Shown in pieces: positions 1 through 51,344 of a DNA stretch of 51,344 bases. The position numbers were made by a program, and so were the translations under genes. A model generated the notes under the pieces. The model was not told where the DNA came from. It saw nothing but the letters and a program-made list of their open reading frames with translations, and did no database searches. The DNA lies in assembly GCA_040905965.1 (NCBI GenBank), contig JBBDQP010000007.1, positions 8,042 to 59,385 on the forward strand. Direction: 5' to 3'. This stretch comes from Acidimicrobiia bacterium. Lineage in GTDB: Bacteria > Actinomycetota > Acidimicrobiia > Spongiisociales > ZC4RG35. How positions within the stretch are numbered: position 1 is the stretch's first letter; every line of letters begins with the position of its first letter.

Positions 1-11
1 CTCTCGTCGGG

Positions 12-1124
12 GTGGCGTTGGGTCTGCCTGAGTTTCTTCAGGCAAGGGGACTGTTTGTCGATCTCGATGATGTGGGTCCGCGGCGCGTCGTGGCCTTCGG
101 TGGTGGCTTCGTGCTCGTGGGTTCCGACACCGATGGAGCGATGATCTGGTACTCGGCGGATGGTGTGACCTGGTCAGCTGTCGATGATCCGGCCCTCGTC
201 GACCTGGAGGTACGGGACGTCGTGGTTGTCGACGGGCGTCTTGTGGCGCTGGGAGCGCTCGAGGAACCCACGCAGGCGGTCATCCTCGTTTCTTCGGACG
301 GCAGGCACTGGGAGCGGCACGAAGGTTTCGGCAATGTCGACCACGGGACTGTTCCGGAGGCGATCAGCCGGTCTGGGGAGGGACTCGCAGTCGTTGCGGA
401 CATCATCGGAAACGACGTCGAGTTCTACACCACCCCCGACCTGGGCTCCTGGACGGTGTCTGAGCCTGTTGGTGAGTTCGACGACGGTGAATCTGGCGAA
501 GACATCGCCTGTAGCGACGCGGTGTGCGTGGCGGTCGGCTCCCATCACGCCGCGTACCGGTCCGAGCTCGCAGCCGACGTTGGCGTGGCCTGGGTCAACA
601 CGGGCGGTGACCGCTTCGATCTCGTCGACCACGACTTCGAATCGGAGATCCTCACGCACGTCGTCTGGGCGGACCCGGGGTTCGTGGTGGGAGGCAACGA
701 CTCGTCCCGTTTGGGTGTCGTGTGGCACTCGGAAGACGGTCGGCAATGGACGAGGCTGGCCGGGCCGTTCGAAGATGCGCGGTTCGATGGCGTCGAGGCA
801 ACTACGGACGGCTATCTGATCTTCGGAAGTGACCGCGAGTCGGGCGCGATCTGGGTGTGGGAATCAGTCGACGGGCTTCAGTGGGCGGAAAGTGTGCTCT
901 CCGCAGGGTTGCCGGCCGGTTCCCACGTCCGGTCCGTTGCAGCCGGCGACAGCCTGCGTGTGGCGGTCGGTGTCGACTCGGAGACCCGAGGGACTGTCGT
1001 GTGGACGTCACCCAGAGGTGGGGACTGGTCTATTCGTCAGTCATCCGGGTACTGGAACACCTCTTCCAGCGGAACCTCGAACACCTTGGCCATCTGGAAC
1101 GCCATCTCCAACGACGGGGAGTAG
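12..1124 (+). CDS. Asp-box/BNR-repeat beta-propeller hypothetical protein (probably 5'-truncated by window edge)
   Basis: Repeated SxDGxxW motifs (SADGVTW, SSDGRHW, SEDGRQW, SVDGLQW); 3' end overlaps the convergent HTH gene. Confidence 0.65.
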   Translation: MALGLPEFLQARGLFVDLDDVGPRRVVAFGGGFVLVGSDTDGAMIWYSADGVTWSAVDDPALVDLEVRDVVVVDGRLVALGALEEPTQAVILVSSDGRHWERHEGFGNVDHGTVPEAISRSGEGLAVVADIIGNDVEFYTTPDLGSWTVSEPVGEFDDGESGEDIACSDAVCVAVGSHHAAYRSELAADVGVAWVNTGGDRFDLVDHDFESEILTHVVWADPGFVVGGNDSSRLGVVWHSEDGRQWTRLAGPFEDARFDGVEATTDGYLIFGSDRESGAIWVWESVDGLQWAESVLSAGLPAGSHVRSVAAGDSLRVAVGVDSETRGTVVWTSPRGGDWSIRQSSGYWNTSSSGTSNTLAIWNAISNDGE

Positions 1125-1252
1125 CGGCCCTGTTCGATGGCGATGATCGTCTGGCGGGTCACACCGAGCCGGTCGGCGAGTGCCGCCTGGGTCATCTCGT
1201 CGTTGGCGAACCGCAACGCCCGGATCGAGTTGGTGACTCGGGTCTTTGCCAT
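1037..1252 (-). CDS. XRE-family helix-turn-helix transcriptional regulator (71 aa)
   Basis: MAKTRVTNSIRALR...TQAALADRLGVTRQTIIAIEQGRYSPSLEMAF is a classic HTH_3; ATG at 1252 overlaps the upstream gene's stop. Confidence 0.9.
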   Translation of the reverse strand: MAKTRVTNSIRALRFANDEMTQAALADRLGVTRQTIIAIEQGRYSPSLEMAFQMAKVFEVPLEEVFQYPDD

Positions 1253-1698
1253 CAGAAGCCTCGCCGGTAGGTGACGAGCTTGACTCCGGCGGTCGCCAGT
1301 TCGGAGACGAAGAAGGCTCCGAGGATGGCGTGGGCGATCCAGAAGTGGTCGAACTCGTACACGGCGAGACCGAGTGCGGGGATCGTCGCCACGCCCAGGA
1401 CGACTCCCCCGATGTTTCCGGCGAAGCGTCCAATGGTCTTGTCCCGCTCGTCGCTGCGGTCGATTTCTGCGGTGGAACCGGTCATCGCCGCCCGACCGGC
1501 GAGCACGATGGACACGACAATGTGGACCACCACCGTGAGGACCACCGTCGCCACGACCAGGGTTACGAGGTCTCTGAGATAGGAGATCTCGGTGACGGGG
1601 GTGGCTTGGGCTTTCGCAAGGATCTGACTCGTGTACCAGACACCCAGCCCGAGCTGGATTGCCAGGTTGATCCAGGTGCTCTTCTCTTCGAACGACAT
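1252..1698 (-). CDS. Four-TM membrane protein (DUF2178-like, DERD motif), co-transcribed with the HTH gene
   Basis: Hydrophobic segments, SDERD motif, typical pairing with small XRE HTH. Confidence 0.7.
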   Translation of the reverse strand: MSFEEKSTWINLAIQLGLGVWYTSQILAKAQATPVTEISYLRDLVTLVVATVVLTVVVHIVVSIVLAGRAAMTGSTAEIDRSDERDKTIGRFAGNIGGVVLGVATIPALGLAVYEFDHFWIAHAILGAFFVSELATAGVKLVTYRRGF

Positions 1699-1707
1699 GG
1701 CTGTTCC

Positions 1708-2190
1708 TCAGTTCTTGGCAACGGGCTGGCTGACGGTGCGAAGAACCAGGCATTGGTCGACGCCGTACAGCCGGTGGGTGCGATGGTCGGCGGTGGTGAA
1801 GGCCGCTCCGGTCTCCTCGATGGCCACCACCTGCGGGTCCGACACCAGGAATCGGTTGCCTTCGTGAGTGATCTCCGCCCTGCCAGTTGTCAGGACGTTC
1901 TTCAGCCAGTCGGGCCGGGTCCCGTAGGGGAGAACGATGGCGACGCCGCCGTCGGCAGGGACGATGACGACCGGGGTCTGATATTCGCGGCCCGACCGAC
2001 GGCCAACGTGGTGGATGATCCCGGCGTACGCCCCGGGGGTACCGGCGGTGCGCATCTGCCGGGGGTTGGTGTACCGCCGGTTCATCCGCCGTACCCCGTC
2101 GAGTACCACCGGCCACTTGTAGCGCATGCCGAGGAAGAACAATGCGAACAGGGTGCCGAGCGTGGCGAGCAGGGAATAGAGGACGGTCAT
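1708..2190 (-). CDS. Nitroreductase-family deazaflavin (F420)-dependent oxidoreductase
   Basis: HVGRRSGREYQTPV and YGTRPDWLKNV motifs; N-terminal TM; GGAG RBS. Confidence 0.85.
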   Translation of the reverse strand: MTVLYSLLATLGTLFALFFLGMRYKWPVVLDGVRRMNRRYTNPRQMRTAGTPGAYAGIIHHVGRRSGREYQTPVVIVPADGGVAIVLPYGTRPDWLKNVLTTGRAEITHEGNRFLVSDPQVVAIEETGAAFTTADHRTHRLYGVDQCLVLRTVSQPVAKN

Positions 2191-2224
2191 GGTGTCTCCA
2201 CGAGGTAAAGGGAACTGGACTTGA

Positions 2225-2289
2225 TGTCAAGTTTGTATTACACGATGAAATGTAAAACAAACTAGACACAGAGTCAAGTGTGATTTACG
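2225..2289. promoter_or_regulatory. Operator array upstream of the nitroreductase-membrane protein-HTH operon
   Basis: TGTCAAGTTTGTATTACA (2225-2242) and TGTAAAACAAACTAGACA (2251-2268) are a 16/18 inverted repeat; third weaker copy at 2272-2289; AT-rich. Confidence 0.65.
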
Positions 2290-2333
2290 TGAGGCCGGAG
2301 CGCGCCGGGTTGCGACGCATCGCACGCCGTGGT

Positions 2334-4112
2334 TCAGCGACGTGCCGACCTCCAGCGTCGGGCGGGGAACCGATCGAAGAAATCGGAGATGGAGTCGTCG
2401 GTGCCGACCAGCACCAGCTCAGATCCGTACGGCATGGGACGGTCGGGGTCGGGGTTGGCCGTGATCTTGCCTCCCGACTCGACCCCCACCACGTTGCAGC
2501 CGGTGAGACGGCGGATGTGGGCCTCGGACAGCGACTTCCCGGCGAGCGCCCGGGGAATCGGGACTCGGAAGATGCTGAGACCCTGGGCGACGAGGATGGT
2601 CTGCTCTCCCTCGAAGTGGTTCCAGATCGCCGCCGAGCCGGTGGCGGCGTAGGAGAGGACGGCGTCCGCCCCCGCCCGGTACAGGGTGGTCACGTTGCGG
2701 TCGAGCCGCGCCCGGGAGACGATCCGGGCGTCCGGTCGGAGCCCCCGGCAGTAGCGGGTGAGATAGACGTTCATGTTGTCGTCGTGGGTGGTGACGAGCA
2801 CCGCCCCCGCCTCGGCGATCCCGGCCTCCTCCAACATCGACCGGTCAGCGGCATCGCCGATCACGTAGGGGACGTCGGGCCGCAGACGCTCTGGAAGCTT
2901 TTCCAGGATCGTGAAGGAGATGCCCTCGTCGGCGTAGGCCCGCCCGACCGCCCGCCCGACCCGGCCGCCACCGATGATCACGGCGTGGGCATCATCTGAC
3001 CCGACCGCGTACTTCTCGTCGAAGCCCTCGAGCTGGCTCTTGCTGCCGGCCAAGAGCAGGATCGTCGACGGGTGCAGCACCGTTTCAGGGGTGGCGATCT
3101 CGAACTCTCCCCGCTCCCACACTCCGACGATTCCCACCCCCAGCTCGGTTCGGAGCCGGGCGTCGTTCAGGCTGTGGCCCACCAGCTCGGTGCCGACGAT
3201 CCCCGCCTCAGCGATCAGAAGCCCGGCGAAACGGCCAATGACGTGGGTCCGTCCTCCCAGGCCGAGAGCCCGGGCGGCCATCGCCGAGCCGAGGATCTCA
3301 CCCAGTTGGACCACCTGACCTGCCCCGGCGATCTCCAGGATGTCCACCGAGTCGGGGGAGTTGGCGGTGGCGACGATGTCCACCTCAGGGGCGATCTCTC
3401 GGACGGTGAAGGCAATGTTGGTGTTGGCCTGGTCGTCCCGGGTGGCGACCACCATCTTCGCCTGCTCTACGCGGGCGCTGCGATAGGTGGCAGGGTCGTC
3501 GAGGTGGCCGACCATCACTCTGCGTCCCTCGTCGTGGAGACGGCCCGCCTCCTCCATGTCCTCGACGATCAGGACGTAGGGGACAGCCGCTCGCTCCGCT
3601 CGCTCCACCAGGGCAGCCTCGACCGGTCCCCACGCCGTGAGAAGCAGGTGCCCGCTGGTGGAGGCGGGCACGGACCGGGGCGCCCGGCGCCTCTCCCGCT
3701 CTGCCATCCACGGCATGAACACGAACTGGATGAACAGGAACGGCAGCATCACCAGGAGCGAGGTGGAGCCTGCGAGGAGCACCACGATCGAAAAGATCCT
3801 TCCGGCGTCGGACTCGAAAGTGATGTCCCCGAAGCCGAGAGTGCTCATGGTGGTGAGAGTCCAGTACACGCTGGTTGGCCAGGAGTAGGTGCGCCCTTCC
3901 AACTCCATCAGTTGGTGGAACGCCGCGCTGAAGATGGTGACGATCACGACGAACACCGCGAGGATCACCAGCAGGGTCCGGTTGCGGCGCCGGCGCTGGG
4001 CTCGTTGGGCCACTGCGGTCGCCCGCTCCGAGGCGTCCAAGCTGAGGGTCCGCTCCCCGCCGCTGAGACGCTGCGTGATCTGCGCCATTGTGGCGCCGAG
4101 GGACTTCAACAT
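2334..4112 (-). CDS. Potassium channel protein with two TrkA-N/TrkA-C (RCK) domains
   Basis: Pore motif TTMSTLGFGDI; Rossmann motif IIGGGRVG. Confidence 0.9.
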   Translation of the reverse strand: MLKSLGATMAQITQRLSGGERTLSLDASERATAVAQRAQRRRRNRTLLVILAVFVVIVTIFSAAFHQLMELEGRTYSWPTSVYWTLTTMSTLGFGDITFESDAGRIFSIVVLLAGSTSLLVMLPFLFIQFVFMPWMAERERRRAPRSVPASTSGHLLLTAWGPVEAALVERAERAAVPYVLIVEDMEEAGRLHDEGRRVMVGHLDDPATYRSARVEQAKMVVATRDDQANTNIAFTVREIAPEVDIVATANSPDSVDILEIAGAGQVVQLGEILGSAMAARALGLGGRTHVIGRFAGLLIAEAGIVGTELVGHSLNDARLRTELGVGIVGVWERGEFEIATPETVLHPSTILLLAGSKSQLEGFDEKYAVGSDDAHAVIIGGGRVGRAVGRAYADEGISFTILEKLPERLRPDVPYVIGDAADRSMLEEAGIAEAGAVLVTTHDDNMNVYLTRYCRGLRPDARIVSRARLDRNVTTLYRAGADAVLSYAATGSAAIWNHFEGEQTILVAQGLSIFRVPIPRALAGKSLSEAHIRRLTGCNVVGVESGGKITANPDPDRPMPYGSELVLVGTDDSISDFFDRFPARRWRSARR

Positions 4113-4246
4113 GTGCGAGCTCCTGTCACCAGGGAGGATCTTGCCAGACCGGTGGGTCGTGAGACGGCTGTGAGACGGAACTGGTCGCCCGATGGGTTGC
4201 TCTGAGTGATGTTGCGTTTGCGATCCGCCTATTTACAGAAGCGGGC

Positions 4247-5575
4247 CTACGAAGTGTGGCCCAGCCCTCTCAGGCGATCACTCAGATCTCGGATAGGCAA
4301 GAAGATGACCTGGCGCCCAACCCGGTGTTTCTCGAGAAGCCCCTCTTCGTGAAGTTGAGAGAGATCAGCGACGGCAGTTGGGCGTGTTATCCGGTGGCTC
4401 CCGAGGTGCGACTTGTACGTGTAACGGTAGGCGGGATGCCGCAAAGCGTGGCTGAGCAGTGCGAGTTGTCGATGGTTCAGCCACGCCGCGTCGCGAGCGA
4501 GCGCCTCCACCTCCTGAATTTCAGCGGTCTTCTTTTCGAGATAACTGTCGAGGTCGCGGATCGCGCGCTCGATCACCGTCAGGTGATACAGGATGAAGTA
4601 TGTGAGGTCTAGCTGGTCGGTCTCCGGGTGCAGAAATGCCCGCGCGTACTGGGCGGGCGCACGGTGGAGGATCCTTGAGATCGAGAGGAACTCCGTCACC
4701 CAATATCCCTGCCGGAGCATCGACCAATAGAACAGGGCCCGGGCAGTCCGGCCGTTGCCGTCGACGAACGGGTGATCGTATGCGAGCCAGAAGTGGACGA
4801 TTATTGCGCGGAGCACCGGGTGGATGAACCCCTTTCCGGCGCCATTGGCGAACTCGCACATGAGGGCGAGCCTTTCAGGAAGCTCCTCTGCAGCTGGGGG
4901 TGTATGAAGTACTTCCCCGTCCCGGTCGAGGATGACGACGCGCTTGTCGCCCGGCTGTTGGATCCGACCCTGGTTGTCGTCGGGGAGCGTTCCGCCGGCG
5001 ACCACGGAATGCAGGTCCAGGACGAGCTCAGGTGTGAACTTGGCATCACGATGACGCCGGACCCATTCCATCGCGCGATAGTTGTTGAGGACCATGCGCT
5101 GGTGAACGTCTTTCGGCTCGGTCCCGCCGCGGATCATCGCCTGCGCCGCTTGCCGAGTCGTAACCGCCCCCTCGAGTTGGCTGGAGCGAGTGGCCTCTTC
5201 GATGAGCGAATTCATGATGTATCGAGTTCGCGTCTGGGGGTTCACGAGACTGTCGGGGACGCCAAGCGTTCCCTGGCCCCTTCCATCGACAAAGTGAAGA
5301 CGTTCCAGAACCGAGTCAGGGACGGTGAAGCTCATCGGGGCACCATCAATCCCTTTCATCCCGGGTATGTGACGCATGGCGCTGCTTCTTGCAAGCTTTA
5401 GAGAGATCCACCACTCCTCATGGCTCACCCCTTCGGGGGCCGGTCGGCGACGCAGCTCGTCCCAGTGGAGATACCTGCTGTCATCGAACGCCAATTCGAA
5501 CAGCTCAAGGAGGCGTTTGTGGTCTCTGTCCTTGAGGAGGTCGGCCAGATCGAGTGGTCGCTGCGGGATTCGCAT
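4247..5575 (-). CDS. Fic family protein (class II, N-terminal inhibitory motif) with C-terminal wHTH
   Basis: HPFVDGNGRTAR catalytic motif; SSQLEG inhibitory motif; start chosen at MRIPQRP (track ORF extends to 5617). Confidence 0.9.
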   Translation of the reverse strand: MRIPQRPLDLADLLKDRDHKRLLELFELAFDDSRYLHWDELRRRPAPEGVSHEEWWISLKLARSSAMRHIPGMKGIDGAPMSFTVPDSVLERLHFVDGRGQGTLGVPDSLVNPQTRTRYIMNSLIEEATRSSQLEGAVTTRQAAQAMIRGGTEPKDVHQRMVLNNYRAMEWVRRHRDAKFTPELVLDLHSVVAGGTLPDDNQGRIQQPGDKRVVILDRDGEVLHTPPAAEELPERLALMCEFANGAGKGFIHPVLRAIIVHFWLAYDHPFVDGNGRTARALFYWSMLRQGYWVTEFLSISRILHRAPAQYARAFLHPETDQLDLTYFILYHLTVIERAIRDLDSYLEKKTAEIQEVEALARDAAWLNHRQLALLSHALRHPAYRYTYKSHLGSHRITRPTAVADLSQLHEEGLLEKHRVGRQVIFLPIRDLSDRLRGLGHTS

Positions 5576-5598
5576 CACGTGTAAAGGATTGCCATCGC

Positions 5599-5622
5599 TT
5601 GTCATTATACAAGACATGACAA
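5599..5622 (-). promoter_or_regulatory. fic promoter -10 (TATAAT, 5609-5604) inside a TTGTCAT-N10-ATGACAA inverted repeat
   Basis: Perfect TATAAT on minus strand nested in a 7-bp IR upstream of fic. Confidence 0.5.
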
Positions 5623-6121
5623 ATACCTAGTGGTGTTTTACACGTCGATGTATTCAACTACATACGTGTAATTCGGAGTCCCCGTGCTGGGTGTCGTCTT
5701 GCGCTTGTTCGAGCCAGCCAACCCGGCCGGCTGATCCGCCTGCGAACACTCAGGAGATTTGCCGCCCCATCGGCCACACCGAAGGTCTGGATTCCCGACA
5801 CGACGAGAGCCACTACCACGAGCCACGGCAGTCCCGAGAAGTGTCTGCTCAGATGTGGGCGCACTCGCAACCACCTCCTCGACTCCGACGGTACAGCCCG
5901 TGATTGATCCGCTGTAGGGCTGCTCTCTGTTGGACTGGCAGCGGGAGATTCATCCACACAAATACCCGAGGCACCCAGACCCCTGCCACACCGGCCTGGG
6001 CTTCCTTCGTGCCGAAACCGGATCTGTTTGTTAGGTGATCCGTTACGAGTGAGCACCGGATCGAACGGCCGTTCGTCCTGCCATCATCAGGAAATGCCCA
6101 TGATGTCAGGCCAATTCACGG

Positions 6122-6194
6122 TGGGTCCCGTGGGACTCGAACCCACAACCAACGGGTTAAAAGCCCGCTGCTCTGCCAATTGAGCTAGAGACCC
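6122..6194 (-). tRNA. tRNA-Lys (anticodon UUU)
   Basis: GGGTCTCTAGCTCAATTGGCAGAGCAGCGGGCTTTTAACCCGTTGGTTGTGGGTTCGAGTCCCACGGGACCCA; cloverleaf, TTCGA T-loop, CTTTTAA anticodon loop; CCA not encoded. Confidence 0.97.
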
Positions 6195-6267
6195 GGTACT
6201 GCAAGACAAGGTACAGGGTAAGGCGCGCGAAAACGCCGACGTTCGTCAGGCTGGATCCGTCGGTGGG
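6187..6267. repeat. Diverged partial copy (right half) of the 254-bp repeat; overlaps tRNA 5' end and promoter region
   Basis: AGAGACCCggTACTGCAAG...GGCGCG.GAAAACGCCGAC...GGCTGGATCCG.CGGTGG aligns with 8891-8971 and 14873-14953. Confidence 0.8.
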
Positions 6268-6298
6268 TGAGCCAAAGCAACGACGGCTGTAGGCGCAA

Positions 6299-8512
6299 AT
6301 GGAGCCGGAGCGCCCTATGAGCCCATCGTCGTCCACCGTCCTCAGGGCGTACGCTCCGGGAACAGTGAACGTCAACGTCCCGACCTCCGACCGGCTGCCG
6401 CCTGAATCGCCATCCCGGGTCCGGCGCCTTCCGAGGTGGCTACTCCCGGTTGTGGCGGCAGCCCTCGTGCTGGTAGCGGTCGTTGTAGTGGTGGGCGCGT
6501 TCTCGGCGCCTGAGGATTCCTCATCCGATGATCCGGATACCAGCCAACAGGGGGTGGTCGGTGGGCCGGCCCGGCCGATGTCTGGGTGGGAACTGATGTA
6601 CTTTCCGGGCGCGGGGACTTTCGTCGACGTCATGGACCATCCCGACGCGACGGTGGCATTGGCGTGGACGGGAACTCCTGATGGTCCCGGCTTGGCGCCG
6701 GCCGTCGGTTCGGCGGTGTGGGTTCTCGATGCTGTCAACTCGACCTGGTACGCCGCCGAACTCGAGGCAGCGGATCGTGCGGTTGTCTCGTCGGTGGCAA
6801 TGGTGGGAGGCGATGTTCTGATCGCCGGGAGCGTCGGTGGGGCGTCCCCGACGCCGACGCTGTGGGCCGGTCCGGCGGCCGGACCGTTCCGGATCGTCGA
6901 CCAGTCGTTCCCCCAATCCGTTCACCTGGAATCGATCCGCCGCCTGGACACCGAGACGGTCATTCTCCATCATGCGGTCGCACCCTGGAGCCACCCCCTT
7001 CTTCCCGGGGGTCCGTCCGGGGTGCTGGTCGGCGAGCCGGGCAACTGGACGGACATCACGCCCCTGGACGCCGAATTCGTGAACGAGATCATTTCCCATG
7101 ACGGGGAGTGGATCGCCGTCGGTGCCCGCGACGGCGAAGCGATGGCTTGGCATTCGATTGATCGGGGCAGCACCTGGTCGGCGCACCCGCCGCCAATCGA
7201 CAGTGAGGCGATGCTCACCGATGTGACCGTTGCCGGAGGCGACGCGTACGCGGCGGCGATGATCTTGGACACTGCCGGTCCTCACGTCCAACTGTTCCGC
7301 TACGACGGATCGTGGGCTGCTACCGGGGAGCCTCGACGGGGCGGGATCTTTTGGATTGCCGACATCGATGGCGAACTCGTCGGCGACGCCGCGTTCGACT
7401 TCACGCCGGCTCAGTTGTGGCAGCACGGCACCGGCGGACGATGGTCGGCAGTGCGGATGGCCATGCCGGCGGCGCCGGCGCGGCAGTGGCCCGCCTGGTT
7501 CATGGCCGCCGACGGGGGGAGGGTGGTGGGCGCCGTGTTAGGCCAGCCGGCGATGTGGCGTTCGGGAGCCGGCGGTGAATCCCTCCTGGCGACTCCCGCC
7601 GAAGCCGATCGGCTGTGGGAACGGGTGGCCACCCTCCCCGCCGGCCCATTCGTGACGTTTTCGGGTGATGAGATCATCGTGGTCGACTCCGGGCTGCAGC
7701 CGCTAACGACACCTGGCTTGCTTGTCAGCCGCGATGGCCTCGAGTGGGAGAAACGGGAACTTCCGACCGGGCTGAAGGTCACCGACATACGAGAAGTGGG
7801 CGGCCATACCGTGGTCGTCGGCGTTCGGGCGGCCTCGAACGTGGTGGTTGGACGATTCCACGACGACACGTTCGCGGTGATGGCGGAGCTCAAGGGGGCT
7901 CTGATTGGCCTTGACAGCTCCGACCATTCGATCATCCTGTTTGTCCGCCACGCGACCGTGACCACTCGGTACGAGATCCCGATCGAACCGGACAGTCCCA
8001 TCACGGAGACACCGGTGGCGGGAAGACCCGTGGCCATCTGGCCTGTGGGCGAGGGAGTCGTGGTGAGAGGCGAGTCCGCGGCCTTCGCGCGGCCCCCGAT
8101 TGGGATGAGTGTGTCGCAGGACGGCGGAATCGACTGGACGCCCGTCGACGTCGAGCCTTTGCGAGTCTTCCAGGTCGGGACCGAGATTGTCGTTTTCGCG
8201 GCAGACATGCCGGCCAGCACGTTCCGGCTCGAGGTCGACCCGATCGGGCTCGACGAGATCAGCCTTCCTCCCCGGTTCGCGACGTCCGCCACCGCCGGTT
8301 CGTCCATGTTCGAATGGGCTGGCGGCTTGGTCATACGTGAGCCAGGCAGTTTCGAGTACCTGGCGGCGATCGACGCCGACCCCGTGGTGCTCGAACTGTC
8401 GCCAAGAACCGGCCTCAACGGGGCGTTCGCGGTCCCCGCCGCCAACGGTCACGTCGTGACGCGGGAGGGCGAGGACTGGGTGCTCTACCGCTGGACGGGG
8501 CTCGCCCCGTGA
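6299..8512 (+). CDS. Large membrane-anchored extracellular beta-propeller (Asp-box) protein
   Basis: 737-aa ORF, single N-terminal TM, motifs SIDRGSTW, SRDGLEW, SQDGGIDW; start uncertain. Confidence 0.75.
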   Translation: MEPERPMSPSSSTVLRAYAPGTVNVNVPTSDRLPPESPSRVRRLPRWLLPVVAAALVLVAVVVVVGAFSAPEDSSSDDPDTSQQGVVGGPARPMSGWELMYFPGAGTFVDVMDHPDATVALAWTGTPDGPGLAPAVGSAVWVLDAVNSTWYAAELEAADRAVVSSVAMVGGDVLIAGSVGGASPTPTLWAGPAAGPFRIVDQSFPQSVHLESIRRLDTETVILHHAVAPWSHPLLPGGPSGVLVGEPGNWTDITPLDAEFVNEIISHDGEWIAVGARDGEAMAWHSIDRGSTWSAHPPPIDSEAMLTDVTVAGGDAYAAAMILDTAGPHVQLFRYDGSWAATGEPRRGGIFWIADIDGELVGDAAFDFTPAQLWQHGTGGRWSAVRMAMPAAPARQWPAWFMAADGGRVVGAVLGQPAMWRSGAGGESLLATPAEADRLWERVATLPAGPFVTFSGDEIIVVDSGLQPLTTPGLLVSRDGLEWEKRELPTGLKVTDIREVGGHTVVVGVRAASNVVVGRFHDDTFAVMAELKGALIGLDSSDHSIILFVRHATVTTRYEIPIEPDSPITETPVAGRPVAIWPVGEGVVVRGESAAFARPPIGMSVSQDGGIDWTPVDVEPLRVFQVGTEIVVFAADMPASTFRLEVDPIGLDEISLPPRFATSATAGSSMFEWAGGLVIREPGSFEYLAAIDADPVVLELSPRTGLNGAFAVPAANGHVVTREGEDWVLYRWTGLAP

Positions 8513-8741
8513 GCACGCCGATAGCATTTCAGACTCAGTCGCCGTGACGAATCCGTTTGCTGCTCGGGGCGGCAAAGCGCGGTGATCGCTCGGGTTCTGC
8601 GCGATCGCCAGTCATCGAAGCCCACGCCGAACCTCTAGCTCCTCCGTTCCGCCCACATCTCGCTACTGCAAGACGGGTCTCGCCGAAGACAATTGGGTGA
8701 AAGGTGATTGCACCCCATGTTGTGTTCCGCACGGTCCGGTG

Positions 8742-8995
8742 TGACATCCGAACCCGTGCAGCGGGGGACAAGGACGGACTTGATACATCCGGCCATTCCA
8801 GTCAGCGGCGGTGTGCATTCCAGAAAGGCCCGATCGGTGGGTCTGGCTTGTCGCGTTTGGGCCAGTGTTTTCGGGCTTTCTTGCAGCACCAGAGACCCAT
8901 TACTGCAAGCAAAGAGGCAGGATAGGGCGCGAGAAAACGCCCGACTCATGTCGGGCTGGAGCCGCCGGTGGCGGTCCTTCGGCTTGATAGGCCAC
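8742..8995. repeat. 254-bp direct repeat copy 1 with palindromic recombination-site-like core (8880-8909)
   Basis: Colinear with 14724-14977 (offset 5982); 151 bp identical (8788-8938 = 14770-14920); core CTTGCAGCAccAGAGACCCatTACTGCAAG. Confidence 0.95.
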
Positions 8996-9281
8996 GACTG
9001 ACTGTCCGCTGCGCTACGCGGAGTGCAATCGCGGTTCGAGGGACTCGTGACCAGCGGGGCCTGTTGCGGGCTACGTGTGCGGCCTCTCGATGCCGGGAAA
9101 GCAGTTGGGGGAAGGTCCTGGAGACCTACGTTCGGCGCTCACGGAGGTGACACGTACCATCTCGCTCGGGTCGACCGGTTGGTTTGGTCGTCGGGAGCTG
9201 TAGTTGGATGTCTGGTTCGCCGAAACAAGTGGGACCGTGGACGCTCGGTGAGCAGCTGGGTCGAGGAGGCAACACGACCGT

Positions 9282-9494
9282 GTGGTCGGCGACGCACTCA
9301 TCGGGCGAAAAGCTGCGATCCGGTGGTTGCTACTGATCCTCGAGAGAGACATCTGTGACGAGCGGGCACACCTGGCGTTGGTGCGGACACTGGTGGTGAT
9401 GGGCTCGGAGGGCGAAGCGCGGCGTCCGTACCGGCGCTACGTTGAGCGAATGGGCGATCTCGACATCGAGCCGGTGCCGTATCCGGACGGGTGA
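9282..9494 (+). pseudogene. C-terminal fragment of a BTAD (SARP-type activator) domain
   Basis: LERDICDERAHLALVRTLVVMGSEGEARRPYRRYVERMGDLDIEP resembles a BTAD C-terminus; no intact N-terminus. Confidence 0.6.
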
Positions 9495-9771
9495 AGCAGG
9501 CGCAGCATGCTGGCCAGTGGAGCATGTTGCCACATATTCCCCTCCCAGCCGATGTTCCCTGTGCTGCTGCCCGCTGACGGCAGGCCAGAGGCACACTCTG
9601 TTGGAACATGCGCCGCACGCTATAGCCCTGTGCCGGACGCCCGATTGAGGTGAGTGAGACGCGGAAGACGCCAGGGGGGTGTGTTCCGCATGGGCGACGG
9701 GTGGTCTTGGAGGGCCCGAGAGGCTTCGTCTGTCGCCGGTGAGTTCAAGAGTTCCTGGCGAGGGTCTGAGG

Positions 9772-10686
9772 TCAACCGTGGCAGATCTGCTGGGCGGTGA
9801 CACCGCTGGCAGCAGCGGAAGCGTCCGAGAATCCGAACGGCTTCAAGACCTGATCGGCGATTCCGTTGGTGCCGAGCCGGTGGAGGGTCTGGTTGAACTC
9901 GTCGCGGAGTCTGGTGTCTCCTTGGCGGAAGGCGAAGGCGCCGCAGCCGAGCTGGCCCTGGTAGGCAAAGGGCTCGGTGGTCTCGAATCCGTCGAGTGCG
10001 TCGGCTTGGGCAAGGCTGGCGAGGGAGACGGTGCTGAGGGCGCCGGCATCGATCCGGCCGGCCTGAAGATTGGCGAGCAGGTCGTTGGGGTTATCGACTC
10101 GAATGATCTGTGTTTCGGGTACTCCTGAGTCGACCGCTTGGGCTACTTCGACCGCTCCTGTTACGACCCCGAGGGTGAGAGACGGGTCCGAAGCGATGTC
10201 GGTGTACGTATCGATGTCGTGGGGGTTGCCGTACGCGACAAGGAATGCCTGTTCGACACAGAAGTAGGGGTCGGTGAAGATCACCTGTTGGCATCGGCCG
10301 GGAGTGACAAACATTCCGGCGGCGATGATGTCGAAGCTGCCTTGTTGGAGTCTGTCGATCAGCGCACCGAAAGGTGTGAGAACACCATCGATTTCAGGGA
10401 TTCCCAGTTCGCCGAATACGACCCGGGCGAGTTCGGGGCCGACGCCGGTCAGCGTGCCTTCGTCGCCGACGTGGCCGTATGGGGGTTCGTTGGCGAAACC
10501 GACACGGATGAACCCCTGCTGTTGGGCTCTGCTCAGGGTGTCGTCGATGGAACTGCGACAGGCGGCGAGAGGGCCGCTGATGGCGACGGCTACGGTGAGG
10601 AGGCCACTGTTGCGGAGGAACTGGCGGCGCGAGAGTGCCGCGCTGGTGCCGGGGTGTGTCGAATGGTGCATGGGATTTCCGATCAC
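9772..10686 (-). CDS. ehuB: Ectoine/hydroxyectoine ABC transporter substrate-binding lipoprotein, Tat-exported
   Basis: SRRQFLR Tat motif, LAAC lipobox, IRVGFANEPPYG, DIIAAGMFVTPGRCQQVIF. Confidence 0.8.
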   Translation of the reverse strand: MIGNPMHHSTHPGTSAALSRRQFLRNSGLLTVAVAISGPLAACRSSIDDTLSRAQQQGFIRVGFANEPPYGHVGDEGTLTGVGPELARVVFGELGIPEIDGVLTPFGALIDRLQQGSFDIIAAGMFVTPGRCQQVIFTDPYFCVEQAFLVAYGNPHDIDTYTDIASDPSLTLGVVTGAVEVAQAVDSGVPETQIIRVDNPNDLLANLQAGRIDAGALSTVSLASLAQADALDGFETTEPFAYQGQLGCGAFAFRQGDTRLRDEFNQTLHRLGTNGIADQVLKPFGFSDASAAASGVTAQQICHG

Positions 10687-12437
10687 TGCCCCCGTTTCGG
10701 CTCTGCCGCATTCTCAGGCGAGGTGGCGGGTTGTGAGATCCCGGGTTCGGACGGTCGAGCGGGCGGGAGGCGCAGTTCGAAGATGCTGGTGTCGTTCTCA
10801 CGGCGATAGGCCAATTTCCCGCCGAGAGCTGACGCGAGACGGTTGGAGACTCTGAGCCCGAGCCCGAGTGAGGCGGGTCCTCCGGGACTGTTCTTGGTGC
10901 CTCGTGAGGAGGTGAAAAGTCCGGCGACACGGTCGTCTGGAACTCCTGGCCCGTTGTCGGTGACCAACAGGATCGTCTGTTGTCGCTGGGGGATGACGGT
11001 GAGGGAGATGCTGTCACCTCCGTGACGGAGGGCGTTCGAATACAGGTGGCGGATGATGTGGCGTAGGCGCAGCGGGTCAGCCCAGGCGGATCCCGATCCT
11101 TCGACGTGTAACTCGACCCCGTCGGGGGTCGCCAGCTCGTTGAGGATCCGTTCGACTTCCCATCTCACGTCCAGCGTTTCGGGTCGCATGGGTAGGACTT
11201 CGGCGTCGAGTCGACCGAGGAGAAGGAGGTCGTCGACGAGACGTGCCAGCGCGTATCCCTCTTGGCGGACCAATCCCACGTATTCGCGGATCTCGGGATC
11301 AGCCGAAAGTGTGGCCTCCTCAAGAATGTCGGCCATTCCCACCACCACCGTCAAGGGTGTACGGAGTTCATGACTGATCGCGGTGATGAACTCGTCTTTC
11401 TCGTCGGTGATCCAACGGAGATGATCCACCTCACGGCGGGTGCGGACCTTGTTCACTGCGAGATGGGAGGCGACGGCGGCAATCAAGGTGAGAAGCAACC
11501 CGGGCACGAGTTCGGGTGGAAGGCCAGTGCCGATGAGGTCTCCACGCGCCTGGTCGGTAGGTATCACGCTGATTTCCCACAGTCGTCCCCCAAGTTCAAG
11601 TGTGACCGTGCGCCGCAGTGGGTCGGGCGATGCGACGGTTCCGGAATTCTGGTTGGTGAGGTCTGTTACTTGCCATTGAATGACCCGGCTCAGGTTGTCG
11701 GCAAGCTCTGCGTCGACCAAGCCGTCCAGTCGAGCAACCTCGACGGTGTACCCGGTCACGACTCGATCCTCCAAGACGGGCGAGGCAGCGATAAAGCCCC
11801 AGTCGCCCGGGATACCGAAGAGTTGGGTAAGTCGAGAGACCGAGGTGCGCTGGTCCCGGTTGGTGCGGGATAGGAGTTGGACCCAGACCGGGTCGCTGCT
11901 GGCGTCGAACCCGACCAGGTCGGGTTCAAACGGCGACGCAGCTACCGCGTACTGCACCGGCCACTGGCTGGGCTGGTTGCCGACGGACACCGGGTGCCCG
12001 AGACGGTCGAACTGGAAGAGGTCGTAATCAGGGTTTGTTCGGGTCACTTCATCGATGAATATCGGCCACTCGCCCGGCTCCAAGTGCGGGATGTAGGCAG
12101 TTGCCACACTGCCGGAGTGTTGTCCGGCGGTTCGTACGAAACGCTCGAATTCGGCCTGACTAACATGCTCGCTTGAGGTGAAAAGACCGGAAGCAGCCGA
12201 GGTTGCGCGCATCACGGTCAGCGCCGAGACCCGTACAGCCTCGGATACAAAGAGCAACCGGCGGTCCATCACATCGTGTGCGGTCCGCATCGTGTCCGCT
12301 CGGCCTGAGACTGCCCACACGGTGGCAAGGACAACACCAACCGCCAGCACGACAAATGTCAGACCGTGCCGTCGAAGCGCATTCCGCCCCGCTGCCACCT
12401 TGGAGGAACCGGACATACTTGTGGTATCGGTCGGCAA
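10683..12437 (-). CDS. CHASE-domain sensor histidine kinase
   Basis: Two TMs flanking a CHASE-like domain (VSQAEFERF, LVGFDASS); H-box ISHELRTPL; YSNALRHG, DNGPG, GLGL. Confidence 0.85.
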   Translation of the reverse strand: MPTDTTSMSGSSKVAAGRNALRRHGLTFVVLAVGVVLATVWAVSGRADTMRTAHDVMDRRLLFVSEAVRVSALTVMRATSAASGLFTSSEHVSQAEFERFVRTAGQHSGSVATAYIPHLEPGEWPIFIDEVTRTNPDYDLFQFDRLGHPVSVGNQPSQWPVQYAVAASPFEPDLVGFDASSDPVWVQLLSRTNRDQRTSVSRLTQLFGIPGDWGFIAASPVLEDRVVTGYTVEVARLDGLVDAELADNLSRVIQWQVTDLTNQNSGTVASPDPLRRTVTLELGGRLWEISVIPTDQARGDLIGTGLPPELVPGLLLTLIAAVASHLAVNKVRTRREVDHLRWITDEKDEFITAISHELRTPLTVVVGMADILEEATLSADPEIREYVGLVRQEGYALARLVDDLLLLGRLDAEVLPMRPETLDVRWEVERILNELATPDGVELHVEGSGSAWADPLRLRHIIRHLYSNALRHGGDSISLTVIPQRQQTILLVTDNGPGVPDDRVAGLFTSSRGTKNSPGGPASLGLGLRVSNRLASALGGKLAYRRENDTSIFELRLPPARPSEPGISQPATSPENAAEPKRGQ

Positions 12438-12768
12438 TCCGGGCTACTTCACCAAAACATGCTCGGCCCCGGTCGGCGCAGGAGGGGCGACGTGGCGTCG
12501 TTCGTCGCGATCGCACTGGAGGACGCGGAAACTCAGGGCGGGACCCGCTCTCATACACGCCCAAATTGTTGATCTGATCGGCAATGACGGCTTGGGCGTG
12601 CGTGTCAACCGATCTCGAATCGCGATCTGGACCGCGGGTGCCTCAATGAAATCAGTCGAGGTGCTGTGCCGACGCTGAACTGTCAGACGATTCGGCGGCC
12701 ATCGCGTGTTTCAGTGGGTGAGGAGCAGGGTAGGTCCCGGGGGGACCCATCGACGAAGGGAACACCAC

Positions 12769-12822
12769 ATGTCCATCGCCAAGGTCATCGAGATCAGCGC
12801 ACGGTCAGAGGTGTCGTTCGAA
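12769..12822 (+). pseudogene. Truncated dodecin N-terminus
   Basis: MSIAKVIEISARSEVSFE matches a dodecin start, then similarity is lost. Confidence 0.6.
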
Positions 12823-12968
12823 CCTACGGCCGCTAAAGGGGCGTCGGACTACCGCCGCTCCGCCGGGTGGAGTCGATTACGCCTCGCATGTCACCGGACG
12901 TTCATTTGTCCGTTGCCGGACGGCTACGCGAACCATCTAAATGCGATCGTGACAGAAAGGGGAGAGTC

Positions 12969-14126
12969 ATGAACGACCTGATCACACGCACCGTGCTGAG
13001 CGCATTGCGCAAGCAGTTCGATATGGACGTGGCATTCATCTCTGAGTTTCGTGAAGGCGATCGCGTTTTCAGATTTGTGGACACTGACGATGAGACCTGC
13101 CCTGTGGAGGTGGATGGCTCCGACCCACTGGAGGCCACATACTGCCAACGGGTTGTCGATGGACGGCTCCCCGAGCTGATGCGGGACGCCAAGACGTTCC
13201 AAGCAGCCAGGGAACTCCCTGCCACCGAAGAGCTCCCTGTCGGCGCCCACCTCAGCGTCCCTATTCGTCGATCCAACGGACGCATTTTCGGCACCCTGTG
13301 CTGTTTCAGTTACACGCCCGATCATGACCTCGGGGACGAGTCGGTGCGAACCTTGAGGGCGCTTGCGGACTTTGTCGGCTTCGTGCTCGAAGAGAACGAG
13401 ACCGAACAAGGCGACGCAATGCTCATCTGGAGCCGCATCACCCAACTCCTCGCATCCGCCGGGGGACCTCAGATCGTCTTCCAACCCATCGTCCAACTGC
13501 GATCACGGACGCCAGTGGGCCTCGAAGCGCTGTCCCGTTTCCCCGACGGCCGCGCACCGAACCAATGGTTTGCCGAGGCATGGGACCACGACCTCGGCAT
13601 CGCCCTTGAACACGCCGCCATCCAAACCGCGATCGCCGAGTTCGGGAACATACCCGAAGCTGTCTACCTCTCCGTCAACCTCTCACCGGACACTCTTTCA
13701 GACCCAGCGGTGCTTGAGACCTTGTACGCCGGTCCAACCGAGCGGCTTGTGGTCGAAGTGACCGAACATGCCGCAGTGGAAAAGCCCTCCGTGCTGCGTG
13801 AACTCCTCGAAGGGTTTCAATCCCGCGGTGGGCGGGTCGCCATCGACGATGTCGGAATGGGATTTTCGGGTCTTCACCATCTCGTCGAACTGGCGCCCGA
13901 CATCATGAAACTCGACAGGTCGCTGATCACCGATGTCGATACCCATCTGGCCAGACAGGCCATCGTCGCCGCACTCGTGACATACGCGCAAGCCGTCGGT
14001 GCCAGCGTCGTCGCTGAAGGCATCGAAACCGAAGCCGAACTCTGCGCCCTCATGGACCTCGGTGTCGAGAACGGTCAGGGCTACCACCTCGGACGCCCCG
14101 GGGAAATCAACCAAATCCGGTTTTGA
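12969..14126 (+). CDS. GAF + EAL domain c-di-GMP phosphodiesterase
   Basis: GAF (YCQRVVDG, GTLCCFS); FQPIV, EALSRF, VEVTEH, IDDVGMGFS, KLDRS, VAEGIET, QGYHLGRP. Confidence 0.9.
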   Translation: MNDLITRTVLSALRKQFDMDVAFISEFREGDRVFRFVDTDDETCPVEVDGSDPLEATYCQRVVDGRLPELMRDAKTFQAARELPATEELPVGAHLSVPIRRSNGRIFGTLCCFSYTPDHDLGDESVRTLRALADFVGFVLEENETEQGDAMLIWSRITQLLASAGGPQIVFQPIVQLRSRTPVGLEALSRFPDGRAPNQWFAEAWDHDLGIALEHAAIQTAIAEFGNIPEAVYLSVNLSPDTLSDPAVLETLYAGPTERLVVEVTEHAAVEKPSVLRELLEGFQSRGGRVAIDDVGMGFSGLHHLVELAPDIMKLDRSLITDVDTHLARQAIVAALVTYAQAVGASVVAEGIETEAELCALMDLGVENGQGYHLGRPGEINQIRF

Positions 14127-14129
14127 CAT

Positions 14130-14365
14130 GCACGGGGCGGCAAGGGGTGTAGGCGTGCCAGCCGCCCGTCATCGGTACATAGGTGAAGTCGGCGGTCACC
14201 AGTTCTCCCGGGGTGTCAAGATTCCAGTTGCGGTCGACCCAGGTCCGTAGCCCGTGTCGCGGCCGGACTCGGGATGGTGGTACGGACCTTCTTGAATCTG
14301 GTGGACACCCTGCCAGCGGTTGGCCTTCATGAGCCGTTCGATCGTGCAGCGCGCCACGAGCATGC
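14130..14365 (-). mobile_element. Frameshifted IS3-family transposase remnant
   Basis: VARCTIERLMKANRWQGV and, in another frame, WVDRNW...PGELVTADFTYVP (start of rve core). Confidence 0.7.
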
Positions 14366-14723
14366 ATGCCCGGGCGAGAAACGCATGTGGCGCCGTCAAC
14401 GCGGCGCCAAGAGCAAGCCCAGACGCGCCGCCCTGTAAGGCATCACCAGTGGTCCACCGGCCAACGACCACACCCGATATCCCTCCGACTGTCTCGGCCG
14501 CATAGAACGCTCGGGTTCCGACCCAAGCGCCCGCCCAGTCCCAGGTTTCAGCAATCAGAGATCGATCGCGCGACACGGTTCCAACCATGCGGGGTGATTT
14601 CGACCTCCCTTGGTCCGGGTGGGAGTCAGTACGACCAGCGCACATGAGCGCCTGGCAGTAGCGCTGTCAAGGATTGGCGGCGGTTGCGCCGGGCGATGAA
14701 GTCGTGGACGGTCATGTGGAGAT

Positions 14724-14977
14724 TGACATCCGGACCCGTGCAGCGGGGGACAAGGGCGGACGTGATACCTCCGGCCATTCCAGTCAGCGGCGGTGTGCAT
14801 TCCAGAAAGGCCCGATCGGTGGGTCTGGCTTGTCGCGTTTGGGCCAGTGTTTTCGGGCTTTCTTGCAGCACCAGAGACCCATTACTGCAAGCAAAGAGGC
14901 AGGATAGGGCGCGAGAAAACACCCGACTCTGGTCAGTCTGGATCCGCCGGTGCCGTTCCTTCGGCTTGACGGGCCAC
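14724..14977. repeat. 254-bp direct repeat copy 2 (core 14862-14891)
   Basis: Colinear with 8742-8995. Confidence 0.95.
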
Positions 14978-15024
14978 ATCCTCGGACCTGGAACGGATCG
15001 GCCGCCTCAACCGTTGGAGAGGTC

Positions 15025-15543
15025 ATGGGAGGACGCTTTTCATTGATGGTCGCCAGTCTCTTGGCGCTGAGCGTTGCGGCGTGCGGTACCGACACACTCG
15101 ATCATCCTCCAGGCGTTGCTGAAGTCGCGACCATGACCGCCGACGCCGCTATGAGCATCTGCGAGGGTCGCTGTGGCGACAAGATGGTGTACGTCGTCGA
15201 CGTGCTGAGAGATTTCGGTACACCCGCAGGCAAGGAACAGCCGATGCCTTCAGCTGTCCGGTCGGCTATTGCCCAGGCGCTGCCCGGAGCGGTCTTCGTT
15301 GCGCAGGCCGACCTGGCTGACCTGTTCGACGACGATTTCCTCGTCGACGGTGGTGACGGAGTCCTCGTCCAAGTTGGAGCGGTGCAGGACCTTGGTAGCA
15401 GCGTGGTGGGGATCAACGCGTACGTGACGACCGCGCGTGACGGGGCGTACGGAGAAACCTTCGCGTACGCCTGGGACGGATCCGGCTGGATACCGGCCAC
15501 TTCGGATGCGACCGACGTCCCCTTGACCACGGTGGTTTCCTAA
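15025..15543 (+). CDS. Hypothetical lipoprotein
   Basis: MGGRFSLMVASLLALSVAAC lipobox; GGAGAGG RBS. Confidence 0.75.
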   Translation: MGGRFSLMVASLLALSVAACGTDTLDHPPGVAEVATMTADAAMSICEGRCGDKMVYVVDVLRDFGTPAGKEQPMPSAVRSAIAQALPGAVFVAQADLADLFDDDFLVDGGDGVLVQVGAVQDLGSSVVGINAYVTTARDGAYGETFAYAWDGSGWIPATSDATDVPLTTVVS

Positions 15544-15590
15544 CCGCGTCGCCACCCGCCGCGGAGCGCAGATGCGGTTGCTGGGCGCTC

Positions 15591-16628
15591 CTATGTCAAT
15601 CCGTGGTCTCGGAAGGTCTTCCAGACTTGGCGGGCGACATGTCGTTTGGCGGCTCTGATAGTCCGTTTGCGGAGTGCGTCCTTGTTCTCAGGGTTGTGTC
15701 TGGAAGCGAAATCAGCGGCGTCTCCACCGTTGCGAAGCTGGGTTACGACAATGGTGTGCAGGGCCCGGTTGACCTGGCGGTTCCCTCCCCGGTTCAACCG
15801 GTGAAACTGCTGTCTGCCCGACGACGCGTCTAACGGGGCCGCCCCCGACCAGGCAGCGAACTTGGCGTCAGTAGCGAACCCGTCGATCCCGGCGGTCTCG
15901 GCGATGATCTGACAAGCCGTCACCAGGCCACACCCGAAGAACCGTTCAACCAGCGCATGACCCACCGGTGGCAACGCTTCCTGCATCCGTTCTTCCAACG
16001 CCTTGATCTCTCCGATCCGGACAATGCAGGTCTCGACGATCTGTCCGATCAGTTCCAACAGGGCCTGATCGAACCCCGTCGGGTCCTCAGCGTCGAACTG
16101 GGTGAACCGGCGGAGGCCACGAACGGTGCGGAGCCGGCTGGCGGTAGCGGACCGGTCCGGGTCCAGTTCGGTCACAAACGCCCGCAACTGGTTGATATCA
16201 GCGGTCTGCTGAGTCACCAACTGTTCCCGCCGGACCGTCAAAATCCGGATGATCTCCGAATCAGGAGTGTCCGCCCACCGGTGGCCTTCACCGGCAGCAG
16301 CTGCCCGAGCGATCGCCCTGGCATCCCCCGGATCAGTCTTCGACCGGCCCTCAGCCTTACGCCGTTCCGCCGTCAACCGGGTCGGGATCTCCCGCACCTC
16401 GAACCCCAACCCGTCCAGGATCCGGGTCAACGACACCCCATACCCAGACGCCCCCTCAATCCCAACCGTCACCACCTGAAACTCGGTCGCCAGCTCAGCC
16501 AGCCGCGCCCAACCGGTCAAAGTGTTCGGGACCGTCACCGCCCCCAACTCCCGGCCGATCTCATCCACCACAGCCGCGCTGATCGTGTCCAAATGCGGAT
16601 CACATCCCATCGTCGTTACCGTGTCCAT
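15591..16628 (-). CDS. IS110-family DEDD recombinase/transposase
   Basis: GCDPH, GIEGASGYG, SKTDPGDA (DEDD RuvC-like); GAAPLDASSG, RLNRGGNRQVNRAL (Tnp domain, catalytic Ser). Confidence 0.95.
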   Translation of the reverse strand: MDTVTTMGCDPHLDTISAAVVDEIGRELGAVTVPNTLTGWARLAELATEFQVVTVGIEGASGYGVSLTRILDGLGFEVREIPTRLTAERRKAEGRSKTDPGDARAIARAAAAGEGHRWADTPDSEIIRILTVRREQLVTQQTADINQLRAFVTELDPDRSATASRLRTVRGLRRFTQFDAEDPTGFDQALLELIGQIVETCIVRIGEIKALEERMQEALPPVGHALVERFFGCGLVTACQIIAETAGIDGFATDAKFAAWSGAAPLDASSGRQQFHRLNRGGNRQVNRALHTIVVTQLRNGGDAADFASRHNPENKDALRKRTIRAAKRHVARQVWKTFRDHGLT

Positions 16629-16675
16629 CACGGTCACCTCCACCACTCGATCGATACGTGTGCACGGGGTGAACC

Positions 16676-16835
16676 ACCAACGCGGACAGTCCTTTGTCGA
16701 GGCACTATTCGGCTCAGGCACCTATCAGGTCACGCGTTGACGGGAACCGGCCCCCGGATGGACAAGCCCAGCAAGAGTCACACCCCACACAGGGTGGACA
16801 AGGGGGGGAAGAGTCACATCCGGGGGCCGGTCACC
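16676..16835 (-). ncRNA. IS110 bridge RNA (target-binding and donor-binding loops)
   Basis: Stem ACCGGCCCCCGGATG/CATCCGGGGGCCGGT with two GTGACTCTT-N7-TTGTCCA strands; second stem CAACGCG/GCGTTG; guides match element flanks and ends. Confidence 0.85.
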
Positions 16836-16983
16836 CACCACCACACCATGACACAAAGGGGGGGGTCGTGACCGACGACCGCAGTCTCCTCGGTCACGGT
16901 TGCGCCGCTGATCGTGCTGGCCGGGTTCTTCGTCATCGCCACGGGGTTCCCTGCCCCCGATCTGCGTCGAAAGGGACCGCGGA

Positions 16984-17661
16984 CTATCCCGCCCGGCGGT
17001 ACGTCTCGAGTGCGTCGAGGATCAGGTCGAGGCCGAACTCGAACTCGTCGGAGTAGCTGTAACCGTCCCCGTACTCGGCGACCATCTCGGCCAGGTGGGG
17101 AAAGACCTGGTCGGCGTCGTCAGGGTTCGGCTCGTCGGGTGCTGGGGTCACCGCATCCGGATCTGGAGCGGTGTAGCTCGTCTCCTGGACGACGAACCCG
17201 TAGATGTAGCTGTCCAAGAGCATGAAGGCGTGTGCAGTCATCTGGAGGGAGAACCCGCCGACCCGGAGGCTCCCTATCACTGCGTCGACATACCGCAGCG
17301 TGGCGGGCCCCATCGTTGAAGTCGATTCCATCATCCCGATCGCCCAGGGGTGACTCGTCAGGACCCGCCGGGCCGAGAGGGCGCGTTGGCGCATGGCCGT
17401 GCGCCAGTCGCCGCCGGCCGGGGGCAACTCGATCTCGCCGAAGGCCAGGTCGACGATCCCGTGGAGCACGTCTTCCTTGTCTGCGACGTGCTTGTACAGC
17501 GACATCGCCTCGACCCCCAACCGCCCACCCAGGCGCCGCATGGTCAGCGACTCCAGCCCGCCCTCGTCGGCGATGGCGATCGCAGCGCGCAGGATTCGCT
17601 CGCGGCTGAGTGGTGGGCGCGTGCCTGGTTTCGGTGTGTGCTCTGAGATCTCTTCCGCCAT
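16984..17661 (-). CDS. TetR/AcrR regulator with TetR_C domain
   Basis: LSRERILRAAIAIADEGGLESLTMRRLGGRLGVEAMSLYKHV; FEFGLDLILD. Confidence 0.92.
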   Translation of the reverse strand: MAEEISEHTPKPGTRPPLSRERILRAAIAIADEGGLESLTMRRLGGRLGVEAMSLYKHVADKEDVLHGIVDLAFGEIELPPAGGDWRTAMRQRALSARRVLTSHPWAIGMMESTSTMGPATLRYVDAVIGSLRVGGFSLQMTAHAFMLLDSYIYGFVVQETSYTAPDPDAVTPAPDEPNPDDADQVFPHLAEMVAEYGDGYSYSDEFEFGLDLILDALETYRRAG

Positions 17662-17673
17662 GTCGCTTGCAAG

Positions 17674-17719
17674 CTTACTAAGTAGACGCTAGCGTCACCA
17701 GGCAAGGTTACTAAGTAAG
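17674..17719. promoter_or_regulatory. Twin TetR operators (CTTAC-TAA-GTAAG type) in divergent intergenic region
   Basis: CTTACTAAGTAG 17674-17685 and GTTACTAAGTAAG 17707-17719. Confidence 0.7.
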
Positions 17720-17740
17720 CCAACCAGAAGTGAGAGCGAA

Positions 17741-18232
17741 ATGACGAACAAGACAAGAGCGAGCCGAGAGAAGGGCCATCTGGAGGATCAGCCGGTGCCG
17801 GTGCGCACCAAGTTGTCCGTGCTGTGGATCACGGTGATGTTCCTGTACGTGTACGTGGACATCTTCGGCTTCTACCTGCCGGGGACGATCGAGGACATCC
17901 TGGTGGGACGGGTGTGGGAGTTCGACATCAGCCAAGGCTGGGTGTTCGGCGCATTGGCGCTCATGGCAATCCCGGCGCTCATGGTGTTCCTGTCTCTGGC
18001 GCTGCCCGCGCGTATGGCCCGCTGGTCCAACCTGGTGATCGGGGGGCTCTACATCCCGGTCTCGCTTTTCAACCTTATCGACGCGACGTGGGCGCATTAC
18101 TGGCTGGGGGCGATCATCGAGGTCGGGTTGTTGGTGCTCGTCGTTCGGTCTGCCTGGCTGTGGCCGAGGGTCACGGATCGCGCGGATCGGGCGGAAAACC
18201 ACACCGCAACACCGGTGCCAGCGGGGCGCTGA
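17741..18232 (+). CDS. DUF6326-like four-TM membrane protein
   Basis: VRTKLSVLWITVMFLYVYVDIFGFYLPG signature; divergent from TetR. Confidence 0.75.
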   Translation: MTNKTRASREKGHLEDQPVPVRTKLSVLWITVMFLYVYVDIFGFYLPGTIEDILVGRVWEFDISQGWVFGALALMAIPALMVFLSLALPARMARWSNLVIGGLYIPVSLFNLIDATWAHYWLGAIIEVGLLVLVVRSAWLWPRVTDRADRAENHTATPVPAGR

Positions 18233-18328
18233 GGTCCGGACGCTGACGACCCGACCCAAGTGATCGAACTCGCTCAAGTCATCCCGGACGGCTTGTGGCC
18301 TCTGGCCGCGGGCTGAGGATCACGCCGG

Positions 18329-19255
18329 TCAAACAGGAGTCTCCCGCCCCGGATCGCGTCTGACCGGTGGGTCGGTGCAGGGATGATCCTCCATTTCTAG
18401 TGTGGTGTGGGTGATGTTGAACCGGCGATCCAGCATCTGTCGGATCTCCTCGGCGATCGACTGCGCCTGTTCGAGAGTGGAGGTTTTGGCGGCGACAACG
18501 TGTGCGGAGAGTGCGATCGTGTCGGAGGCAAGGTGCCAGATGTGGAGGTGATGGGTGCTTTCCACGCCTTCCACCGCGACGATCCCAGCCGTGATGTCGT
18601 CGACGTCGAGGTCCCGCGGCGTGCCTTCCATGAGGATGTGGGTGGTGGCCAGAAGGATGCGTGCCCCCGACCACACCAGCAGTGCTGCCAGCAGCAGCGA
18701 CACCGCCGAATCGGCCCATCTGACTCCTGCCAAGCTTGCGGCGGCGGCAATGAGAACCCCAACAGAGCCGGCAGAGTCAGTCCCCATGTGCATGAAGGCC
18801 GCTCGCATGCTCAGGCTCTGTGTCCGGGAGCCGGCGAGCGCGACGAGGCTCCCCACGTTGACGGCCATGCCGAGAAGCGCCACCGTGAGCATGCCTCCTG
18901 CTGCGACCTCCGGGGGGTCGCTCAACCGGGAGCCGGCCTCTGCCACGATCCAACCGGCGCTGGCGAGGAGGATGATCCCCGTGGCCTGGGCGGCCAGCAC
19001 ATCCGCCCGCTGAAGCCCGTAGCTGTGCCGTGGTGAGGGTTCCCGACTCAGAAGCCGTTGGGCCGTCAGCGCGAGGGCGAGTCCAGTCACATCGGACACC
19101 ATGTGGGTGGCGTCTGCCAGCAATGCCAGCGAACCGAACACGATGCCACCGACGATCTCGGCGACCATGAGAACAAAGTTGACTCCCAACACCCATGTCA
19201 GGATCCGGGTCCGTTCGAGGCGCTGATCGTCAAGGAGCCGGATGTTGTCTTTCAT
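18329..19255 (-). CDS. Cation diffusion facilitator (Zn/Co/Cd efflux)
   Basis: GSLALLADATHMVSD, AAFMHMGTD, HHLHIWHL, ITHTTLEME; start at MKDNIR chosen. Confidence 0.9.
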   Translation of the reverse strand: MKDNIRLLDDQRLERTRILTWVLGVNFVLMVAEIVGGIVFGSLALLADATHMVSDVTGLALALTAQRLLSREPSPRHSYGLQRADVLAAQATGIILLASAGWIVAEAGSRLSDPPEVAAGGMLTVALLGMAVNVGSLVALAGSRTQSLSMRAAFMHMGTDSAGSVGVLIAAAASLAGVRWADSAVSLLLAALLVWSGARILLATTHILMEGTPRDLDVDDITAGIVAVEGVESTHHLHIWHLASDTIALSAHVVAAKTSTLEQAQSIAEEIRQMLDRRFNITHTTLEMEDHPCTDPPVRRDPGRETPV

Positions 19256-19456
19256 TCGTTCAGATCCGCTCGAAATCATCGCGGAGGCGTCGGGCTTGCA
19301 CCTTACAGCCGGCCAGAAGCAGCCGGAGAGCATGATTGAGGCGTAGAATTGCCGATTCGTCGCGGTATTCGCGTTATTCAAGGAGTCGCTGGTGGCGGAC
19401 TGTCGTTCCGGTCGTGCGGTGCTCAGATCATCCCGCTCCGCCCCCTGGATCAGGAC

Positions 19457-20944
19457 GTGATCGAACGACTTCGCCCGGCTGTTCGGGACCAGTCGGTGCT
19501 GCTCACCGTCGCCTTCGTCATCGGCGCCGCGACGACCGCCGTCGGGGCCGTGATGACCGTTCCAATGATGGTCTCGGTGTTCTATGCGGAATGGGACAGT
19601 GCTTTCGGCATCGGCCTCGCGGCTGCGGTGACCATCGCGACCGGGTTGGTGCTGTGGCACGTCGTTGGGCGATCGGGACCGATCGGCGTGAGAGAGGGTT
19701 TCGCGACCGTCGGTGCCACGTGGTTCGTGCTGTCGATGTTCGGGACGCTGCCCTATCTCTTCACTGGCTCGATTGTGGGGCCTACCGATGCGTTCTTCGA
19801 GTCGGCATCGGGTTTCACCACGACCGGAGCATCGATTTTGACCGATCCGGGGCAGCTGTCGCTGGGAATCGGGGTGTGGCGGGGCCTCACGCAGTGGATG
19901 GGAGGGATGGGGATCATCGTGCTGTCAGTGGCGATCCTGCCCCTTCTTGGGACGGGAGGGGTTCAACTCGCTCGGGCTGAGTCACCCGGCCACAGCCCGG
20001 ACCGGCTCACACCCCGCTTCCAGGAGACAGCCAAACGTCTTTGGCTCGTGTACGTCGGCTTCACCGTTCTACTGATCGTCCTTCTCGCCCTGGGAGAGAT
20101 GACGGCGTATCAGTCGGTCGTTCATGCGCTCACAACGATGTCGACGGGTGGGTTCGGCACGGAGGCAACGTCGATCTCGCTATTCAGCGGTTACACGCAG
20201 TGGGTGATCACGATCTTCATGTTCCTCGCCGGTGCGAGTTTCGCCCTCCATTTTCGGGCGCTCCGTAAACCCGTCGAGTATCTCCGCGACGCTGAGCTCC
20301 GTCTCTACACCGCGATCATCGTTGTGGCCGTGGTCGTCGTGGTGGGTGGCCTGCTGCGCGACACCTCGCTCTCTGACGCGGTGAGAGATGCTGCCTTCAG
20401 CGTTGTATCGATCGTGACGACGACAGGTTTCGCTACGGTCGATTTCGGATCGTGGCGTCCGGCGTTGCAGATCCTGATCGTGGGACTGATGTTCCTGGGT
20501 GGAATGGCCGGCTCGACTGCCGGGTCCGTCAAGACATTCAGGGTGGGGGTTCTCTCGAAGGCCGGATCTACCGATCTGCGGCGAATCGTCCATCCACGCG
20601 GAGTTTTTCCGGTCCGCTTCGGCACCACTTCGGTTCCGGACAAGGTGGTCGAGTCGGTCCAATCCTTCTTCTTGTTCTACATGCTCCTCTTCGTGTCCGG
20701 GACATTCCTGCTCACATTCATCGACGCGAATGTCACTGAACGGCTCGATCTCGTGACCGCGGCCTCGGCGGTCGCCTCGTCCCTCGGAAACATCGGGCCG
20801 GGTCTGGGTGAGGTCGGTCCCACCGGTACGTATGCCGCCATTCCCGGACTGGGTAAATGGCTGCTGGCGGACCTGATGATCATTGGTCGACTCGAGATCT
20901 TTCCGGTCCTCTTGCTGTTCACGCGAGACCTCTGGCACCGCTGA
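19457..20944 (+). CDS. trkH: TrkH-family potassium uptake membrane protein
   Basis: FFESASGFTTTGAS, QWMGGMGII, TMSTGGF, GGMAGSTAG, LGNIGPG, GRLEIFP; start approximate. Confidence 0.93.
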   Translation: MIERLRPAVRDQSVLLTVAFVIGAATTAVGAVMTVPMMVSVFYAEWDSAFGIGLAAAVTIATGLVLWHVVGRSGPIGVREGFATVGATWFVLSMFGTLPYLFTGSIVGPTDAFFESASGFTTTGASILTDPGQLSLGIGVWRGLTQWMGGMGIIVLSVAILPLLGTGGVQLARAESPGHSPDRLTPRFQETAKRLWLVYVGFTVLLIVLLALGEMTAYQSVVHALTTMSTGGFGTEATSISLFSGYTQWVITIFMFLAGASFALHFRALRKPVEYLRDAELRLYTAIIVVAVVVVVGGLLRDTSLSDAVRDAAFSVVSIVTTTGFATVDFGSWRPALQILIVGLMFLGGMAGSTAGSVKTFRVGVLSKAGSTDLRRIVHPRGVFPVRFGTTSVPDKVVESVQSFFLFYMLLFVSGTFLLTFIDANVTERLDLVTAASAVASSLGNIGPGLGEVGPTGTYAAIPGLGKWLLADLMIIGRLEIFPVLLLFTRDLWHR

Positions 20945-20958
20945 CCACGAGGTGGCCG

Positions 20959-21987
20959 CTACGACCCGTCCAGCGACCAAATCCGGCCCTCGGGCCAGAA
21001 CGAATCGAAATCGCGGGGGAAGACGGTGAAGCCGGGAATAGGCGGTAGCAACTCGCCGGCCAGCTCTCCTTCCAGACCCGTTCCTCTCACCGGATCCCAC
21101 ACGGTGCCGGTCTCGAGATCGATCAACTCGCCGTCGACCCGTTCCAGCGTGAGTGTCTGTCCATTCACCTGGCGGGCGAACACTGTCCAGCCACCCAGGT
21201 TCTCGGGATCGACGACCACGGCGATCTCGACTCCGTTCACCACGTCGTTGACGACTTCGACGTCGCGGAGTTCATCGAACGGGTAGCCGACCGTCTCGTC
21301 GTCGAGTTCAACTACCAGGACCATGTCGGTGAGTCGATATGACGACGGTTCCCCAGGAGCGTCCAGGGCCAGGGTCTCAGGATTGCGCTCGAGCCATGTC
21401 GTCCATGACGTCAACGTGGACGGAACGCGTTCGAGCCGGGTGCCGGCCAGCGGTCCGAGGATCGCCTCGCCCAGCGGCTGGGACCAGATGCTGCCGGTCC
21501 CGTGGTCGTACCAGGTCATGGCGTTCTGCCACAGATGCCCCTGGTTGCCGAACACGAGGGTCTCGCCGTCGACGACTCGACTGTGGGCCATCGCCGTACC
21601 GCACAACGGACACCACGTCACCAGGATCGGCTTCCCGGCGAGCTCATCTATGACCATCTCCCGGAAGTTCAGATGGACGATGGGATACGCCTTGGCCTCG
21701 CCATCGAGGCTCACTCCGAGGACGAGCGTCGACGGTGTCCAGCCGCTCTCCGATGCTGTGACGAAGCTCGGGTCGTAGATCGGTCGAATCGTGTCGCGGT
21801 CCAGGATGGGTCGATATCCACTGGGGGTTTGCTCACCGGCGCGCACTGGGTCGTAGAGGGGACCGACCGCCGAATCGGACGTCGCAGAGGGATCGGTGGC
21901 CGACGTGTCGCTGTTCGGTTGGGCGACCAGGACGGTGATGGCGCCCACTGCCAGGGCAACGGTGAAGATGATCATCGTGCGGCGCAT
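20959..21987 (-). CDS. DUF3179 domain-containing exported protein (copy 1)
   Basis: AKAYPI, VTWCPLCGT, WYDHGTGSIWSQ; signal peptide. Confidence 0.85.
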   Translation of the reverse strand: MRRTMIIFTVALAVGAITVLVAQPNSDTSATDPSATSDSAVGPLYDPVRAGEQTPSGYRPILDRDTIRPIYDPSFVTASESGWTPSTLVLGVSLDGEAKAYPIVHLNFREMVIDELAGKPILVTWCPLCGTAMAHSRVVDGETLVFGNQGHLWQNAMTWYDHGTGSIWSQPLGEAILGPLAGTRLERVPSTLTSWTTWLERNPETLALDAPGEPSSYRLTDMVLVVELDDETVGYPFDELRDVEVVNDVVNGVEIAVVVDPENLGGWTVFARQVNGQTLTLERVDGELIDLETGTVWDPVRGTGLEGELAGELLPPIPGFTVFPRDFDSFWPEGRIWSLDGS

Positions 21988-21995
21988 ACTGTGTT

Positions 21996-22457
21996 TCAGG
22001 CTGCGGACGAGATCGGGTGCTGGTCGATGGCGACACACACCTGGGAGAACTCCCGGGTGAAGAGATCGATGCACTGGCCGACCCGAACCTCGAGATCCGT
22101 CAGCCGCCACCTGACCATCCACACGGCTTCCGACTCAGAGATGATCGTGTGTTCGGACCGGACCGTGTCGGGACCTTCGAGTTCGGCGTCGTAGAAAGCG
22201 ACGAGCTCGGCAAGGCGGGCTCCCGGGTAGGCGGCCATGACGACGGTGCGCTCGGGCATGGACAGGCTGCTGACCACCTCACCGTCGATCGGCATCGGCA
22301 CCGTGATACCTTCCGGAACGCCGCCGCCCAACTGCCACGGCTCACCGGGGGATCGTGACTGATCTTCAACCCCGGAACCGCACGACGTCAGTAGAACGGC
22401 GAGGACGATCCCGAGGAGGGTCGGTATCCGGAGGCGCGAAGCGAAAGAGTGATCCAT
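21996..22457 (-). CDS. Hypothetical lipoprotein
   Basis: MDHSF...LLGIVLAVLLTSC lipobox inside a longer track ORF. Confidence 0.55.
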   Translation of the reverse strand: MDHSFASRLRIPTLLGIVLAVLLTSCGSGVEDQSRSPGEPWQLGGGVPEGITVPMPIDGEVVSSLSMPERTVVMAAYPGARLAELVAFYDAELEGPDTVRSEHTIISESEAVWMVRWRLTDLEVRVGQCIDLFTREFSQVCVAIDQHPISSAA

Positions 22458-22498
22458 CTTCGAAGACAACCCGTCAGCGCGGATGGACGAACGAAGAC

Positions 22499-22545
22499 TG
22501 TCGCCCGTCCGACGGTCGATCTTGGCCACCCCCCGGCTCGACGTT
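22499..22545 (+). promoter_or_regulatory. TGTCG-N6-CGAC box + N28 + GTT promoter
   Basis: TGTCGcccgtcCGACG 22499-22514; GTT 22543-22545; in-frame GTG at 22555. Confidence 0.65.
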
Positions 22546-22554
22546 GGTGTGACG

Positions 22555-23709
22555 GTGGTCTTCGTGAGAATTGTCATGGTGCTGAGCCTTCTCGCCGTCT
22601 CTTGTTCGGCCGGCGGAACAGAAGGGGTGGCCTTCGAAACATTCGGAGTGCTGCCCGCCGGTCCGTCCGCCCTGGACGACCCGGAGCATCCTGACCTGCC
22701 AACTCCGACCATTCCGCCGGCAGACCTGGTCTCAGGGGGACCGCCTCCCGACGGGATCCCGTCGATTGACGAGCCGCGTTTTCGCAGCATCGCCGATGCT
22801 GAGCTGTCGCTCGCCGACACCGAGCCTGTGATCGTTGTGGACATCGAAGGCGACGTCAGGGCGTATCCGATTGAGATCTTGATCTGGCACGAGATCGTCA
22901 ACGACGTCGTCGGGGGAGTGCCGGTGGCGGTGACGTACTGCCCGCTGTGCAACAGCGCAGTCACCTTCGAACGCCGAATCAACGGCGTCGACGTCACCTT
23001 TGGGACGTCGGGCCAGCTCTACGCCTCGGCATTGGTGATGTACGACCGGGAGACTGAGAGTCTGTGGACCCACTTCGACGGCCGCGCCATCGCCGGGGTG
23101 CTGGCCGGGCATCGTCTGGAGCCGGTCCCGTCGCCGTTGTTGGCGTGGAGCGAGTTCAAGAAGGCTCACCCCGAAGGCCAGGTGTTGAGTCGTGAAACCG
23201 GGTTCGATCGTCAATACGGCCGGAACCCCTATTACGGGTACGACAACCCCGACACCCGTCCCCGCTTTCTGCGGGGTGAAGTCGACGATCGCGCCCGTGT
23301 CAAACAGCGAGTGGTGGGAATCTCCGTCGATGGGGCCGCAGTTGCGTTTCCCCTGGAAGAAGTCAGTGGTGGTGAGGCGAAGGTGACGTCGGCAACGGTG
23401 GGGGAGATGCCGGTTGCCGTCTTCTGGGTGGCCGGACAGAACAGCGCCCTGGAGGACGCCGACACGTCCAAGGGCAGGGATGTCGGCTCTGTCGGCGTCT
23501 TCCGGCCCGAGGCGGACGGTCGAGCCTTGTCATTTCGGGCGGAGGGCCCGACATTCGTAGACGCCGAGACCTCGAGTACTTGGAACATCACCGGTCGGGC
23601 GATCTCCGGATCGTTGGAAGGAGCTCGGCTCGTCGCCGTCCCCCACCTGGACACCTTCTGGTTCGCCTGGTCGACGTATCAGCCGGAAACGACGCTGTTC
23701 GGGAGTTGA
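22555..23709 (+). CDS. DUF3179 domain-containing lipoprotein (copy 2)
   Basis: LAVSC lipobox, SGGPPPDGIPSID, AYPIEILIWHEIVND, TYCPLCNS, TFWFAW. Confidence 0.9.
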   Translation: MVFVRIVMVLSLLAVSCSAGGTEGVAFETFGVLPAGPSALDDPEHPDLPTPTIPPADLVSGGPPPDGIPSIDEPRFRSIADAELSLADTEPVIVVDIEGDVRAYPIEILIWHEIVNDVVGGVPVAVTYCPLCNSAVTFERRINGVDVTFGTSGQLYASALVMYDRETESLWTHFDGRAIAGVLAGHRLEPVPSPLLAWSEFKKAHPEGQVLSRETGFDRQYGRNPYYGYDNPDTRPRFLRGEVDDRARVKQRVVGISVDGAAVAFPLEEVSGGEAKVTSATVGEMPVAVFWVAGQNSALEDADTSKGRDVGSVGVFRPEADGRALSFRAEGPTFVDAETSSTWNITGRAISGSLEGARLVAVPHLDTFWFAWSTYQPETTLFGS

Positions 23710-24932
23710 GGGGCGACGGAAGACGGTTCTGTCAGCGGGATCCGCAGTTCGAACCCGGCTGCGGGTCCGAGGTATCGGACGGTGCCGCCATGCCGAATCG
23801 CCAGCTCCCGGACAACGGTCAGACCCAAACCGAGTCCAGGCTCTGACATCGTTGCGTTGGCCACCAACCGTACGTACGGGTCGAACGCTCTCGCTGCGTC
23901 CTGTCCGTTCAGTCCGGGACCGGCGTCGGAGACGACGCATCGGAACCATTCGCCGTCCCGGCTCCCGACCACCGCCACGGGCGCCTCCCCATACCTGAGA
24001 GCATTGTCGACGAGGTTGCGGATCATCTGGGTGAGACGCAGTGGATCGGCTTGCATCACGATGTCCGTGTCGACGTCGATTGCGACGTCGACCGCGGTCG
24101 GTCCCATGCCTCTGACGGTCGTCTCGACGACGGACGCGGGGTGGACGGACTCCAGCCTCACCGAAAATTCTCCCGCTTCGATGCGATTGAACGTGATCAG
24201 GTCTTCGACCAAGGTGTGCATCTCCTCGGTCTGGCTGACCACGAGACCGAGGTATTCGGTTCGTTCCGAGTCCGGCAGGTCACGTTCGAGGAGCAGTTGA
24301 GAGAACCCTCGCAGCGCGGTGAGCGGAGTCCGCAGCTGGTGGCTGGCAGTTGCCAAGAAGCTGTCCTTCAGGCGATGAAGTTCATGCTGACGCTCGAGGT
24401 CGGCTGCCAAGGCTTCTCTGCCTGCGTGCAGTGAGTCGGCGATGTGGACCATGAGTGCACCGACTGCGACCAGCAGGATCGCCTGGATGGCGAGGCCGGC
24501 GAAGAACTCTCCGTCCGGTATCGGGTCGGGAGGATGAAAGAACGGCAAAGTCATCCTGCCCGACAGGACGTGGAGACCGGCCTCGGCGGCGATGGTGAGG
24601 AAGGCGGCCACGAGCAACATGCGTGCCCGGACTGAGGGCAACAGCAGTGGACCGAGCGAGACGACGACATAGGGGATGAAGTTGGCTCCCGAGACGGGGC
24701 CGAACAGCCACCACAGGCTGAGGGCGAGGACCAGATCGCAAGCGAGCACCGCGGTCATGGAGATCGGCGTGCGGGTGAGAACTGCTCCTGCAGCGAGAAG
24801 TGCCACCGTCGGCCACGCCCGGACTCCGATGGACGGAGCGAGGACCAATACCGCCACCATCGCCAGCAAGAGAACGCCGCTGTGAAGGCGACGAACGCGT
24901 ATCTCGAGGGAATCGTGGGGCTGGACCATCAT
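23679..24932 (-). CDS. Membrane sensor histidine kinase (orphan)
   Basis: Multi-TM N-terminus; ASHQLRTPL, LVDNALRYG, DAGPG, GLGLGL; start uncertain (24932-24965). Confidence 0.88.
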   Translation of the reverse strand: MMVQPHDSLEIRVRRLHSGVLLLAMVAVLVLAPSIGVRAWPTVALLAAGAVLTRTPISMTAVLACDLVLALSLWWLFGPVSGANFIPYVVVSLGPLLLPSVRARMLLVAAFLTIAAEAGLHVLSGRMTLPFFHPPDPIPDGEFFAGLAIQAILLVAVGALMVHIADSLHAGREALAADLERQHELHRLKDSFLATASHQLRTPLTALRGFSQLLLERDLPDSERTEYLGLVVSQTEEMHTLVEDLITFNRIEAGEFSVRLESVHPASVVETTVRGMGPTAVDVAIDVDTDIVMQADPLRLTQMIRNLVDNALRYGEAPVAVVGSRDGEWFRCVVSDAGPGLNGQDAARAFDPYVRLVANATMSEPGLGLGLTVVRELAIRHGGTVRYLGPAAGFELRIPLTEPSSVAPQLPNSVVSG

Positions 24933-24942
24933 CTGTTCTATC

Positions 24943-25029
24943 GGTCGGCTGTGTGACGGGCTCAAGCGCTGCTGTACAGACCAACGGGTTGTGGCGTGTT
25001 TCGCATGGAGGATGGACGGATATCCGACA
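24943..25029. promoter_or_regulatory. Two boxes in divergent region (24943-24958, 25014-25029)
   Basis: GGTCGgctgtgTGACG (GTT at N29 on +) and GGACGgatatcCGACA (GTT at N28 on -, ending 24983). Confidence 0.5.
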
Positions 25030-25395
25030 TCTCGGGGTGAGAGTCGGTCGCTGGTGGTTGTTCACGCCGTGCTCATACGACGATGTGTCTCCGCGGCCGC
25101 ATTCTCGGTTCTCTGGATCGTGGCTGCCGTACTCACCCCCGATGTGACCTTTCACCTGGCTCCGGTGATCGTCGCCGCGGCTCCCGCTTTTGCAGGACGG
25201 GGTCGACCTATTCTCTGGGGCGTCGTCGGCTTCGTCCTCGCCAGTGGCATCTCGGTGGCCCTGGCCCTCTCGGGGTTTCTCGACGGTCCTTCGCTTCTCC
25301 CGGTGGGAGGACCTCTGCTCGAGTCCATCGTCGGCGCGCTGGTAGGCGCTGTTGTCGGTGGTCTCTTCGACGGGCGGGTGACGGCGTCGGATTGA
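24991..25395 (+). CDS. Small hypothetical membrane protein (true start probably downstream)
   Basis: Three or four hydrophobic segments. Confidence 0.5.
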   Translation: MACFAWRMDGYPTSRGESRSLVVVHAVLIRRCVSAAAFSVLWIVAAVLTPDVTFHLAPVIVAAAPAFAGRGRPILWGVVGFVLASGISVALALSGFLDGPSLLPVGGPLLESIVGALVGAVVGGLFDGRVTASD

Positions 25396-25412
25396 CCCCC
25401 GTCGCCAAGTCG

Positions 25413-26195
25413 TCACGAATGCTCGTCGATCTCCGGAAGGTATCGAGCGGCCCAGGTGGCGATCAGCCGAGCGGCGTACTCGGCGTCCCGGCGATCCGTG
25501 AGCAGATGGTCGGCGTCGGGGAGAGCCACAAAACTCTTTGGGTGGCGGGCGGCGGCAAACAGCTCGCCGGCATTCTCAAGTCCGACGGTGAGATCGGTCG
25601 GCGAGTGAAGAAAAAGCAACGCTTGCTTGAGTTGGGCCACACGGTCTGTCAGTCGGCTGGAGCGGATGTCTTCGAGAAACTGCTTGCGGATTTGGAAGGT
25701 GCGTCCAGCCAGTACGACGTCGGCCTCCCCCTCCCGCTCGATCTGGTCGATTGCTCCAGCCAACAGGGCTTCGACGTGGGTAACATCGGCGGGTGCCCCC
25801 AGCGTTGCCACTGCCACGACTTCGGGAAGTTCACTCGCCACTGTCAGGACTGCCGCGCCACCCAAAGAGTGTCCGACCAACAGGCTCGCCGGACCGTGAT
25901 GATCAGCGAGCCATGCTGCCGCCAAGCGCAGATCTTCGGCGTTGGACGAGAAGTTGGTATTGGCGAACTCCCCTTCGCTGGATCCGAGACCCGTGAAGTC
26001 GAATCGCAGCACACCAAAGCCGTCGTTGACGAGTTGTGCGGCGATACGCGAGGCGGCGAAGAGGTCCTTGCTGCAGGTGAAGCAGTGGGCGAACAGGGCG
26101 TAGGCACGCGGAGCGTTGTCGGGTAGGTCGAGCCGGGCGGCCAGCGACGCGCCCCGGCTTCCGGGGAATGTGATTCGGTTGGATTCGCCGCTCAT
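25413..26195 (-). CDS. Alpha/beta hydrolase (N-domain type of the hydrolase/OsmC fusion family)
   Basis: ALFAHCFTCSKD, RFDFTGLGSSEGEF, GHSLGG, ADHLL; ATGA-coupled to the upstream selenoprotein gene. Confidence 0.88.
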   Translation of the reverse strand: MSGESNRITFPGSRGASLAARLDLPDNAPRAYALFAHCFTCSKDLFAASRIAAQLVNDGFGVLRFDFTGLGSSEGEFANTNFSSNAEDLRLAAAWLADHHGPASLLVGHSLGGAAVLTVASELPEVVAVATLGAPADVTHVEALLAGAIDQIEREGEADVVLAGRTFQIRKQFLEDIRSSRLTDRVAQLKQALLFLHSPTDLTVGLENAGELFAAARHPKSFVALPDADHLLTDRRDAEYAARLIATWAARYLPEIDEHS

Positions 26196-27160
26196 GGTGA
26201 GGTGTCCTCCAGGTGGTCGTATCGGTCAAGGCCGAGGTCTTCGATCAGGGCGGCGTGTCGGCGACGGCTTCCCCCGCCAACCGGCATTCCCGTGGCGTCC
26301 GCCACCCTGTTCATCATCTGAAAGTTGCCGATGACAGTCGCTGCCATGACCAGGGCCTCGGGACCCAGCTCTTCTTCGAGGATCCGCCCAGCTTCGACGG
26401 ACGGCGAGGTCAGAGCGTGATCGACGAAACCGAGGAGGGCTCGCCCACCGGGGAGTAGCGGGTCGACGGAAGGGTCCGTCACCGCTCGCAGATCGACCGC
26501 TGTGTCTGTTTCCTTGGCGCTCCAACTGAGCAGCCCCGTGTGTGCCAGCACTCAATAGAAGCACTCGTTGTGGGCGGAGGTCCGGGCAGCGACCAATTCC
26601 ATCTGCGGTCGGGTGAGTGCCTTGTCGGGACGAGGATCCGCCATCTCGTCGAAGGTGAGGTACAGCACACCGTGCAGATGCTCCAGTTCGGCGTTCTCCG
26701 CAGGAACCAGCGAGAGAGCCTGGGTGATGCTGGCGCCCCCGACCATCGGAACCCACGCCTTGACCCGCCCGGCCCGACTGTCGATCTCACCGGTGGGTGT
26801 TCCCGTTGCGGCTTCCGGAAGCCCCAGGTGCTCCAGTCCCAGCGAGTCGAACACCGTGTCGATCGCCACCGCCCGCGCCACGACGCCCACCAACTCGACG
26901 TAGCTCCCATGGTCGAGGCCGTCGGAGACAACCGAGTCCACCCACTGCCGGCGGATGGAGGCGGGGTGCGCTGCCACGGCCCGTACTGCCCGGGTGGTTA
27001 CTTCATCGAGTGAGCCGGTGGGTAGATCGCCTCTGCGGGCGGCGCGTGCTTCGCCGATCATTGCCACGCGATCGGTCCCGGACCATCGGGCTCCGACGGA
27101 GCCAAGCTTCTGCCATCTCGTCTCGAGGCGGGCGGCGAGGTCTGGGGCGAGCTGTGTCAC
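26192..27160 (-). CDS. AhpD/carboxymuconolactone-decarboxylase-like selenoprotein (CxxU; in-frame TGA 26554-26552)
   Basis: LTRPQMELVAARTSAHNECFY-TGA-VLAH continues in frame into ORF 26192-26551; SECIS-like hairpin GGC(U)GCUC-AGUUG-GAGCGCC follows. Confidence 0.85.
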
Positions 27161-27211
27161 GCCGCCACTCTGCCACGTAGGTCGCCCGCGCACGCCGCCG
27201 CCCCTGGGCAC

Positions 27212-27227
27212 TGTCGGGTCTACGACG
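27212..27227. promoter_or_regulatory. TGTCG-N6-CGAC box between divergent genes
   Basis: TGTCGggtctaCGACG; no GTT at N28 on either strand. Confidence 0.45.
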
Positions 27228-27313
27228 ATCTGTTCGGAAATGTTCGGACGCCAGCCATGATTTCCCGAGCTCAAGGGATTGAATGCACACCGGACCGCGT
27301 TGGGTGGGGAGCG

Positions 27314-28294
27314 ATGGCAGAGACAAAAGCACGACATCCACGCCGGGAAGCAAGCTCTCTGCTTGCCCCCGGTCATGAGGCCAGGGTGCTTGAGCCTTCG
27401 CCGCCCGCCAACGAGGACCCCGGCTGGTTTGCAGACGATCCGACCGATCCGAGTGCTGCCGCCGTAGCCGTCACCCCGATTCCGGGGGAGGGAGCCACGT
27501 GGGCCCAACTCGCCCAGGCGGACGATGCGGTGGCCGCATACGCTCACGATCATTGGCTCGACGGAGTGAGGCCGCTCGATGCACTTACTGCCGGCTTCCA
27601 AGCGACCCGAGACTCGCTGCATCAGGTGGCGTTCTTCGTTCTCGCCCCCGCCCGGTATGCCGCCACCGGCAAGTTGGGGCTCCGCTACACCCACCGCGGT
27701 TTCGGAACCCCGTTCTATCGCAGGGAGCCAGGTCAAGACGAACAGGTGAGGGTGGAAGGAGGCCTCCTCGTCCATCAGGTCGGCGAGACGGCTCGTGTCA
27801 CCGACCTGACGACGCTGTCGGCGGCGGCGAGCTTCCTCGACCTCGAATACCAAGAGGAGTGGTTCGACTCCTTCCACGACCCGCTCGATCCGATTGGACC
27901 CACCGCCCCATTGGAGGTTGACCCGGCTGCCGCCGAAGTGCTCGGCGGCTGGTTCGGATTCGCAACCCATGTCCTAGAGCGTGTCCGACGGGCCGAAGCC
28001 GAGGACATTTCCCGTGTCCAGTTGTGGCCGGAACATTTCGACGCGGCGATCGAGGCCGGCTCTTCGCAAGCCGGTCAACGAGCCAGCTATGGCGCGTCAC
28101 CAGGCGACGCCTCACACCCCGAGCCCTATCTGTTCGTCACGCCGTGGGACACGGTCGACGAGTCCGACCCGTTTTGGAACGCGCCCGGGTTCGTCGGCGC
28201 GATCCTCGGTCATGCCGAGCTGGTCGAGGCCAACGATCCGTATTCGACCGCGATCGACTTCTATCTCACCGGTCTGAACGTGCTGACACGGTGA
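27314..28294 (+). CDS. Hypothetical protein (DUF5996-like)
   Basis: VQLWPEHFD, YGASPGD..HPEPYLFVTPW motifs; GGGGAG RBS. Confidence 0.65.
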   Translation: MAETKARHPRREASSLLAPGHEARVLEPSPPANEDPGWFADDPTDPSAAAVAVTPIPGEGATWAQLAQADDAVAAYAHDHWLDGVRPLDALTAGFQATRDSLHQVAFFVLAPARYAATGKLGLRYTHRGFGTPFYRREPGQDEQVRVEGGLLVHQVGETARVTDLTTLSAAASFLDLEYQEEWFDSFHDPLDPIGPTAPLEVDPAAAEVLGGWFGFATHVLERVRRAEAEDISRVQLWPEHFDAAIEAGSSQAGQRASYGASPGDASHPEPYLFVTPWDTVDESDPFWNAPGFVGAILGHAELVEANDPYSTAIDFYLTGLNVLTR

Positions 28295-28332
28295 GGGAAC
28301 CAATCTGAAAGCCACCCCGCAGAGGAGCAACC

Positions 28333-30318
28333 ATGGCAACCGACGCTGCCCCATCCACCGAGCCGGTCGAGCATCCTGAGGACGAGGACTGGTCCTGGCA
28401 CCGCCTGATCACCGCCGATGAATTGCCTGAAGGTCGTGTCACCACTGTGACCGTCGGGAGGCGGGCGCTGGCGGTCACCCACTATGACGGCTGCTTCGGC
28501 GCACTCGACAATCATTGTCCTCATCAGGGTGGTCCGCTGGGCGAGGGCTCGATCGAAAACGGCTGGTTGAGGTGCCCGTGGCACGGCTACGACTATTCCC
28601 CCTGCAACGGGACGCCGCCGCCCGGCTTCGACGACGGGCCGATCGCCTATCCGACCGAGGTTCGAGACGACGGGGTCTATGTCGCTCTGCCCCCTGAAAC
28701 CGAGCACGATCGCACGGTCTCGGATGTGCTGGTCGAGACCATGACGGCGTGGGGGGTCACGGAGGTGTTCGGCATGGTCGGACACTCGAACCTCGGATTC
28801 GCCGAAGCCATGCGCCGGGCCGAGGCCCGAGGTGACCTGCGCTACTTCGGGATCCGGCACGAGGGGGCGGCATCGTTCGCGGCGTCGGCCTACGGCAAAC
28901 TCACGGGTCGCCCCGCCGCGTGTTTCGGCATCGCCGGCCCCGGCTCGACCAATCTGTTGACCGGGCTGTACGACGCCAAACGGGACATGGCTCCGGTGCT
29001 GGCGATCTCGGGACAGGTTGCGTCGAGCGTGAAAGGGCGCGGAGCTTTCCAGGATCTCGATCTCGAAGCGCTGTTCGCCGATGTCGCTGCTTTCTCCGAG
29101 ACGGTGTACTCGCATTCGGATCATGCCGAGCTGATGACGCTGGCGTGCAAACGGGCGATCATTGATCAGACCGTCACCCATCTGATGCTCCCCGACGAAG
29201 TGCAGGTCCTTGGCGCGGAAGACTCCGAACCCGGTTCCGCCGATGGACGCACCGCCATCGATCGCACCACTCCCGAAGCCGAAAGTCTGCAAAGCGCAGT
29301 TGAGCGCGTCCAGGGGGCAGAACGTCCGGTGATCGTGGTGGGTGCGGGCGCCCGCTTCGACATGGCACCCATCGTCGAGTTGGCCGAGCGACTCGGGTCC
29401 CCTGTCGTGACGACCTTCAAAGCGAAAGGTCAGATCTCCGATCACCACCCGCTCGGCTGCGGAGTGCTCGGTCGAAGTGGCACGCCGATGGCGAGCTGGT
29501 TCATGAACGAAGCCGATCTGTTGATCGTCTTTGGGGCGTCATTTTCCAACCACACCGGGATCGCCCCTTACAAGCCGATCGTCCAAGTGGACCGCGACCC
29601 GTGGGCAATCGGTCGCCATCACTCCGTCGACGTGGGTGTGATCGGCGATGTCGGCGTCACCGCTGGGAAGATCCTTGCGTCTCTCGGTGACGGCGACTGG
29701 GTCGATCAGCGGTCGGAAGTGGCCGAGCGATGGCAGATCTGGCGAACCGAGAAGGAACGTCGTCGCACCGATGATCGGGGGAGGGGCGTGGACTCGGCTT
29801 CGATCTTCCACACGCTCGGCTCGGCTATCGATTCAGACGCAGTGGTGTGTGTCGACGTCGGCAACAACACCTATTCGTTCGGGCGTTACTTCGAAGCAAC
29901 CGAACAGTCGGTGCTCATGTCCGGTTACCTGGGATCGATCGGCTTCGGATTTCCCGCCGCGTTGGGCGCCTGGGCTGCCGTCGGCGACCACCGACAAGTG
30001 GTGGCGGTCTGCGGTGACGGCGGGTTCGGGCAGTACGCCATGGAGATGACGACCGCCGTCAAATACGGGATGAACATCACCTGCGTGCTCCTGGTCAACG
30101 ACGAGTTGGGAAAGATCAGCAAGGAGCAGCGTTCTGCCGAATACGACGTGTGGCAGACGTCACTCCACAACCCCGATTTCGCCGAGTTCGCCCGGTCATG
30201 CGGAGCCAAGGGCATCCGCGTGCATGACAGGTCCGAACTCGACGAGGCCATTTCCGAGGCGCTGTCCCACGACGGACCAGCCTTGGTCGAGATCCTCACC
30301 GACCCCGGACTGGTCTGA
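28333..30318 (+). CDS. Rieske [2Fe-2S]-fused thiamine-diphosphate enzyme (pyruvate oxidase/AHAS-like)
   Basis: CPHQG...CPWH Rieske motifs; IRHEGAA, GPGSTN, GDGGF...ND ThDP motif. Confidence 0.9.
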   Translation: MATDAAPSTEPVEHPEDEDWSWHRLITADELPEGRVTTVTVGRRALAVTHYDGCFGALDNHCPHQGGPLGEGSIENGWLRCPWHGYDYSPCNGTPPPGFDDGPIAYPTEVRDDGVYVALPPETEHDRTVSDVLVETMTAWGVTEVFGMVGHSNLGFAEAMRRAEARGDLRYFGIRHEGAASFAASAYGKLTGRPAACFGIAGPGSTNLLTGLYDAKRDMAPVLAISGQVASSVKGRGAFQDLDLEALFADVAAFSETVYSHSDHAELMTLACKRAIIDQTVTHLMLPDEVQVLGAEDSEPGSADGRTAIDRTTPEAESLQSAVERVQGAERPVIVVGAGARFDMAPIVELAERLGSPVVTTFKAKGQISDHHPLGCGVLGRSGTPMASWFMNEADLLIVFGASFSNHTGIAPYKPIVQVDRDPWAIGRHHSVDVGVIGDVGVTAGKILASLGDGDWVDQRSEVAERWQIWRTEKERRRTDDRGRGVDSASIFHTLGSAIDSDAVVCVDVGNNTYSFGRYFEATEQSVLMSGYLGSIGFGFPAALGAWAAVGDHRQVVAVCGDGGFGQYAMEMTTAVKYGMNITCVLLVNDELGKISKEQRSAEYDVWQTSLHNPDFAEFARSCGAKGIRVHDRSELDEAISEALSHDGPALVEILTDPGLV

Positions 30319-30343
30319 CCCAGGAGCGCCGGTGAACCCAACT

Positions 30344-30390
30344 TGTCGTCCAGCCGACAGACCGGCGATCGAAGCCCACGTTGACGGGTT
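30344..30390 (+). promoter_or_regulatory. TGTCG-N6-CGACA box + N28 + GTT promoter
   Basis: TGTCGtccagcCGACA; GTT ends 30390; ATG at 30400. Confidence 0.7.
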
Positions 30391-30399
30391 CCCTCGTAT

Positions 30400-31275
30400 A
30401 TGACAGAGGTGACCGCAGTCTTCGAAGGTGGCGGGGTGAAAGGAATCGCGCTGGCCGGCGCTGCGGCGGCTGCCATGGAGCGTGGCATCCGTCTCACCTC
30501 GGCGGTCGGCACATCGGCCGGCGCGTTGGTGGCGTCACTCGTGGTCGCCGGGTATGGACCCGACGATCTGGAGCGAATCGTCTGCGAGATGCCATGGTCG
30601 CGCATCACCGATCGGCGGCCGTTGGCCCGTATTCCAGTCGTCGGGCCGCATATTGCGATGCTGACTTCGGGCGGTGTGGCCCGAGGGCGGCGATTGGAAC
30701 GAGAAGTCTTTCGATTGCTCGCTCGACGGGACGTTCGCGTCTTCGGAGACCTCCCACCAGGGGCATTGCGGGTGGTCGCCACCGATCTGGTGCATGGCCG
30801 AGGCGTCGTTCTGCCCGACGACCTTCCCCAGTACGGGATCGACCCAGTGCGCTTCCCGGTCGCCAGAGCAGTTCGGGCGTCGTCCGCCGTTCCCTTCGTC
30901 TTCGAGCCGGTCATCATTCGGAGCCAGGCCACGGGCGAGGAGATCGTCCTCGCCGATGGAGCCCTCGCCGCCCGTTTTCCTCTGCAACTTGTCGAACCGG
31001 GAACACCCACATTGGGTTTCCGGCTGACGCCTACCGATGAGCTACATGAGGATCACCGGATCCGAGGGCCCCTTTCCCTTGCTCGTTCCGTAGTGGCGGC
31101 AGGAATGACAGCCCGGGAGTCACTTCCGGTCTTGTGTCGCGACCTCGGGTCGACGATTGCGATTCAGGTGGATCGGGCTCCGCTCGACTTCGACCTCGAT
31201 GCCAATGAGGCGAACGCGATGTTCAGGCGGGCACATCATGAGGCGCTCGATCAACTCGACTCCATCAGGCTCTGA
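30400..31275 (+). CDS. Patatin-like phospholipase
   Basis: FEGGGVKG, GTSAG, ASSAVP, DGA motifs. Confidence 0.92.
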   Translation: MTEVTAVFEGGGVKGIALAGAAAAAMERGIRLTSAVGTSAGALVASLVVAGYGPDDLERIVCEMPWSRITDRRPLARIPVVGPHIAMLTSGGVARGRRLEREVFRLLARRDVRVFGDLPPGALRVVATDLVHGRGVVLPDDLPQYGIDPVRFPVARAVRASSAVPFVFEPVIIRSQATGEEIVLADGALAARFPLQLVEPGTPTLGFRLTPTDELHEDHRIRGPLSLARSVVAAGMTARESLPVLCRDLGSTIAIQVDRAPLDFDLDANEANAMFRRAHHEALDQLDSIRL

Positions 31276-31279
31276 GAGG

Positions 31280-31900
31280 ATGAGCCACGCCCAGTACGTC
31301 GAACTTCTCGACTGGCGCCGCCAGGTCCACGAGATGTACGCAGGTGTCCGAACGCTGCGTCTCACCGATCCGGTCGGGTCCCATGACAGATGGCGAGCAG
31401 ACCGTGACCGCTTGTTCCGCGGACACTCACAGTCGCCGTTTCCACCGAGCGTGCGTCAGAGTTTCACTGGCCTCCGCTATTTCCCATACGATCCGACGCT
31501 GGTGTTCACCGCCTCGATCAAGCCGGTCACAGCCGATCCTCAGCAGCTGGGGACCAGCACCGGCGAGTCGATGGAGTTCGTCCGTTTTGGTGTCGTCGAG
31601 CTGCCTGTCGGAACGCTCGATGTGTACTGGCTCGATACCTATGGCGGAGGACTGTTTCTGCCGTTTCTCGACTCGACCGCCGGGGACGGGACGTACGCGG
31701 GTGGCCGCTACCTGCTGGACACGGTGAAAGGTGCCGATCTCGGATCCACGGCCGCCGCCGACCTGGTGTTGGACTTCAACTTCGCCTACAACCCGAGCTG
31801 CAGCTACGACCCGGCATGGACGTGTCCTCTTCCCCGGCCCGGGAACCGGCTCGACTCCAAGGTCGAAGCGGGAGAGATGGTCTATGGGACGGGCGACTGA
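31280..31900 (+). CDS. DUF1684 domain-containing protein
   Basis: LFLPFLDSTAG..TYAGGRYL, LDFNFAYNPSCSY..WTCPLP. Confidence 0.9.
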   Translation: MSHAQYVELLDWRRQVHEMYAGVRTLRLTDPVGSHDRWRADRDRLFRGHSQSPFPPSVRQSFTGLRYFPYDPTLVFTASIKPVTADPQQLGTSTGESMEFVRFGVVELPVGTLDVYWLDTYGGGLFLPFLDSTAGDGTYAGGRYLLDTVKGADLGSTAAADLVLDFNFAYNPSCSYDPAWTCPLPRPGNRLDSKVEAGEMVYGTGD

Positions 31901-31939
31901 GTCAGGCGTGGCGCCGTGACCGTTTCGGTCGCAGCCCCC

Positions 31940-32776
31940 TTACGCATCTCGGGAGTGTTTGAAGATCCACCAGAACGGCACCGCAACCAGGAGTGTGCCT
32001 CCGATCATGTTCCCGATTCCGGCCGGTATGACGTTCCATGCGAGGGCGTCCGACCACCCGGGTCCGCCGCCGCCGGCAATCGAGATGGCGAAGTAGCCCA
32101 TGTTGGCCGGTGAATGTTGGAAACCGGCGGCGACGAACATGGTGACGGCCAGGAAGACCGGGATGTATTTGCCGATGATCGTCCGGCCCATGGTGGCGAA
32201 GAAGGCCGCCATTCCGACGAGCCAGTTCGCCAGTACCCCGGAGAGCACCACTCGGAACCAACTGTCGACCCCGCCCTCCTCCTGGAATCGCATCTTGTGG
32301 CTCACGAGTTCGGCGAGTCCCGCCTCGAATCCAGCGCTGTAGACCTCACCGGTGCGGATCAGCCAGCCGACGATCACGGCTCCGAGGAAGTTCCCGATCC
32401 AGGCGAGTACCCAGAAGCGAATCACGCGACGAGCGCGAGTCGTCCCGGCGAGCAGTGTCGCCGGCATCACGACATTGGCCTCTGTGAAGAGTGCCGCCTC
32501 GGAGAGGACCACGAAGAAGAAGCCGGTCGAGAAACCGAACCCGGTGACGAGCGCAACCGCCCCTGGCGATTCGAAGCCCACCGACAGGAGCACCGAGAAG
32601 AGCGCTCCGGTCGTGATGAACCCGCCGGCCATCAATCCGAGCGCCAGCACTCTCCCCGCCGACAGCACTTCGATCCGGGATCTCCCGAATTCGGCCATTT
32701 GACCGATTACGCGGTCCACCGAGATGTATCTGGCAGGGGGCAGCTGATCGCCGTCTTGGGACGCGGAGAAGACCAT
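31940..32776 (-). CDS. Formate/nitrite transporter (FNT) family channel
   Basis: AALFTEAN, WIGNFLG, LANWLV, GFQHSPANM, GNMIGG. Confidence 0.9.
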   Translation of the reverse strand: MVFSASQDGDQLPPARYISVDRVIGQMAEFGRSRIEVLSAGRVLALGLMAGGFITTGALFSVLLSVGFESPGAVALVTGFGFSTGFFFVVLSEAALFTEANVVMPATLLAGTTRARRVIRFWVLAWIGNFLGAVIVGWLIRTGEVYSAGFEAGLAELVSHKMRFQEEGGVDSWFRVVLSGVLANWLVGMAAFFATMGRTIIGKYIPVFLAVTMFVAAGFQHSPANMGYFAISIAGGGGPGWSDALAWNVIPAGIGNMIGGTLLVAVPFWWIFKHSRDA

Positions 32777-32829
32777 CACCGCACTCTGCCAGCGTTGGGA
32801 CTTCATCACGCAATGCCAGGACCCGGTTC

Positions 32830-32901
32830 TGTCGGGTCCCTGACAGTCGGTGAGTGTCTGGTGGGCGACACAGCGGGATCGAGACGAGGAGGTGCCAGGT
32901 T
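32830..32901. promoter_or_regulatory. Tandem boxes in divergent FNT / membrane-pair promoter
   Basis: TGTCGggtcccTGACA 32830-32845; TGTCTggtgggCGACA 32855-32870 with GTT ending 32901 (N28). Confidence 0.7.
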
Positions 32902-32939
32902 GAGCGTTGTGATTGGTCCGTCTCACAGGAGGTATCGCA

Positions 32940-33857
32940 ATGGCGACAATCATGCACAGTCGGGTTCGGCCGTCATCGACCGATGACTATCGGGCTCCGT
33001 CCCGCCCTCGAAAGGTTGGGTTGGCGATCGCTGTCGTCGGTCTGGTACTGACTTCGGTGGCGTTCGTCGCCAACCTGGTCGCAGTAGGAGGCCCAAGCGT
33101 CCGGGCTACCACGTTGCCGTGGTCGTTTGGGCTGACGACTCTCGGGTTCGGCACCATCAAGCTGGCGATCGGGGTCATCCTGTGGGGGATCCTGATGAAG
33201 CTGTGGCTTCGAGTGGATGCCATCAAGGAAGTTCTCCCGAAGCTCGTTCATATCGACACGTCAGCGAGTCATCCGTCTTCTGAGATGTCCACCCCGTTTG
33301 GAAAAGCGACGGTGACTGCCAGTCCGCCCTCCGAACTGGGTATCCATCGGATGGCGAAAGCAATGTGGCGTCCGATGCTCGCCATGGGTTTCATGGCGGT
33401 GGCTGTCGGATTCGTCACCTCGCTCGCTTGGGCGCAGACCGGGGGCATCGTCGCCCTGTCATGGACCCAGGGTCTGCAATTCCTCGGTGAGGGCATGCTG
33501 CTCGCAGGAGTCGGATTCCTGCTCGGCACGATCCTGTGGGCGATCCGCACCGGTGGCGGTGAAGTCCAACAGGGCCTCGGGGTTGCGGTGAAGACGCTGA
33601 AGATGCCGACGACGGCGAAGGTGTTCGTGGCGCTGATGATGCTGGGGCTGATGGTCTCGATGGCCCAGTTTGTCGGCTATTTGATCGTGGCCGCCGGGGG
33701 TGTGGACACCGCCGCATGGCTGGCGTTCCTCGGTCCGCTGCGTGAACTCGGGCTCGGACTGATCCTCGCCGGAATCACGATGGCGCTGGTGACGATCGGC
33801 AACGTTCTTCGGTTCCAGTTCGACCGAATCATCGAAATCATCAAGACCGGCAAGTGA
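32940..33857 (+). CDS. Hypothetical multi-pass membrane protein (paralog A)
   Basis: About 6 TMs; AGGAGG RBS; shares GGGxVQxxLGVxVxTLKMPxTAKxF with next gene. Confidence 0.8.
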   Translation: MATIMHSRVRPSSTDDYRAPSRPRKVGLAIAVVGLVLTSVAFVANLVAVGGPSVRATTLPWSFGLTTLGFGTIKLAIGVILWGILMKLWLRVDAIKEVLPKLVHIDTSASHPSSEMSTPFGKATVTASPPSELGIHRMAKAMWRPMLAMGFMAVAVGFVTSLAWAQTGGIVALSWTQGLQFLGEGMLLAGVGFLLGTILWAIRTGGGEVQQGLGVAVKTLKMPTTAKVFVALMMLGLMVSMAQFVGYLIVAAGGVDTAAWLAFLGPLRELGLGLILAGITMALVTIGNVLRFQFDRIIEIIKTGK

Positions 33858-33880
33858 CCGCTCAGAAAGGAGTGTCGATC

Positions 33881-34513
33881 ATGACAACAACGACCGCCGC
33901 TGACCTCGCCTATGAGGTCACTCCCAAGAATCCCGGATTCAACCGGCCCCAAAAACTCGGTCGGGCACTGTGGGCCCCGATGTGGGCGATGGCCGTCATG
34001 GGTTTCGTCGCCGCGATCATCGCTGCAGGCGTGCGGGCCGACGCAGTCGCTTCCAGGGCGGCCGAAGCCACCATCGCGGCCCAGGCGCATCTGGTGACCG
34101 GTTTCATGTTCGTCGGGTTCGCCTCGGTGTTCGCCGCGATCAGCTTTGCGATCGCCCGGATCCTTGGGGTGTTCCGAGACGGTGGAGGCAGTGTCCAGGA
34201 GACGCTCGGTGTCAAAGTCCACACCCTGAAAATGCCGGCGACCGCCAAGGCGTTCATCGGACTGATGATGATGGCGATGATGGCGATCCTGATCGCTGTC
34301 GTCATCCACTTCGTCACCGCTGCGGGAACGGCCGCCGGGACGATCTCGGTCTCTGACGCGGAGACCACAGCGATCGCTCTCGAAGCGGTCCGTCGCCTCG
34401 GTGTGGCCGTCTATCTCGTGGCGATCGGCCTGGGTCTGGCAACCATCACCAACGTGCTGCGTTTCCAGTCGATCCGGCTCCGTGAACTCGCAGGACCGAC
34501 CAACACCGACTGA
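33881..34513 (+). CDS. Hypothetical membrane protein (paralog B)
   Basis: About 4 TMs; AAGGAG RBS; homologous to the C-terminal two-thirds of paralog A. Confidence 0.8.
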   Translation: MTTTTAADLAYEVTPKNPGFNRPQKLGRALWAPMWAMAVMGFVAAIIAAGVRADAVASRAAEATIAAQAHLVTGFMFVGFASVFAAISFAIARILGVFRDGGGSVQETLGVKVHTLKMPATAKAFIGLMMMAMMAILIAVVIHFVTAAGTAAGTISVSDAETTAIALEAVRRLGVAVYLVAIGLGLATITNVLRFQSIRLRELAGPTNTD

Positions 34514-34605
34514 CGACCTTGGGCTCGGTCGTGCCCACCTTCCCCACGATCACGAGCCCACCCCAAGGGGAGACGCCGGACTCCGGCGTCTCCCCTCAGT
34601 TCGCG

Positions 34606-35472
34606 TCACTCCTTGCACAGTTCCCGGCGATGGGTCGCCACCCGGTCTTTCAATTCAGGGAAGTCCGGGTCGATTTCGAAGCGGTAGCCGTCCCACCAAC
34701 CGTCGCGATCGGGTTCGAAGCGACGGGGAGAGGCGATGTCACCGTCGAGCGCGATCCGCTTCATCTCGCGTTCCAGTCGACGGAATCTCGAAGTGTTGAT
34801 CTCGGCGGGTGCGATCGGTTCCAGCACGCGCATCGATACCCGCTGTCCGAAGCGAAGCCTTGGCGAATGGGGCTGCTCCCACACGCGGTGACTCCCGGTG
34901 AGGACGACGGGCAGAATCGGACGGCCGAAACGGCGAGCGAGTCGCACCGCCCCGGGTTGGAAGGCGACGTCGAGTCCGAGGATCGATCCTTGGGCGAATA
35001 TGACCAGGTTGTCTCTGTCGTCGAAGACCGAGCTTGCCTGGCGTAGGAAACGCCGGACCGATCCGACCGACGGTGCCGTGTCGACCATGGGATGCCGGGT
35101 TGCGTGCAAGTAGCGGCCGAGACCCGGCCATTCGAACATCTCGTCGCGAGCTGCGAATCGGAGACCCAGCGGCAGCCGGAGGAGGGCGATGGCGTCTGCC
35201 AGTCCTTCATGCAAGGGGACGACCACATACTGCTCCTTGGGGTCGACGTGGTGGATGCCGTGGATCTCGATTCGGAGGCCGGCCACAGTCTCCGCCAACC
35301 GGCCAAAGGTCCGTTCCAGACGGTGGACGAGGGATCGGGAGCCGGTGCATGCCGCCACCGAGATGAGCCATGACGAACCCACGATCAGCGGGCCGGCCAG
35401 TCGGGCGCGTGCTTGGTTGGCGCGTCCCCCCTCGGCAACGAATCGAAACGCTCGGGTGCTGGGCTCGTCCAC
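34606..35472 (-). CDS. Lysophospholipid acyltransferase (PlsC-like)
   Basis: HEGLAD (HxxxxD), FAARDEMF, IFAQGS, PILPVVLTG. Confidence 0.75.
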   Translation of the reverse strand: MDEPSTRAFRFVAEGGRANQARARLAGPLIVGSSWLISVAACTGSRSLVHRLERTFGRLAETVAGLRIEIHGIHHVDPKEQYVVVPLHEGLADAIALLRLPLGLRFAARDEMFEWPGLGRYLHATRHPMVDTAPSVGSVRRFLRQASSVFDDRDNLVIFAQGSILGLDVAFQPGAVRLARRFGRPILPVVLTGSHRVWEQPHSPRLRFGQRVSMRVLEPIAPAEINTSRFRRLEREMKRIALDGDIASPRRFEPDRDGWWDGYRFEIDPDFPELKDRVATHRRELCKE

Positions 35473-35481
35473 TGTCAGGTC

Positions 35482-35555
35482 AACGTTGTCGCGAACCCGT
35501 CCGATTCCCGAACATCGAGAAGCTGTTCGGGAACAGGACGCACTCGGTACCTGTT
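35482..35555. promoter_or_regulatory. Back-to-back SigR/SigH-type ECF promoters
   Basis: +: GGAAC(35530)-N18-GTT(35553-35555), ATG 35565; -: GGAAT(35508)-N19-GTT(ends 35482), GTG 35472. Confidence 0.6.
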
Positions 35556-35564
35556 GTGCCGTTC

Positions 35565-36545
35565 ATGGCAGATGATCCCCTCGAGTCCTTCGACGACTTC
35601 AAGAACTCTTTCGCATACGGGACCCGTAACGACCTTTCCTTCAAGTTCTTGAAGAAGTTGGACGGCGACGAGGCGGCGGAGTTTTTACGGCTCGTGCTCT
35701 TCGAAGTGGGCGAGCTTTTCGACGGAGCGGCCCCCGAGCGACTCATCGATCTGGTGTACGAGTGGCAGGTGAGGGCGTACCAGCCGGAGCTTGATGAGGG
35801 ACGACCGTGGACGTATGAGGATCGGCCGTTCGCTCCCCTCGAACGGAGCTTGGGTGAGTCCACGTTGGGTCTCGTCACGTCGTCCGGTCACTTCCCGTCT
35901 GGCGAGGATCCGACTCCCTTTGGGGTCCAGGACATGAGCCAGGTCGAAGCGACGTCACGCATCGATGATTTCCTCCGTGCGACACCGGAGCTGACAGTGA
36001 TTCCTCGTGACATCCCGGAGACCGAATTGCGTGTACGACATCCCGGGTACGACATTCGATCCGTGGTGCGGGATCCCGGTGTGGCTCTTCCCCGGACACT
36101 GTTGGTGGAGGCGGAACGCTCGGGTCTGATTGGTCGACTGCACGACGAGATGTTCTCGTTCGTCGGGGCGTGTGCGCAGGGAAGGATCAGGCGGGAGGCG
36201 CCGGGCTGGGTGGAGCGATGGAAGGCCGCCGGTATCGACGTGCTCCTCCTCGTTCCCGTCTGACCGGTGTGTCACGTGTCGGTCGGGCACGTCGCACGAG
36301 AAGCAGAGTCGCAAGGCCTTTCAACGGTCACGGTCGCGGTTCGATCATTCGCCCACGTGGCGCGGGAGATGGGGTATCCCAGGACGGTCGTCACCCGACA
36401 TCCGATGGGTCGTCCCCTCGGACCTCCGGGTGACACAGGGGCGCAGCGCCGGGTGGTGCACGCCGCCCTCAGTCTTCTGGAGAGCGCAACCGAAGGCGGG
36501 GTCATCGTCGAACTCGAAGAGCCATACCGTCCCCCGACCGATTGA
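35565..36545 (+). CDS. Glycine/betaine/proline reductase selenoprotein B (GrdB/PrdB)-like protein; in-frame TGA 36261-36263 (UxxC)
   Basis: LGLVTSSGH, HPGYD, DVLLLVPV-TGA-PVCHVSVGHVAREAESQGLSTV...YPRTV..HPMGRPLG; SECIS hairpin ACGUGUC-GGUCG-GGCACGU at 36274-36292. Confidence 0.88.
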
Positions 36546-36561
36546 AGTGGGCGAGCGCCGG

Positions 36562-36972
36562 TTAGTTCGGCGGGCGACGAGTGCCGATGATCGAACAGAT
36601 CTCGTCCGCAACGCACACGCCGGGGCCGATACCGGTGCCGGTCTCGATGAGTCGATCGAGTTCCGAACGGAGCTCGGAGAGTTCCTGCAGGCGGTCGTCG
36701 ACTTCTCCCCGCTTTGCTTCCAGGAGGGACCTGGTGTGCACGCACGGGGCCTCCCCGTTGTCACGGATGGCGACGACGCCCCGGATCTCGCTGAGTGTCA
36801 GCCCGGCGCTTTGGGCTCTGCGAAGGAACTTCAGCCGGTTGACAGCCTGGGCGTCATAGATCCGATATCCCGTCGGGGATCGGTCCGGTTCAGGGAGGAC
36901 TCCCTTCTCTTCGTAGAAGCGGATGGTGCGGGTAGGCACCCCCGTCGCCGATGAGAGTTCACCGATCTGCAT
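36562..36972 (-). CDS. MerR-family heavy-metal-responsive regulator
   Basis: MQIGELS..TIRFYEEKG..GYRIY; three Cys (PCVH, CVADEIC). Confidence 0.92.
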   Translation of the reverse strand: MQIGELSSATGVPTRTIRFYEEKGVLPEPDRSPTGYRIYDAQAVNRLKFLRRAQSAGLTLSEIRGVVAIRDNGEAPCVHTRSLLEAKRGEVDDRLQELSELRSELDRLIETGTGIGPGVCVADEICSIIGTRRPPN

Positions 36973-36988
36973 TTCCCAACATTAGGGC

Positions 36989-37020
36989 TTGACCTTCCAC
37001 CATGGTGGAAGCCATACGGT
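36989..37020 (+). promoter_or_regulatory. MerR-type promoter/operator
   Basis: -35 TTGACC, 20-bp spacer, perfect 18-bp dyad CTTCCACCATGGTGGAAG (36994-37011), -10 TACGGT. Confidence 0.85.
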
Positions 37021-37027
37021 GACCGAC

Positions 37028-37321
37028 ATGGATGTCACATTGCTCTATTTCGACGGGTGTCCGAACTGGCGAAACACCGAGCGCCAACTCGTCGAGTTGT
37101 CCTCTGACTTTGGGTTCGAGGTGACTCACAAACTGGTCGGGTCGGCGGATGAGGCCCAAGCCCTTGCGTTTCGCGGGTCCCCGACCGTGCTGATCGATGG
37201 AGTCGACCCGTTCTCGGACGACAAGGCCCCAGTCGGATTGACCTGCCGGCTGTACGCCACCCCTGAGGGGATTCGGGGTGCACCGAGCCTCACCATGCTC
37301 CGAGAAGCGCTCACGAGGTGA
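37028..37321 (+). CDS. Small thioredoxin-like protein (type often linked to mer/alkylmercury lyase loci)
   Basis: LLYFDGCPNW, FRGSPTVLIDGVDPF, TCRLY. Confidence 0.85.
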   Translation: MDVTLLYFDGCPNWRNTERQLVELSSDFGFEVTHKLVGSADEAQALAFRGSPTVLIDGVDPFSDDKAPVGLTCRLYATPEGIRGAPSLTMLREALTR

Positions 37322-38697
37322 AGCGCTACGAGAACCTTGTCGTCGGCGGTGGAATGGCTGGCCTCCCACTGGCATTGCGGGCGGCGCGCCATGGGTCTAC
37401 TGCGTTCGTCGAGCGGGAGCGTCTGGGCGGGACATGTCTCAACCGCGGGTGCATTCCCACCAAGACCATGATCGCTTCGGCCTCTCTTGCCCACCGCATT
37501 GGTCGAGCCAGCGAGTTTGGGATCGAGGTGGGACCGGCCACCGTGGATCTCGGGGCGGTCGTCGACCGCAAGGACACCCTTGTCGAGTCCATACGCGCAG
37601 GCTCGTACCGGGCGGTGGAGAAAGCCAGCGACCTCGACTTCTATGAGGGACACGGAACGTTCCTGCGTGGCCGCAGCATGAAGGTCGGTGACGAGGTCAT
37701 CGTCGCCGATCGGATCTTTCTCAACACTGGGACCAGGGACGCAGTCTCAAACATCGAAGGCCTCGACGCCGTCCCCCACTTGACATCCCGCACCATCCTC
37801 GACCTCCGACTGTTGCCCGAGCATCTCGTCGTCGTCGGCGGTGGCTTCGTCGGGTGCGAAATGGCCCAGATGTTCTCGCGTTTTGGCGCGCACGTCACCA
37901 TCGTCCAGCGAGGGCCTCGACTGCTCGAGTCCGAAGATCCCGAGGCCTCCGAGGTCGTCGAGACGGCATTCCGCCTCGAGGGCATCGATGTTCTCACCGA
38001 CACCGCGTGTGTCGCTGTGGAGCCGACCGACCAGGGGGTTCGCGTGCACTGTCGCGGCGCCGAGGACACGTTCATCGTGGCGTCCCATCTCCTCGTGGCA
38101 GCCGGCCGAACCCCGAACAGCGACGAACTCGGACTCGAGTACCTCGAAGTTGCGACCGACTCCGTCGGCTTCGTTCCCGTCGACGATCGGCTCAGAACCT
38201 CGGCTGACGGGGTTTGGGCGCTCGGTGATCTACGTGGTGGACCCATGTTCACCCACACTGCCCGACACGACGCCGACGTGATCATCGGCAATCTCTTCAG
38301 GGGCGTCGACTCTTCCATCGCTGGTCGCGTGGTGCCTCACGCGGTGTTCGTCGACCCGGAAGTGGCCTCGGTGGGATTGACCGAGGACGAGGCAAAGGCC
38401 GCGGGCTACCCGGTGACGGTCGGTCGCCAGGAGTTCCGAGGCGTCGCCAAGGCGAGGGCCATCGGCGAGACAGACGGTTTTGTGAAGATCATCGCGGATT
38501 CTGTCAGCGGGATGCTGCTGGGCTGTCACATCGTTGGCCCTGATGCCGGCAATCTGATCCACGAAGCGGTCATCGCCATGGTGGCGTCTGCCCCGGCCAC
38601 CGTCCTGCGCGACGCGATCCACGTGCATCCCACATTGGCTGAGTCGGTCAACGCCGCCGCTGGCGGGGTCCATCGGCCGGCGGCGGCCGACGACTGA
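37318..38697 (+). CDS. Flavoprotein disulfide reductase (MerA/Lpd-like, no C-terminal CC)
   Basis: GGGMAG, GGTCLNRGCIP, GGGFVGCE, HVHPTLAE. Confidence 0.9.
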   Translation: MKRYENLVVGGGMAGLPLALRAARHGSTAFVERERLGGTCLNRGCIPTKTMIASASLAHRIGRASEFGIEVGPATVDLGAVVDRKDTLVESIRAGSYRAVEKASDLDFYEGHGTFLRGRSMKVGDEVIVADRIFLNTGTRDAVSNIEGLDAVPHLTSRTILDLRLLPEHLVVVGGGFVGCEMAQMFSRFGAHVTIVQRGPRLLESEDPEASEVVETAFRLEGIDVLTDTACVAVEPTDQGVRVHCRGAEDTFIVASHLLVAAGRTPNSDELGLEYLEVATDSVGFVPVDDRLRTSADGVWALGDLRGGPMFTHTARHDADVIIGNLFRGVDSSIAGRVVPHAVFVDPEVASVGLTEDEAKAAGYPVTVGRQEFRGVAKARAIGETDGFVKIIADSVSGMLLGCHIVGPDAGNLIHEAVIAMVASAPATVLRDAIHVHPTLAESVNAAAGGVHRPAAADD

Positions 38698-38731
38698 ACA
38701 TGCGAGCGGGGGCCCGTGGGACGGGCAGCCC

Positions 38732-39289
38732 TCAGGGAGCAGGCGGGAGATCCAGTTCGGTTCCGACGAGGTGGTTGAAGTAGTTGGTGAGGATGGTTCT
38801 GACGACTTCGACGTAGGCGTCGAGGATCTCCTCTTCGCTCCAACCAGCGGCGAGGGCGTCGGACCACACCGACTCGTCGACACAGCCGCGGTTGTCTGCG
38901 ATCTGTCTGCTCAGGGTGAGCAGCGCCTGCAGCTTGGGATTGTCGGGGAGCGAGCCCTGACGGATTGCGACCGTCTCCTCGATGCTGAATCCGGCCTTCT
39001 TGGCCGCGCCGGTGTACGCCGCCTGGCAGTAGTCGCAGTCGTTCACCGCCGCCACTGTCAAGTGGATCGCCTGGCGGGCGGCGTTGTCGAGGTTGGAGTG
39101 CTCCGCGAGGTGGGTTTCGACGAGGTCGTAGACGTTCATCAGGGCAGGAGAGTTCGCCATCGCTCCGAAGATGTTGATGACCTTGCCCACCCGCTTCGCC
39201 TGATTGGCAAGTGCCGCCCTGCTTGCCTCGGGAGCCGAGTCGAGGTCATGGACGGTGAGGCGACTGGTTGTGGTGTGTTCGACGGTCAT
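38732..39289 (-). CDS. Carboxymuconolactone decarboxylase/AhpD-family protein (CxxC)
   Basis: VAAVNDCDYCQAAY, TILTNYFNH. Confidence 0.88.
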   Translation of the reverse strand: MTVEHTTTSRLTVHDLDSAPEASRAALANQAKRVGKVINIFGAMANSPALMNVYDLVETHLAEHSNLDNAARQAIHLTVAAVNDCDYCQAAYTGAAKKAGFSIEETVAIRQGSLPDNPKLQALLTLSRQIADNRGCVDESVWSDALAAGWSEEEILDAYVEVVRTILTNYFNHLVGTELDLPPAP

Positions 39290-39795
39290 ACCAGGGCTCC
39301 GTACACGAGGGCTGCGATCAGTCCGTAGACGACGTGGCCAACGATCAGTCCCATCGGGGTCATGGCACCCCAGCGCGCTCCGAAGAACCCTGGTGCACTC
39401 AGGACGACAGTGCCATCCGATGTGTCTACGGCGGGCCCGTCGGAGTCAGCGGTCATGCGAGGGTGCATGGCGGGCATCATCGGCATGCCGATCGCCCCGA
39501 CTACGACGCCGTGAGCGGCCCCGATGAGGATGCCGGTCAAGACGGAAGACGAACCAAACGCGGTGAAGAGTGCGCCGTATGCGATCCCGAAGACGATGGT
39601 TCCCAACACTACGTAGTGGATCATGGCTCCGATGCGTCGTGCCCGATCGGGGTCTCCGCTCATCATCGCCCCGGTGACCAATGTCATCGGAGGCATCCTG
39701 GTCATCCCGGCGGATGCGGACATGGTCATCATGGCCGACATCACCAGCGTGGCGACCAGTCCGGCAACCAGGGCCGGGAACAATTCGAACGTCAT
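39286..39795 (-). CDS. Met/His-rich membrane protein
   Basis: 4 TMs with conserved-looking His (IHYV, AHGV, GHVVYG); GAGGAG RBS. Confidence 0.75.
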   Translation of the reverse strand: MTFELFPALVAGLVATLVMSAMMTMSASAGMTRMPPMTLVTGAMMSGDPDRARRIGAMIHYVVLGTIVFGIAYGALFTAFGSSSVLTGILIGAAHGVVVGAIGMPMMPAMHPRMTADSDGPAVDTSDGTVVLSAPGFFGARWGAMTPMGLIVGHVVYGLIAALVYGALV

Positions 39796-39823
39796 GGTTT
39801 CTCCTCTTCTTGTACGAAGAAGA

Positions 39824-40684
39824 TCAACCGTTCGAATGCTCGGAGGCCTCCCACTCTGTCGGGGAGCCGACCTTTGCGCTCCTGCCCCACAGCCATCCGA
39901 GGATGGCGATCGCTCCAATGACAACTGCGACGAGTCCGGCGTTGTCTGCCAAGAATCCGGTCACGGACGCCGAGGTGCGATCGATCCAGCGGACCAGTCC
40001 GGTCGAACCCAAGGCGACGCCACCGCCGGAAAGGATCGTCGCCCAATACCAGACGATGAACACACCAGCGACCGTCATCACCAGGCCCGAGATGGTGTCC
40101 ATGTGGCGCGCCAGACTTCGAATCTTCGCCAGAACTGTCTTCTTCCCACCCGCCACGACGAACGTCACGCCCGTGACTGCGGTTGCCATTCCCGCTCCGT
40201 AGGCGGTGAATGCGAGGACCGATGTCGACAGAGCTTCTGCGGACACGATTCCACCGACCAGGCTGAGAAAGATAGGGAGCGTGCAGGACAGCGAGGCGAT
40301 GGCGTAGGACACGCCGAAGACAAACATGCCTCCCACCGAGCCGCTCTTGCGGGCCCGTGAAACACCTGGGACGGTGGGGAGCAGTCGGCGTCCGAGAAGC
40401 TGGGCGATTCCGACCACGATGAGGCCCAGTCCGACTGCCAGCGCCAGCCACGGGATGGCATCGACCACCGCTCGGAGTCCAAACGAGATGAGCGCCCCCG
40501 CCACCGTGAACACCACCAGAAACCCCGATGCCACCGAGAGTGCGACGACTCCGGTGCGCTCCACCCGACGCTCCGCGCCGTCGCCGAGGAAGAACCCGAG
40601 GTAGGCCGGGAGCATGGCGAAGCCACATGGATTGACGGTGGCAACCATGCCTGCGGCGAAGGCGGTGGAGAGGAGTGCAGTCAT
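39824..40684 (-). CDS. ccdA: CcdA-like cytochrome c biogenesis / thiol-redox membrane protein
   Basis: VNPCGFAMLPAYL and SLSCTLPIF motifs. Confidence 0.88.
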   Translation of the reverse strand: MTALLSTAFAAGMVATVNPCGFAMLPAYLGFFLGDGAERRVERTGVVALSVASGFLVVFTVAGALISFGLRAVVDAIPWLALAVGLGLIVVGIAQLLGRRLLPTVPGVSRARKSGSVGGMFVFGVSYAIASLSCTLPIFLSLVGGIVSAEALSTSVLAFTAYGAGMATAVTGVTFVVAGGKKTVLAKIRSLARHMDTISGLVMTVAGVFIVWYWATILSGGGVALGSTGLVRWIDRTSASVTGFLADNAGLVAVVIGAIAILGWLWGRSAKVGSPTEWEASEHSNG

Positions 40685-40694
40685 TGGCTCTTCA

Positions 40695-40741
40695 AACGCT
40701 CAGCAACGACGAGTGAAGCGTTGATGGTCGCACATCCGACG
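40695..40741 (-). promoter_or_regulatory. Box + N28 + GTT promoter for the ccdA operon
   Basis: GGTCGcacatcCGACG 40726-40741; minus-strand GTT ends 40695; ATG 40684. Confidence 0.65.
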
Positions 40742-40742
40742 G

Positions 40743-41486
40743 TCAGCTCTCGACTGGCGGGTCGGCGAGTTGGGCCTGGGAGATGTCGACAACGTCCGAT
40801 GTGGCGAACAGTCCGAGGGTGTCGAGGCCGAAATGATCACGCCAGAGTGCCGCGGGAACCGCGATGTCGGCGAGGAGCAACGTGGTGTCGGATGGCAGGC
40901 GCACGAATCCCGACTTCGGAAGGGCGAGCGTGAGGATCACATCCGGCCCCACGACGGCGCCGGGCGATTCACCCGTAGTGGCGTCGCTTCCCGAGGGAAC
41001 GTCGAGGGAGATGACTGTTGACGCCGAGGCATTCATCCAGTCGATCAGCTCGGCTGCTCGTCCGGTGGGTGCGTCGGTGAGTCCGTATCCGATGAGACCG
41101 TCGACGATCACCGCGCCCGGTTCAGACGGCAGCCGGGTGGACGGGCGGCTTCCGATGGCTTCGAGCGACGTCGCTTGGTGAGCGGCGGCGCCAGTGAGAC
41201 GCCCGGGCTCTCGATCTAGCACGGTCGTCACATCGAACCCGAAACCTCGCAGCCTGCGAGCGGCCGCCATCGCTCCGCCTCCGTTACCGCCTCCCCCTGC
41301 GACGACAGTCACAGGGGGAGGCGACGAGTCGAGACGATCCTGGGCGATGCGGGCCAGCGCCCGGCCCGCCAGTTCCATCATCTGGAGGAGATCGATGCCG
41401 TACGGCCCTGTGGCCAGACGATCTGCCTCTGCCATCTGATCGGCGGTGACAGTCGGTACCCCTCCTGTGAACTGTGGGGCTATCAC
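40743..41486 (-). CDS. nnrE: NAD(P)H-hydrate epimerase (stand-alone YjeF_N)
   Basis: MMELAG, GGGGNGG, IVDGLIGYG, SLDVPSG, LADIAVP; start approximate. Confidence 0.85.
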   Translation of the reverse strand: MIAPQFTGGVPTVTADQMAEADRLATGPYGIDLLQMMELAGRALARIAQDRLDSSPPPVTVVAGGGGNGGGAMAAARRLRGFGFDVTTVLDREPGRLTGAAAHQATSLEAIGSRPSTRLPSEPGAVIVDGLIGYGLTDAPTGRAAELIDWMNASASTVISLDVPSGSDATTGESPGAVVGPDVILTLALPKSGFVRLPSDTTLLLADIAVPAALWRDHFGLDTLGLFATSDVVDISQAQLADPPVES

Positions 41487-41499
41487 AGTTGCCTCGTAG

Positions 41500-41546
41500 T
41501 GTCGGACACCCGACACAATCGACGGTCGAGTTCTCTCCCCGACGTT
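41500..41546 (+). promoter_or_regulatory. Perfect TGTCG-N6-CGACA box + N28 + GTT promoter
   Basis: TGTCGgacaccCGACA; GTT ends 41546; ATG 41556. Confidence 0.75.
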
Positions 41547-41555
41547 GCCCACACC

Positions 41556-42341
41556 ATGACAGAGTCCACATCACCCAATGTTCTGAGCGCCGGATGGTCG
41601 ATCCTCACGTCCCTCATCCGTGTTCGCGCTCCAAGGCCGCACGGCGACGCGACCGTCGACCACTCCCGCTTCGGCAAAGTTCTCGAGTCGTTGCAGGGCG
41701 ACGTGATCGGCCGTCTTCCTGCCGCCGGCGAGGAACTGGCCGTGTATCTGGACGAGATGGAATCGGTCGATCCCGACACGCTCACCGTCGGCGAGTCGCT
41801 GGCGTTCTGGATCAACGTGTACAACGCGGCTGCCCTCAGATTGGGAGCGGACGCGGCGCGGGACGGTGTCCCCACGGTGTTCGGAATCCCCGGTGGCTTC
41901 ACCTCGCCGACTGTGACAATCGCCGGCGAGGCGCTCTCGCTGGACCAGATCGAACACGCCAAGGTGCGACGGTTCGGAGACCCTCGCATCCACGCCGGGC
42001 TGGTGTGTGGCGCGATGTCATGTCCGACGTTGCGACGTGAGCCGTTCGCCGGTGACGTCGACGCCCAACTCGACGACCAGATGCGTCGTTTTCTGACGGA
42101 CGGGGCATTGGTCATCGTCGAGGCGGAAAACCGCGTGATGCTCTCGTCGATTTTCGCCTGGTTCGGGAGAGATTTCGTCAAGCCCCACCGCATGCCCACG
42201 CTGCTGCCTGCTCGCCGGCGGACCGTGTTGGCGGCGCTCACGCCGTGGATGGACAACGATGCTGCGTCGTGGATTGAAGGCGCGAATCCGACCATCAGCT
42301 TCTCCAGTTACGACTGGCGACTCGGTTGTGCCATCGCCTGA
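41556..42341 (+). CDS. DUF547 domain-containing protein
   Basis: LAFWINVYNA, LSLDQIEH, DPRIHAGLVCGAMSCP, SSIFAWF, YDWRL. Confidence 0.9.
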   Translation: MTESTSPNVLSAGWSILTSLIRVRAPRPHGDATVDHSRFGKVLESLQGDVIGRLPAAGEELAVYLDEMESVDPDTLTVGESLAFWINVYNAAALRLGADAARDGVPTVFGIPGGFTSPTVTIAGEALSLDQIEHAKVRRFGDPRIHAGLVCGAMSCPTLRREPFAGDVDAQLDDQMRRFLTDGALVIVEAENRVMLSSIFAWFGRDFVKPHRMPTLLPARRRTVLAALTPWMDNDAASWIEGANPTISFSSYDWRLGCAIA

Positions 42342-42949
42342 CGGGCATCGGCACCGGAGCGTCTTCGCACGCCGAACGTGAGCGTGGTGATGGCGATGAC
42401 GGCGGCCGCCATGTCGTAGGGGAGGATGTAGCGCCACATGGCGTCACCGTCGACGAGCCATCCGCCTGCCGGGGTGTATCCGACCGCATTCAGATAGGTC
42501 GCCACCGACCACACACAGACGACAACGATCATTCCACCCGCCGCCCAGCCGGCGATCCGTCCGGCTGCGAGCCTTGCTCCGATTGCGGTCGCACCGGCGA
42601 CCCAGGCGATGTCGAGTGCCGAGAGGAGTTGCAGGAATTGCATGGACGGATCGAGGCGCAGTGCGGCCGAAGACGCCAGGGTCACGAGTGCGACGGCCCC
42701 GGTCGCCAGCACCACCAGCGAGACGGCAGATCCGAAGAGGCTCGCCTGCGGACTGAGCCCGCTGAACCACGGGGTGTCGAGTTCTTCCACCAATGCCATG
42801 GTCAGCACCAGTCCGTAGGCGACCAGAACCGTCAAATGGAACAGGATCCATAGAGTCGATCCATGCGGCGTGGGCAGAGCGAGGAGCAGCGGGGTGCCGA
42901 CCAGCCCGGCGATCAACCACCGAATCGACCGGCCGACCGCCCGTTCCAT
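42308..42949 (-). CDS. Hypothetical multi-pass membrane protein
   Basis: About 6 hydrophobic segments; start coupled to upstream stop. Confidence 0.65.
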   Translation of the reverse strand: MERAVGRSIRWLIAGLVGTPLLLALPTPHGSTLWILFHLTVLVAYGLVLTMALVEELDTPWFSGLSPQASLFGSAVSLVVLATGAVALVTLASSAALRLDPSMQFLQLLSALDIAWVAGATAIGARLAAGRIAGWAAGGMIVVVCVWSVATYLNAVGYTPAGGWLVDGDAMWRYILPYDMAAAVIAITTLTFGVRRRSGADARQAMAQPSRQS

Positions 42950-44370
42950 CACAGGAATTCGTGACCGAATTCGTCCCGGTACGCCTCGAGCAACCGCAGC
43001 CACACTTCGCTCAGTGTCGGGAATGACGGCACCGCGTGCCACAGGGTGTCGAGCGGAACCTCGCCCACTATCGCGATCGTTGCACTGTGGAGGATCTCAC
43101 CGACCTGCGGACCGACGAAGGTCGCACCAACCAGCGTGTGAGTGTCGGCGTTCACAACCAAGGTGCAGGTTCCGCGATACCCCTTGCCGAGGGTGGCGGC
43201 ACCGGCCGTGTGGCCGATGTCGTAGGAGACGGTTCGCACGTTGAGGCCAGCCTCCTTCGCCGCCGCGGTGGTCATACCGACCGCCGCGACCTGAGGGTTG
43301 GTGAAAACGACTCGTGGTGTCGCCTTCGTATCTCCCCACGCCGACGTCTTCGCCCCTGCGATGTGGGCACCTGCCACCCGCGCCTGGTACTTGCCGGTGT
43401 GAGTGAGGAGGGAGCGGGCGTTGACGTCGCCGACGGCGTACAGCCAGTCCCCTTCGACTCCGGTGACCAGCAAGTGATCGTCGACATCGACGTACTTCCC
43501 GTCTTCGAGTCCGACACTGCTCAGTCCGATGTCCGCCGTGTTGGGCTTTCGGCCGGTCGCGACGAGAAGTTCGTCTGCCTCTATCGACACTTCGGAGCCG
43601 TCGGAGAGTGTCACGTCGATCGTCACCGGCCCGTCGGTGCCTTCGCGGCGCACCTCGGTGGTGTTGGCTTCGGTGTGGACCGTGATTCCGATACGTTCGA
43701 ACGATTTCCGGAGTTCTTCTCCGACAAACGGCTCTTCCACCGCCAGGAGGCGGTCGCCGAGTTCGATGATCGTGACTTCCTCGCTGCCGAGTGTCTTCCA
43801 CGCCTGGGCCATCTCCGCCCCCACGACTCCTCCTCCGATGATCAGCAGTCGACGGGGGACCTCCTTGGCAGTGGTCACATCCCGACTGTCCCATGCGCCG
43901 ACATCAGAGAGTCCCGGGATGGGAGGCATCGAGGCGGAAGTTCCGGTTGCGAGGATCACGCCTTTGGTCGCCACGAACCGGTCGACGGAGCCATCCGTCT
44001 GTTCGACCTCGACCGCGCGTTCTCCGACGAGGCGGCCGTGCCCGCGCAACAGCGTCACGCCCACGCCCTCCAGCCAGGACACCTGACCTTCGTCGTCCCA
44101 GTTTCCCGCCAGAGCATTGCGACGGGCGAGAGCGTCATCGATGTCGATTGTTCCGCCGGTGAAGCCGGGAGTGCGCCCGGCGGCATCGAGCACGTCTCCG
44201 GGTCTTAGAAGCGCCTTGGAAGGCATGCATGCCCAGTACGAACATTCCCCTCCGACGAGTTCTCGCTCGACGATGGCGGTCGAGAGGCCATGGCGTACCG
44301 CCACATCGGCGGCATTCTCACCGGCCGGTCCTGCTCCGAGGACGATGACGTCGAATTGCTGTTCGGACAT
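42949..44370 (-). CDS. Pyridine nucleotide-disulfide oxidoreductase (Lpd-like)
   Basis: GAGPAGE, GGECSYWACMPSK, GGGVVGAE, HAVPSFPT. Confidence 0.92.
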   Translation of the reverse strand: MSEQQFDVIVLGAGPAGENAADVAVRHGLSTAIVERELVGGECSYWACMPSKALLRPGDVLDAAGRTPGFTGGTIDIDDALARRNALAGNWDDEGQVSWLEGVGVTLLRGHGRLVGERAVEVEQTDGSVDRFVATKGVILATGTSASMPPIPGLSDVGAWDSRDVTTAKEVPRRLLIIGGGVVGAEMAQAWKTLGSEEVTIIELGDRLLAVEEPFVGEELRKSFERIGITVHTEANTTEVRREGTDGPVTIDVTLSDGSEVSIEADELLVATGRKPNTADIGLSSVGLEDGKYVDVDDHLLVTGVEGDWLYAVGDVNARSLLTHTGKYQARVAGAHIAGAKTSAWGDTKATPRVVFTNPQVAAVGMTTAAAKEAGLNVRTVSYDIGHTAGAATLGKGYRGTCTLVVNADTHTLVGATFVGPQVGEILHSATIAIVGEVPLDTLWHAVPSFPTLSEVWLRLLEAYRDEFGHEFL

Positions 44371-44401
44371 GAAAGCTCCCTCTCTGGTTCTTCACGGGTC
44401 C

Positions 44402-44539
44402 AACAGACGGCGATACCACCGCGATGTCAGATCGTCAGCCACCCGACAGTCTGGTTGGCCTGCTTCGGCAGGGAGTTGCGCGACCGATGAACCGTCGGCT
44501 CTCCGACACTGGGACCGAACTTCTGGCTTTCGGTCGGTT
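44402..44539. promoter_or_regulatory. Two divergent box + N28 + GTT promoters
   Basis: CGTCAgccaccCGACA 44433-44448 (minus GTT ends 44402); CGTCGgctctcCGACA 44493-44508 (plus GTT ends 44539). Confidence 0.7.
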
Positions 44540-44584
44540 GAAGGGTGCGAACAAGGAGTACGACCGATGAGATGGAGGAAGAAG

Positions 44585-44869
44585 ATGGCGAAGAAGGCGA
44601 CACTGGGCGATGTGACTCTGGCCGAGGCAGACGAGGTGGTATCGGTGGAGGGCAACGCGTACTTTCCTCCGGAGACCATCCACTGGGACCATCTGACCGA
44701 GAGCGACCACACGACGGTGTGCCCTTGGAAGGGACAGGCGAGCTACTTCGACGCTGTGATCGACGGGGAGACCTATCGCAACGTCGGCTGGACCTATCGC
44801 ACGCCGAGCGACAAGGCGAAGGCGATCACCGGCCACGTCGCATTCTGGGGCAAGGTCAAGGTCACCTGA
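44585..44869 (+). CDS. DUF427 domain-containing protein
   Basis: VEGNAYFPP, TVCPWKGQASY, WTYRTP, HVAFW. Confidence 0.92.
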   Translation: MAKKATLGDVTLAEADEVVSVEGNAYFPPETIHWDHLTESDHTTVCPWKGQASYFDAVIDGETYRNVGWTYRTPSDKAKAITGHVAFWGKVKVT

Positions 44870-44875
44870 GGGTTC

Positions 44876-45094
44876 TCAGTGGAGCGTCCTGAGCGCCATG
44901 AAGGCGACGGCCAGGAGCGTCGCTCCGGTCACGAGAAGGCGAGCATCGGCATGATGTCTCGTCAGGTACAGCCCGATGGCAGAGATCGACAGGATGGCGA
45001 CCACCTGGATGGCCACTCCGGCGTCGGTGGTTGGAAGCAAGAAATCGATGAGGTTCACGACATGTCCTCCAATGAGAAGCAAAACCGGGACCAC
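44876..45094 (-). CDS. Small hypothetical membrane protein
   Basis: Two TM segments; start uncertain (GTG near 45061 after GGAGGA also plausible). Confidence 0.45.
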   Translation of the reverse strand: MVPVLLLIGGHVVNLIDFLLPTTDAGVAIQVVAILSISAIGLYLTRHHADARLLVTGATLLAVAFMALRTLH

Positions 45095-45113
45095 GGAACC
45101 TCACGCATGCGAG

Positions 45114-45160
45114 GGTCGGATTGCCGACAGTCGGCGAGCACGCGGCCTGCCGGCATCGTT
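45114..45160 (+). promoter_or_regulatory. Box + N28 + GTT promoter for DUF3179-tlpA-crp
   Basis: GGTCGgattgcCGACA; GTT ends 45160; ATG 45170. Confidence 0.7.
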
Positions 45161-45169
45161 GGAGCCGGC

Positions 45170-46405
45170 ATGAAGCTGAGATACGGGATCGTACTGATAG
45201 CCCTGGTTGCGTCCGCCTGCTCCGGAGGGGCTGTGTCGGAAAGCACCGAGGCGGCCGAGCCGGACCCGGCGACCACGACCACATCTGAGGCGCTCGAAGA
45301 ACCGACGGCGACCCTGCCTCCGGTCGAGCTCCCTGCGGACGGCTTTCCCGAAGGGGACTCTGCACTCGATGACATGACTGCCGACAGCTTCCCCCCGCCA
45401 CTGATCGATGTCGAAGAGATCATCTCGGGCGGCCCGCCGCCTGATGGAATCCCGCCGGTGGACGAGCCGGTGTTCACCGACGTCGCTTCGGCTGACGAGT
45501 ATCTGAGCGATGAGGAGCCCGTGGTCGTCCTGGACATCGATGGTGACGCCCGCGCCTATCCGATCCAGATCATGATTTGGCACGAGATCGTCAACGACGT
45601 CGTCGGAGATGTACCGGTCTCCGTCACCTACTGCCCCCTGTGCAACAGCGCTGTTTCTTATGTGCGCACCATTGGCGGACACGAAACGACCTTCGGTACG
45701 TCCGGTCGTCTCTTTGCCTCCGCTCTCGTCATGTATGACAGGGCGACCGAGACACTGTGGACGCATTTCGACGGGAAGGCCGTCGTGGGCGTGCTCACCG
45801 GACACCGGCTCGAGCCTGTTGCCTCCCCGCTGCTGTCGTGGGCGGACTTCAAAGAGGCCTACCCAGACGGGAAGGTGCTCGATCGGGACGAGACCGGATT
45901 CGGGCGGCCGTACGGCAACAACCCGTACCAGGGCTATGACAACCCCAGTTCCTTCCCCTTCCTCTTCACCGGAGACGTCGACGATCGCTCCCGGGCGATG
46001 CAGCGGGTGGTCGGAGTCCGAGACGGCGACGATGCCCGCGCCTGGACGCTCGATGTGATCTCTGGCGAAACGGCCGCTGTGACCAACACCGAAGTCGGAG
46101 ACACCGAACTGGCGATCTTTTGGTCGGCCGGGCAGTCGAGCGCGTTGGAGTCTCTCCAGACGGCGTCCGGACGCGATGTCGGATCGGTGGGCGTATTCTC
46201 GCCGGTCATCGACGGTCGGACCTTGACGTTCACCGCGGCGGATGGCGCGTACCTCGATGAACAGACCGGCTCGACGTGGAATATCACCGGTCGAGCGGTC
46301 GACGGCGAACTGGCGGGATCACAACTCGAGCGAATTCCGCATCTGGACACGTTCTGGTTCGCCTGGTCGACCTATGCCCCCGGCACCGACCTGATCGAGG
46401 AGTGA
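45170..46405 (+). CDS. DUF3179 domain-containing lipoprotein (copy 3)
   Basis: VASAC lipobox, SGGPPPDGIP, TYCPLCNS, TFWFAW; close paralog of copy 2. Confidence 0.92.
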   Translation: MKLRYGIVLIALVASACSGGAVSESTEAAEPDPATTTTSEALEEPTATLPPVELPADGFPEGDSALDDMTADSFPPPLIDVEEIISGGPPPDGIPPVDEPVFTDVASADEYLSDEEPVVVLDIDGDARAYPIQIMIWHEIVNDVVGDVPVSVTYCPLCNSAVSYVRTIGGHETTFGTSGRLFASALVMYDRATETLWTHFDGKAVVGVLTGHRLEPVASPLLSWADFKEAYPDGKVLDRDETGFGRPYGNNPYQGYDNPSSFPFLFTGDVDDRSRAMQRVVGVRDGDDARAWTLDVISGETAAVTNTEVGDTELAIFWSAGQSSALESLQTASGRDVGSVGVFSPVIDGRTLTFTAADGAYLDEQTGSTWNITGRAVDGELAGSQLERIPHLDTFWFAWSTYAPGTDLIEE

Positions 46406-46406
46406 G

Positions 46407-46931
46407 ATGGAACGTCGGCGCAAGCTGATCGTCGCCGCTGCGGGGGTCGTGGTCCTCGTCGTCGGGCTCGCCGCCTTCTGGCCCACCGGAGACGACGCCG
46501 GAGCATCCTCCCAGTCCGCCTCGCAACTCGACGTTCCGTTCCAGTTCGTCGACGGGTCCGATGCAAACCTCGCCGACTTCGCCGGCAAGCCTCTCGTCGT
46601 CAACTTCTGGGCCTCCTGGTGTCCTGCGTGCGTGGCGGAGATGCCCGACTTCGAACAGGTTCACGCCGCACTCGGCGACCAGGTGGTCTTCTTAGGCATG
46701 AACATGCAGGAGACCGACGCGCAGGCGGCGGATGCGCTCGTCGACCAGACCGGTGTCAGCTATCAGCTCGGGCTCGACCCTGACGGTCGGATCTTCAACA
46801 CCTTTGGTGGTATCGCCATGCCGACGACGGTGTTCATCGACGCAGACGGAAATGTGGTGAAGACCCACGCCGGTGCGATCTTCGCCGAAGATCTCGAGGA
46901 GATGATCCGGACTGAACTGCTGGCGTCGTGA
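46407..46931 (+). CDS. TlpA-family membrane-anchored disulfide reductase
   Basis: VVNFWASWCPACVAEMP, MPTTVFID. Confidence 0.92.
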   Translation: MERRRKLIVAAAGVVVLVVGLAAFWPTGDDAGASSQSASQLDVPFQFVDGSDANLADFAGKPLVVNFWASWCPACVAEMPDFEQVHAALGDQVVFLGMNMQETDAQAADALVDQTGVSYQLGLDPDGRIFNTFGGIAMPTTVFIDADGNVVKTHAGAIFAEDLEEMIRTELLAS

Positions 46932-46984
46932 GCCCCCAGTCCGGCGTTGGGTCGACGACACATCCGCTACGTTGGGCTGATCTC

Positions 46985-47686
46985 ATGCTCGATCTCCCTG
47001 ACCTCGCTGCCGATCAACACCTGGCATGGCTGGCTCGTAGCTTCGGGCGTCCCGACTACCTCCCCCTGACCGCATCCGATCTCGAAGTGCTCGCAGGGTC
47101 GGCTGAACTGGTGAAGAGGTTCCGCGGATCACACCTGTTCCGCCAGGGCGAACCCGCAGTGGCGGCGTATCTGGTCAGGGAAGGCCAGGTCGACATCTAC
47201 CGCGACCACTCGGGCTCGCAGACCGTCGTCGCCCGGGTCGGACCGGGGTCGGTGATCGGCGACATCGCCATGTTCGGCGAAGGCGTGTACAAGTCGTCGG
47301 TGCGAGCGGTCGATCACGTCAGGGCCTTCCGATTCGACCGTGAGAAGTTGCTTCCCGAACTGGCCAGACATCCGTCCATCTGCCTGCGCTGGCTGGTCTC
47401 TGGCCTGAACCAGTTGGAGCGGACCCAGCGCCGGATCATCAGCCTCATGCACAAGACGGTGCTGGCACAGGTGGCGGATCTGCTGGCAGAGGAGGCCGCA
47501 ACCCTCCGGAAGGTTCCCCTCTCCCAAGCTTCGATCGCCACGCTGCTGGGCGTGAGTCGTCAGTCCGTGAACGAGGCTCTCGGAGAATTGCGGGAGCAGA
47601 AGATCGTCGAAACCGGATATCGGATGATCGAGGTGCTCGACTTGGAGCGTCTGCAAGCCGTGGCGTCAGACCAGCCTTTGGACTGA
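46985..47686 (+). CDS. Crp/Fnr-family transcriptional regulator
   Basis: LFRQGEP, VGPGSVIGDIA cNMP-like domain; HTH LSQASIATLLGVSRQSVNEAL. Confidence 0.92.
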   Translation: MLDLPDLAADQHLAWLARSFGRPDYLPLTASDLEVLAGSAELVKRFRGSHLFRQGEPAVAAYLVREGQVDIYRDHSGSQTVVARVGPGSVIGDIAMFGEGVYKSSVRAVDHVRAFRFDREKLLPELARHPSICLRWLVSGLNQLERTQRRIISLMHKTVLAQVADLLAEEAATLRKVPLSQASIATLLGVSRQSVNEALGELREQKIVETGYRMIEVLDLERLQAVASDQPLD

Positions 47687-47694
47687 CCCGGGTC

Positions 47695-48477
47695 TCAGCC
47701 TTCGAAGATTGCTACTTCGACGGCTCCCGTGTTTCCGCCCGTGGACGACTCCACTTCGAAGGTGACGATCTGGCCGGTGAATGAGACTTCGACCGGATCG
47801 GCGCCGGCCGGGAAAGGACCGAAGGTCGCCCCGTCGACGACGACGTTGAACGTCTCTGTGATCGACGAGCCGTCACCCATGGATCGGGTGCGGAAGAGGA
47901 CTGCGGTGGCGTCGACGACCCGTCCCAAGTCGATGGTCACGAACGCGTCGTCACCGTCACCCTGCGACGACCACTCTGTGCCCAGGTCCCCGTCGACGGC
48001 GTTGGCGGCGGTGAAGTCGTGAGAGAACTCTGAGGAGACATTGATCACAGCCGCACCGATGGCGACGTTCTCACCGAAGCGCGTCAGCGCCTCGTCGGCC
48101 GCGGGAGTCGTGAAGGTCAACACTTCGCTTCGGTAAAGGTTTCCGTCTGCGGCCACGCCCTGCAGCCGATATTGATAGGTGGTCTCTGGTTCGAGGCCGG
48201 TCATGACGGCGGCGTGGTCGCTGTGTCCTCCGACCCCCATGTCCTGGTCCGTGGCGATAGAGCCCGATGGGCCGTCGATTCCGTAGGCGACGGCGCAGAC
48301 GGCATCGAGATTGGTGGTCACGTTCAGCGTGGCGACCGTTCCCGACGGATCGAAGACGATCTGCGGGTCGGCGACGGCGATCTCCGAGAACGGAAGAACC
48401 TCTGTGTCCGCACTGCTCCCGCACGCCGCGACCACGAGCGCCGTTGCGACTGCGAGCAGCATTGTGGTGCGTGACAT
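47695..48477 (-). CDS. Lipoprotein with Fn3-like and discoidin (F5/8) domains
   Basis: VVAAC lipobox; GLEPETTYQYR; NAVDGDLGTEWSS..VTIDLG. Confidence 0.8.
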   Translation of the reverse strand: MSRTTMLLAVATALVVAACGSSADTEVLPFSEIAVADPQIVFDPSGTVATLNVTTNLDAVCAVAYGIDGPSGSIATDQDMGVGGHSDHAAVMTGLEPETTYQYRLQGVAADGNLYRSEVLTFTTPAADEALTRFGENVAIGAAVINVSSEFSHDFTAANAVDGDLGTEWSSQGDGDDAFVTIDLGRVVDATAVLFRTRSMGDGSSITETFNVVVDGATFGPFPAGADPVEVSFTGQIVTFEVESSTGGNTGAVEVAIFEG

Positions 48478-49049
48478 CAGCGTGGCACCAGGGTCCGCTT
48501 GAACTCGTTCATCTCGTGCCAGTCCAGCATTTCCAGCGCCCTATCGAGGTCGTCGACCGCTCCACGGTTCATGAACCGGATGAACGTCGCCACGTCGTTG
48601 CGGATGAAGGTGGGGACGCCGAACACGCTCCATCGTTCCACCGCCTCGGTGTGCTCTCTGGCAAGCGTCGAAGTGTCGGCGTCGGTGTGGACGATCTCTG
48701 CGAGCTTTCCGACATCGACGCCGACCGAAGCCAGCGCCTGGCGGATCACGTCCTCGTCTCCCAGGTCCAACCCGTGATCATGTCGAGCCGCAAAGAGAGC
48801 GACGTGCGCATGTGCGAAGTGTTGGGGCTGATGATCGCGGACCGCGACGCCCCAGTGGAGAGCGCGCACCCCGGGTGCGGTGACATCCGAGAACACCGTG
48901 GCATCGCCTTCCTCCACGTGTGCCTGTGACAGCGAGAAGGGGCGGAAGCCGACGTTCCAATCCCGCCCGGCGCAGAGACCGGCGAGAACCGCCTCGTTGG
49001 CGTTGCGGGCGAATGGGCAGAGATAGTCGAATGTGATCTCGAATTGCAT
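48477..49049 (-). CDS. DsbA/Rv2466c-like thioredoxin-fold protein
   Basis: FDYLCPFA, VFGVPTF. Confidence 0.82.
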   Translation of the reverse strand: MQFEITFDYLCPFARNANEAVLAGLCAGRDWNVGFRPFSLSQAHVEEGDATVFSDVTAPGVRALHWGVAVRDHQPQHFAHAHVALFAARHDHGLDLGDEDVIRQALASVGVDVGKLAEIVHTDADTSTLAREHTEAVERWSVFGVPTFIRNDVATFIRFMNRGAVDDLDRALEMLDWHEMNEFKRTLVPR

Positions 49050-49198
49050 GGGGGGAGAACTCCGGTTTTCAGGTGTTGTCGTGCTTGTGACCTACCCATA
49101 AACCTGTCCGGATCATCCCGAATTAGCGAAAACGTCCTTGGTCCGACACTCTTTCTGTCGGCGTGCCGGGGTGATGGCCGCAGCGCGCAGAACCCCGT

Positions 49199-49630
49199 TT
49201 ATCTAGGCGGGAAGGTCAGAGCGTTGGCCCGATTCAGGAGTTCGCCCAAGGCGCCGAGGTCGAGGTCGTCGACTGCCGTGAAGGCGATGCTGGCTGATCC
49301 GACCTTCGCCTTGCCCAGCCGGTCCTTGTACTGGGCGAGCAGATACTGGCCGTCGTCGACGGCGTTGACGTAGATGCTGAAGTGGTTCTTCTGGCGGGCG
49401 AGTCCAACGGCGAACCATTCGACGTCTTCGCCTCTGGGCCGCGGTTGGACGATGTCGCCGTAGCCGATGATGTGCTGGTCGGACCCGCCCCAGAACACAC
49501 CTTCCCACACGGTGCGTGACCGTCCGGCGAAGCTCGCTGAGATCAGCTGGTCTAGTTCGATCATCTGCTCGCGGATGCCGTCGGGAAACGATGCCAGATG
49601 CTCGTCAGGCGAGGTGCTGACCTTCTTCAT
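49199..49630 (-). CDS. DUF1801 domain-containing protein
   Basis: IIGYG, GLARQKNHFSIY, LGKAKVGSASIAF. Confidence 0.8.
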   Translation of the reverse strand: MKKVSTSPDEHLASFPDGIREQMIELDQLISASFAGRSRTVWEGVFWGGSDQHIIGYGDIVQPRPRGEDVEWFAVGLARQKNHFSIYVNAVDDGQYLLAQYKDRLGKAKVGSASIAFTAVDDLDLGALGELLNRANALTFPPR

Positions 49631-49668
49631 GCCCCAACTATGCCCTGGTCAGGGCTGGCGTGTCCCGG

Positions 49669-50469
49669 TCATGTCCCTGAGATCGTCTTCCCGGCCCGTT
49701 CGATGGCGGTCAGTCCGTCGGCGATCGACCACACGTAGCTGACCCGCTCCGTCCCGAGTCGCTCCAGTCGGTCGCGACCGTCACCCGTCAGCCATTGCTG
49801 GGTCATCGGCGCCTCGACGGTGATCGGGAAGTCGTCTCGGCCTGCGGCCAGGCGGGCGGCCTCGGCGATGGATTCGAGGTCGTCCCACGAGTGGATGTTG
49901 ACGGCGTCCGCCACCCGGCCGGCGACCGCTGCCAGCTTCGGCCCGTTGACACCGACGATGATCGGCGGAACGGGTTCGGGTCGGAGGAAGCCCTCGGCCG
50001 ATGCAAGGGCGTGGTACTCGCCTACGACGTCGGGAGTCCCCGACCACAGGGCCCGTATGACCTTCGCTACTTCCTCTACTCGGTGGCGACGCTCCGCATC
50101 TCCGAGCGTGGGGAGACCGACCATCGCCAGCTCGGATGCGTAACGGCCCCGGCCGGCACCCGCCCCGAGGCCGAGGAGCAGTCGCCCGTGCGAGAGCTGC
50201 TGGAGGGTTGCGGCGGCGACGGCGATGTGGGCCGGATGTCGGATGGTTGCGTTGAGGACCAGCGGTCCGAGCTGGATCCGGTCGGTTGCGGCGGCGATGG
50301 CGGTGAGCGTCACCCACGGGTCGAGAGTGTGGGTGGCTCCCGCCGGCGACCCCGAAACGTGGTCGTAGGTCCAGACGCCGTCGAAGCCCACAGACTCGGC
50401 AAGGTGCGCCGCCTCGACCAGTTGATCCACGGTCGCTCCGAACGGGCTGAGAGAGAGGTCGAACTGCAT
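49669..50469 (-). CDS. LLM-class flavin/F420-dependent oxidoreductase
   Basis: AESVGFDGVWTYDH, LDPWVTL, SHGRLLLGLGAG. Confidence 0.9.
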   Translation of the reverse strand: MQFDLSLSPFGATVDQLVEAAHLAESVGFDGVWTYDHVSGSPAGATHTLDPWVTLTAIAAATDRIQLGPLVLNATIRHPAHIAVAAATLQQLSHGRLLLGLGAGAGRGRYASELAMVGLPTLGDAERRHRVEEVAKVIRALWSGTPDVVGEYHALASAEGFLRPEPVPPIIVGVNGPKLAAVAGRVADAVNIHSWDDLESIAEAARLAAGRDDFPITVEAPMTQQWLTGDGRDRLERLGTERVSYVWSIADGLTAIERAGKTISGT

Positions 50470-50515
50470 GAACTCGTAAACGTAGACCGGCCGTTCCCCT
50501 GCGACCGAGCCGCTC

Positions 50516-51250
50516 CTAGCGGTACTCGGGGTTGGGGAAGTCGTAGCGGGCGCCTGCGTCCCATCCCGCCCGCTGGTTGCCGTGGGCGGGGATGCCGCCG
50601 GCATCGGTCAGCATGCGGGCGAGATGCATCAGGTTCCATGTCATGAAGGTCGTGTTGCGGTTGGTGAAGTCGTTCTCCGGTCCACCCGAACCGTCGTCGA
50701 GGTAGCTGGGGCCGGGCCCTGCCTCGCCGATCCAGCCGGCGTCAGCCTGGGGAGGGATCACGTATCCGAGATGCTGAAGCGAATAGAGCACGTTCATGGC
50801 GATGTGCTTGATCCCGTCCTCGTTCCCTGTGACGAGACAGCCCCCGACCTTCCCGTAGTAGGCGTACTGGCCTGCGTCGTTGAGGATTCCTGACTGTGCG
50901 TACAGACGCTCGATGATCCGGGTCGCCACCGACGACTTCTCGCCCAGCCAGATCGGCGTTCCGATAACGAGGATGTGGGCGGCCTTCACCCTCTCGTACA
51001 GGGACGGCCATTCGTCGGTCTCCGCACCGTGCTCGGTCATGTCGGGGTAGACCCCCGGTGCGATGTCGTGGTCGACGGCGCGAATCAGGTCGACGGTGAC
51101 CCCGTTGCGGCGCATGATCTCCATCGAGATGTCCATCAGTCCCTGGGTATGGGACTGCTCGGGGGACGGCTTCAAGGTGCAGTTGACGAACAACGCCCGC
51201 AGGTCGGAGAAGTCCCATTTGGACTCGGTGTCGTAGGTAGCGTCGGTCAT
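50516..51250 (-). CDS. Flavodoxin-family (NADPH-dependent FMN reductase-like) protein
   Basis: NCTLKPSP..SHT, ILVIGTPIWLG, VTGNEDG. Confidence 0.88.
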   Translation of the reverse strand: MTDATYDTESKWDFSDLRALFVNCTLKPSPEQSHTQGLMDISMEIMRRNGVTVDLIRAVDHDIAPGVYPDMTEHGAETDEWPSLYERVKAAHILVIGTPIWLGEKSSVATRIIERLYAQSGILNDAGQYAYYGKVGGCLVTGNEDGIKHIAMNVLYSLQHLGYVIPPQADAGWIGEAGPGPSYLDDGSGGPENDFTNRNTTFMTWNLMHLARMLTDAGGIPAHGNQRAGWDAGARYDFPNPEYR

Positions 51251-51344
51251 TCATTCCCCTCAGGTGACTGATGGGAAACGTAGCGGACAGGGTCGACTAC
51301 CCGTGGTGTGATCGGCAGCGCGATGAGGGTGAGACCGGCGGCGA

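What the first reader, a model, noticed from the sequence alone, without database searches (positions are those of the whole stretch)
6187..14977. Tandem integrase-less cassettes stacked at the 5' end of tRNA-Lys via a palindromic site, each carrying a replacement tRNA upstream region
Seen: a 254-bp direct repeat (8742-8995, 14724-14977; 151 bp identical) with a 30-bp core CTTGCAGCAcc-AGAGACCC-atTACTGCAAG. AGAGACCC is the reverse complement of the first 8 nt of tRNA-Lys (6187-6194). The tRNA is flanked by the same right arm at the same spacing (AGAGACCCggTACTGCAAG) plus ~70 nt of diverged homology, including a -10-like TACCCT/TATCCT. The three junctions define two modules: 2704 bp (beta-propeller gene) and 5982 bp (ehuB, CHASE kinase, GAF-EAL, fragments). 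Established: inverted arms around a 6-8 bp asymmetric spacer is tyrosine-recombinase core geometry, and most tRNA islands duplicate the 3' end, not the 5' end. Inference: cargo modules accrete by site-specific recombination at tRNA nt 1-8, each re-supplying the promoter, and are mobilised in trans since no integrase is in the window. This would be an integron/pdif-like cassette array.
Basis: partly seen in the sequence, partly recalled or inferred. Interest (0 to 1): 0.85.

Follow-up and report, generated by a model that had tools for sequence, protein, structure and literature searches.

The report
Gene modules stacked upstream of tRNA-Lys
Two blocks of accessory genes sit one behind the other at the start of a lysine tRNA gene, each bounded by the same 254-base junction that carries a spare copy of the tRNA's promoter, which looks like a recombinase-less gene-capture array at an unusual place, although the enzyme that moves the blocks was not found.

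Summary
The 254-nt repeat, the three-way homology beginning at tRNA-Lys nt 1-8, and the 2704- and 5982-nt spacings are all real. The unit occurs nowhere else in this genome.

New evidence:
- The junction is an 11-8-11 palindrome.
- It is flanked by a conserved non-coding 150-nt arm (X) and a roughly 100-125-nt arm (P).
- P carries a terminator-like hairpin, a TAnnnT -10 and the native tRNA leader.
- Four congeners and one sister genus hold the same units around different cargo.
- The beta-propeller gene with its P0-type arm recurs in another species behind an X arm instead of the tRNA.
- Array sequences are 83-90% identical between species. Backbone genes are 64-81% identical.

This supports mobile, recombinase-less modules that accrete at the tRNA 5' end and replace its promoter.

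Not shown: the recombinase, crossover inside the 8 bp, or circular intermediates. The genome holds only XerC/D-type tyrosine recombinases, and its dif candidate does not resemble the site. That argues against a pdif/Xer reading. There is no IntI and no attC-like site, which argues against an integron.

The closest known kind is tandem accretion of integrase-less islands (CIMEs) at tRNA genes, here on the rare 5' side. Rated a new variant of a known kind; moderate interest.

The parts
6120..6194 (-). tRNA-Lys(UUU). It is the only tRNA-Lys(UUU) among 37 tRNAs found in the genome. Its first 8 nt (6187-6194) are core copy 0.
6195..6266 (-). P0, the tRNA-proximal promoter arm. It holds right arm GGTACTGCAAG (6195-6205), -10-like TACCCT (6220-6215) and a hairpin plus T-run upstream. 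It is truncated relative to the full P arm.
6195..8890 (.). Module 1: P0, cargo and X1. The period is 2704 nt.
6299..8512 (+). Cargo of module 1: a 737-aa protein with no Pfam or NCBIfam family. Atlas leads point to BNR/DUF6242 beta-propeller clusters.
8742..8890 (.). X1 arm, conserved and non-coding. It holds two CATTCCAG direct repeats 22 nt apart (8794, 8816), CAGCGGCGG (8803) inverted to CCGCCGGTG in P (8962), a terminator-like hairpin on the + strand (8843-8865) and left arm CTTGCAGCACC (8880-8890).
8891..8898 (.). Core copy 1, AGAGACCC. It is the 8-bp spacer of the 30-bp 11-8-11 site at 8880-8909.
8899..8995 (-). P1 arm. It holds right arm ATTACTGCAAG, -10-like TATCCT (8924-8919) and a terminator-like hairpin on the minus strand (8956-8939). 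Homology to relatives' P arms runs on to about 9031.
8899..14872 (.). Module 2: P1, cargo and X2. The period is 5982 nt.
9772..10686 (-). Cargo: an EhuB-type substrate-binding protein, without the other ehu genes.
10683..12437 (-). Cargo: CHASE-domain histidine kinase.
12867..14126 (+). Cargo: GAF-EAL c-di-GMP phosphodiesterase-type protein.
14724..14872 (.). X2 arm, in the same register as X1.
14873..14880 (.). Core copy 2, AGAGACCC.
14881..14977 (-). P2 arm, outermost. It is either the start of a further truncated module or the displaced original tRNA upstream region.
15025..15543 (+). Lipoprotein-like gene just outside P2, with a signal peptide and a lipobox-like VAAC. It has no family hit.
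15591..16721 (-). IS110-family RNA-guided transposase (context). No complementarity of 9 nt or more was found between its flanks and the site.
4171..6114 (.). Insertion on the 3' side of the tRNA relative to G005 (context). It carries a Fic-domain gene at 4247-5617 on the minus strand.

Best explanation
The 254-nt units are composite recombination junctions of attP type. Each has an X arm of about 150 nt, an 11-8-11 core whose 8-bp spacer equals tRNA-Lys nt 1-8, and a P arm of about 100-125 nt.

They belong to a small family of recombinase-less integrative modules that accrete in tandem at the 5' end of the single tRNA-Lys(UUU) gene.

Proposed mechanism:
- A module enters as a circle carrying X-core-P.
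- It crosses over in or next to the 8-bp spacer with tRNA-core-P.
- It ends up next to the tRNA.
- Its own P arm (terminator hairpin, TAnnnT -10, native-type leader) then becomes the tRNA's promoter.
- The previous P is displaced outward behind the new module's X arm.

The recombinase acts in trans. It is most likely a tyrosine-type enzyme encoded by an autonomous family member that is not in this assembly. Homologous recombination and gene conversion between units then reshuffle and homogenise them.

Shown: the anatomy, the exchange of cargo between genomes at the units, the promoter features, and the lack of a linked recombinase.

Inferred: the class of enzyme, the crossover point, the circular intermediate, and present-day activity.
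For: 1. Anatomy.
- Three sites lie in register, and there are no other copies in the genome.
- The arms are 8 of 11 palindromic at the G000 units. They reach 10 of 11 at G004:C137 sites a and b and at G006:C265.
- The arm variant CTGGCAG...CTGCCAG is changed on both sides in G006:C265.
- X is not coding: variable columns fall 21/20/18 over the three codon positions, and there are 1-nt and 7-nt indels.
- X has no Rfam match. Its folds are no better than shuffles (z +0.67 and +1.51).
- X holds two CATTCCAG repeats 22 nt apart and an inverted block mirrored in P. This is what arm-type protein-binding sites look like.

2. P is a tRNA-Lys promoter.
- It has a TAnnnT -10 with a terminator-like hairpin and T-run just upstream.
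- The leader ...GCAGT(A/C)CC directly before the tRNA occurs in 4 of 29 family loci with readable upstream sequence, G000 included. The cgttttc-type T-run with a -10 further upstream also occurs in 4 of 29, a partly different set.
- Between them these motifs are seen in genera where no X was found.
- The tRNA is single-copy.

3. Exchange between genomes.
- Units occur in 6 of 201 family genomes searched, G000 included. These are 4 of 7 congeners and 1 sister genus.
- G006:C265 has X | core x3 | P0-type arm (90%) | the same beta-propeller gene (86% over 2316 nt). So the same module sits behind an X arm instead of the tRNA.
- G004:C137 has two units 2475 nt apart around PadR and MDMPI genes.
- G007:C104 carries the beta-propeller gene, a 1046-aa cyclase-STAND-TPR gene, an X with a decayed core, a second propeller gene, then partial X, core and P.
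- The tRNA-proximal cargo differs in G000, G003 and G004.

4. Mobility.
- X, P and module 1 are 83-90% identical between species and genera. Backbone stretches of the same window are 64-81% identical.

5. No linked recombinase.
- G000 has 2 PF00589 hits, both Xer-type, and 0 resolvase hits.
- None of the 8 relatives' contigs that hold an X unit or the tRNA-adjacent P arm carries an integrase.
- None of the 9 integrase-bearing stretches fetched from relatives holds X or P.

6. Assembly support.
- A contig of an independent run spans unit 1 (8155-9147) with 0 differences.
Against: - No recombinase was identified.
- No circle or deletion joint was seen in four runs of Logan contigs. The single joint, 6259 to 8969, has only 24 letters on its shorter side and reads as another P variant.
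- The 151 identical bases span the core symmetrically. A tyrosine recombinase alone would not produce this, so gene conversion must also act.
- P arms are mosaic between genomes, so homologous recombination is at work.
- Tandem copies of the 7-8-nt core occur in G003 (x2), G006:C265 (x3) and G006:C254 (x2). Precise site-specific exchange does not predict these.
- The tRNA-side half-site matches the left arm at only 3 of 11 positions (by eye).
- X is kept at 88% in G010:C17, where the core and P are almost unrecognisable. X may therefore have a function of its own.
- All comparison genomes are fragmented MAGs. In the relatives, linkage of the arrays to the tRNA is seen only for the first P arm (G003, G004).
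Confidence: 0.5

Rival explanations
1. No site-specific system is involved. The unit is a duplicated functional locus: a tRNA-Lys-type promoter drives a non-coding X element. The apparent cassettes arise from homologous recombination, unequal crossover and gene conversion between these 250-nt direct repeats and the tRNA's own upstream region.
For: - The central 151 nt are identical, with diverged flanks.
- P arms are mosaic.
- X always lies downstream of the P promoter in the same orientation.
- X is conserved at 88% in G010, where the core and P have decayed.
- No recombinase was found.
Against: - It does not explain the 11-8-11 dyad centred on the junction, or the arm changes on both sides.
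- X shows no RNA-structure signal and no Rfam family.
- The decayed copies lack a promoter.
- Homology of 80-250 nt at 80-90% identity is a poor substrate for the repeated capture of unrelated cargo seen in five genomes.
- Module similarity exceeds backbone similarity, which points to horizontal transfer.
Confidence: 0.2
2. The host's XerC/XerD act on the site, as in cer-type plasmid sites, IMEX elements or pdif modules. This would make the modules integrase-less by design.
For: - The only tyrosine recombinases in the 94%-complete genome are two Xer-type proteins.
- The 11-8-11 core with about 150 nt of conserved adjacent sequence has the geometry of cer-type sites. A passage read in PMC2731167 states that an 8-bp central region occurs in plasmids such as ColE1, always with adjacent sequence and accessory proteins.
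Against: - A unique dif candidate exists at G000:C83:2817-2844. It matches the unit core at only 13 of 28 positions, and 531 of 2000 shuffles do as well.
- The inner ATAA/TTAT motif is absent from most arm variants.
- The sites are direct repeats. They are not the alternating orientation I recall for pdif modules (recalled, not from a call).
Confidence: 0.08
3. Each module is a non-autonomous transposon with 11-bp terminal inverted repeats (GGTACTGCAAG ... CTTGCAGCACC) and an 8-bp target-site duplication (AGAGACCC). It inserts at a strongly preferred target at the tRNA start.
For: - Each module is flanked by the same 8 bp in direct orientation. Its two ends are inverted repeats, matching at 10 of 11 positions for module 1 and 8 of 11 for module 2.
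- Tandem 8-nt copies with nothing between them in G003 and G006 look like footprints.
- Subterminal repeats are present.
Against: - The supposed left end and about 45-100 nt behind it are native tRNA-Lys upstream sequence. This sequence is present in genera where no X was found. A transposon end would not show that.
- No transposase is linked other than an IS110-family gene, whose family I recall as making neither inverted repeats nor 8-bp duplications (recalled, not from a call). Its flanks show no match to the site.
- No copy occurs anywhere else in the genome.
Confidence: 0.08
4. The tandem order is an assembly artefact. A 151-nt exact repeat in a metagenome assembly has joined segments of different strains, or a free circle, into one contig.
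For: - The repeat exceeds common k-mer sizes.
- Logan contigs break at the units.
- Relatives' contigs break at the tRNA and inside units.
Against: - The listed pieces of the flank, module 1, module 2 and the right side have similar word depth in the likely source run (50-65) and in a second run (18-30).
- One contig of another run bridges unit 1 (8155-9147) without a difference.
- Unit flanks differ, so the copies can be phased.
- Independent assemblies of other species show two units on one contig (G004:C137, G007:C104).
Confidence: 0.03

Closest known systems
CIMEs (cis-mobilizable elements) and tandem accretion of islands at tRNA genes, e.g. ICESt1/ICESt3-related elements and the Streptococcus agalactiae tRNA-Lys composite islands. 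Passages of review PMC5704250 were read.
   Same: The elements have lost, or lack, integration genes but keep att sites. They stack in tandem by site-specific integration into an att site of the resident element. The target is a tRNA gene. Mobilisation is by an integrase supplied by another element.
   Different: - The array is on the 5' side of the tRNA. The shared block is the promoter, the leader and only 8 nt of the gene, not the 3' part of the gene.
- No cognate integrase-bearing element was found.
- Modules are small (2.5-6 kb) and carry no transfer or decayed mobility genes.
Genomic islands that integrate upstream of a tRNA gene (Klebsiella arg2A-VII group, D-loop sublocation). A passage of preprint 10.1101/2020.11.02.365908 was read.
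   Same: Integration is on the promoter side of a tRNA gene. The authors describe this as the exception to downstream integration.
   Different: Those islands encode their own integrase, and the stated sublocation is the D-loop. Here the boundary is at nt 8, no integrase is linked, and the modules are stacked.
Integron cassette arrays.
   Same: There is an ordered array of exchangeable gene modules at one fixed chromosomal site. The newest module is expected next to the fixed site. The recombination site is re-formed between neighbours.
   Different: - No IntI is next to the site.
- The junctions are 254-nt conserved sequences, not variable attC hairpins.
- Modules hold several genes in both orientations.
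- The promoter is carried by each module and serves the tRNA, not the cassettes.
Xer-dependent elements and sites: cer-type plasmid sites, IMEX, pdif modules. A PMC2731167 passage was read; pdif and IMEX are recalled.
   Same: There is no element-encoded recombinase. The core geometry is 11-8-11 with long adjacent conserved sequence. Elements stack at one site.
   Different: The core does not resemble this genome's dif candidate. The target is a tRNA start, not dif.
Elements that integrate at the 5' end of a gene and re-supply it: dusA-specific islands (PMC4482086, abstract in a search listing only) and SXT at prfC (recalled).
   Same: The element restores the 5' part and the expression signals of the target gene.
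   Different: Those targets are protein-coding genes, and the elements carry their own integrase.
Tandem ssrA-specific islands of Dehalococcoides (PMC3146451, abstract in a search listing only).
   Same: Islands integrate at one small-RNA gene (read in the abstract). That they stack there in tandem between direct repeats is my recollection.
   Different: I recall those islands integrating at the 3' end of ssrA beside a linked integrase; the abstract I saw does not state this.

Membership tests
CIME / tandem accretion at a tRNA gene | Modules are flanked by att sites in direct orientation that share a block with the tRNA locus. | tested here: met
   Three sites lie in register. The shared block is the core plus about 80 nt.
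CIME / tandem accretion at a tRNA gene | The modules contain no integration or transfer genes. | tested here: met
   Pfam and NCBIfam scans of module genes were done. There are no PF00589 or PF00239 hits in the window.
CIME / tandem accretion at a tRNA gene | A related autonomous element with a cognate integrase uses the same att site. | tested here: not met
   None was found in 201 family genomes, in the 9 integrase-bearing stretches fetched from relatives, or in viral, metagenome and genome pattern scans. The assemblies are fragmented, so absence is not shown.
CIME / tandem accretion at a tRNA gene | Excision as a circle and re-integration. | tested here: inconclusive
   Logan contigs cannot show rare junctions, and no clean joint was seen.
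Integron | An IntI-type integrase gene lies next to the primary site. | tested here: not met
   The genome has only two Xer-type recombinases, on other contigs. The tRNA's other side holds a Fic gene.
Integron | attC sites are imperfect hairpins of variable sequence bounding mostly single promoterless genes in one orientation. | tested here: not met
   The junctions are 254 nt long and conserved in sequence. The folds of unit 1 in either strand (8735-8925) are no better than shuffles. The modules hold genes in both orientations, three with family hits in module 2.
Xer-dependent modules (pdif / IMEX / cer-type) | XerC and XerD are present in the host. | tested here: met
   Two Xer-type proteins are present. 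NF001399 scores are 318.5 and 283.3 against a cut-off of 279.
Xer-dependent modules (pdif / IMEX / cer-type) | The core arms resemble the host's dif arms. | tested here: not met
   13 of 28 positions match the dif candidate at G000:C83:2817-2844, and 531 of 2000 shuffles do as well.
Inverted-repeat transposon or MITE | Terminal inverted repeats and a target-site duplication. | tested here: met
   The ends match at 8-10 of 11 positions, and each module is flanked by 8-bp direct repeats.
Inverted-repeat transposon or MITE | Both ends are element-specific, and copies occur at other sites. | tested here: not met
   The P-side end is native tRNA upstream sequence. No copy occurs elsewhere in the genome.
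Structured RNA gene or riboswitch (for X) | A conserved secondary structure with covariation, or a known family. | tested here: not met
   There is no Rfam match. Folding z-scores are +0.67 and +1.51. In the 7-sequence alignment, 5 of 36 predicted pairs have a double change and the covariation term is unfavourable.

The most novel reading that the evidence does not exclude
The first 8 nt of a single-copy tRNA gene serve as the fixed site of a chromosomal gene-capture platform. Small multi-gene modules are inserted and shuffled there by a recombinase that is not linked to the array. Each module must bring a working terminator-promoter-leader for the essential tRNA, so promoter supply is the entry ticket. 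Functionally this would be an integron-like system built on a tRNA promoter. It would be unrelated to IntI/attC. It may coexist with a second, classical array on the tRNA's 3' side.
Probability: 0.2. Interest if true: 0.8.

Novelty: new variant of a known kind. Interest (0 to 1): 0.55.

Why it matters
Island finders such as Islander look for displaced tRNA gene fragments (abstract read). As far as I recall, the displaced fragment is normally the 3' part. An array whose shared block is the promoter plus only 8 nt of the gene is invisible to such searches.

If modules really enter at the tRNA start, three things follow:
- There is a class of integration site in which the incoming DNA must replace the promoter of an essential RNA gene.
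- Recombinase-less modules of 2.5-6 kb can be a main source of strain-level gene content differences in an uncultured lineage.
- The 30-bp 11-8-11 site and its arms define a concrete substrate for finding the missing recombinase.

Tried and rejected
RNA readings of X:
- Rfam scans at gathering and at E up to 1 gave only the tRNA and a chance plastid hit.
- Single-sequence folds of both strands were no better than shuffles.
- The alifold run showed little covariation.

Coding reading of X:
- A minus-strand frame is open through X in several copies.
- Variable columns show no 3-periodicity, and indels break the frame. Rejected.

IS110 as the mobiliser:
- No match of 9 nt, and one chance match of 8 nt, was found between the site and 14978-17000.
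- The IS110 region occurs once in the assembly.

Xer:
- The dif candidate does not resemble the core.

Search for more copies or an autonomous element:
- Pattern scans of genome contigs, metagenome contigs and viral contigs gave only chance matches or nothing.
- The family search was limited to 3 scored candidates per genome.

Integrase contigs of relatives:
- None carried X or P.

Read evidence:
- All four runs are Logan contigs from one study, and one may be the source sample.
- No clean skip of 2704 or 5982 nt and no circle joint was seen.
- The joint 6259 to 8969 (one contig, shorter side 24 letters, 3 letters between) is below the tool's own bar. It reads as a further P variant.
- Loose ends at 6194-6196 and 6119-6130 are what any conserved tRNA gives in a community.
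- Loose ends at 9005 (3 runs), 8950 (2 runs) and 14977 (1 run) show other neighbours of P in the community. They cannot be assigned to an organism.

Synteny with G005:
- G005:C63 starts inside a gene at window 23358, so it gives no right-hand boundary.

G010:C17 solo X:
- I first read it as a breakpoint exactly at the left arm.
- The alignment shows weak residual P homology, so it is a decayed unit, not a new junction.

Small ORFs (149, 157, 111, 132 and 188 aa):
- They have no family hit and their composition looks like wrong-frame reading.
- Only the 188-aa ORF (relatives at 43-71%) and part of the 157-aa ORF (39% over 56 aa) match a fetched locus of another genome; the 149-, 111- and 132-aa ORFs match only themselves.

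Not available:
- No supplements were opened. Supplementary tables of the Klebsiella tRNA-island preprint and of Islander may list further 5'-side cases that I could not see.
- Whether promoter-side arrays like this are in print was probed only by searches. I cannot state that none exists.

Full report
**What is in the window**

ARAGORN and Rfam place a tRNA-Lys(UUU) at 6120-6194 on the minus strand. It is the only tRNA-Lys(UUU) among the 37 tRNAs found in the 2.43-Mb, 94%-complete assembly.

A 254-nt direct repeat lies at 8742-8995 and 14724-14977. It has 14 mismatches, distributed as follows:
- 4 in the first 46 nt
- 0 in the central 151 nt (8788-8938)
- 10 in the last 57 nt

From AGAGACCC (6187, 8891, 14873; the reverse complement of tRNA nt 1-8) rightwards, three sequences align over about 80 nt: the tRNA's upstream region (P0) and the right parts of both repeats (P1, P2). 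P0 matches P1 or P2 at 64 of 86 aligned columns. P1 matches P2 at 77 of 85. Leftwards the repeats carry a 150-nt stretch (X) that is unrelated to the tRNA.

BLAST and an nhmmer profile of nine copies find only these three places in the genome. The unit is therefore not a dispersed repeat.

**Anatomy of the unit**

The junction is an 11-8-11 site: CTTGCAGCACC | AGAGACCC | ATTACTGCAAG at 8880-8909.
- With the P0-type right arm (GGTACTGCAAG) the two arms are 10 of 11 palindromic.
- G006:C265 has CTGGCAGGACC ... GGTGCTGCCAG, in which the same arm position is changed on both sides.
- G007:C104 has CTGGCAGTTCC ... GGGACTGCGAG.

X is not coding:
- Variable alignment columns fall 21/20/18 on the three codon positions.
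- Copies differ by 1-nt and 7-nt indels.

X is not a recognisable structured RNA:
- It has no Rfam match.
- Folding z-scores are +0.67 and +1.51.
- Only 5 of 36 predicted pairs show a double change, with an unfavourable covariation term.

Conservation in X is blocky. It includes two CATTCCAG direct repeats 22 nt apart, and a block (CAGCGGCGG) that is inverted in P (CCGCCGGTG) at a similar distance on the other side of the core.

On the tRNA strand P holds, in order:
- a terminator-like hairpin with a T-run
- a TAnnnT -10 (TACCCT or TATCCT)
- the leader CTTGCAGTA(C/A)(C/T) directly before the tRNA start

X holds a terminator-like hairpin on the opposite strand just before the left arm.

**P is native tRNA-Lys upstream sequence**

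I compared the 75 nt upstream of tRNA-Lys(UUU) in 30 family loci, of which 29 were readable. Two motifs stand out:
- The leader ...GCAGT(A/C)CC directly before the tRNA occurs in 4 of the 29, G000 included.
- The cgttttc-type T-run followed by a -10 also occurs in 4 of the 29, a partly different set.

G010 reads cgttttcgcgagggTTATCGTGCAGTCCC|GGG.

Between them the motifs are seen in genera where no X was found. The right arm and the proximal P are therefore ancestral chromosome, and the left arm on X is an inverted copy of them. This fits an attachment site whose shared block with the target is the promoter region. It weakens a reading of the modules as transposons with two element-specific ends.

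**Relatives**

The unit was found in 6 of 201 family genomes searched, G000 included. These are 4 of 7 congeners and the single genome of one sister genus.

| Contig | Content |
|---|---|
| G006:C265 | X, a triplicated core, a P0-type arm (90% to P0), then the same beta-propeller gene (86% over 2316 nt). The module next to the tRNA in G000 sits behind an X arm here. |
| G004:C137 | Two units 2475 nt apart around PadR and MDMPI genes, then a TPR gene. |
| G007:C104 | End of the beta-propeller gene, a 1046-aa cyclase-STAND-TPR gene, an X whose core is deleted, a DUF6923 propeller gene, a partial X with an intact core and a variant P, then a RibD_C gene. |
| G003:C219 | tRNA, core (duplicated) and P, followed by an oxidoreductase-like gene. 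|
| G004:C197 | tRNA, core and P, followed by a short-chain dehydrogenase. |

Further observations on the relatives:
- In the closest relative, G005, the conserved Trk-type gene is followed by the tRNA, and the contig ends 2 nt past the tRNA start.
- A G006 contig ends inside the tRNA.
- The gene was not found in G001, G002 or G007. This is what a repeated or heterogeneous locus does to short-read assemblies, but it is only circumstantial.
- Array sequences (X, P, module 1) are 83-90% identical between these genomes. Backbone stretches of the same window are 64-81% identical. That argues for horizontal movement of modules.

**The enzyme**

- G000 has two PF00589 proteins, both Xer-type.
- It has no resolvase-type recombinase.
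- It has three IS110-family genes, one of them 600 nt from unit 2.
- The IS110 flanks share nothing with the site.
- A unique dif candidate (G000:C83:2817-2844) was found with two short motifs that I recalled. It matches the core no better than shuffled sequence does (13 of 28; 531 of 2000 shuffles).
- Relatives have further integrases. None of the nine integrase-bearing stretches that I fetched holds X or P.
- The integrase beside the tRNA in G010 lies on the 3' side, as classical elements do.

The recombinase is unknown.

**Read evidence**

Four runs of one study hold the stretch. All are kept as Logan contigs, and one may be the source sample.
- The listed pieces have similar word depth across the flank, both modules and the right side (50-65 in X1; 18-30 in X2).
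- One contig of run X4 spans unit 1 (8155-9147) without a difference. This argues against a mis-join there.
- No clean circle or deletion joint was seen. Contigs cannot show rare forms.

**Reading**

The best-supported explanation is tandem accretion of recombinase-less integrative modules at the 5' end of tRNA-Lys. Their X-core-P junctions are attP-like sites. Their P arm replaces the tRNA promoter when a module is tRNA-proximal.

Two things do not fit pure site-specific exchange:
- The 151 identical bases span the core symmetrically.
- The 7-8-nt core is present in two or three tandem copies in G003 and G006.

Gene conversion and slippage, or imprecise events, must therefore be added.

The rivals are homologous recombination between duplicated promoter-X loci, Xer action, a target-specific inverted-repeat transposon, and a mis-assembly. 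Each is given with its weight in the report sections.

**Comparison with known systems**

- The closest known kind is the CIME and tandem-accretion model of islands at tRNA genes (passages of PMC5704250).
- Upstream integration at a tRNA has been noted as an exception in Klebsiella (passage of 10.1101/2020.11.02.365908).
- The 11-8-11 core with adjacent sequence recalls cer-type Xer sites (passage of PMC2731167).
- Membership in the integron and pdif families fails on tested features.

I rate it a new variant of a known kind. It is real and probably mobile, but its mechanism is unproven and its known range is one genus and a neighbour.

Noticed in passing
window 4171-6114; L025 (G004:C197) 239-2473: The 3' side of the same tRNA is also variable. 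Relative to G005, G000 has a 1.9-kb insertion with a Fic-domain gene between the Trk-type gene and the tRNA. G004 has two mini-modules there (1276 and 885 nt, one with a Fic gene) bounded by 43-50-nt copies of the tRNA 3' part and carrying no integrase. G000 has no such tRNA fragment.
   Followed up: partly
window 15591-16721: An IS110-family RNA-guided transposase (NF033542, 164.9 bits) lies 600 nt outside unit 2. The region occurs once in the assembly, and the genome holds three IS110-family genes. No bridge-RNA-like match to the site was seen.
   Followed up: partly
L023 10160-10190 (G003:C219); L020 3000-3030 (G006:C265); L019 4240-4260 (G006:C254): The 7-8-nt core is tandemly multiplied at some sites: GAGACCCG x2 next to the G003 tRNA, x3 in G006:C265, and AGGGACC x2 in G006:C254. 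This is unexplained. It may be slippage, footprints or imprecise recombination.
   Followed up: no
G000:C83:2817-2844 (L109): A unique dif-like site, TGCGCCCATAA-TCTCCG-TTATGTCAAGT, was found with two short recalled motifs. It is the likely chromosome dimer resolution site of this genome.
   Followed up: partly
window 9772-12437: An EhuB-type ectoine-binding protein gene stands without ehuACD. It overlaps by 4 nt the end of a CHASE histidine kinase gene, which suggests a binding-protein-dependent sensor rather than a transporter.
   Followed up: no
L018 (G010:C17) 3967-4135, 9689-9729, 11101-11307, 13081-13118: The sister genus holds a solitary X arm (88% identity) with a decayed core and P. 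About 5-9 kb away are two 38-41-nt tRNA-Lys-like fragments around a weak integrase remnant (24.9 bits). This looks like a decayed island region.
   Followed up: partly
window 8950, 9005, 14977 (loose ends): Community contigs leave the window's sequence at 9005 (3 runs) and 14977 (1 run). At 8950 (2 runs) a variant joins X-like sequence to P without the core region. P arms therefore have other neighbours in the same sediments.
   Followed up: no
window 6195-23357 versus G005:C64 and G005:C63: The closest relative's contigs stop at the tRNA start and resume at window 23358, inside a gene. Nothing from 14978-23357 was found in G005 except 68-70% paralogues. The strain-specific region may therefore be about 17 kb, not 8.8 kb.
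   Followed up: partly

What the first reader, a model, noticed from the sequence alone, without database searches (positions are those of the whole stretch)
15578..16865. IS110 with a fully readable bridge RNA: all four guides match its own target flanks and donor ends
Seen, in element (minus) orientation: the target loop has two GTGACTCTT-N7-TTGTCCA strands. One N7 is CCCCCCC (16808-16802), matching the left flank C8 run (16865-16858). The other is GCTGGGC (16772-16766), complementary to the right flank GCCCAGC (15586-15580; the match extends to 9 nt). The second loop has ATAGGTGC (16725-16718) vs right end ATAGGAGC (7/8), and ACAAAGG (16697-16691) complementary to left end CCTTTGT. Joining the ends would place TTGACA 15-17 bp from TGnCATGGT, a circle-junction promoter. 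Established: IS110 recombinases use bispecific bridge RNAs. This compact, highly symmetric actinobacterial variant with a homopolymer guide is a candidate programmable recombinase.
Basis: partly seen in the sequence, partly recalled or inferred. Interest (0 to 1): 0.75.

Follow-up and report, generated by a model that had tools for sequence, protein, structure and literature searches.

The report
IS110 element with readable bridge RNA
This is an intact IS110-type jumping gene in an uncultured actinobacterium whose small guide RNA visibly spells out both its own ends and its insertion site, a correct reading of an already known mechanism rather than a new one.

Summary
Every motif sits at the stated coordinates. 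The ORF is an IS110 DEDD/Tnp recombinase: Pfam PF01548 and PF02371, NCBIfam NF033542 "IS110 family RNA-guided transposase", 165 bits against a cut-off of 140.

The 5' non-coding end folds into two internal-loop modules. Eleven related elements support the fold: 92.8% of cells paired, 12 pairs with double changes, 0 of 500 shuffles as good.

The decisive test is covariation.
- **Left target guide:** across 21 distinct guides, the variable part equals the cognate left flank at 88 of 105 positions. Non-cognate pairings average 1.87 of 5, and 0 of 100000 permutations reach this.
- **Right target guide:** 39 of 48 positions across 12 distinct guides, again 0 of 100000.
- **Donor loop:** it covaries with the element's right end.

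- The element is about 1275 bp, 15583-16860, bounded by an invariant CCC at both junctions.
- The "symmetry" is a set of GAC/GUC closing pairs.
- It is of ordinary size.

Other junctions of the identical element in the source metagenome and MAG have related, imperfectly matched flanks in REP-like repeats. No empty site, circle junction or RNA was seen.

Verdict: new member of a known kind, interest about 0.3.

The parts
15583..16860 (-). Whole IS110-group element including the invariant CCC at each junction. The element proper runs from TTTGTGTCA at 16857 to GGAGCG ending at 15586. Length is about 1275 bp with one CCC.
   Evidence: Extent of homology to relatives. The Logan unitig spans exactly 15582-16862.
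15591..16631 (-). Recombinase ORF, 346 aa from a GTG start with GGAGG 5 nt upstream. The conserved N-terminus MGCDPHLD starts at 16610. The stop TAG at 15593-15591 abuts the -35-like TTGACA.
   Evidence: PF01548 E 3e-21 and PF02371 E 3.3e-16. NF033542 scores 165.3 bits against a cut-off of 140. The E, D-x-x-D and SG motifs align to IS621 and ISCro4 chains and are invariant in 6 relatives.
16747..16830 (-). Target-binding loop module. The outer stem pairs CCGGCCCCCGGATG (16830-16817) with CATCCGGGGGCCGG (16760-16747). It encloses two loop strands and an inner hairpin.
   Evidence: MFE fold. Consensus fold with compensatory pairs in helices 2-4.
16802..16809 (-). Left target guide (U + C7), on the 5' strand of the target loop between GACUC and UGUCC. 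It has the same sequence as left flank plus core.
   Evidence: 7 of 8 identical to flank 16866-16859. Positions 3-7 of this window match the cognate flank at 88 of 105 positions over 21 distinct guides, with 0 of 100000 permutations as good.
16765..16774 (-). Right target guide UUGCUGGG (16774-16767), complementary to CCCAGCAA. It is followed by two handshake-like bases CU (16766-16765).
   Evidence: 9-nt complement to 15586-15578. Right guide against right flank: 39 of 48 over 12 distinct guides, 0 of 100000 permutations. The handshake definition comes from PMC11208158.
16678..16739 (-). Donor-binding loop module. The outer stem pairs CAACGCG (16739-16733) with CGCGUUG (16684-16678), with GAC/GUC closing pairs.
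   Evidence: Helix 6 has 10 pairs, 3 with changes on both sides, and 95.5% of cells paired.
16717..16725 (-). Left donor guide AUAGGUGC(C). It has the sequence of the right-end stretch ATAGGAGC(G).
   Evidence: 7 of 8 match. Position 8 covaries: C/C here, A/A in most relatives. Position 5 covaries: A/A in L009, L010 and L135.
16689..16697 (-). Right donor guide ACAAAGG(AC), complementary to CCTTTGT at the left end.
   Evidence: 7-nt complement here. In relatives the complement runs 9-10 nt across (A)GCCCTTTGT of the predicted circle junction.
16858..16866 (-). Left target (A + C5, 16866-16861) and the left copy of the shared CCC (16860-16858).
   Evidence: CCC is invariant before TTTGTG in 14 of 15 left ends from related genomes. 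The bases before it vary with the guide.
15578..15585 (-). Right copy of the shared CCC (15585-15583) and the right target AGCAA (15582-15578).
   Evidence: GCCC is invariant in 14 of 14 right ends listed. The bases after it vary with the guide.
15594..15599 (-). -35-like TTGACA in the right end.
   Evidence: Present in all 14 right ends listed. It would be read together with the left-end -10 only after circularisation (inference).
16845..16853 (-). TG-n-CATGGT, an extended -10-like box in the left end.
   Evidence: T5, G6, A9 and T13 of the left end are invariant in 11 elements. The spacer to TTGACA would be 18 nt through a GCG-CCC-TTTGTGT junction, counted. No sigma-70-type promoter was found in the integrated form.

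Best explanation
The region is an intact, recently active IS110-group insertion sequence in an Acidimicrobiia metagenome-assembled genome. It is about 1275 bp long and lies on the minus strand.

Its left end encodes a bridge RNA of about 160 nt with two internal loops.
- **Target loop, 5' strand:** it carries the sequence of the left target plus CC.
- **Target loop, 3' strand:** it is complementary to CCC plus 4-5 nt of right target.
- **Donor loop:** it reads the element's own right end (ATAGGAGC) and left end (CCTTTGT) in the same way.

By homology with IS621, the proposed cycle is as follows.
1. The DEDD/Ser recombinase excises the element as a circle.
2. The circle's RE-CCC-LE junction brings TTGACA and TG-n-CATGGT together into a promoter that drives the bridge RNA and the recombinase.
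3. The RNA then bridges the circle junction and a C-run target. Strand exchange takes place within the shared CCC.

**Shown here:** protein family, RNA structure with compensatory changes, guide-flank covariation, and other junctions of the same element.

**Inferred:** transcription, circle formation, the junction promoter, and the exact crossover dinucleotide within CCC.
For: **Protein.**
- PF01548 and PF02371.
- NF033542 above its cut-off.
- Distant matches to ISCro4 (9t56, E 3.6e-7) and IS621 (8wt6, E 6.4e-6), with the IEG, D-x-x-D and SG motifs aligned.
- These residues are invariant in 6 relatives.

**RNA.**
- MFE z-score -2.99.
- Of 47 consensus pairs, 92.8% of cells are paired and 12 pairs change on both sides.
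- 0 of 500 shuffles reach the covariation score. Slid controls fall to 37-54% paired.

**Guides.**
- Left target guide against left target: 88 of 105 positions over 21 distinct guides. Non-cognate mean is 1.87 of 5, and 0 of 100000 permutations match.
- Right target guide against right target: 39 of 48 over 12 distinct guides. Non-cognate mean is 1.24 of 4, and 0 of 100000 match.
- The left donor guide covaries with the right end at two positions.
- Strand polarity and lengths match the published rule.

**Activity.**
- Contigs in 4 runs of one study run from the identical element into other flanks.
- Two contig ends of the same MAG, C53 and C54, carry those flanks.
- One guide is seen at three different sites in G192, G187 and L094, and another in G111 and G112.
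Against: - No RNA data exist; no RNA run is listed.
- No circle junction or empty site turned up in contigs, the genome or fetched loci.
- No empty site turned up in the 7 other genomes of the genus.
- Rfam has no matching family.
- For this element alone the matches are only moderately unlikely: 13 of 3000 shuffles reach both.
- The left donor guide misses the base before CCC in every element. Here it also misses the core.
- The right donor guide mismatches the first C of CCC here.
- One relative, G144 (L004), has a right guide that matches its right flank at 0 of 4 positions.
- Three relatives (G042a, L108, L116) fit only after a 1-nt register shift in the C run.
- The second site of this very element matches the left guide at only 5 of 7 positions.
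Confidence: 0.9

Rival explanations
1. The element is a genuine IS110 with a bridge-RNA locus, but the window copy is a silent, fixed relic that no longer moves.
For: - Only one full copy is assembled in the MAG.
- No empty site or circle junction was seen.
- No promoter was found in the integrated form.
- The donor loop has more mismatches to its own ends than in relatives.
Against: - The ORF is intact and the catalytic motifs are conserved.
- The same unitig, 15582-16862 with 0 differences, continues into at least two other flank sequences in 4 runs.
- MAG contig ends C53 and C54 carry those flanks.
- The own right-end C at 15587 is matched by a C in the left donor guide. This argues for maintained pairing.
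Confidence: 0.07
2. The guide-like matches are not RNA guides. They are DNA-level subterminal copies of the target or ends that the transposase reads as DNA, or they are chance in a GC-rich, C-run-rich genome.
For: - C runs are common: 837 runs of C6 or longer in the 2.4-Mb genome.
- The left 7-nt match alone arises in 537 of 3000 shuffles.
- No RNA evidence exists.
Against: - Covariation of both guides with flanks over many distinct elements, with 0 of 100000 permutations each.
- The matches always sit in the two strands of an internal loop whose stems show compensatory changes. That is a property of an RNA, not of a duplex DNA site.
- Opposite strand polarity of the two loop strands, exactly as in IS621.
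- The protein belongs to the family for which RNA guidance was shown.
Confidence: 0.03

Closest known systems
IS621 of E. coli and its bridge RNA (Durrant et al. 2024, PMC11208160; Hiraizumi et al. 2024, PMC11208158; PDB 8wt6)
   Same: - Two-domain DEDD/Ser recombinase.
- Non-coding RNA in the left end with a target loop followed by a donor loop.
- The 5' loop strands have top-strand sequence and the 3' strands are complementary to it.
- The core is shared by donor and target.
- -35 in the right end and -10 in the left end.
- Bases 3' of the right target guide are complementary to the last bases of the right end, the handshake position.

   Different: - Very distant protein (E 6.4e-6, two short aligned stretches).
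- The shared sequence is an invariant CCC rather than CT.
- The left target guide covers 6 + CC.
- The right target guide covers all three C's plus 4-5 nt.
- The bases at the donor-loop handshake position (C, then U or C) are constant. They complement the element's own right end rather than the varying target.
- High-GC host of class Acidimicrobiia.
ISCro4 transposase (PDB 9t56)
   Same: Best solved-structure match, E 3.6e-7. The same motifs are aligned.
   Different: Only the deposited name and the alignment were seen. Nothing about its RNA or target was examined here.
ISPpu10 of Pseudomonas putida (bioRxiv 10.64898/2026.03.19.712850; abstract and outline read)
   Same: - IS110 element that inserts into copies of a conserved intergenic repeat.
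- That repeat has a GC-rich stem-loop 5' of the base-paired target.
- Here other copies sit in REP-like repeats.
- 12 of 28 distinct left flanks in the clade fold with z below -1.5.
   Different: The window's own site has only a 4-bp hairpin (z +0.7). No functional test exists. The host is unrelated.
IS1111-group elements with seekRNA (recalled; only a review listing was seen)
   Same: Same recombinase superfamily and the same RNA-guided principle.
   Different: In that group the RNA lies 3' of the recombinase gene (recalled). Here it lies 5' of the gene, as in the IS110 group.

Membership tests
IS110 family (IS110 group) bridge recombinase system | N-terminal RuvC-like DEDD domain | tested here: met
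   PF01548, E 3e-21, residues 9-156. The D (GCDPH), E (IEGASG) and D-x-x-D (DPGDA) residues are invariant in 6 relatives. E and D-x-x-D align with the IS621 chain. The first D lies outside the aligned stretch.
IS110 family (IS110 group) bridge recombinase system | C-terminal Tnp domain with catalytic serine | tested here: met
   PF02371, E 3.3e-16. SSG aligns with ESG of IS621 and ISCro4. S241 is named as catalytic in PMC11208158.
IS110 family (IS110 group) bridge recombinase system | Curated whole-protein model | tested here: met
   NF033542 'IS110 family RNA-guided transposase', 165.3 bits against a cut-off of 140.
IS110 family (IS110 group) bridge recombinase system | Structured non-coding RNA in the left end, upstream of the gene, with two internal loops | tested here: met
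   47 pairs, 92.8% paired, 12 with double changes. The inner stem of the donor loop is not resolved.
IS110 family (IS110 group) bridge recombinase system | Target-loop strands match the left target (same sense) and right target (complement), core included | tested here: met
   Own element: 7 of 8 and 8-9 nt. Covariation.
IS110 family (IS110 group) bridge recombinase system | Donor-loop strands match the right end (same sense) and left end (complement), core included | tested here: inconclusive
   The right donor guide complements CC(C)TTTGT in all 14 complete elements. The left donor guide matches ATAGNNGN and covaries at 2 positions. It reaches the core only through a mismatch or a bulge, and not at all in this element.
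IS110 family (IS110 group) bridge recombinase system | Circular intermediate with a promoter assembled at the RE-LE junction | not testable with these tools
   The motifs are placed correctly, with an 18-nt spacer. Their key bases are invariant. No junction sequence was found in contigs, loci or the genome.
IS110 family (IS110 group) bridge recombinase system | Bridge RNA is expressed and bound by the recombinase | not testable with these tools
   No RNA run is listed for this stretch.
Rfam RNA families | Match to any curated covariance model | tested here: not met
   0 matches at E up to 1 over 15300-17200. This only says that no curated model fits this clade.

The most novel reading that the evidence does not exclude
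This Acidimicrobiia clade may work in a different register from IS621. Three features point that way.
- Donor and target share an invariant trinucleotide, CCC. The left guides cover only its first two bases. The right target guide covers all three, as does the right donor guide in relatives but not in this element.
- Both loops are clamped by identical GAC/GUC pairs, which makes the target loop pseudo-symmetric.
- The donor-loop handshake bases are fixed and complementary to the element's own right end. In IS621 that configuration blocks strand exchange.

If real, this implies a different crossover position or a built-in brake on integration. It would also offer a high-GC, C-run-targeting orthologue with different design rules.
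Probability: 0.15. Interest if true: 0.5.

Novelty: new member of a known kind. Interest (0 to 1): 0.3.

Why it matters
The reading shows that a bridge RNA can be read directly from raw sequence. It also adds a small, well-resolved natural series to the known family: about 21 distinct left guides and 12 right guides, each with its cognate flank, from Acidimicrobiia genomes and metagenomes.

Closely related copies have changed guide and target together. The window element reads AGCA, while the G042 element, 86-91% identical in its terminal stretches, reads AACA. That is natural reprogramming at short evolutionary distance.

The mechanism itself has been published since 2024. The value is therefore that of one more orthologue for tool screening and for studying how these elements track REP-like repeats. 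It is not a discovery of principle.

Tried and rejected
- **Rfam scan of 15300-17200:** no match.
- **Second full copy in the MAG by DNA search:** none; only two short weak matches.
- **Empty site in the genus:** 7 of 7 other genomes match parts of the query, but none matches the intergenic flanks. Homology stops at the end of the TetR gene.
- **Predicted empty-site motif in the MAG:** 0 exact matches and 14 with one mismatch. A reversed control gave 35, so there is no enrichment.
- **Genome-contig scan with the recombinase alignment:** 11 loci, mostly the same species already found through the genome search.
- **Metagenome pattern scan:** of 80 listed loci only 16 are real relatives (L074, 078, 083, 090, 093, 094, 097, 101, 106, 108, 116, 122, 123, 130, 135, 140). 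The other 64 are chance matches to a loose pattern.
- **Sequencing runs:** no RNA holder is listed. Contigs show no joints, so neither an empty site nor a circle junction.
- **Depths:** the element unitig has depth 149 and the flank unitigs about 50 in run X1. These are per-contig figures and were not used as a copy number.
- **RE-LE junction regex over all loci and the genome:** 0 hits.
- **Sigma-70 scan of the integrated region:** 0 promoters.
- **Earlier findings of this scan near the place:** none.
- **Donor-loop inner stem:** a clean stem could not be aligned across the clade.
- **Supplements:** those of the cited papers could not be seen. They may list this clade among predicted bridge RNAs.

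Full report
**What is in the sequence.** The region was read on the minus strand. It holds a 346-aa ORF at 15591-16631, preceded by about 226 nt of non-coding DNA.
- The two GTGACTCTT-N7-TTGTCCA strands have N7 = CCCCCCC at 16808-16802 and GCTGGGC at 16772-16766.
- The C8 run lies at 16865-16858.
- GCCCAGC lies at 15586-15580, and the complement extends to 9 nt.
- ATAGGTGC lies at 16725-16718, and ACAAAGG at 16697-16691.
- TTGACA lies at 15599-15594, and TG-n-CATGGT at 16853-16845.

**The protein.** It carries PF01548 (DEDD_Tnp_IS110) and PF02371 (Transposase_20). It passes the NCBIfam equivalog NF033542, "IS110 family RNA-guided transposase", at 165.3 bits against a cut-off of 140.

Against solved structures it matches ISCro4 (9t56, E 3.6e-7) and IS621 (8wt6, E 6.4e-6) only distantly. 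The IEG glutamate, the D-x-x-D pair and the SG serine are nevertheless aligned. These residues are invariant in an alignment with five relatives that are 49-54% identical. The catalytic roles of D11, E60, D102, D105 and S241 in IS621 were read in PMC11208158.

**Host and relatives.** The window lies in a 2.4-Mb assembly of 112 contigs, 94% complete. Named relatives of the element come from Acidimicrobiia MAGs labelled Ilumatobacteraceae or Acidimicrobiaceae.

In 200 other genomes of the family, 41 gave some DNA match. Only about ten species carry alignable elements of this clade:
- G042, 86-91% identical in its terminal stretches;
- G144, G037, G192, G031, G112, G111, G181, G187 and G028;
- L055 and L064.

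A loose pattern scan of metagenome contigs listed 80 loci. Sixteen of them are real relatives and 64 are chance hits.

**Ends.** Left ends were aligned with their flanks, as were right ends.
- Conservation starts at CCC-TTTGTGTCA. The CCC is present in 14 of 15 left ends from related genomes.
- Conservation stops at TTGACATAGGAG(A/C)G-CCC, in 14 of 14 right ends.
- Everything outside these points varies.

The element therefore spans 15583-16860 with a CCC at each junction. A Logan unitig in four runs spans exactly 15582-16862, which agrees.

**RNA structure.**
- The left end folds with z = -2.99.
- An 11-sequence alignment (A2) gives a consensus with an outer and an inner stem around a first internal loop. 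A second module is closed by CAACGCG/CGCGUUG.
- Counting that structure gives 92.8% paired cells and 12 pairs changed on both sides. None of 500 shuffles reaches the covariation score, and slid controls fall to 37-54% paired.
Each loop strand begins with GAC and ends with GUC. The GAC of one strand pairs with the GUC of the other at both ends of the loop (pairs 48-50/109-111 and 64-66/92-94, invariant).
- The inner stem of the second loop could not be aligned cleanly.

**The target loop reads the flanks.** The published rule (PMC11208160, passages) has three parts.
- The 3' side pairs with the top strand over 4-7 nt.
- The core is included in each.

*Left guide.* The 5' strand here is GACUC-N10-UGUCC.
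- Positions 3-9 of N10 equal the 7 bases that end one base before TTTGTG. That is five variable bases plus the first two C's of CCC.
- Position 2 also matches in most elements.
- Over 29 guide-flank pairs with 21 distinct guides, the five variable positions match the cognate flank at 88 of 105. Non-cognate pairings average 1.87 of 5, and 0 of 100000 permutations reach this.
- Rows left out before that count:
  - L122 and L130, which duplicate L101;
  - L123, which duplicates L083;
  - G181, whose left end has an extra T and would score 3 of 5 by my reading.
- Three low scorers (G042a, L108, L116, 2 of 5 each) fit after a one-base shift in the C run.

*Right guide.* The reverse complement of the 3' strand reads (A)G-CCC-NNNN(A).
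- The four variable bases match the four bases after the right-hand CCC at 53 of 64 over 16 pairs.
- Over 12 distinct guides they match at 39 of 48. Non-cognate mean is 1.24 of 4, and 0 of 100000 permutations reach this.
- Two of those pairs (G042, G181) join a left end and a right end from different contigs of one genome.
- G111b and the two further G042 right ends (AACG, 3 of 4) were not entered.
- G144 is a clear miss at 0 of 4.
- For the window element the match is 5 of 5 (AGCAA).

*Handshake position.* The bases just 3' of this guide, CU, complement AG, the last two bases of the right end in most relatives. Here only the G fits. This is the position of the target-loop handshake guide described for IS621.

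**The donor loop reads the element's ends.**
- The reverse complement of the 3' strand is (A)GCCCTTTGT in relatives. That is a 9-10-nt match to the predicted RE-CCC-LE junction.
- Here it is GTCCTTTGT, a 7-nt match with a mismatch at the first C.
- The 5' strand carries AUAGGUGA in most elements, against ATAGGAGA of the right end.
- Two positions covary:
  - the window element has C in both;
  - L009, L010 and L135 have A at position 5 in both.
- The base before CCC is mismatched in every element. The left donor guide therefore reaches the core only through a mismatch or a bulge, and in this element not at all.

**Chance for this element alone.** Shuffles of the left end reach the left match in 537 of 3000, the right match in 95 of 3000, and both in 13 of 3000. 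The case rests on the family, not on the single copy.

**Other insertions of the same element.** Four sediment-metagenome runs of one study hold the stretch. Their contigs run from the identical element into other sequence:
- on the left, ...CTCGGCCACT then CCCCC;
- on the right, GCCC-AGCA-CTCCCTCGC... and GCCC-A-ACACTCCCTCGC...

In the MAG itself, contig C53 ends with ...CTCGGCCACTCCCC and C54 starts with CCCAACACTCCCTCGC. At least one more copy therefore lies between contig ends.

These flanks belong to a REP-like repeat family of the genome, with copies on C28, C57, C79 and C106. They match the guides imperfectly: 5 of 7 on the left, and 4 of 4 or 3 of 4 on the right. The window site itself is a perfect match and is not in such a repeat.

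No empty site and no circle junction were found anywhere.

**Promoter.** Joining the ends through one CCC would put TTGACA 18 nt upstream of CATGGT and 15 nt upstream of its TG (counted). TTGACA is present in all listed right ends. T5, G6, A9 and T13 of the left end are invariant. The integrated form has no sigma-70-type promoter by a simple scan. This fits the junction-promoter arrangement described for IS621 but is not shown here.

**Comparison and verdict.** The element works like IS621 and passes the membership tests that could be run.

It differs in four details:
- a CCC shared by donor and target;
- the lengths of the guides;
- GAC/GUC clamps on both loops;
- a fixed donor-loop handshake position that complements the element's own end.

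It is not unusually compact. The 346-aa protein and the roughly 160-nt RNA sit inside the published ranges of about 300-460 aa and 150-250 nt.

Many natural targets of the clade carry a GC-rich stem-loop just 5' of the paired bases: 12 of 28 distinct flanks fold with z below -1.5. This recalls the ISPpu10 preprint (abstract). The window's own site does not (z +0.7).

The finding is a correct and unusually complete reading of a known kind of system. It is a new member, of modest interest.

Noticed in passing
G000 contigs C28:44, C57:25980, C106 (two tandem copies near 17144-17212 on the reverse strand), C79:2300 reverse, C8, C11: A REP-like intergenic repeat family, roughly GGCCCCCCTCGGCCTCGC-N-CTCGGCCACTCCCCCC-AAC...GGGGGGAGAGA. 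It has C6/G6 runs and hairpins. Other copies of the element sit in members of it, and similar repeats flank the G042 copies.
   Followed up: partly
Left flanks of 28 distinct insertion sites (loci listed): A GC-rich stem-loop lies just 5' of, or overlaps, the left target in many sites. Mean z is -1.4, and 12 of 28 have z below -1.5. The window's own site has only GTCGT/ACGAC at 16880-16866. This resembles the target stem-loop reported for ISPpu10 (abstract).
   Followed up: partly
L006 and L039 (G042 contigs C81, C82): Two left ends with nearly identical flanks differ by one base inside the left target guide (GCUCCCCCC against GGUCCCCCC). This may be strain variation or two copies in paralogous repeats.
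   Followed up: no
L062 (Microbacterium sp.) and L063 (Actinomycetales MAG), upstream 300 nt: Distant IS110 relatives (30-39% identity) have a similar two-loop left end with CUGACUC and GUGUCG motifs. The closing pairs of their inner stem are swapped, so the loop clamp is wider than this clade.
   Followed up: no
window 16984-17661 (-) and 14950-15543 (+): The element sits between the 3' ends of two convergent genes. One is a TetR-family regulator, with weak below-cut-off NCBIfam hits. The other is a 197-aa ORF with no NCBIfam family.
   Followed up: partly
G000 contigs C33, C92, C112: Runs of 10 N (scaffold gaps) lie directly next to long C homopolymers. Poly-C tracts therefore break this assembly, and C-run lengths, including the C8 at the left junction, should be treated with some caution.
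   Followed up: no
window 15591-16631 (-), residues 153-294: Weak hit far below cut-off to NF052498, 'TIGR-Tas system RNA-guided endonuclease' (24 bits against a cut-off of 100, E 3e-5).
   Followed up: no
L108 (metagenome contig): A relative carries the same right target guide as the window element (GCUGGGC) but a left guide ACUCCCCC. That left guide fits the REP-like sites better than the window's C7 guide. The C7 guide may be a recent one-base derivative.
   Followed up: no

What the first reader, a model, noticed from the sequence alone, without database searches (positions are those of the whole stretch)
22499..49148. Cryptic regulon: TGTCG-N6-CGACA box followed at exactly 28 nt by a GTT -10, suggesting a Crp/Fnr activator acting with an ECF sigma
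Seen: 13 near-palindromic boxes upstream of genes, at 22499, 24943, 25014, 27212, 30344, 32830, 32855, 40726, 41500, 44433, 44493, 45114 and 49133. Nine have GTT at exactly N28 on the strand of the downstream gene (22499, 25014, 30344, 32855, 40726, 41500, 44433, 44493, 45114) and two at N29. In five, a start codon lies 10-11 nt after GTT with no RBS, implying leaderless mRNAs. The box-less promoters at 35482-35555 have a full GGAA(C/T)-N18/19-GTT and the same 10-nt offset. Established: GGAAY-N18-GTT is the SigR/SigH consensus, and CooA-type Crp proteins with an RQ recognition helix bind TGTC(A/G)-N6-CGACA. The local Crp/Fnr (46985-47686) has helix SRQSVNE and lies downstream of the 45114 box. 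Inference: activator-dependent ECF promoters with a degenerate -35 control a redox island. Crp-family activation of ECF holoenzyme is unusual.
Basis: partly seen in the sequence, partly recalled or inferred. Interest (0 to 1): 0.85.

Follow-up and report, generated by a model that had tools for sequence, protein, structure and literature searches.

The report
Cmr-type activator boxes before GTT promoters
A cluster of thiol and redox genes in an uncultured sediment actinobacterium is preceded by a repeated composite promoter: a binding box for a Cmr-like Crp-family regulator, then exactly 28 bases, then a stress-sigma-type GTT element, which suggests an unusual way of switching these genes on.

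Summary
The composite pattern (TGTCGG-N4-CCGACA, N28, GTT) occurs 14 times in the window, against 0.21 expected from shuffles. It occurs nowhere else in the 2.4 Mb genome at high stringency. In relatives the box, the 28-nt distance and the GTT are kept while the spacers diverge. Start codons sit 9-10 nt after GTT, so several mRNAs are probably leaderless. Four boxes appear to serve both directions.

The local regulator (46985-47686) is closest to M. tuberculosis Cmr. Cmr's published motif, TGTCA-N6-(C/T)GACA with discriminator bases 4C/13G, matches the box. Pattern counts follow the presence of the regulator: 51 hits in 21 genomes with it, 8 in 20 without it.

The promoters lack a -35 element and lack the housekeeping TANNNT. 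They share GTT(G)-N9-start with canonical GGAAY-N18/19-GTT promoters of the same genome. A SigH/RshA-like pair is encoded elsewhere.

My best reading (about 0.5) is that a Cmr-like activator centred near -48.5 recruits SigH/SigE-type holoenzyme. DNA binding, transcript starts and sigma identity are untested. I rate this a new variant of a known kind.

The parts
22499..22514 (.). Box 1 (TGTCGCCCGTCCGACG), apparently bidirectional. GTT at 22543-22545 (+, N28) is followed by a leaderless GTG at 22555, the start of a DUF3179 gene ending at 23709. GTT at 22468-22470 (-, N28) is followed by ATG at 22457, the start of a 153-aa lipoprotein-like ORF, 21996-22457 (-).
25014..25029 (.). Box 2. GTT at 24983-24985 (-, N28) is followed by a leader of about 40 nt and the histidine kinase gene 23679-24932 (-). 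GTT at 25057-25059 (+, N27) is followed by GTG at 25069, the start of a 108-aa ORF ending at 25395.
24943..24958 (.). Weak box (GGTCGGCTGTGTGACG). GTT lies at N29 on the + strand (24988-24990), with no convincing gene start after it. The box lies downstream of the predicted start of the kinase transcript. Its role is uncertain.
30344..30359 (+). Box 3. GTT at 30388-30390 (N28) is followed by a leaderless ATG at 30400. The genes are patatin-like phospholipase (30400-31275) and DUF1684 (31280-31900).
32855..32870 (+). Box 4. GTT at 32899-32901 (N28) is followed by a short leader with AGGAGG. Two ORFs without Pfam matches follow (32940-33857 and 33854-34513).
32830..32845 (.). Good box (TGTCGGGTCCCTGACA) without GTT at N27-29 on either strand. 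It lies 25 bp upstream of box 4 and 20 nt from the called start of the formate/nitrite-family transporter gene (31940-32809, -). Its role is unresolved.
39857..39872 (-). It lies inside the 3' end of the DsbD_TM gene. GTT at 39826-39828 (N28) is followed by a leader with GAGGAG, then DUF6789 (39286-39795) and an AhpD/CMD-like gene (38732-39289).
40726..40741 (-). Box 6. GTT at 40695-40697 (N28) is followed after 10 nt by ATG at 40684, the start of a CcdA/DsbD-like membrane protein (39824-40684).
41500..41515 (.). Box 7, a perfect match (TGTCGGACACCCGACA). GTT at 41544-41546 (+, N28) is followed by a leaderless ATG at 41556, DUF547 (41556-42341). GTT at 41470-41472 (-, N27) faces the YjeF_N / NAD(P)HX epimerase-like gene (40743-41486; its start is uncertain).
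44433..44448 (-). Box 8. GTT at 44402-44404 (N28) is followed by a leader with GAGGGAG, then a class-I pyridine nucleotide-disulfide oxidoreductase (42949-44370) and a 214-aa ORF (42308-42952).
44493..44508 (+). Box 9. GTT at 44537-44539 (N28) is followed by a leader with AAGGAG, then DUF427 (44585-44869).
45114..45129 (.). Box 10, apparently bidirectional. GTT at 45158-45160 (+, N28) is followed by a leaderless ATG at 45170. The operon is DUF3179 (45170-46405), a ResA/TlpA-like redoxin (46407-46931) and the Cmr-like regulator. GTT at 45083-45085 (-, N28) faces a small ORF of about 60 aa with two hydrophobic stretches (44876-45058, -).
46985..47686 (+). Cmr-like Crp/Fnr-family regulator (233 aa, P0001). 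It has cNMP_binding and HTH_Crp_2 domains and the recognition helix GVSRQSVNEAL. It is the predicted binder of the boxes and is predicted to regulate its own operon from box 10.
49133..49148 (-). Box 11, degenerate. GTT at 49101-49103 (N29) is followed by a leader, then a DsbA-like gene (48477-49049) and a gene with an F5/8-type-C domain (47695-48462).
35481..35556 (.). Two divergent box-less canonical promoters. GGAAT-N19-GTTG (35481-35508, -) is followed by GTG at 35472, an acyltransferase gene. GGAAC-N18-GTTG (35530-35556, +) is followed by ATG at 35565, a protein with a GRDB-like C-terminus. Each has GTT-N9-start.
27212..27227 (.). Box-like 16-mer inside a called coding region, with no GTT at N27-29. 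It is probably not part of the system.

Best explanation
The boxes are binding sites for the locally encoded Cmr-like Crp/Fnr-family dimer. Each box lies at a fixed distance upstream of a promoter that has no -35 element. The promoter's only conserved element is a GTT(G) trimer at -12..-10, which is the -10 element of SigH/SigE/SigR-type ECF sigma factors.

The dimer is centred near -48.5, and its promoter-proximal half-site ends at about -41. I infer that it replaces the missing -35 contact by recruiting or positioning holoenzyme that carries the genome's SigH-like (or SigE-like) sigma factor. Transcription would then start 10 nt after the GTT, often on the A or G of the start codon, which makes the mRNA leaderless.

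Because the site is a palindrome, one dimer can serve promoters on both sides. The regulon has about 11 promoters and about 20 genes. It encodes envelope thiol-disulfide and oxidative-damage functions, and it includes the regulator's own operon. The effector of the regulator is unknown.

Shown here: the architecture, its conservation, its restriction to the island, its association with the regulator gene, and the absence of both a -35 element and a housekeeping -10.
Inferred, not shown: DNA binding, activation rather than repression, the transcript starts, and the identity of the sigma factor.
For: 1. Enrichment. There are 14 composite matches in the window against 0.21 expected. All 5 high-stringency box+GTT sites of the genome lie in the window. 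The other 111 contigs show no N28 peak.

2. Conservation. In 20 orthologous loci (271 kb), the GTT spacing after boxes was 28 in 34 cases, 29 in 10 cases and 27 in 3 cases, with other spacings seen at most twice. The spacers are unrelated between genera.

3. Consensus from 38 non-redundant sites. The palindrome extends to A-N-TGTCGG-N4-CCGACA-N-T. G follows GTT in 26 of 38. A purine stands 9 nt after GTT in 31 of 38. ATG or GTG stands at N9 in 12 of 38. Matches to GGAAY at N17-19 are no better than in shuffled spacers.

4. Regulator identity. The best solved relative is M. tuberculosis Cmr (E 4e-28, including the N-terminal extension). In print, Cmr binds TGTCA-N6-(C/T)GACA, with 2G, 3T, 14A and 15C required and 4C/13G as discriminators (PMC4705688 and PMC5758884, passages read).

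5. Link between regulator and pattern. The pattern with at most 1 mismatch gives 51 hits in the 21 genomes that have the ortholog, and 8 hits in the 20 without it. The reversed-pattern control gives 19 hits in all 41 genomes. Without the two unpublished genomes the figure is 48 hits in 19 genomes.

6. Precedent for activation. In vitro, Cmr activates the divergent cmr TSS2 and rv1676 promoters from one site (PMC5499769, passages read).

7. Sigma type. The housekeeping -10 of this genome is TANNNT, placed 6-9 nt before start codons, and it is absent from these promoters. SigH/SigE promoters are GGAA(T/C)-N17-19-GTT, with the fifth base of GGAAC at -31, so +1 falls on the 10th nt after GTT (PMC10012870 and PMC4803200, passages read). 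Canonical promoters of this type with GTT-N8-10-start occur in this genome, before a thioredoxin gene and a DsbA-like gene among others. A SigH_actino match (250.1 bits; cut-off 251.55) is followed by a 77-aa ORF with HVEECPPC. A match to this SigH model at E 1e-50 or better was found in 38 of the 41 genomes searched, G000 included.

8. Distant Cmr-like loci (about 33% identity). Of 7 perfect-core boxes in 8 loci, 5 have GTT at N27-28, including 3 of 3 in L051. In contrast, 116 control occurrences of a Cmr 16-mer without a neighbouring Cmr-like gene show GTT at N28 on 0 of 232 strands.
Against: - There are no transcript-start, binding or expression data. No RNA run was listed for this DNA.
- No sigma gene lies on the window's contig. 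The SigH model matches nearly all relatives searched, so its presence does not discriminate.
- From recall, ECF sigma factors are usually strict about the -35 element. A -35-less ECF promoter would be unusual.
- From recall, a centre at -48.5 is neither the classical class II position (-41.5) nor the class I position (-61.5).
- In Corynebacteriales cmr loci the trimer at N28 varies: GTT at N28, N27 and N29 in three loci, GTG in two, ATT in one. One locus has TAGCGT (a TANNNT-type hexamer) at N30 instead. There a Cmr-type activator may work with another sigma factor.
- The published activation by Cmr used native M. smegmatis holoenzyme, so the sigma factor involved was not identified.
- Boxes at 32830, 27212 and 24943 do not fit the architecture.
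- The loose box alone is not enriched in the window.
- Cmr's redox cysteines (Cys36, Cys131) and its Arg-loop are not kept in this protein, so the signal it senses cannot be carried over from Cmr.
Confidence: 0.5

Rival explanations
1. The regulator and boxes are the same, but the promoters are read by the housekeeping sigma factor (or another non-ECF sigma). The activator compensates for a poor -10 as well as the missing -35. The conserved GTT is then a weak or unusual -10 or initiation-region element, not an ECF element.
For: Cmr activated two promoters with native mycobacterial holoenzyme, with no stress sigma added (PMC5499769). One Corynebacteriales cmr locus has a TANNNT-type hexamer at N30 after the box. 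No sigma gene lies on the window's contig.
Against: The housekeeping -10 of this genome is clearly TANNNT. None of the window's promoters has it. Across 38 sites only GTT(G) is conserved. Canonical GGAAY-N18/19-GTT promoters in the same genome have the same GTT-to-start distance.
Confidence: 0.2
2. The architecture is the same, but the partner is a different ECF sigma factor with a GTT-type -10, not the SigH-like one. It would be encoded elsewhere in the genome or in the unassembled part (about 6%).
For: The genome has 22 matches to Sigma70_r2. Several of them hit the SigH model weakly. SigE-type factors also use GTT (PMC10012870).
Against: The one candidate I tested (on contig C111) does not co-occur with the regulator. 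Its orthologs are present in G001 and G003, which lack the regulator, and were not found in G004, G006 and G010, which have it. Dedicated ECF sigma genes usually lie next to their regulon (recalled), and none does here.
Confidence: 0.15
3. The boxes are operators. The Cmr-like protein represses otherwise constitutive GTT promoters and releases them on a signal.
For: Cmr also represses: cmr TSS1 and dosR (PMC5499769). Box 24943 lies downstream of a predicted transcript start, and box 32830 lies 20 nt from a start codon.
Against: The boxes lie upstream of where a -35 element would be, not over the core promoter. The distance is fixed to within one base and is used on both sides of the palindrome, which fits protein-protein contact with polymerase. 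Without an activator, the promoters have no -35 element to make them constitutive.
Confidence: 0.1
4. The pattern is chance, or copies of one repeated DNA element.
For: The loose box alone is at background frequency.
Against: There are 14 composite matches against 0.21 expected. The spacers are not homologous to each other. The pattern is conserved in other genera with diverged spacers.
Confidence: 0.01

Closest known systems
M. tuberculosis Cmr (Rv1675c) and its cmr-rv1676/dsbF divergent promoter region
   Same: - It is the best solved relative, and the conserved N-terminal extension is shared.
- The 16-bp motif is TGTC-N8-GACA with 4C/13G (PMC4705688, PMC5758884).
- One site activates divergent promoters (PMC5499769).
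- It is linked to peroxiredoxin-like and thiol-disulfide genes. In Mycolicibacterium pyrenivorans the homologous site is followed at N28 by GTT, ahead of an operon containing an AhpC-TSA_2 gene.
- The usual cAMP-contacting Arg is not kept: VYKSS here stands where CRP-Mt has PRTSS (alignment).
   Different: - Identity is only about 30%.
- The helix is RQS here and RPS in Cmr. The half-site is TGTCG here and TGTCA in Cmr.
- Cmr's Cys36, Cys131 and Arg-loop (R93-R96) are not conserved here.
- The published passages I read do not describe a fixed box-to-promoter distance or a GTT element.
- Here the regulon is compact and local. In BCG, 368 binding sites were reported.
SigH / SigR / SigE-type ECF promoters (GGAA(T/C)-N17-19-GTT)
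   Same: The GTT trimer sits at -12..-10. G often follows it. The distance to +1 is the same. The target genes are thiol and redox genes. Two canonical examples lie inside the island.
   Different: The -35 GGAAY element, which helps define this promoter class, is absent from the box promoters. An activator box lies upstream instead.
CooA sites (TGTCGGCNNGCCGACA) of Rhodospirillum rubrum and Desulfovibrio
   Same: The palindrome is nearly identical (PMC545781).
   Different: No CooA chain is among the 60 best solved-structure matches shown, out of 79 found. There are no CO dehydrogenase genes among the island's annotated genes. I did not examine heme ligands.
Class II CRP/FNR-dependent promoters (recalled, not checked here)
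   Same: A Crp-family dimer lies just upstream of, or at, the -35 region of a promoter with a poor -35 element. The distance is strict.
   Different: The centre is near -48.5 rather than -41.5. The box does not overlap the -35 position. The presumed partner is an ECF sigma rather than a primary sigma.
ECF-dependent promoters that also need activators, such as Pseudomonas algD with AlgU, or PhoP with SigE in mycobacteria (recalled, not checked here)
   Same: A transcription factor works together with an ECF holoenzyme.
   Different: As I recall them, those promoters keep a recognisable ECF -35 element, and the activators are not Crp-family proteins at a fixed distance.

Membership tests
Crp/Fnr superfamily | An N-terminal cNMP-binding-type beta-roll domain plus a C-terminal Crp-type helix-turn-helix | tested here: met
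   PF00027 (E 2.4e-18) and PF13545 (E 2.4e-14)
Cmr (Rv1675c) subfamily | Closest similarity to Cmr, including the N-terminal helix extension | tested here: met
   5w5a/5w5b is the best solved match (E 4e-28, query residues 8-226). The N-terminal motif is conserved in all 36 aligned proteins.
Cmr (Rv1675c) subfamily | Binds a 16-bp palindrome with 2G, 3T, 14A and 15C, and discriminator bases 4C/13G | tested here: inconclusive
   The predicted sites have G, T, C at positions 2-4 and G at position 13 in 38 of 38, A at 14 in 36 of 38, and C at 15 in 37 of 38. Binding by the protein itself cannot be tested with these tools.
Cmr (Rv1675c) subfamily | Arg-rich loop (R93-R96) that gives extra DNA contacts | tested here: not met
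   The aligned stretch is SGSQ in the window's protein. Several orthologs in other genera have RRR or RR there.
Cmr (Rv1675c) subfamily | Redox-reactive Cys36 and Cys131 | tested here: not met
   Neither position is Cys here. A different single Cys (Cys133) is present in 17 of 23 proteins from the window's order.
CooA | Heme-based CO sensor that controls coo (CO dehydrogenase) genes | tested here: not met
   No CooA is among the 60 best solved-structure matches shown. No coo genes are in the island. Heme ligands were not examined.
SigH/SigR/SigE-type ECF promoter | -10 trimer GTT about 10 nt before +1 | tested here: met
   GTT is followed after 9-10 nt by the start codon at five + or - sites. 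A purine stands 9 nt after GTT in 31 of 38 sites. The transcript starts themselves are inferred.
SigH/SigR/SigE-type ECF promoter | -35 element GGAA(T/C) placed 17-19 nt upstream of GTT | tested here: not met
   In box promoters, matches to GGAAY equal those in shuffled spacers. The feature is met only at the two box-less promoters, 35481-35556.
SigH/SigR/SigE-type ECF promoter | Transcription depends on the ECF sigma factor | not testable with these tools
   A SigH-like gene and a ZAS anti-sigma gene are present in the genome. There is no functional test.
Class II CRP/FNR-dependent promoter | Activator site centred near -41.5 and overlapping the -35 region | tested here: not met
   The box centre lies 48.5 bp before the inferred +1.

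The most novel reading that the evidence does not exclude
Cmr-family Crp proteins across Actinomycetota may be dedicated co-activators of SigH/SigE-type ECF holoenzyme. In this reading they sit at a rigid position (centre -48.5), take the place of the -35 element, and fire leaderless transcripts in one or both directions from a single palindrome. That would be a distinct class of activator-dependent ECF promoter. It would also cover the mycobacterial cmr-rv1676 region, and it would mean that thiol and envelope redox genes need two signals, one through the anti-sigma factor and one through the Cmr-like sensor.
Probability: 0.3. Interest if true: 0.8.

Novelty: new variant of a known kind. Interest (0 to 1): 0.65.

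Why it matters
ECF sigma factors are usually described as self-sufficient switches that recognise strict two-part promoters. A conserved set of promoters that keeps only the ECF-type -10 and replaces the -35 with a Crp-family activator at a fixed distance would show a second layer of control on such regulons. The geometry (-48.5, bidirectional) is not one of the textbook activator classes.

The finding also offers a concrete, testable idea about how Cmr-type regulators activate transcription. The best-known member of this family is still poorly understood. In addition, the finding defines a compact regulon of uncharacterised protein families (DUF3179, DUF547, DUF427, DUF6789, DUF1684) that are co-regulated with CcdA/DsbD-, ResA/TlpA-, DsbA- and AhpD-like proteins. 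This points those families towards envelope thiol and oxidative-damage functions.

Tried and rejected
- RNA evidence. The look-up of sequencing runs listed no RNA holder, only DNA runs of sediment and soil metagenomes. I did not use read laying, so transcript starts could not be examined.
- Dedicated sigma factor. No Sigma70_r2 match lies on the window's contig. The ECF sigma on contig C111 does not co-occur with the regulator. I did not profile the other sigma factors, including the one on C66 with its anti-sigma gene.
- M. tuberculosis sequence. I therefore could not compute the box-to-TSS2 distance in that species. Five other Corynebacteriales and Pseudonocardiales loci were used instead. 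A family-level search found Cmr orthologs in only 4 of 61 genomes. Of the three further loci, one has GTT at N29, one has a TANNNT-type hexamer at N30, and one has no box.
- Supplements. Supplementary files of PMC5499769 (Fig. S2, template sequences) and PMC4705688 (Table S1) were not opened, because supplements are closed. They may hold the exact distances for the mycobacterial promoters.
- Prior print. A search for Rv1675c, Rv1676, SigH and SigE (3 papers, listing only) showed no paper linking Cmr to these sigma factors. This one search does not prove that the link is unpublished. A search for ECF-plus-activator papers failed on term syntax and was not repeated, so the algD and PhoP-SigE examples are recalled.
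- Rejected readings. CooA membership. A repeat-element origin. A hidden -35 element.
- Complex prediction and structure prediction were not used. A weak, DNA-dependent contact between an activator and a sigma factor is unlikely to be resolved by them.
- Taxonomy. I did not establish the organism's name. Actinomycetota is inferred from the SigH_actino match, the TANNNT leaderless promoters and the relatives.

Full report
**Setting.** The window is G000:C7:8042-59385, from a 2.43 Mb assembly in 112 contigs with 64.8% G+C and 94% completeness. The same DNA is held by sediment-metagenome runs. I called genes with a simple codon-usage model and annotated them with Pfam and NCBIfam.

Between 22 and 49 kb the window encodes:
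- three DUF3179 proteins and an orphan histidine kinase;
- a patatin-like lipase, DUF1684 and a formate/nitrite-family transporter;
- a MerR gene next to a MerA-like reductase;
- an AhpD-like protein, DUF6789 and a CcdA/DsbD-like membrane protein;
- a YjeF_N protein, DUF547, a second pyridine nucleotide-disulfide oxidoreductase and DUF427;
- a ResA/TlpA-like redoxin, a Crp/Fnr-family regulator and a DsbA-like protein.

- Once each is oriented towards its gene, nine have GTT exactly 28 nt after the box and two have it at 29 nt.
- I found a tenth N28 site at 39857-39872 (-).
- I also found second promoters on the opposite side of four boxes: 22499(-) and 45114(-) at N28, and 25014(+) and 41500(-) at N27.
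- The opposite-side promoters point at plausible genes my first gene call had missed. One is a 153-aa lipoprotein-like ORF starting 10 nt after the GTT. The other is a small ORF of about 60 aa with two hydrophobic stretches.
- The composite pattern with up to two mismatches occurs 14 times in the window, against 0.21 ± 0.43 in shuffles.
- The loose box alone is at background: 58 matches against 51 expected.
- In the whole genome, 16 boxes have at most one mismatch to TGTCGG-N4-CCGACA. Six are in the window, and the five that also have GTT at N28 are all in the window.
- Outside contig C7 there is no excess of GTT at N28 after CCGACA. In this assembly the system is confined to this island.

**The pattern is conserved, so it is functional.** The regulator (P0001) has orthologs of 54-100% identity in 21 of 41 related genomes, counting G000.
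- I fetched 20 loci from 17 of the other ortholog-bearing genomes, 271 kb in total. In these, GTT followed boxes at N28 in 34 cases, N29 in 10 and N27 in 3. Other spacings occurred at most twice.
- The 28-nt spacers of orthologous promoters are unrelated between genera. The box, the GTT and the ATG nine bases later stay in place, for example before the DUF547 and DUF3179 genes.
- I reduced the set to 38 non-redundant sites. In this set the palindrome extends to A-N-TGTCGG-N4-CCGACA-N-T. G follows GTT in 26 of 38. A purine stands nine bases after GTT in 31 of 38. ATG or GTG stands there in 12 of 38.
- Nothing else in the spacer is conserved. The best match to GGAAY at 17-19 nt before GTT is no better than in shuffled spacers.

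**Which protein binds the box.** The regulator has cNMP-binding and Crp-type HTH domains. Its best solved relative is M. tuberculosis Cmr (E 4e-28), and the alignment includes Cmr's N-terminal extension.
- The published passages say that Cmr binds TGTCA-N6-(C/T)GACA. They say 2G, 3T, 14A and 15C are essential, and that 4C and 13G separate Cmr sites from CRP sites (PMC4705688 and PMC5758884). The box fits all of this.
- The CooA consensus TGTCGGCNNGCCGACA also fits (PMC545781). However, no CooA appears among the 60 best structure matches shown, and there are no coo genes here.
- No other protein in this genome matched the regulator along both domains.
- The composite pattern with at most one mismatch gives 51 hits in the 21 genomes that have the ortholog and 8 hits in the 20 without it. 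A reversed-pattern control gives 19 hits in all 41 genomes. Without the unpublished genomes G027 and G038, the first figure is 48 hits in 19 genomes. These genomes are related to each other, so this is an association and not a formal test.
- In an alignment of 36 Cmr-like proteins, all 23 from the window's order have R-Q-S in the recognition helix. The Corynebacteriales Cmr clade and two distant lineages have R-P-S, and their boxes read TGTCA...TGACA.
- Cmr's Cys36, Cys131 and Arg-loop (R93-R96) are not kept in the window's protein. The Arg that contacts cAMP in CRP is also not kept (alignment). The effector is therefore unknown.

**What the GTT is.** This genome uses leaderless mRNAs heavily. 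I took the 697 genes that lack a Shine-Dalgarno match and have at least 40 nt of upstream gap. Across these, TANNNT ends 6, 7, 8 or 9 nt before the start codon in 60, 66, 48 and 30 instances. The island promoters lack that hexamer.
- Published SigH/SigE promoters are GGAA(T/C)-N17-19-GTT, with the fifth base of GGAAC at -31. That puts GTT at -12..-10 and +1 on the tenth base after it (PMC10012870 and PMC4803200).
- This is the geometry seen here, where the start codon begins on the tenth or eleventh base.
- Two canonical promoters of that kind stand back to back inside the island (35481-35556).
- Elsewhere in the genome, others precede genes for a thioredoxin, a DsbA-like protein and a CoA-binding protein, among others.
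- A gene matching SigH_actino at 250.1 bits (cut-off 251.55) is followed by a 77-aa ORF with HxxxCxxC, the mark of RshA/RsrA-type anti-sigma factors.
- A match to the SigH model at E 1e-50 or better was found in 38 of the 41 genomes searched, G000 included. This factor is available but does not discriminate.
- No sigma gene is on the window's contig. One other ECF sigma that I profiled does not co-occur with the regulator.

**Mechanism proposed.** If +1 is the tenth base after GTT, the box spans -56 to -41 and is centred at -48.5. It lies just upstream of where region 4 of a sigma factor would sit.
- The distance is fixed to within one base. There is no -35 element. The palindrome is used on both sides.
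- These features fit an activator whose promoter-proximal subunit touches the polymerase and stands in for the -35 contact.
- In print, Cmr activates two divergent promoters from one site in vitro, without cAMP (PMC5499769).
- That experiment used native holoenzyme, so the sigma factor is not known.
- I put about 0.85 on the protein binding the boxes, about 0.75 on activation rather than repression, and about 0.6 on a SigH/SigE-type sigma factor. Together this is about 0.5 for the full reading.

**How far the architecture reaches.** In a sample of 301 genomes of the phylum, close orthologs were found only in the window's order. Cmr-like proteins of 28-35% identity were found in 15 other genomes.
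- In eight such distant loci, 5 of 7 perfect-core boxes have GTT at N27-28, including 3 of 3 in L051.
- A scan for the published Cmr 16-mer returned 120 loci. Five of them carry a Cmr-like gene beside the site.
- Facing away from cmr, these five show GTT at N28 (Mycolicibacterium pyrenivorans, before an operon with an AhpC-TSA_2 gene), GTT at N27, GTG twice, and ATT.
- The 116 occurrences without such a gene show GTT at N28 on 0 of 232 strands.
- Three more loci from that family gave GTT at N29, a TANNNT-type hexamer at N30, and no box.
- The rule is strict in the window's order, visible in some distant lineages, and loose in Corynebacteriales. This loose end is the main evidence against a universal link between Cmr-type regulators and ECF sigma factors.

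**Limits.**
- There are no transcript-start, binding or expression data.
- No RNA run was listed.
- Supplements of the Cmr papers were closed.
- Boxes at 32830, 27212 and 24943 remain unexplained.

**Verdict.** The regulator is Cmr-like rather than CooA-like, and the ECF partner is a well-motivated inference that has not been shown. I rate this a new variant of a known kind: a known regulator family and a known -10 element in a composite, -35-less, fixed-distance and often bidirectional promoter. I did not find this promoter type described in the passages I read or in one search listing.

Noticed in passing
window 8742-8995 and 14724-14977: A 254-nt direct repeat (94% identity) brackets a segment of about 6 kb. 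The second copy ends just before a canonical GGAAC-N18-GTTG promoter at 14990-15016.
   Followed up: partly
window 28333-30318 (+): A 661-aa protein has an N-terminal Rieske [2Fe-2S] domain fused to a complete thiamine-pyrophosphate enzyme with its N, M and C domains. This is an unusual domain combination.
   Followed up: no
window 36562-38697: A MerR-family gene (-) is divergent from a 100-aa ORF and a 459-aa MerA-like or FAD-containing disulfide oxidoreductase. The oxidoreductase scores below all NCBIfam cut-offs. The arrangement looks like a mercury or thiol-stress module, and it has no Cmr-type box.
   Followed up: no
window 35565-36263 (+): A 232-aa protein has a C-terminus resembling glycine/sarcosine/betaine reductase component B (GRDB). 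It is driven by a canonical SigH-type leaderless promoter.
   Followed up: no
whole genome G000: Leaderless organisation is widespread. TANNNT lies 6-9 nt before the called start codon in about 200 instances among the 697 genes that lack a Shine-Dalgarno match and have at least 40 nt of upstream gap.
   Followed up: partly
window 20959-22038 (-), 22555-23709 (+), 45170-46405 (+): Three DUF3179 paralogs lie within 25 kb. Two of them stand directly behind Cmr-type box promoters, and one is in an operon with a ResA/TlpA-like redoxin and the regulator.
   Followed up: no
L083 3113-3159; L174 about 1588-1634: In two mycobacterial cmr loci, two Cmr-type boxes stand in tandem with starts 31 bp apart, between cmr and the divergent operon.
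   Followed up: no
L041 about 1300-1400 (G000:C106): The open frame upstream of the SigH-like gene translates into a peptide that looks like a read-through of a tRNA gene. A tRNA may lie just upstream of sigH. I did not check this with the tRNA finder.
   Followed up: no
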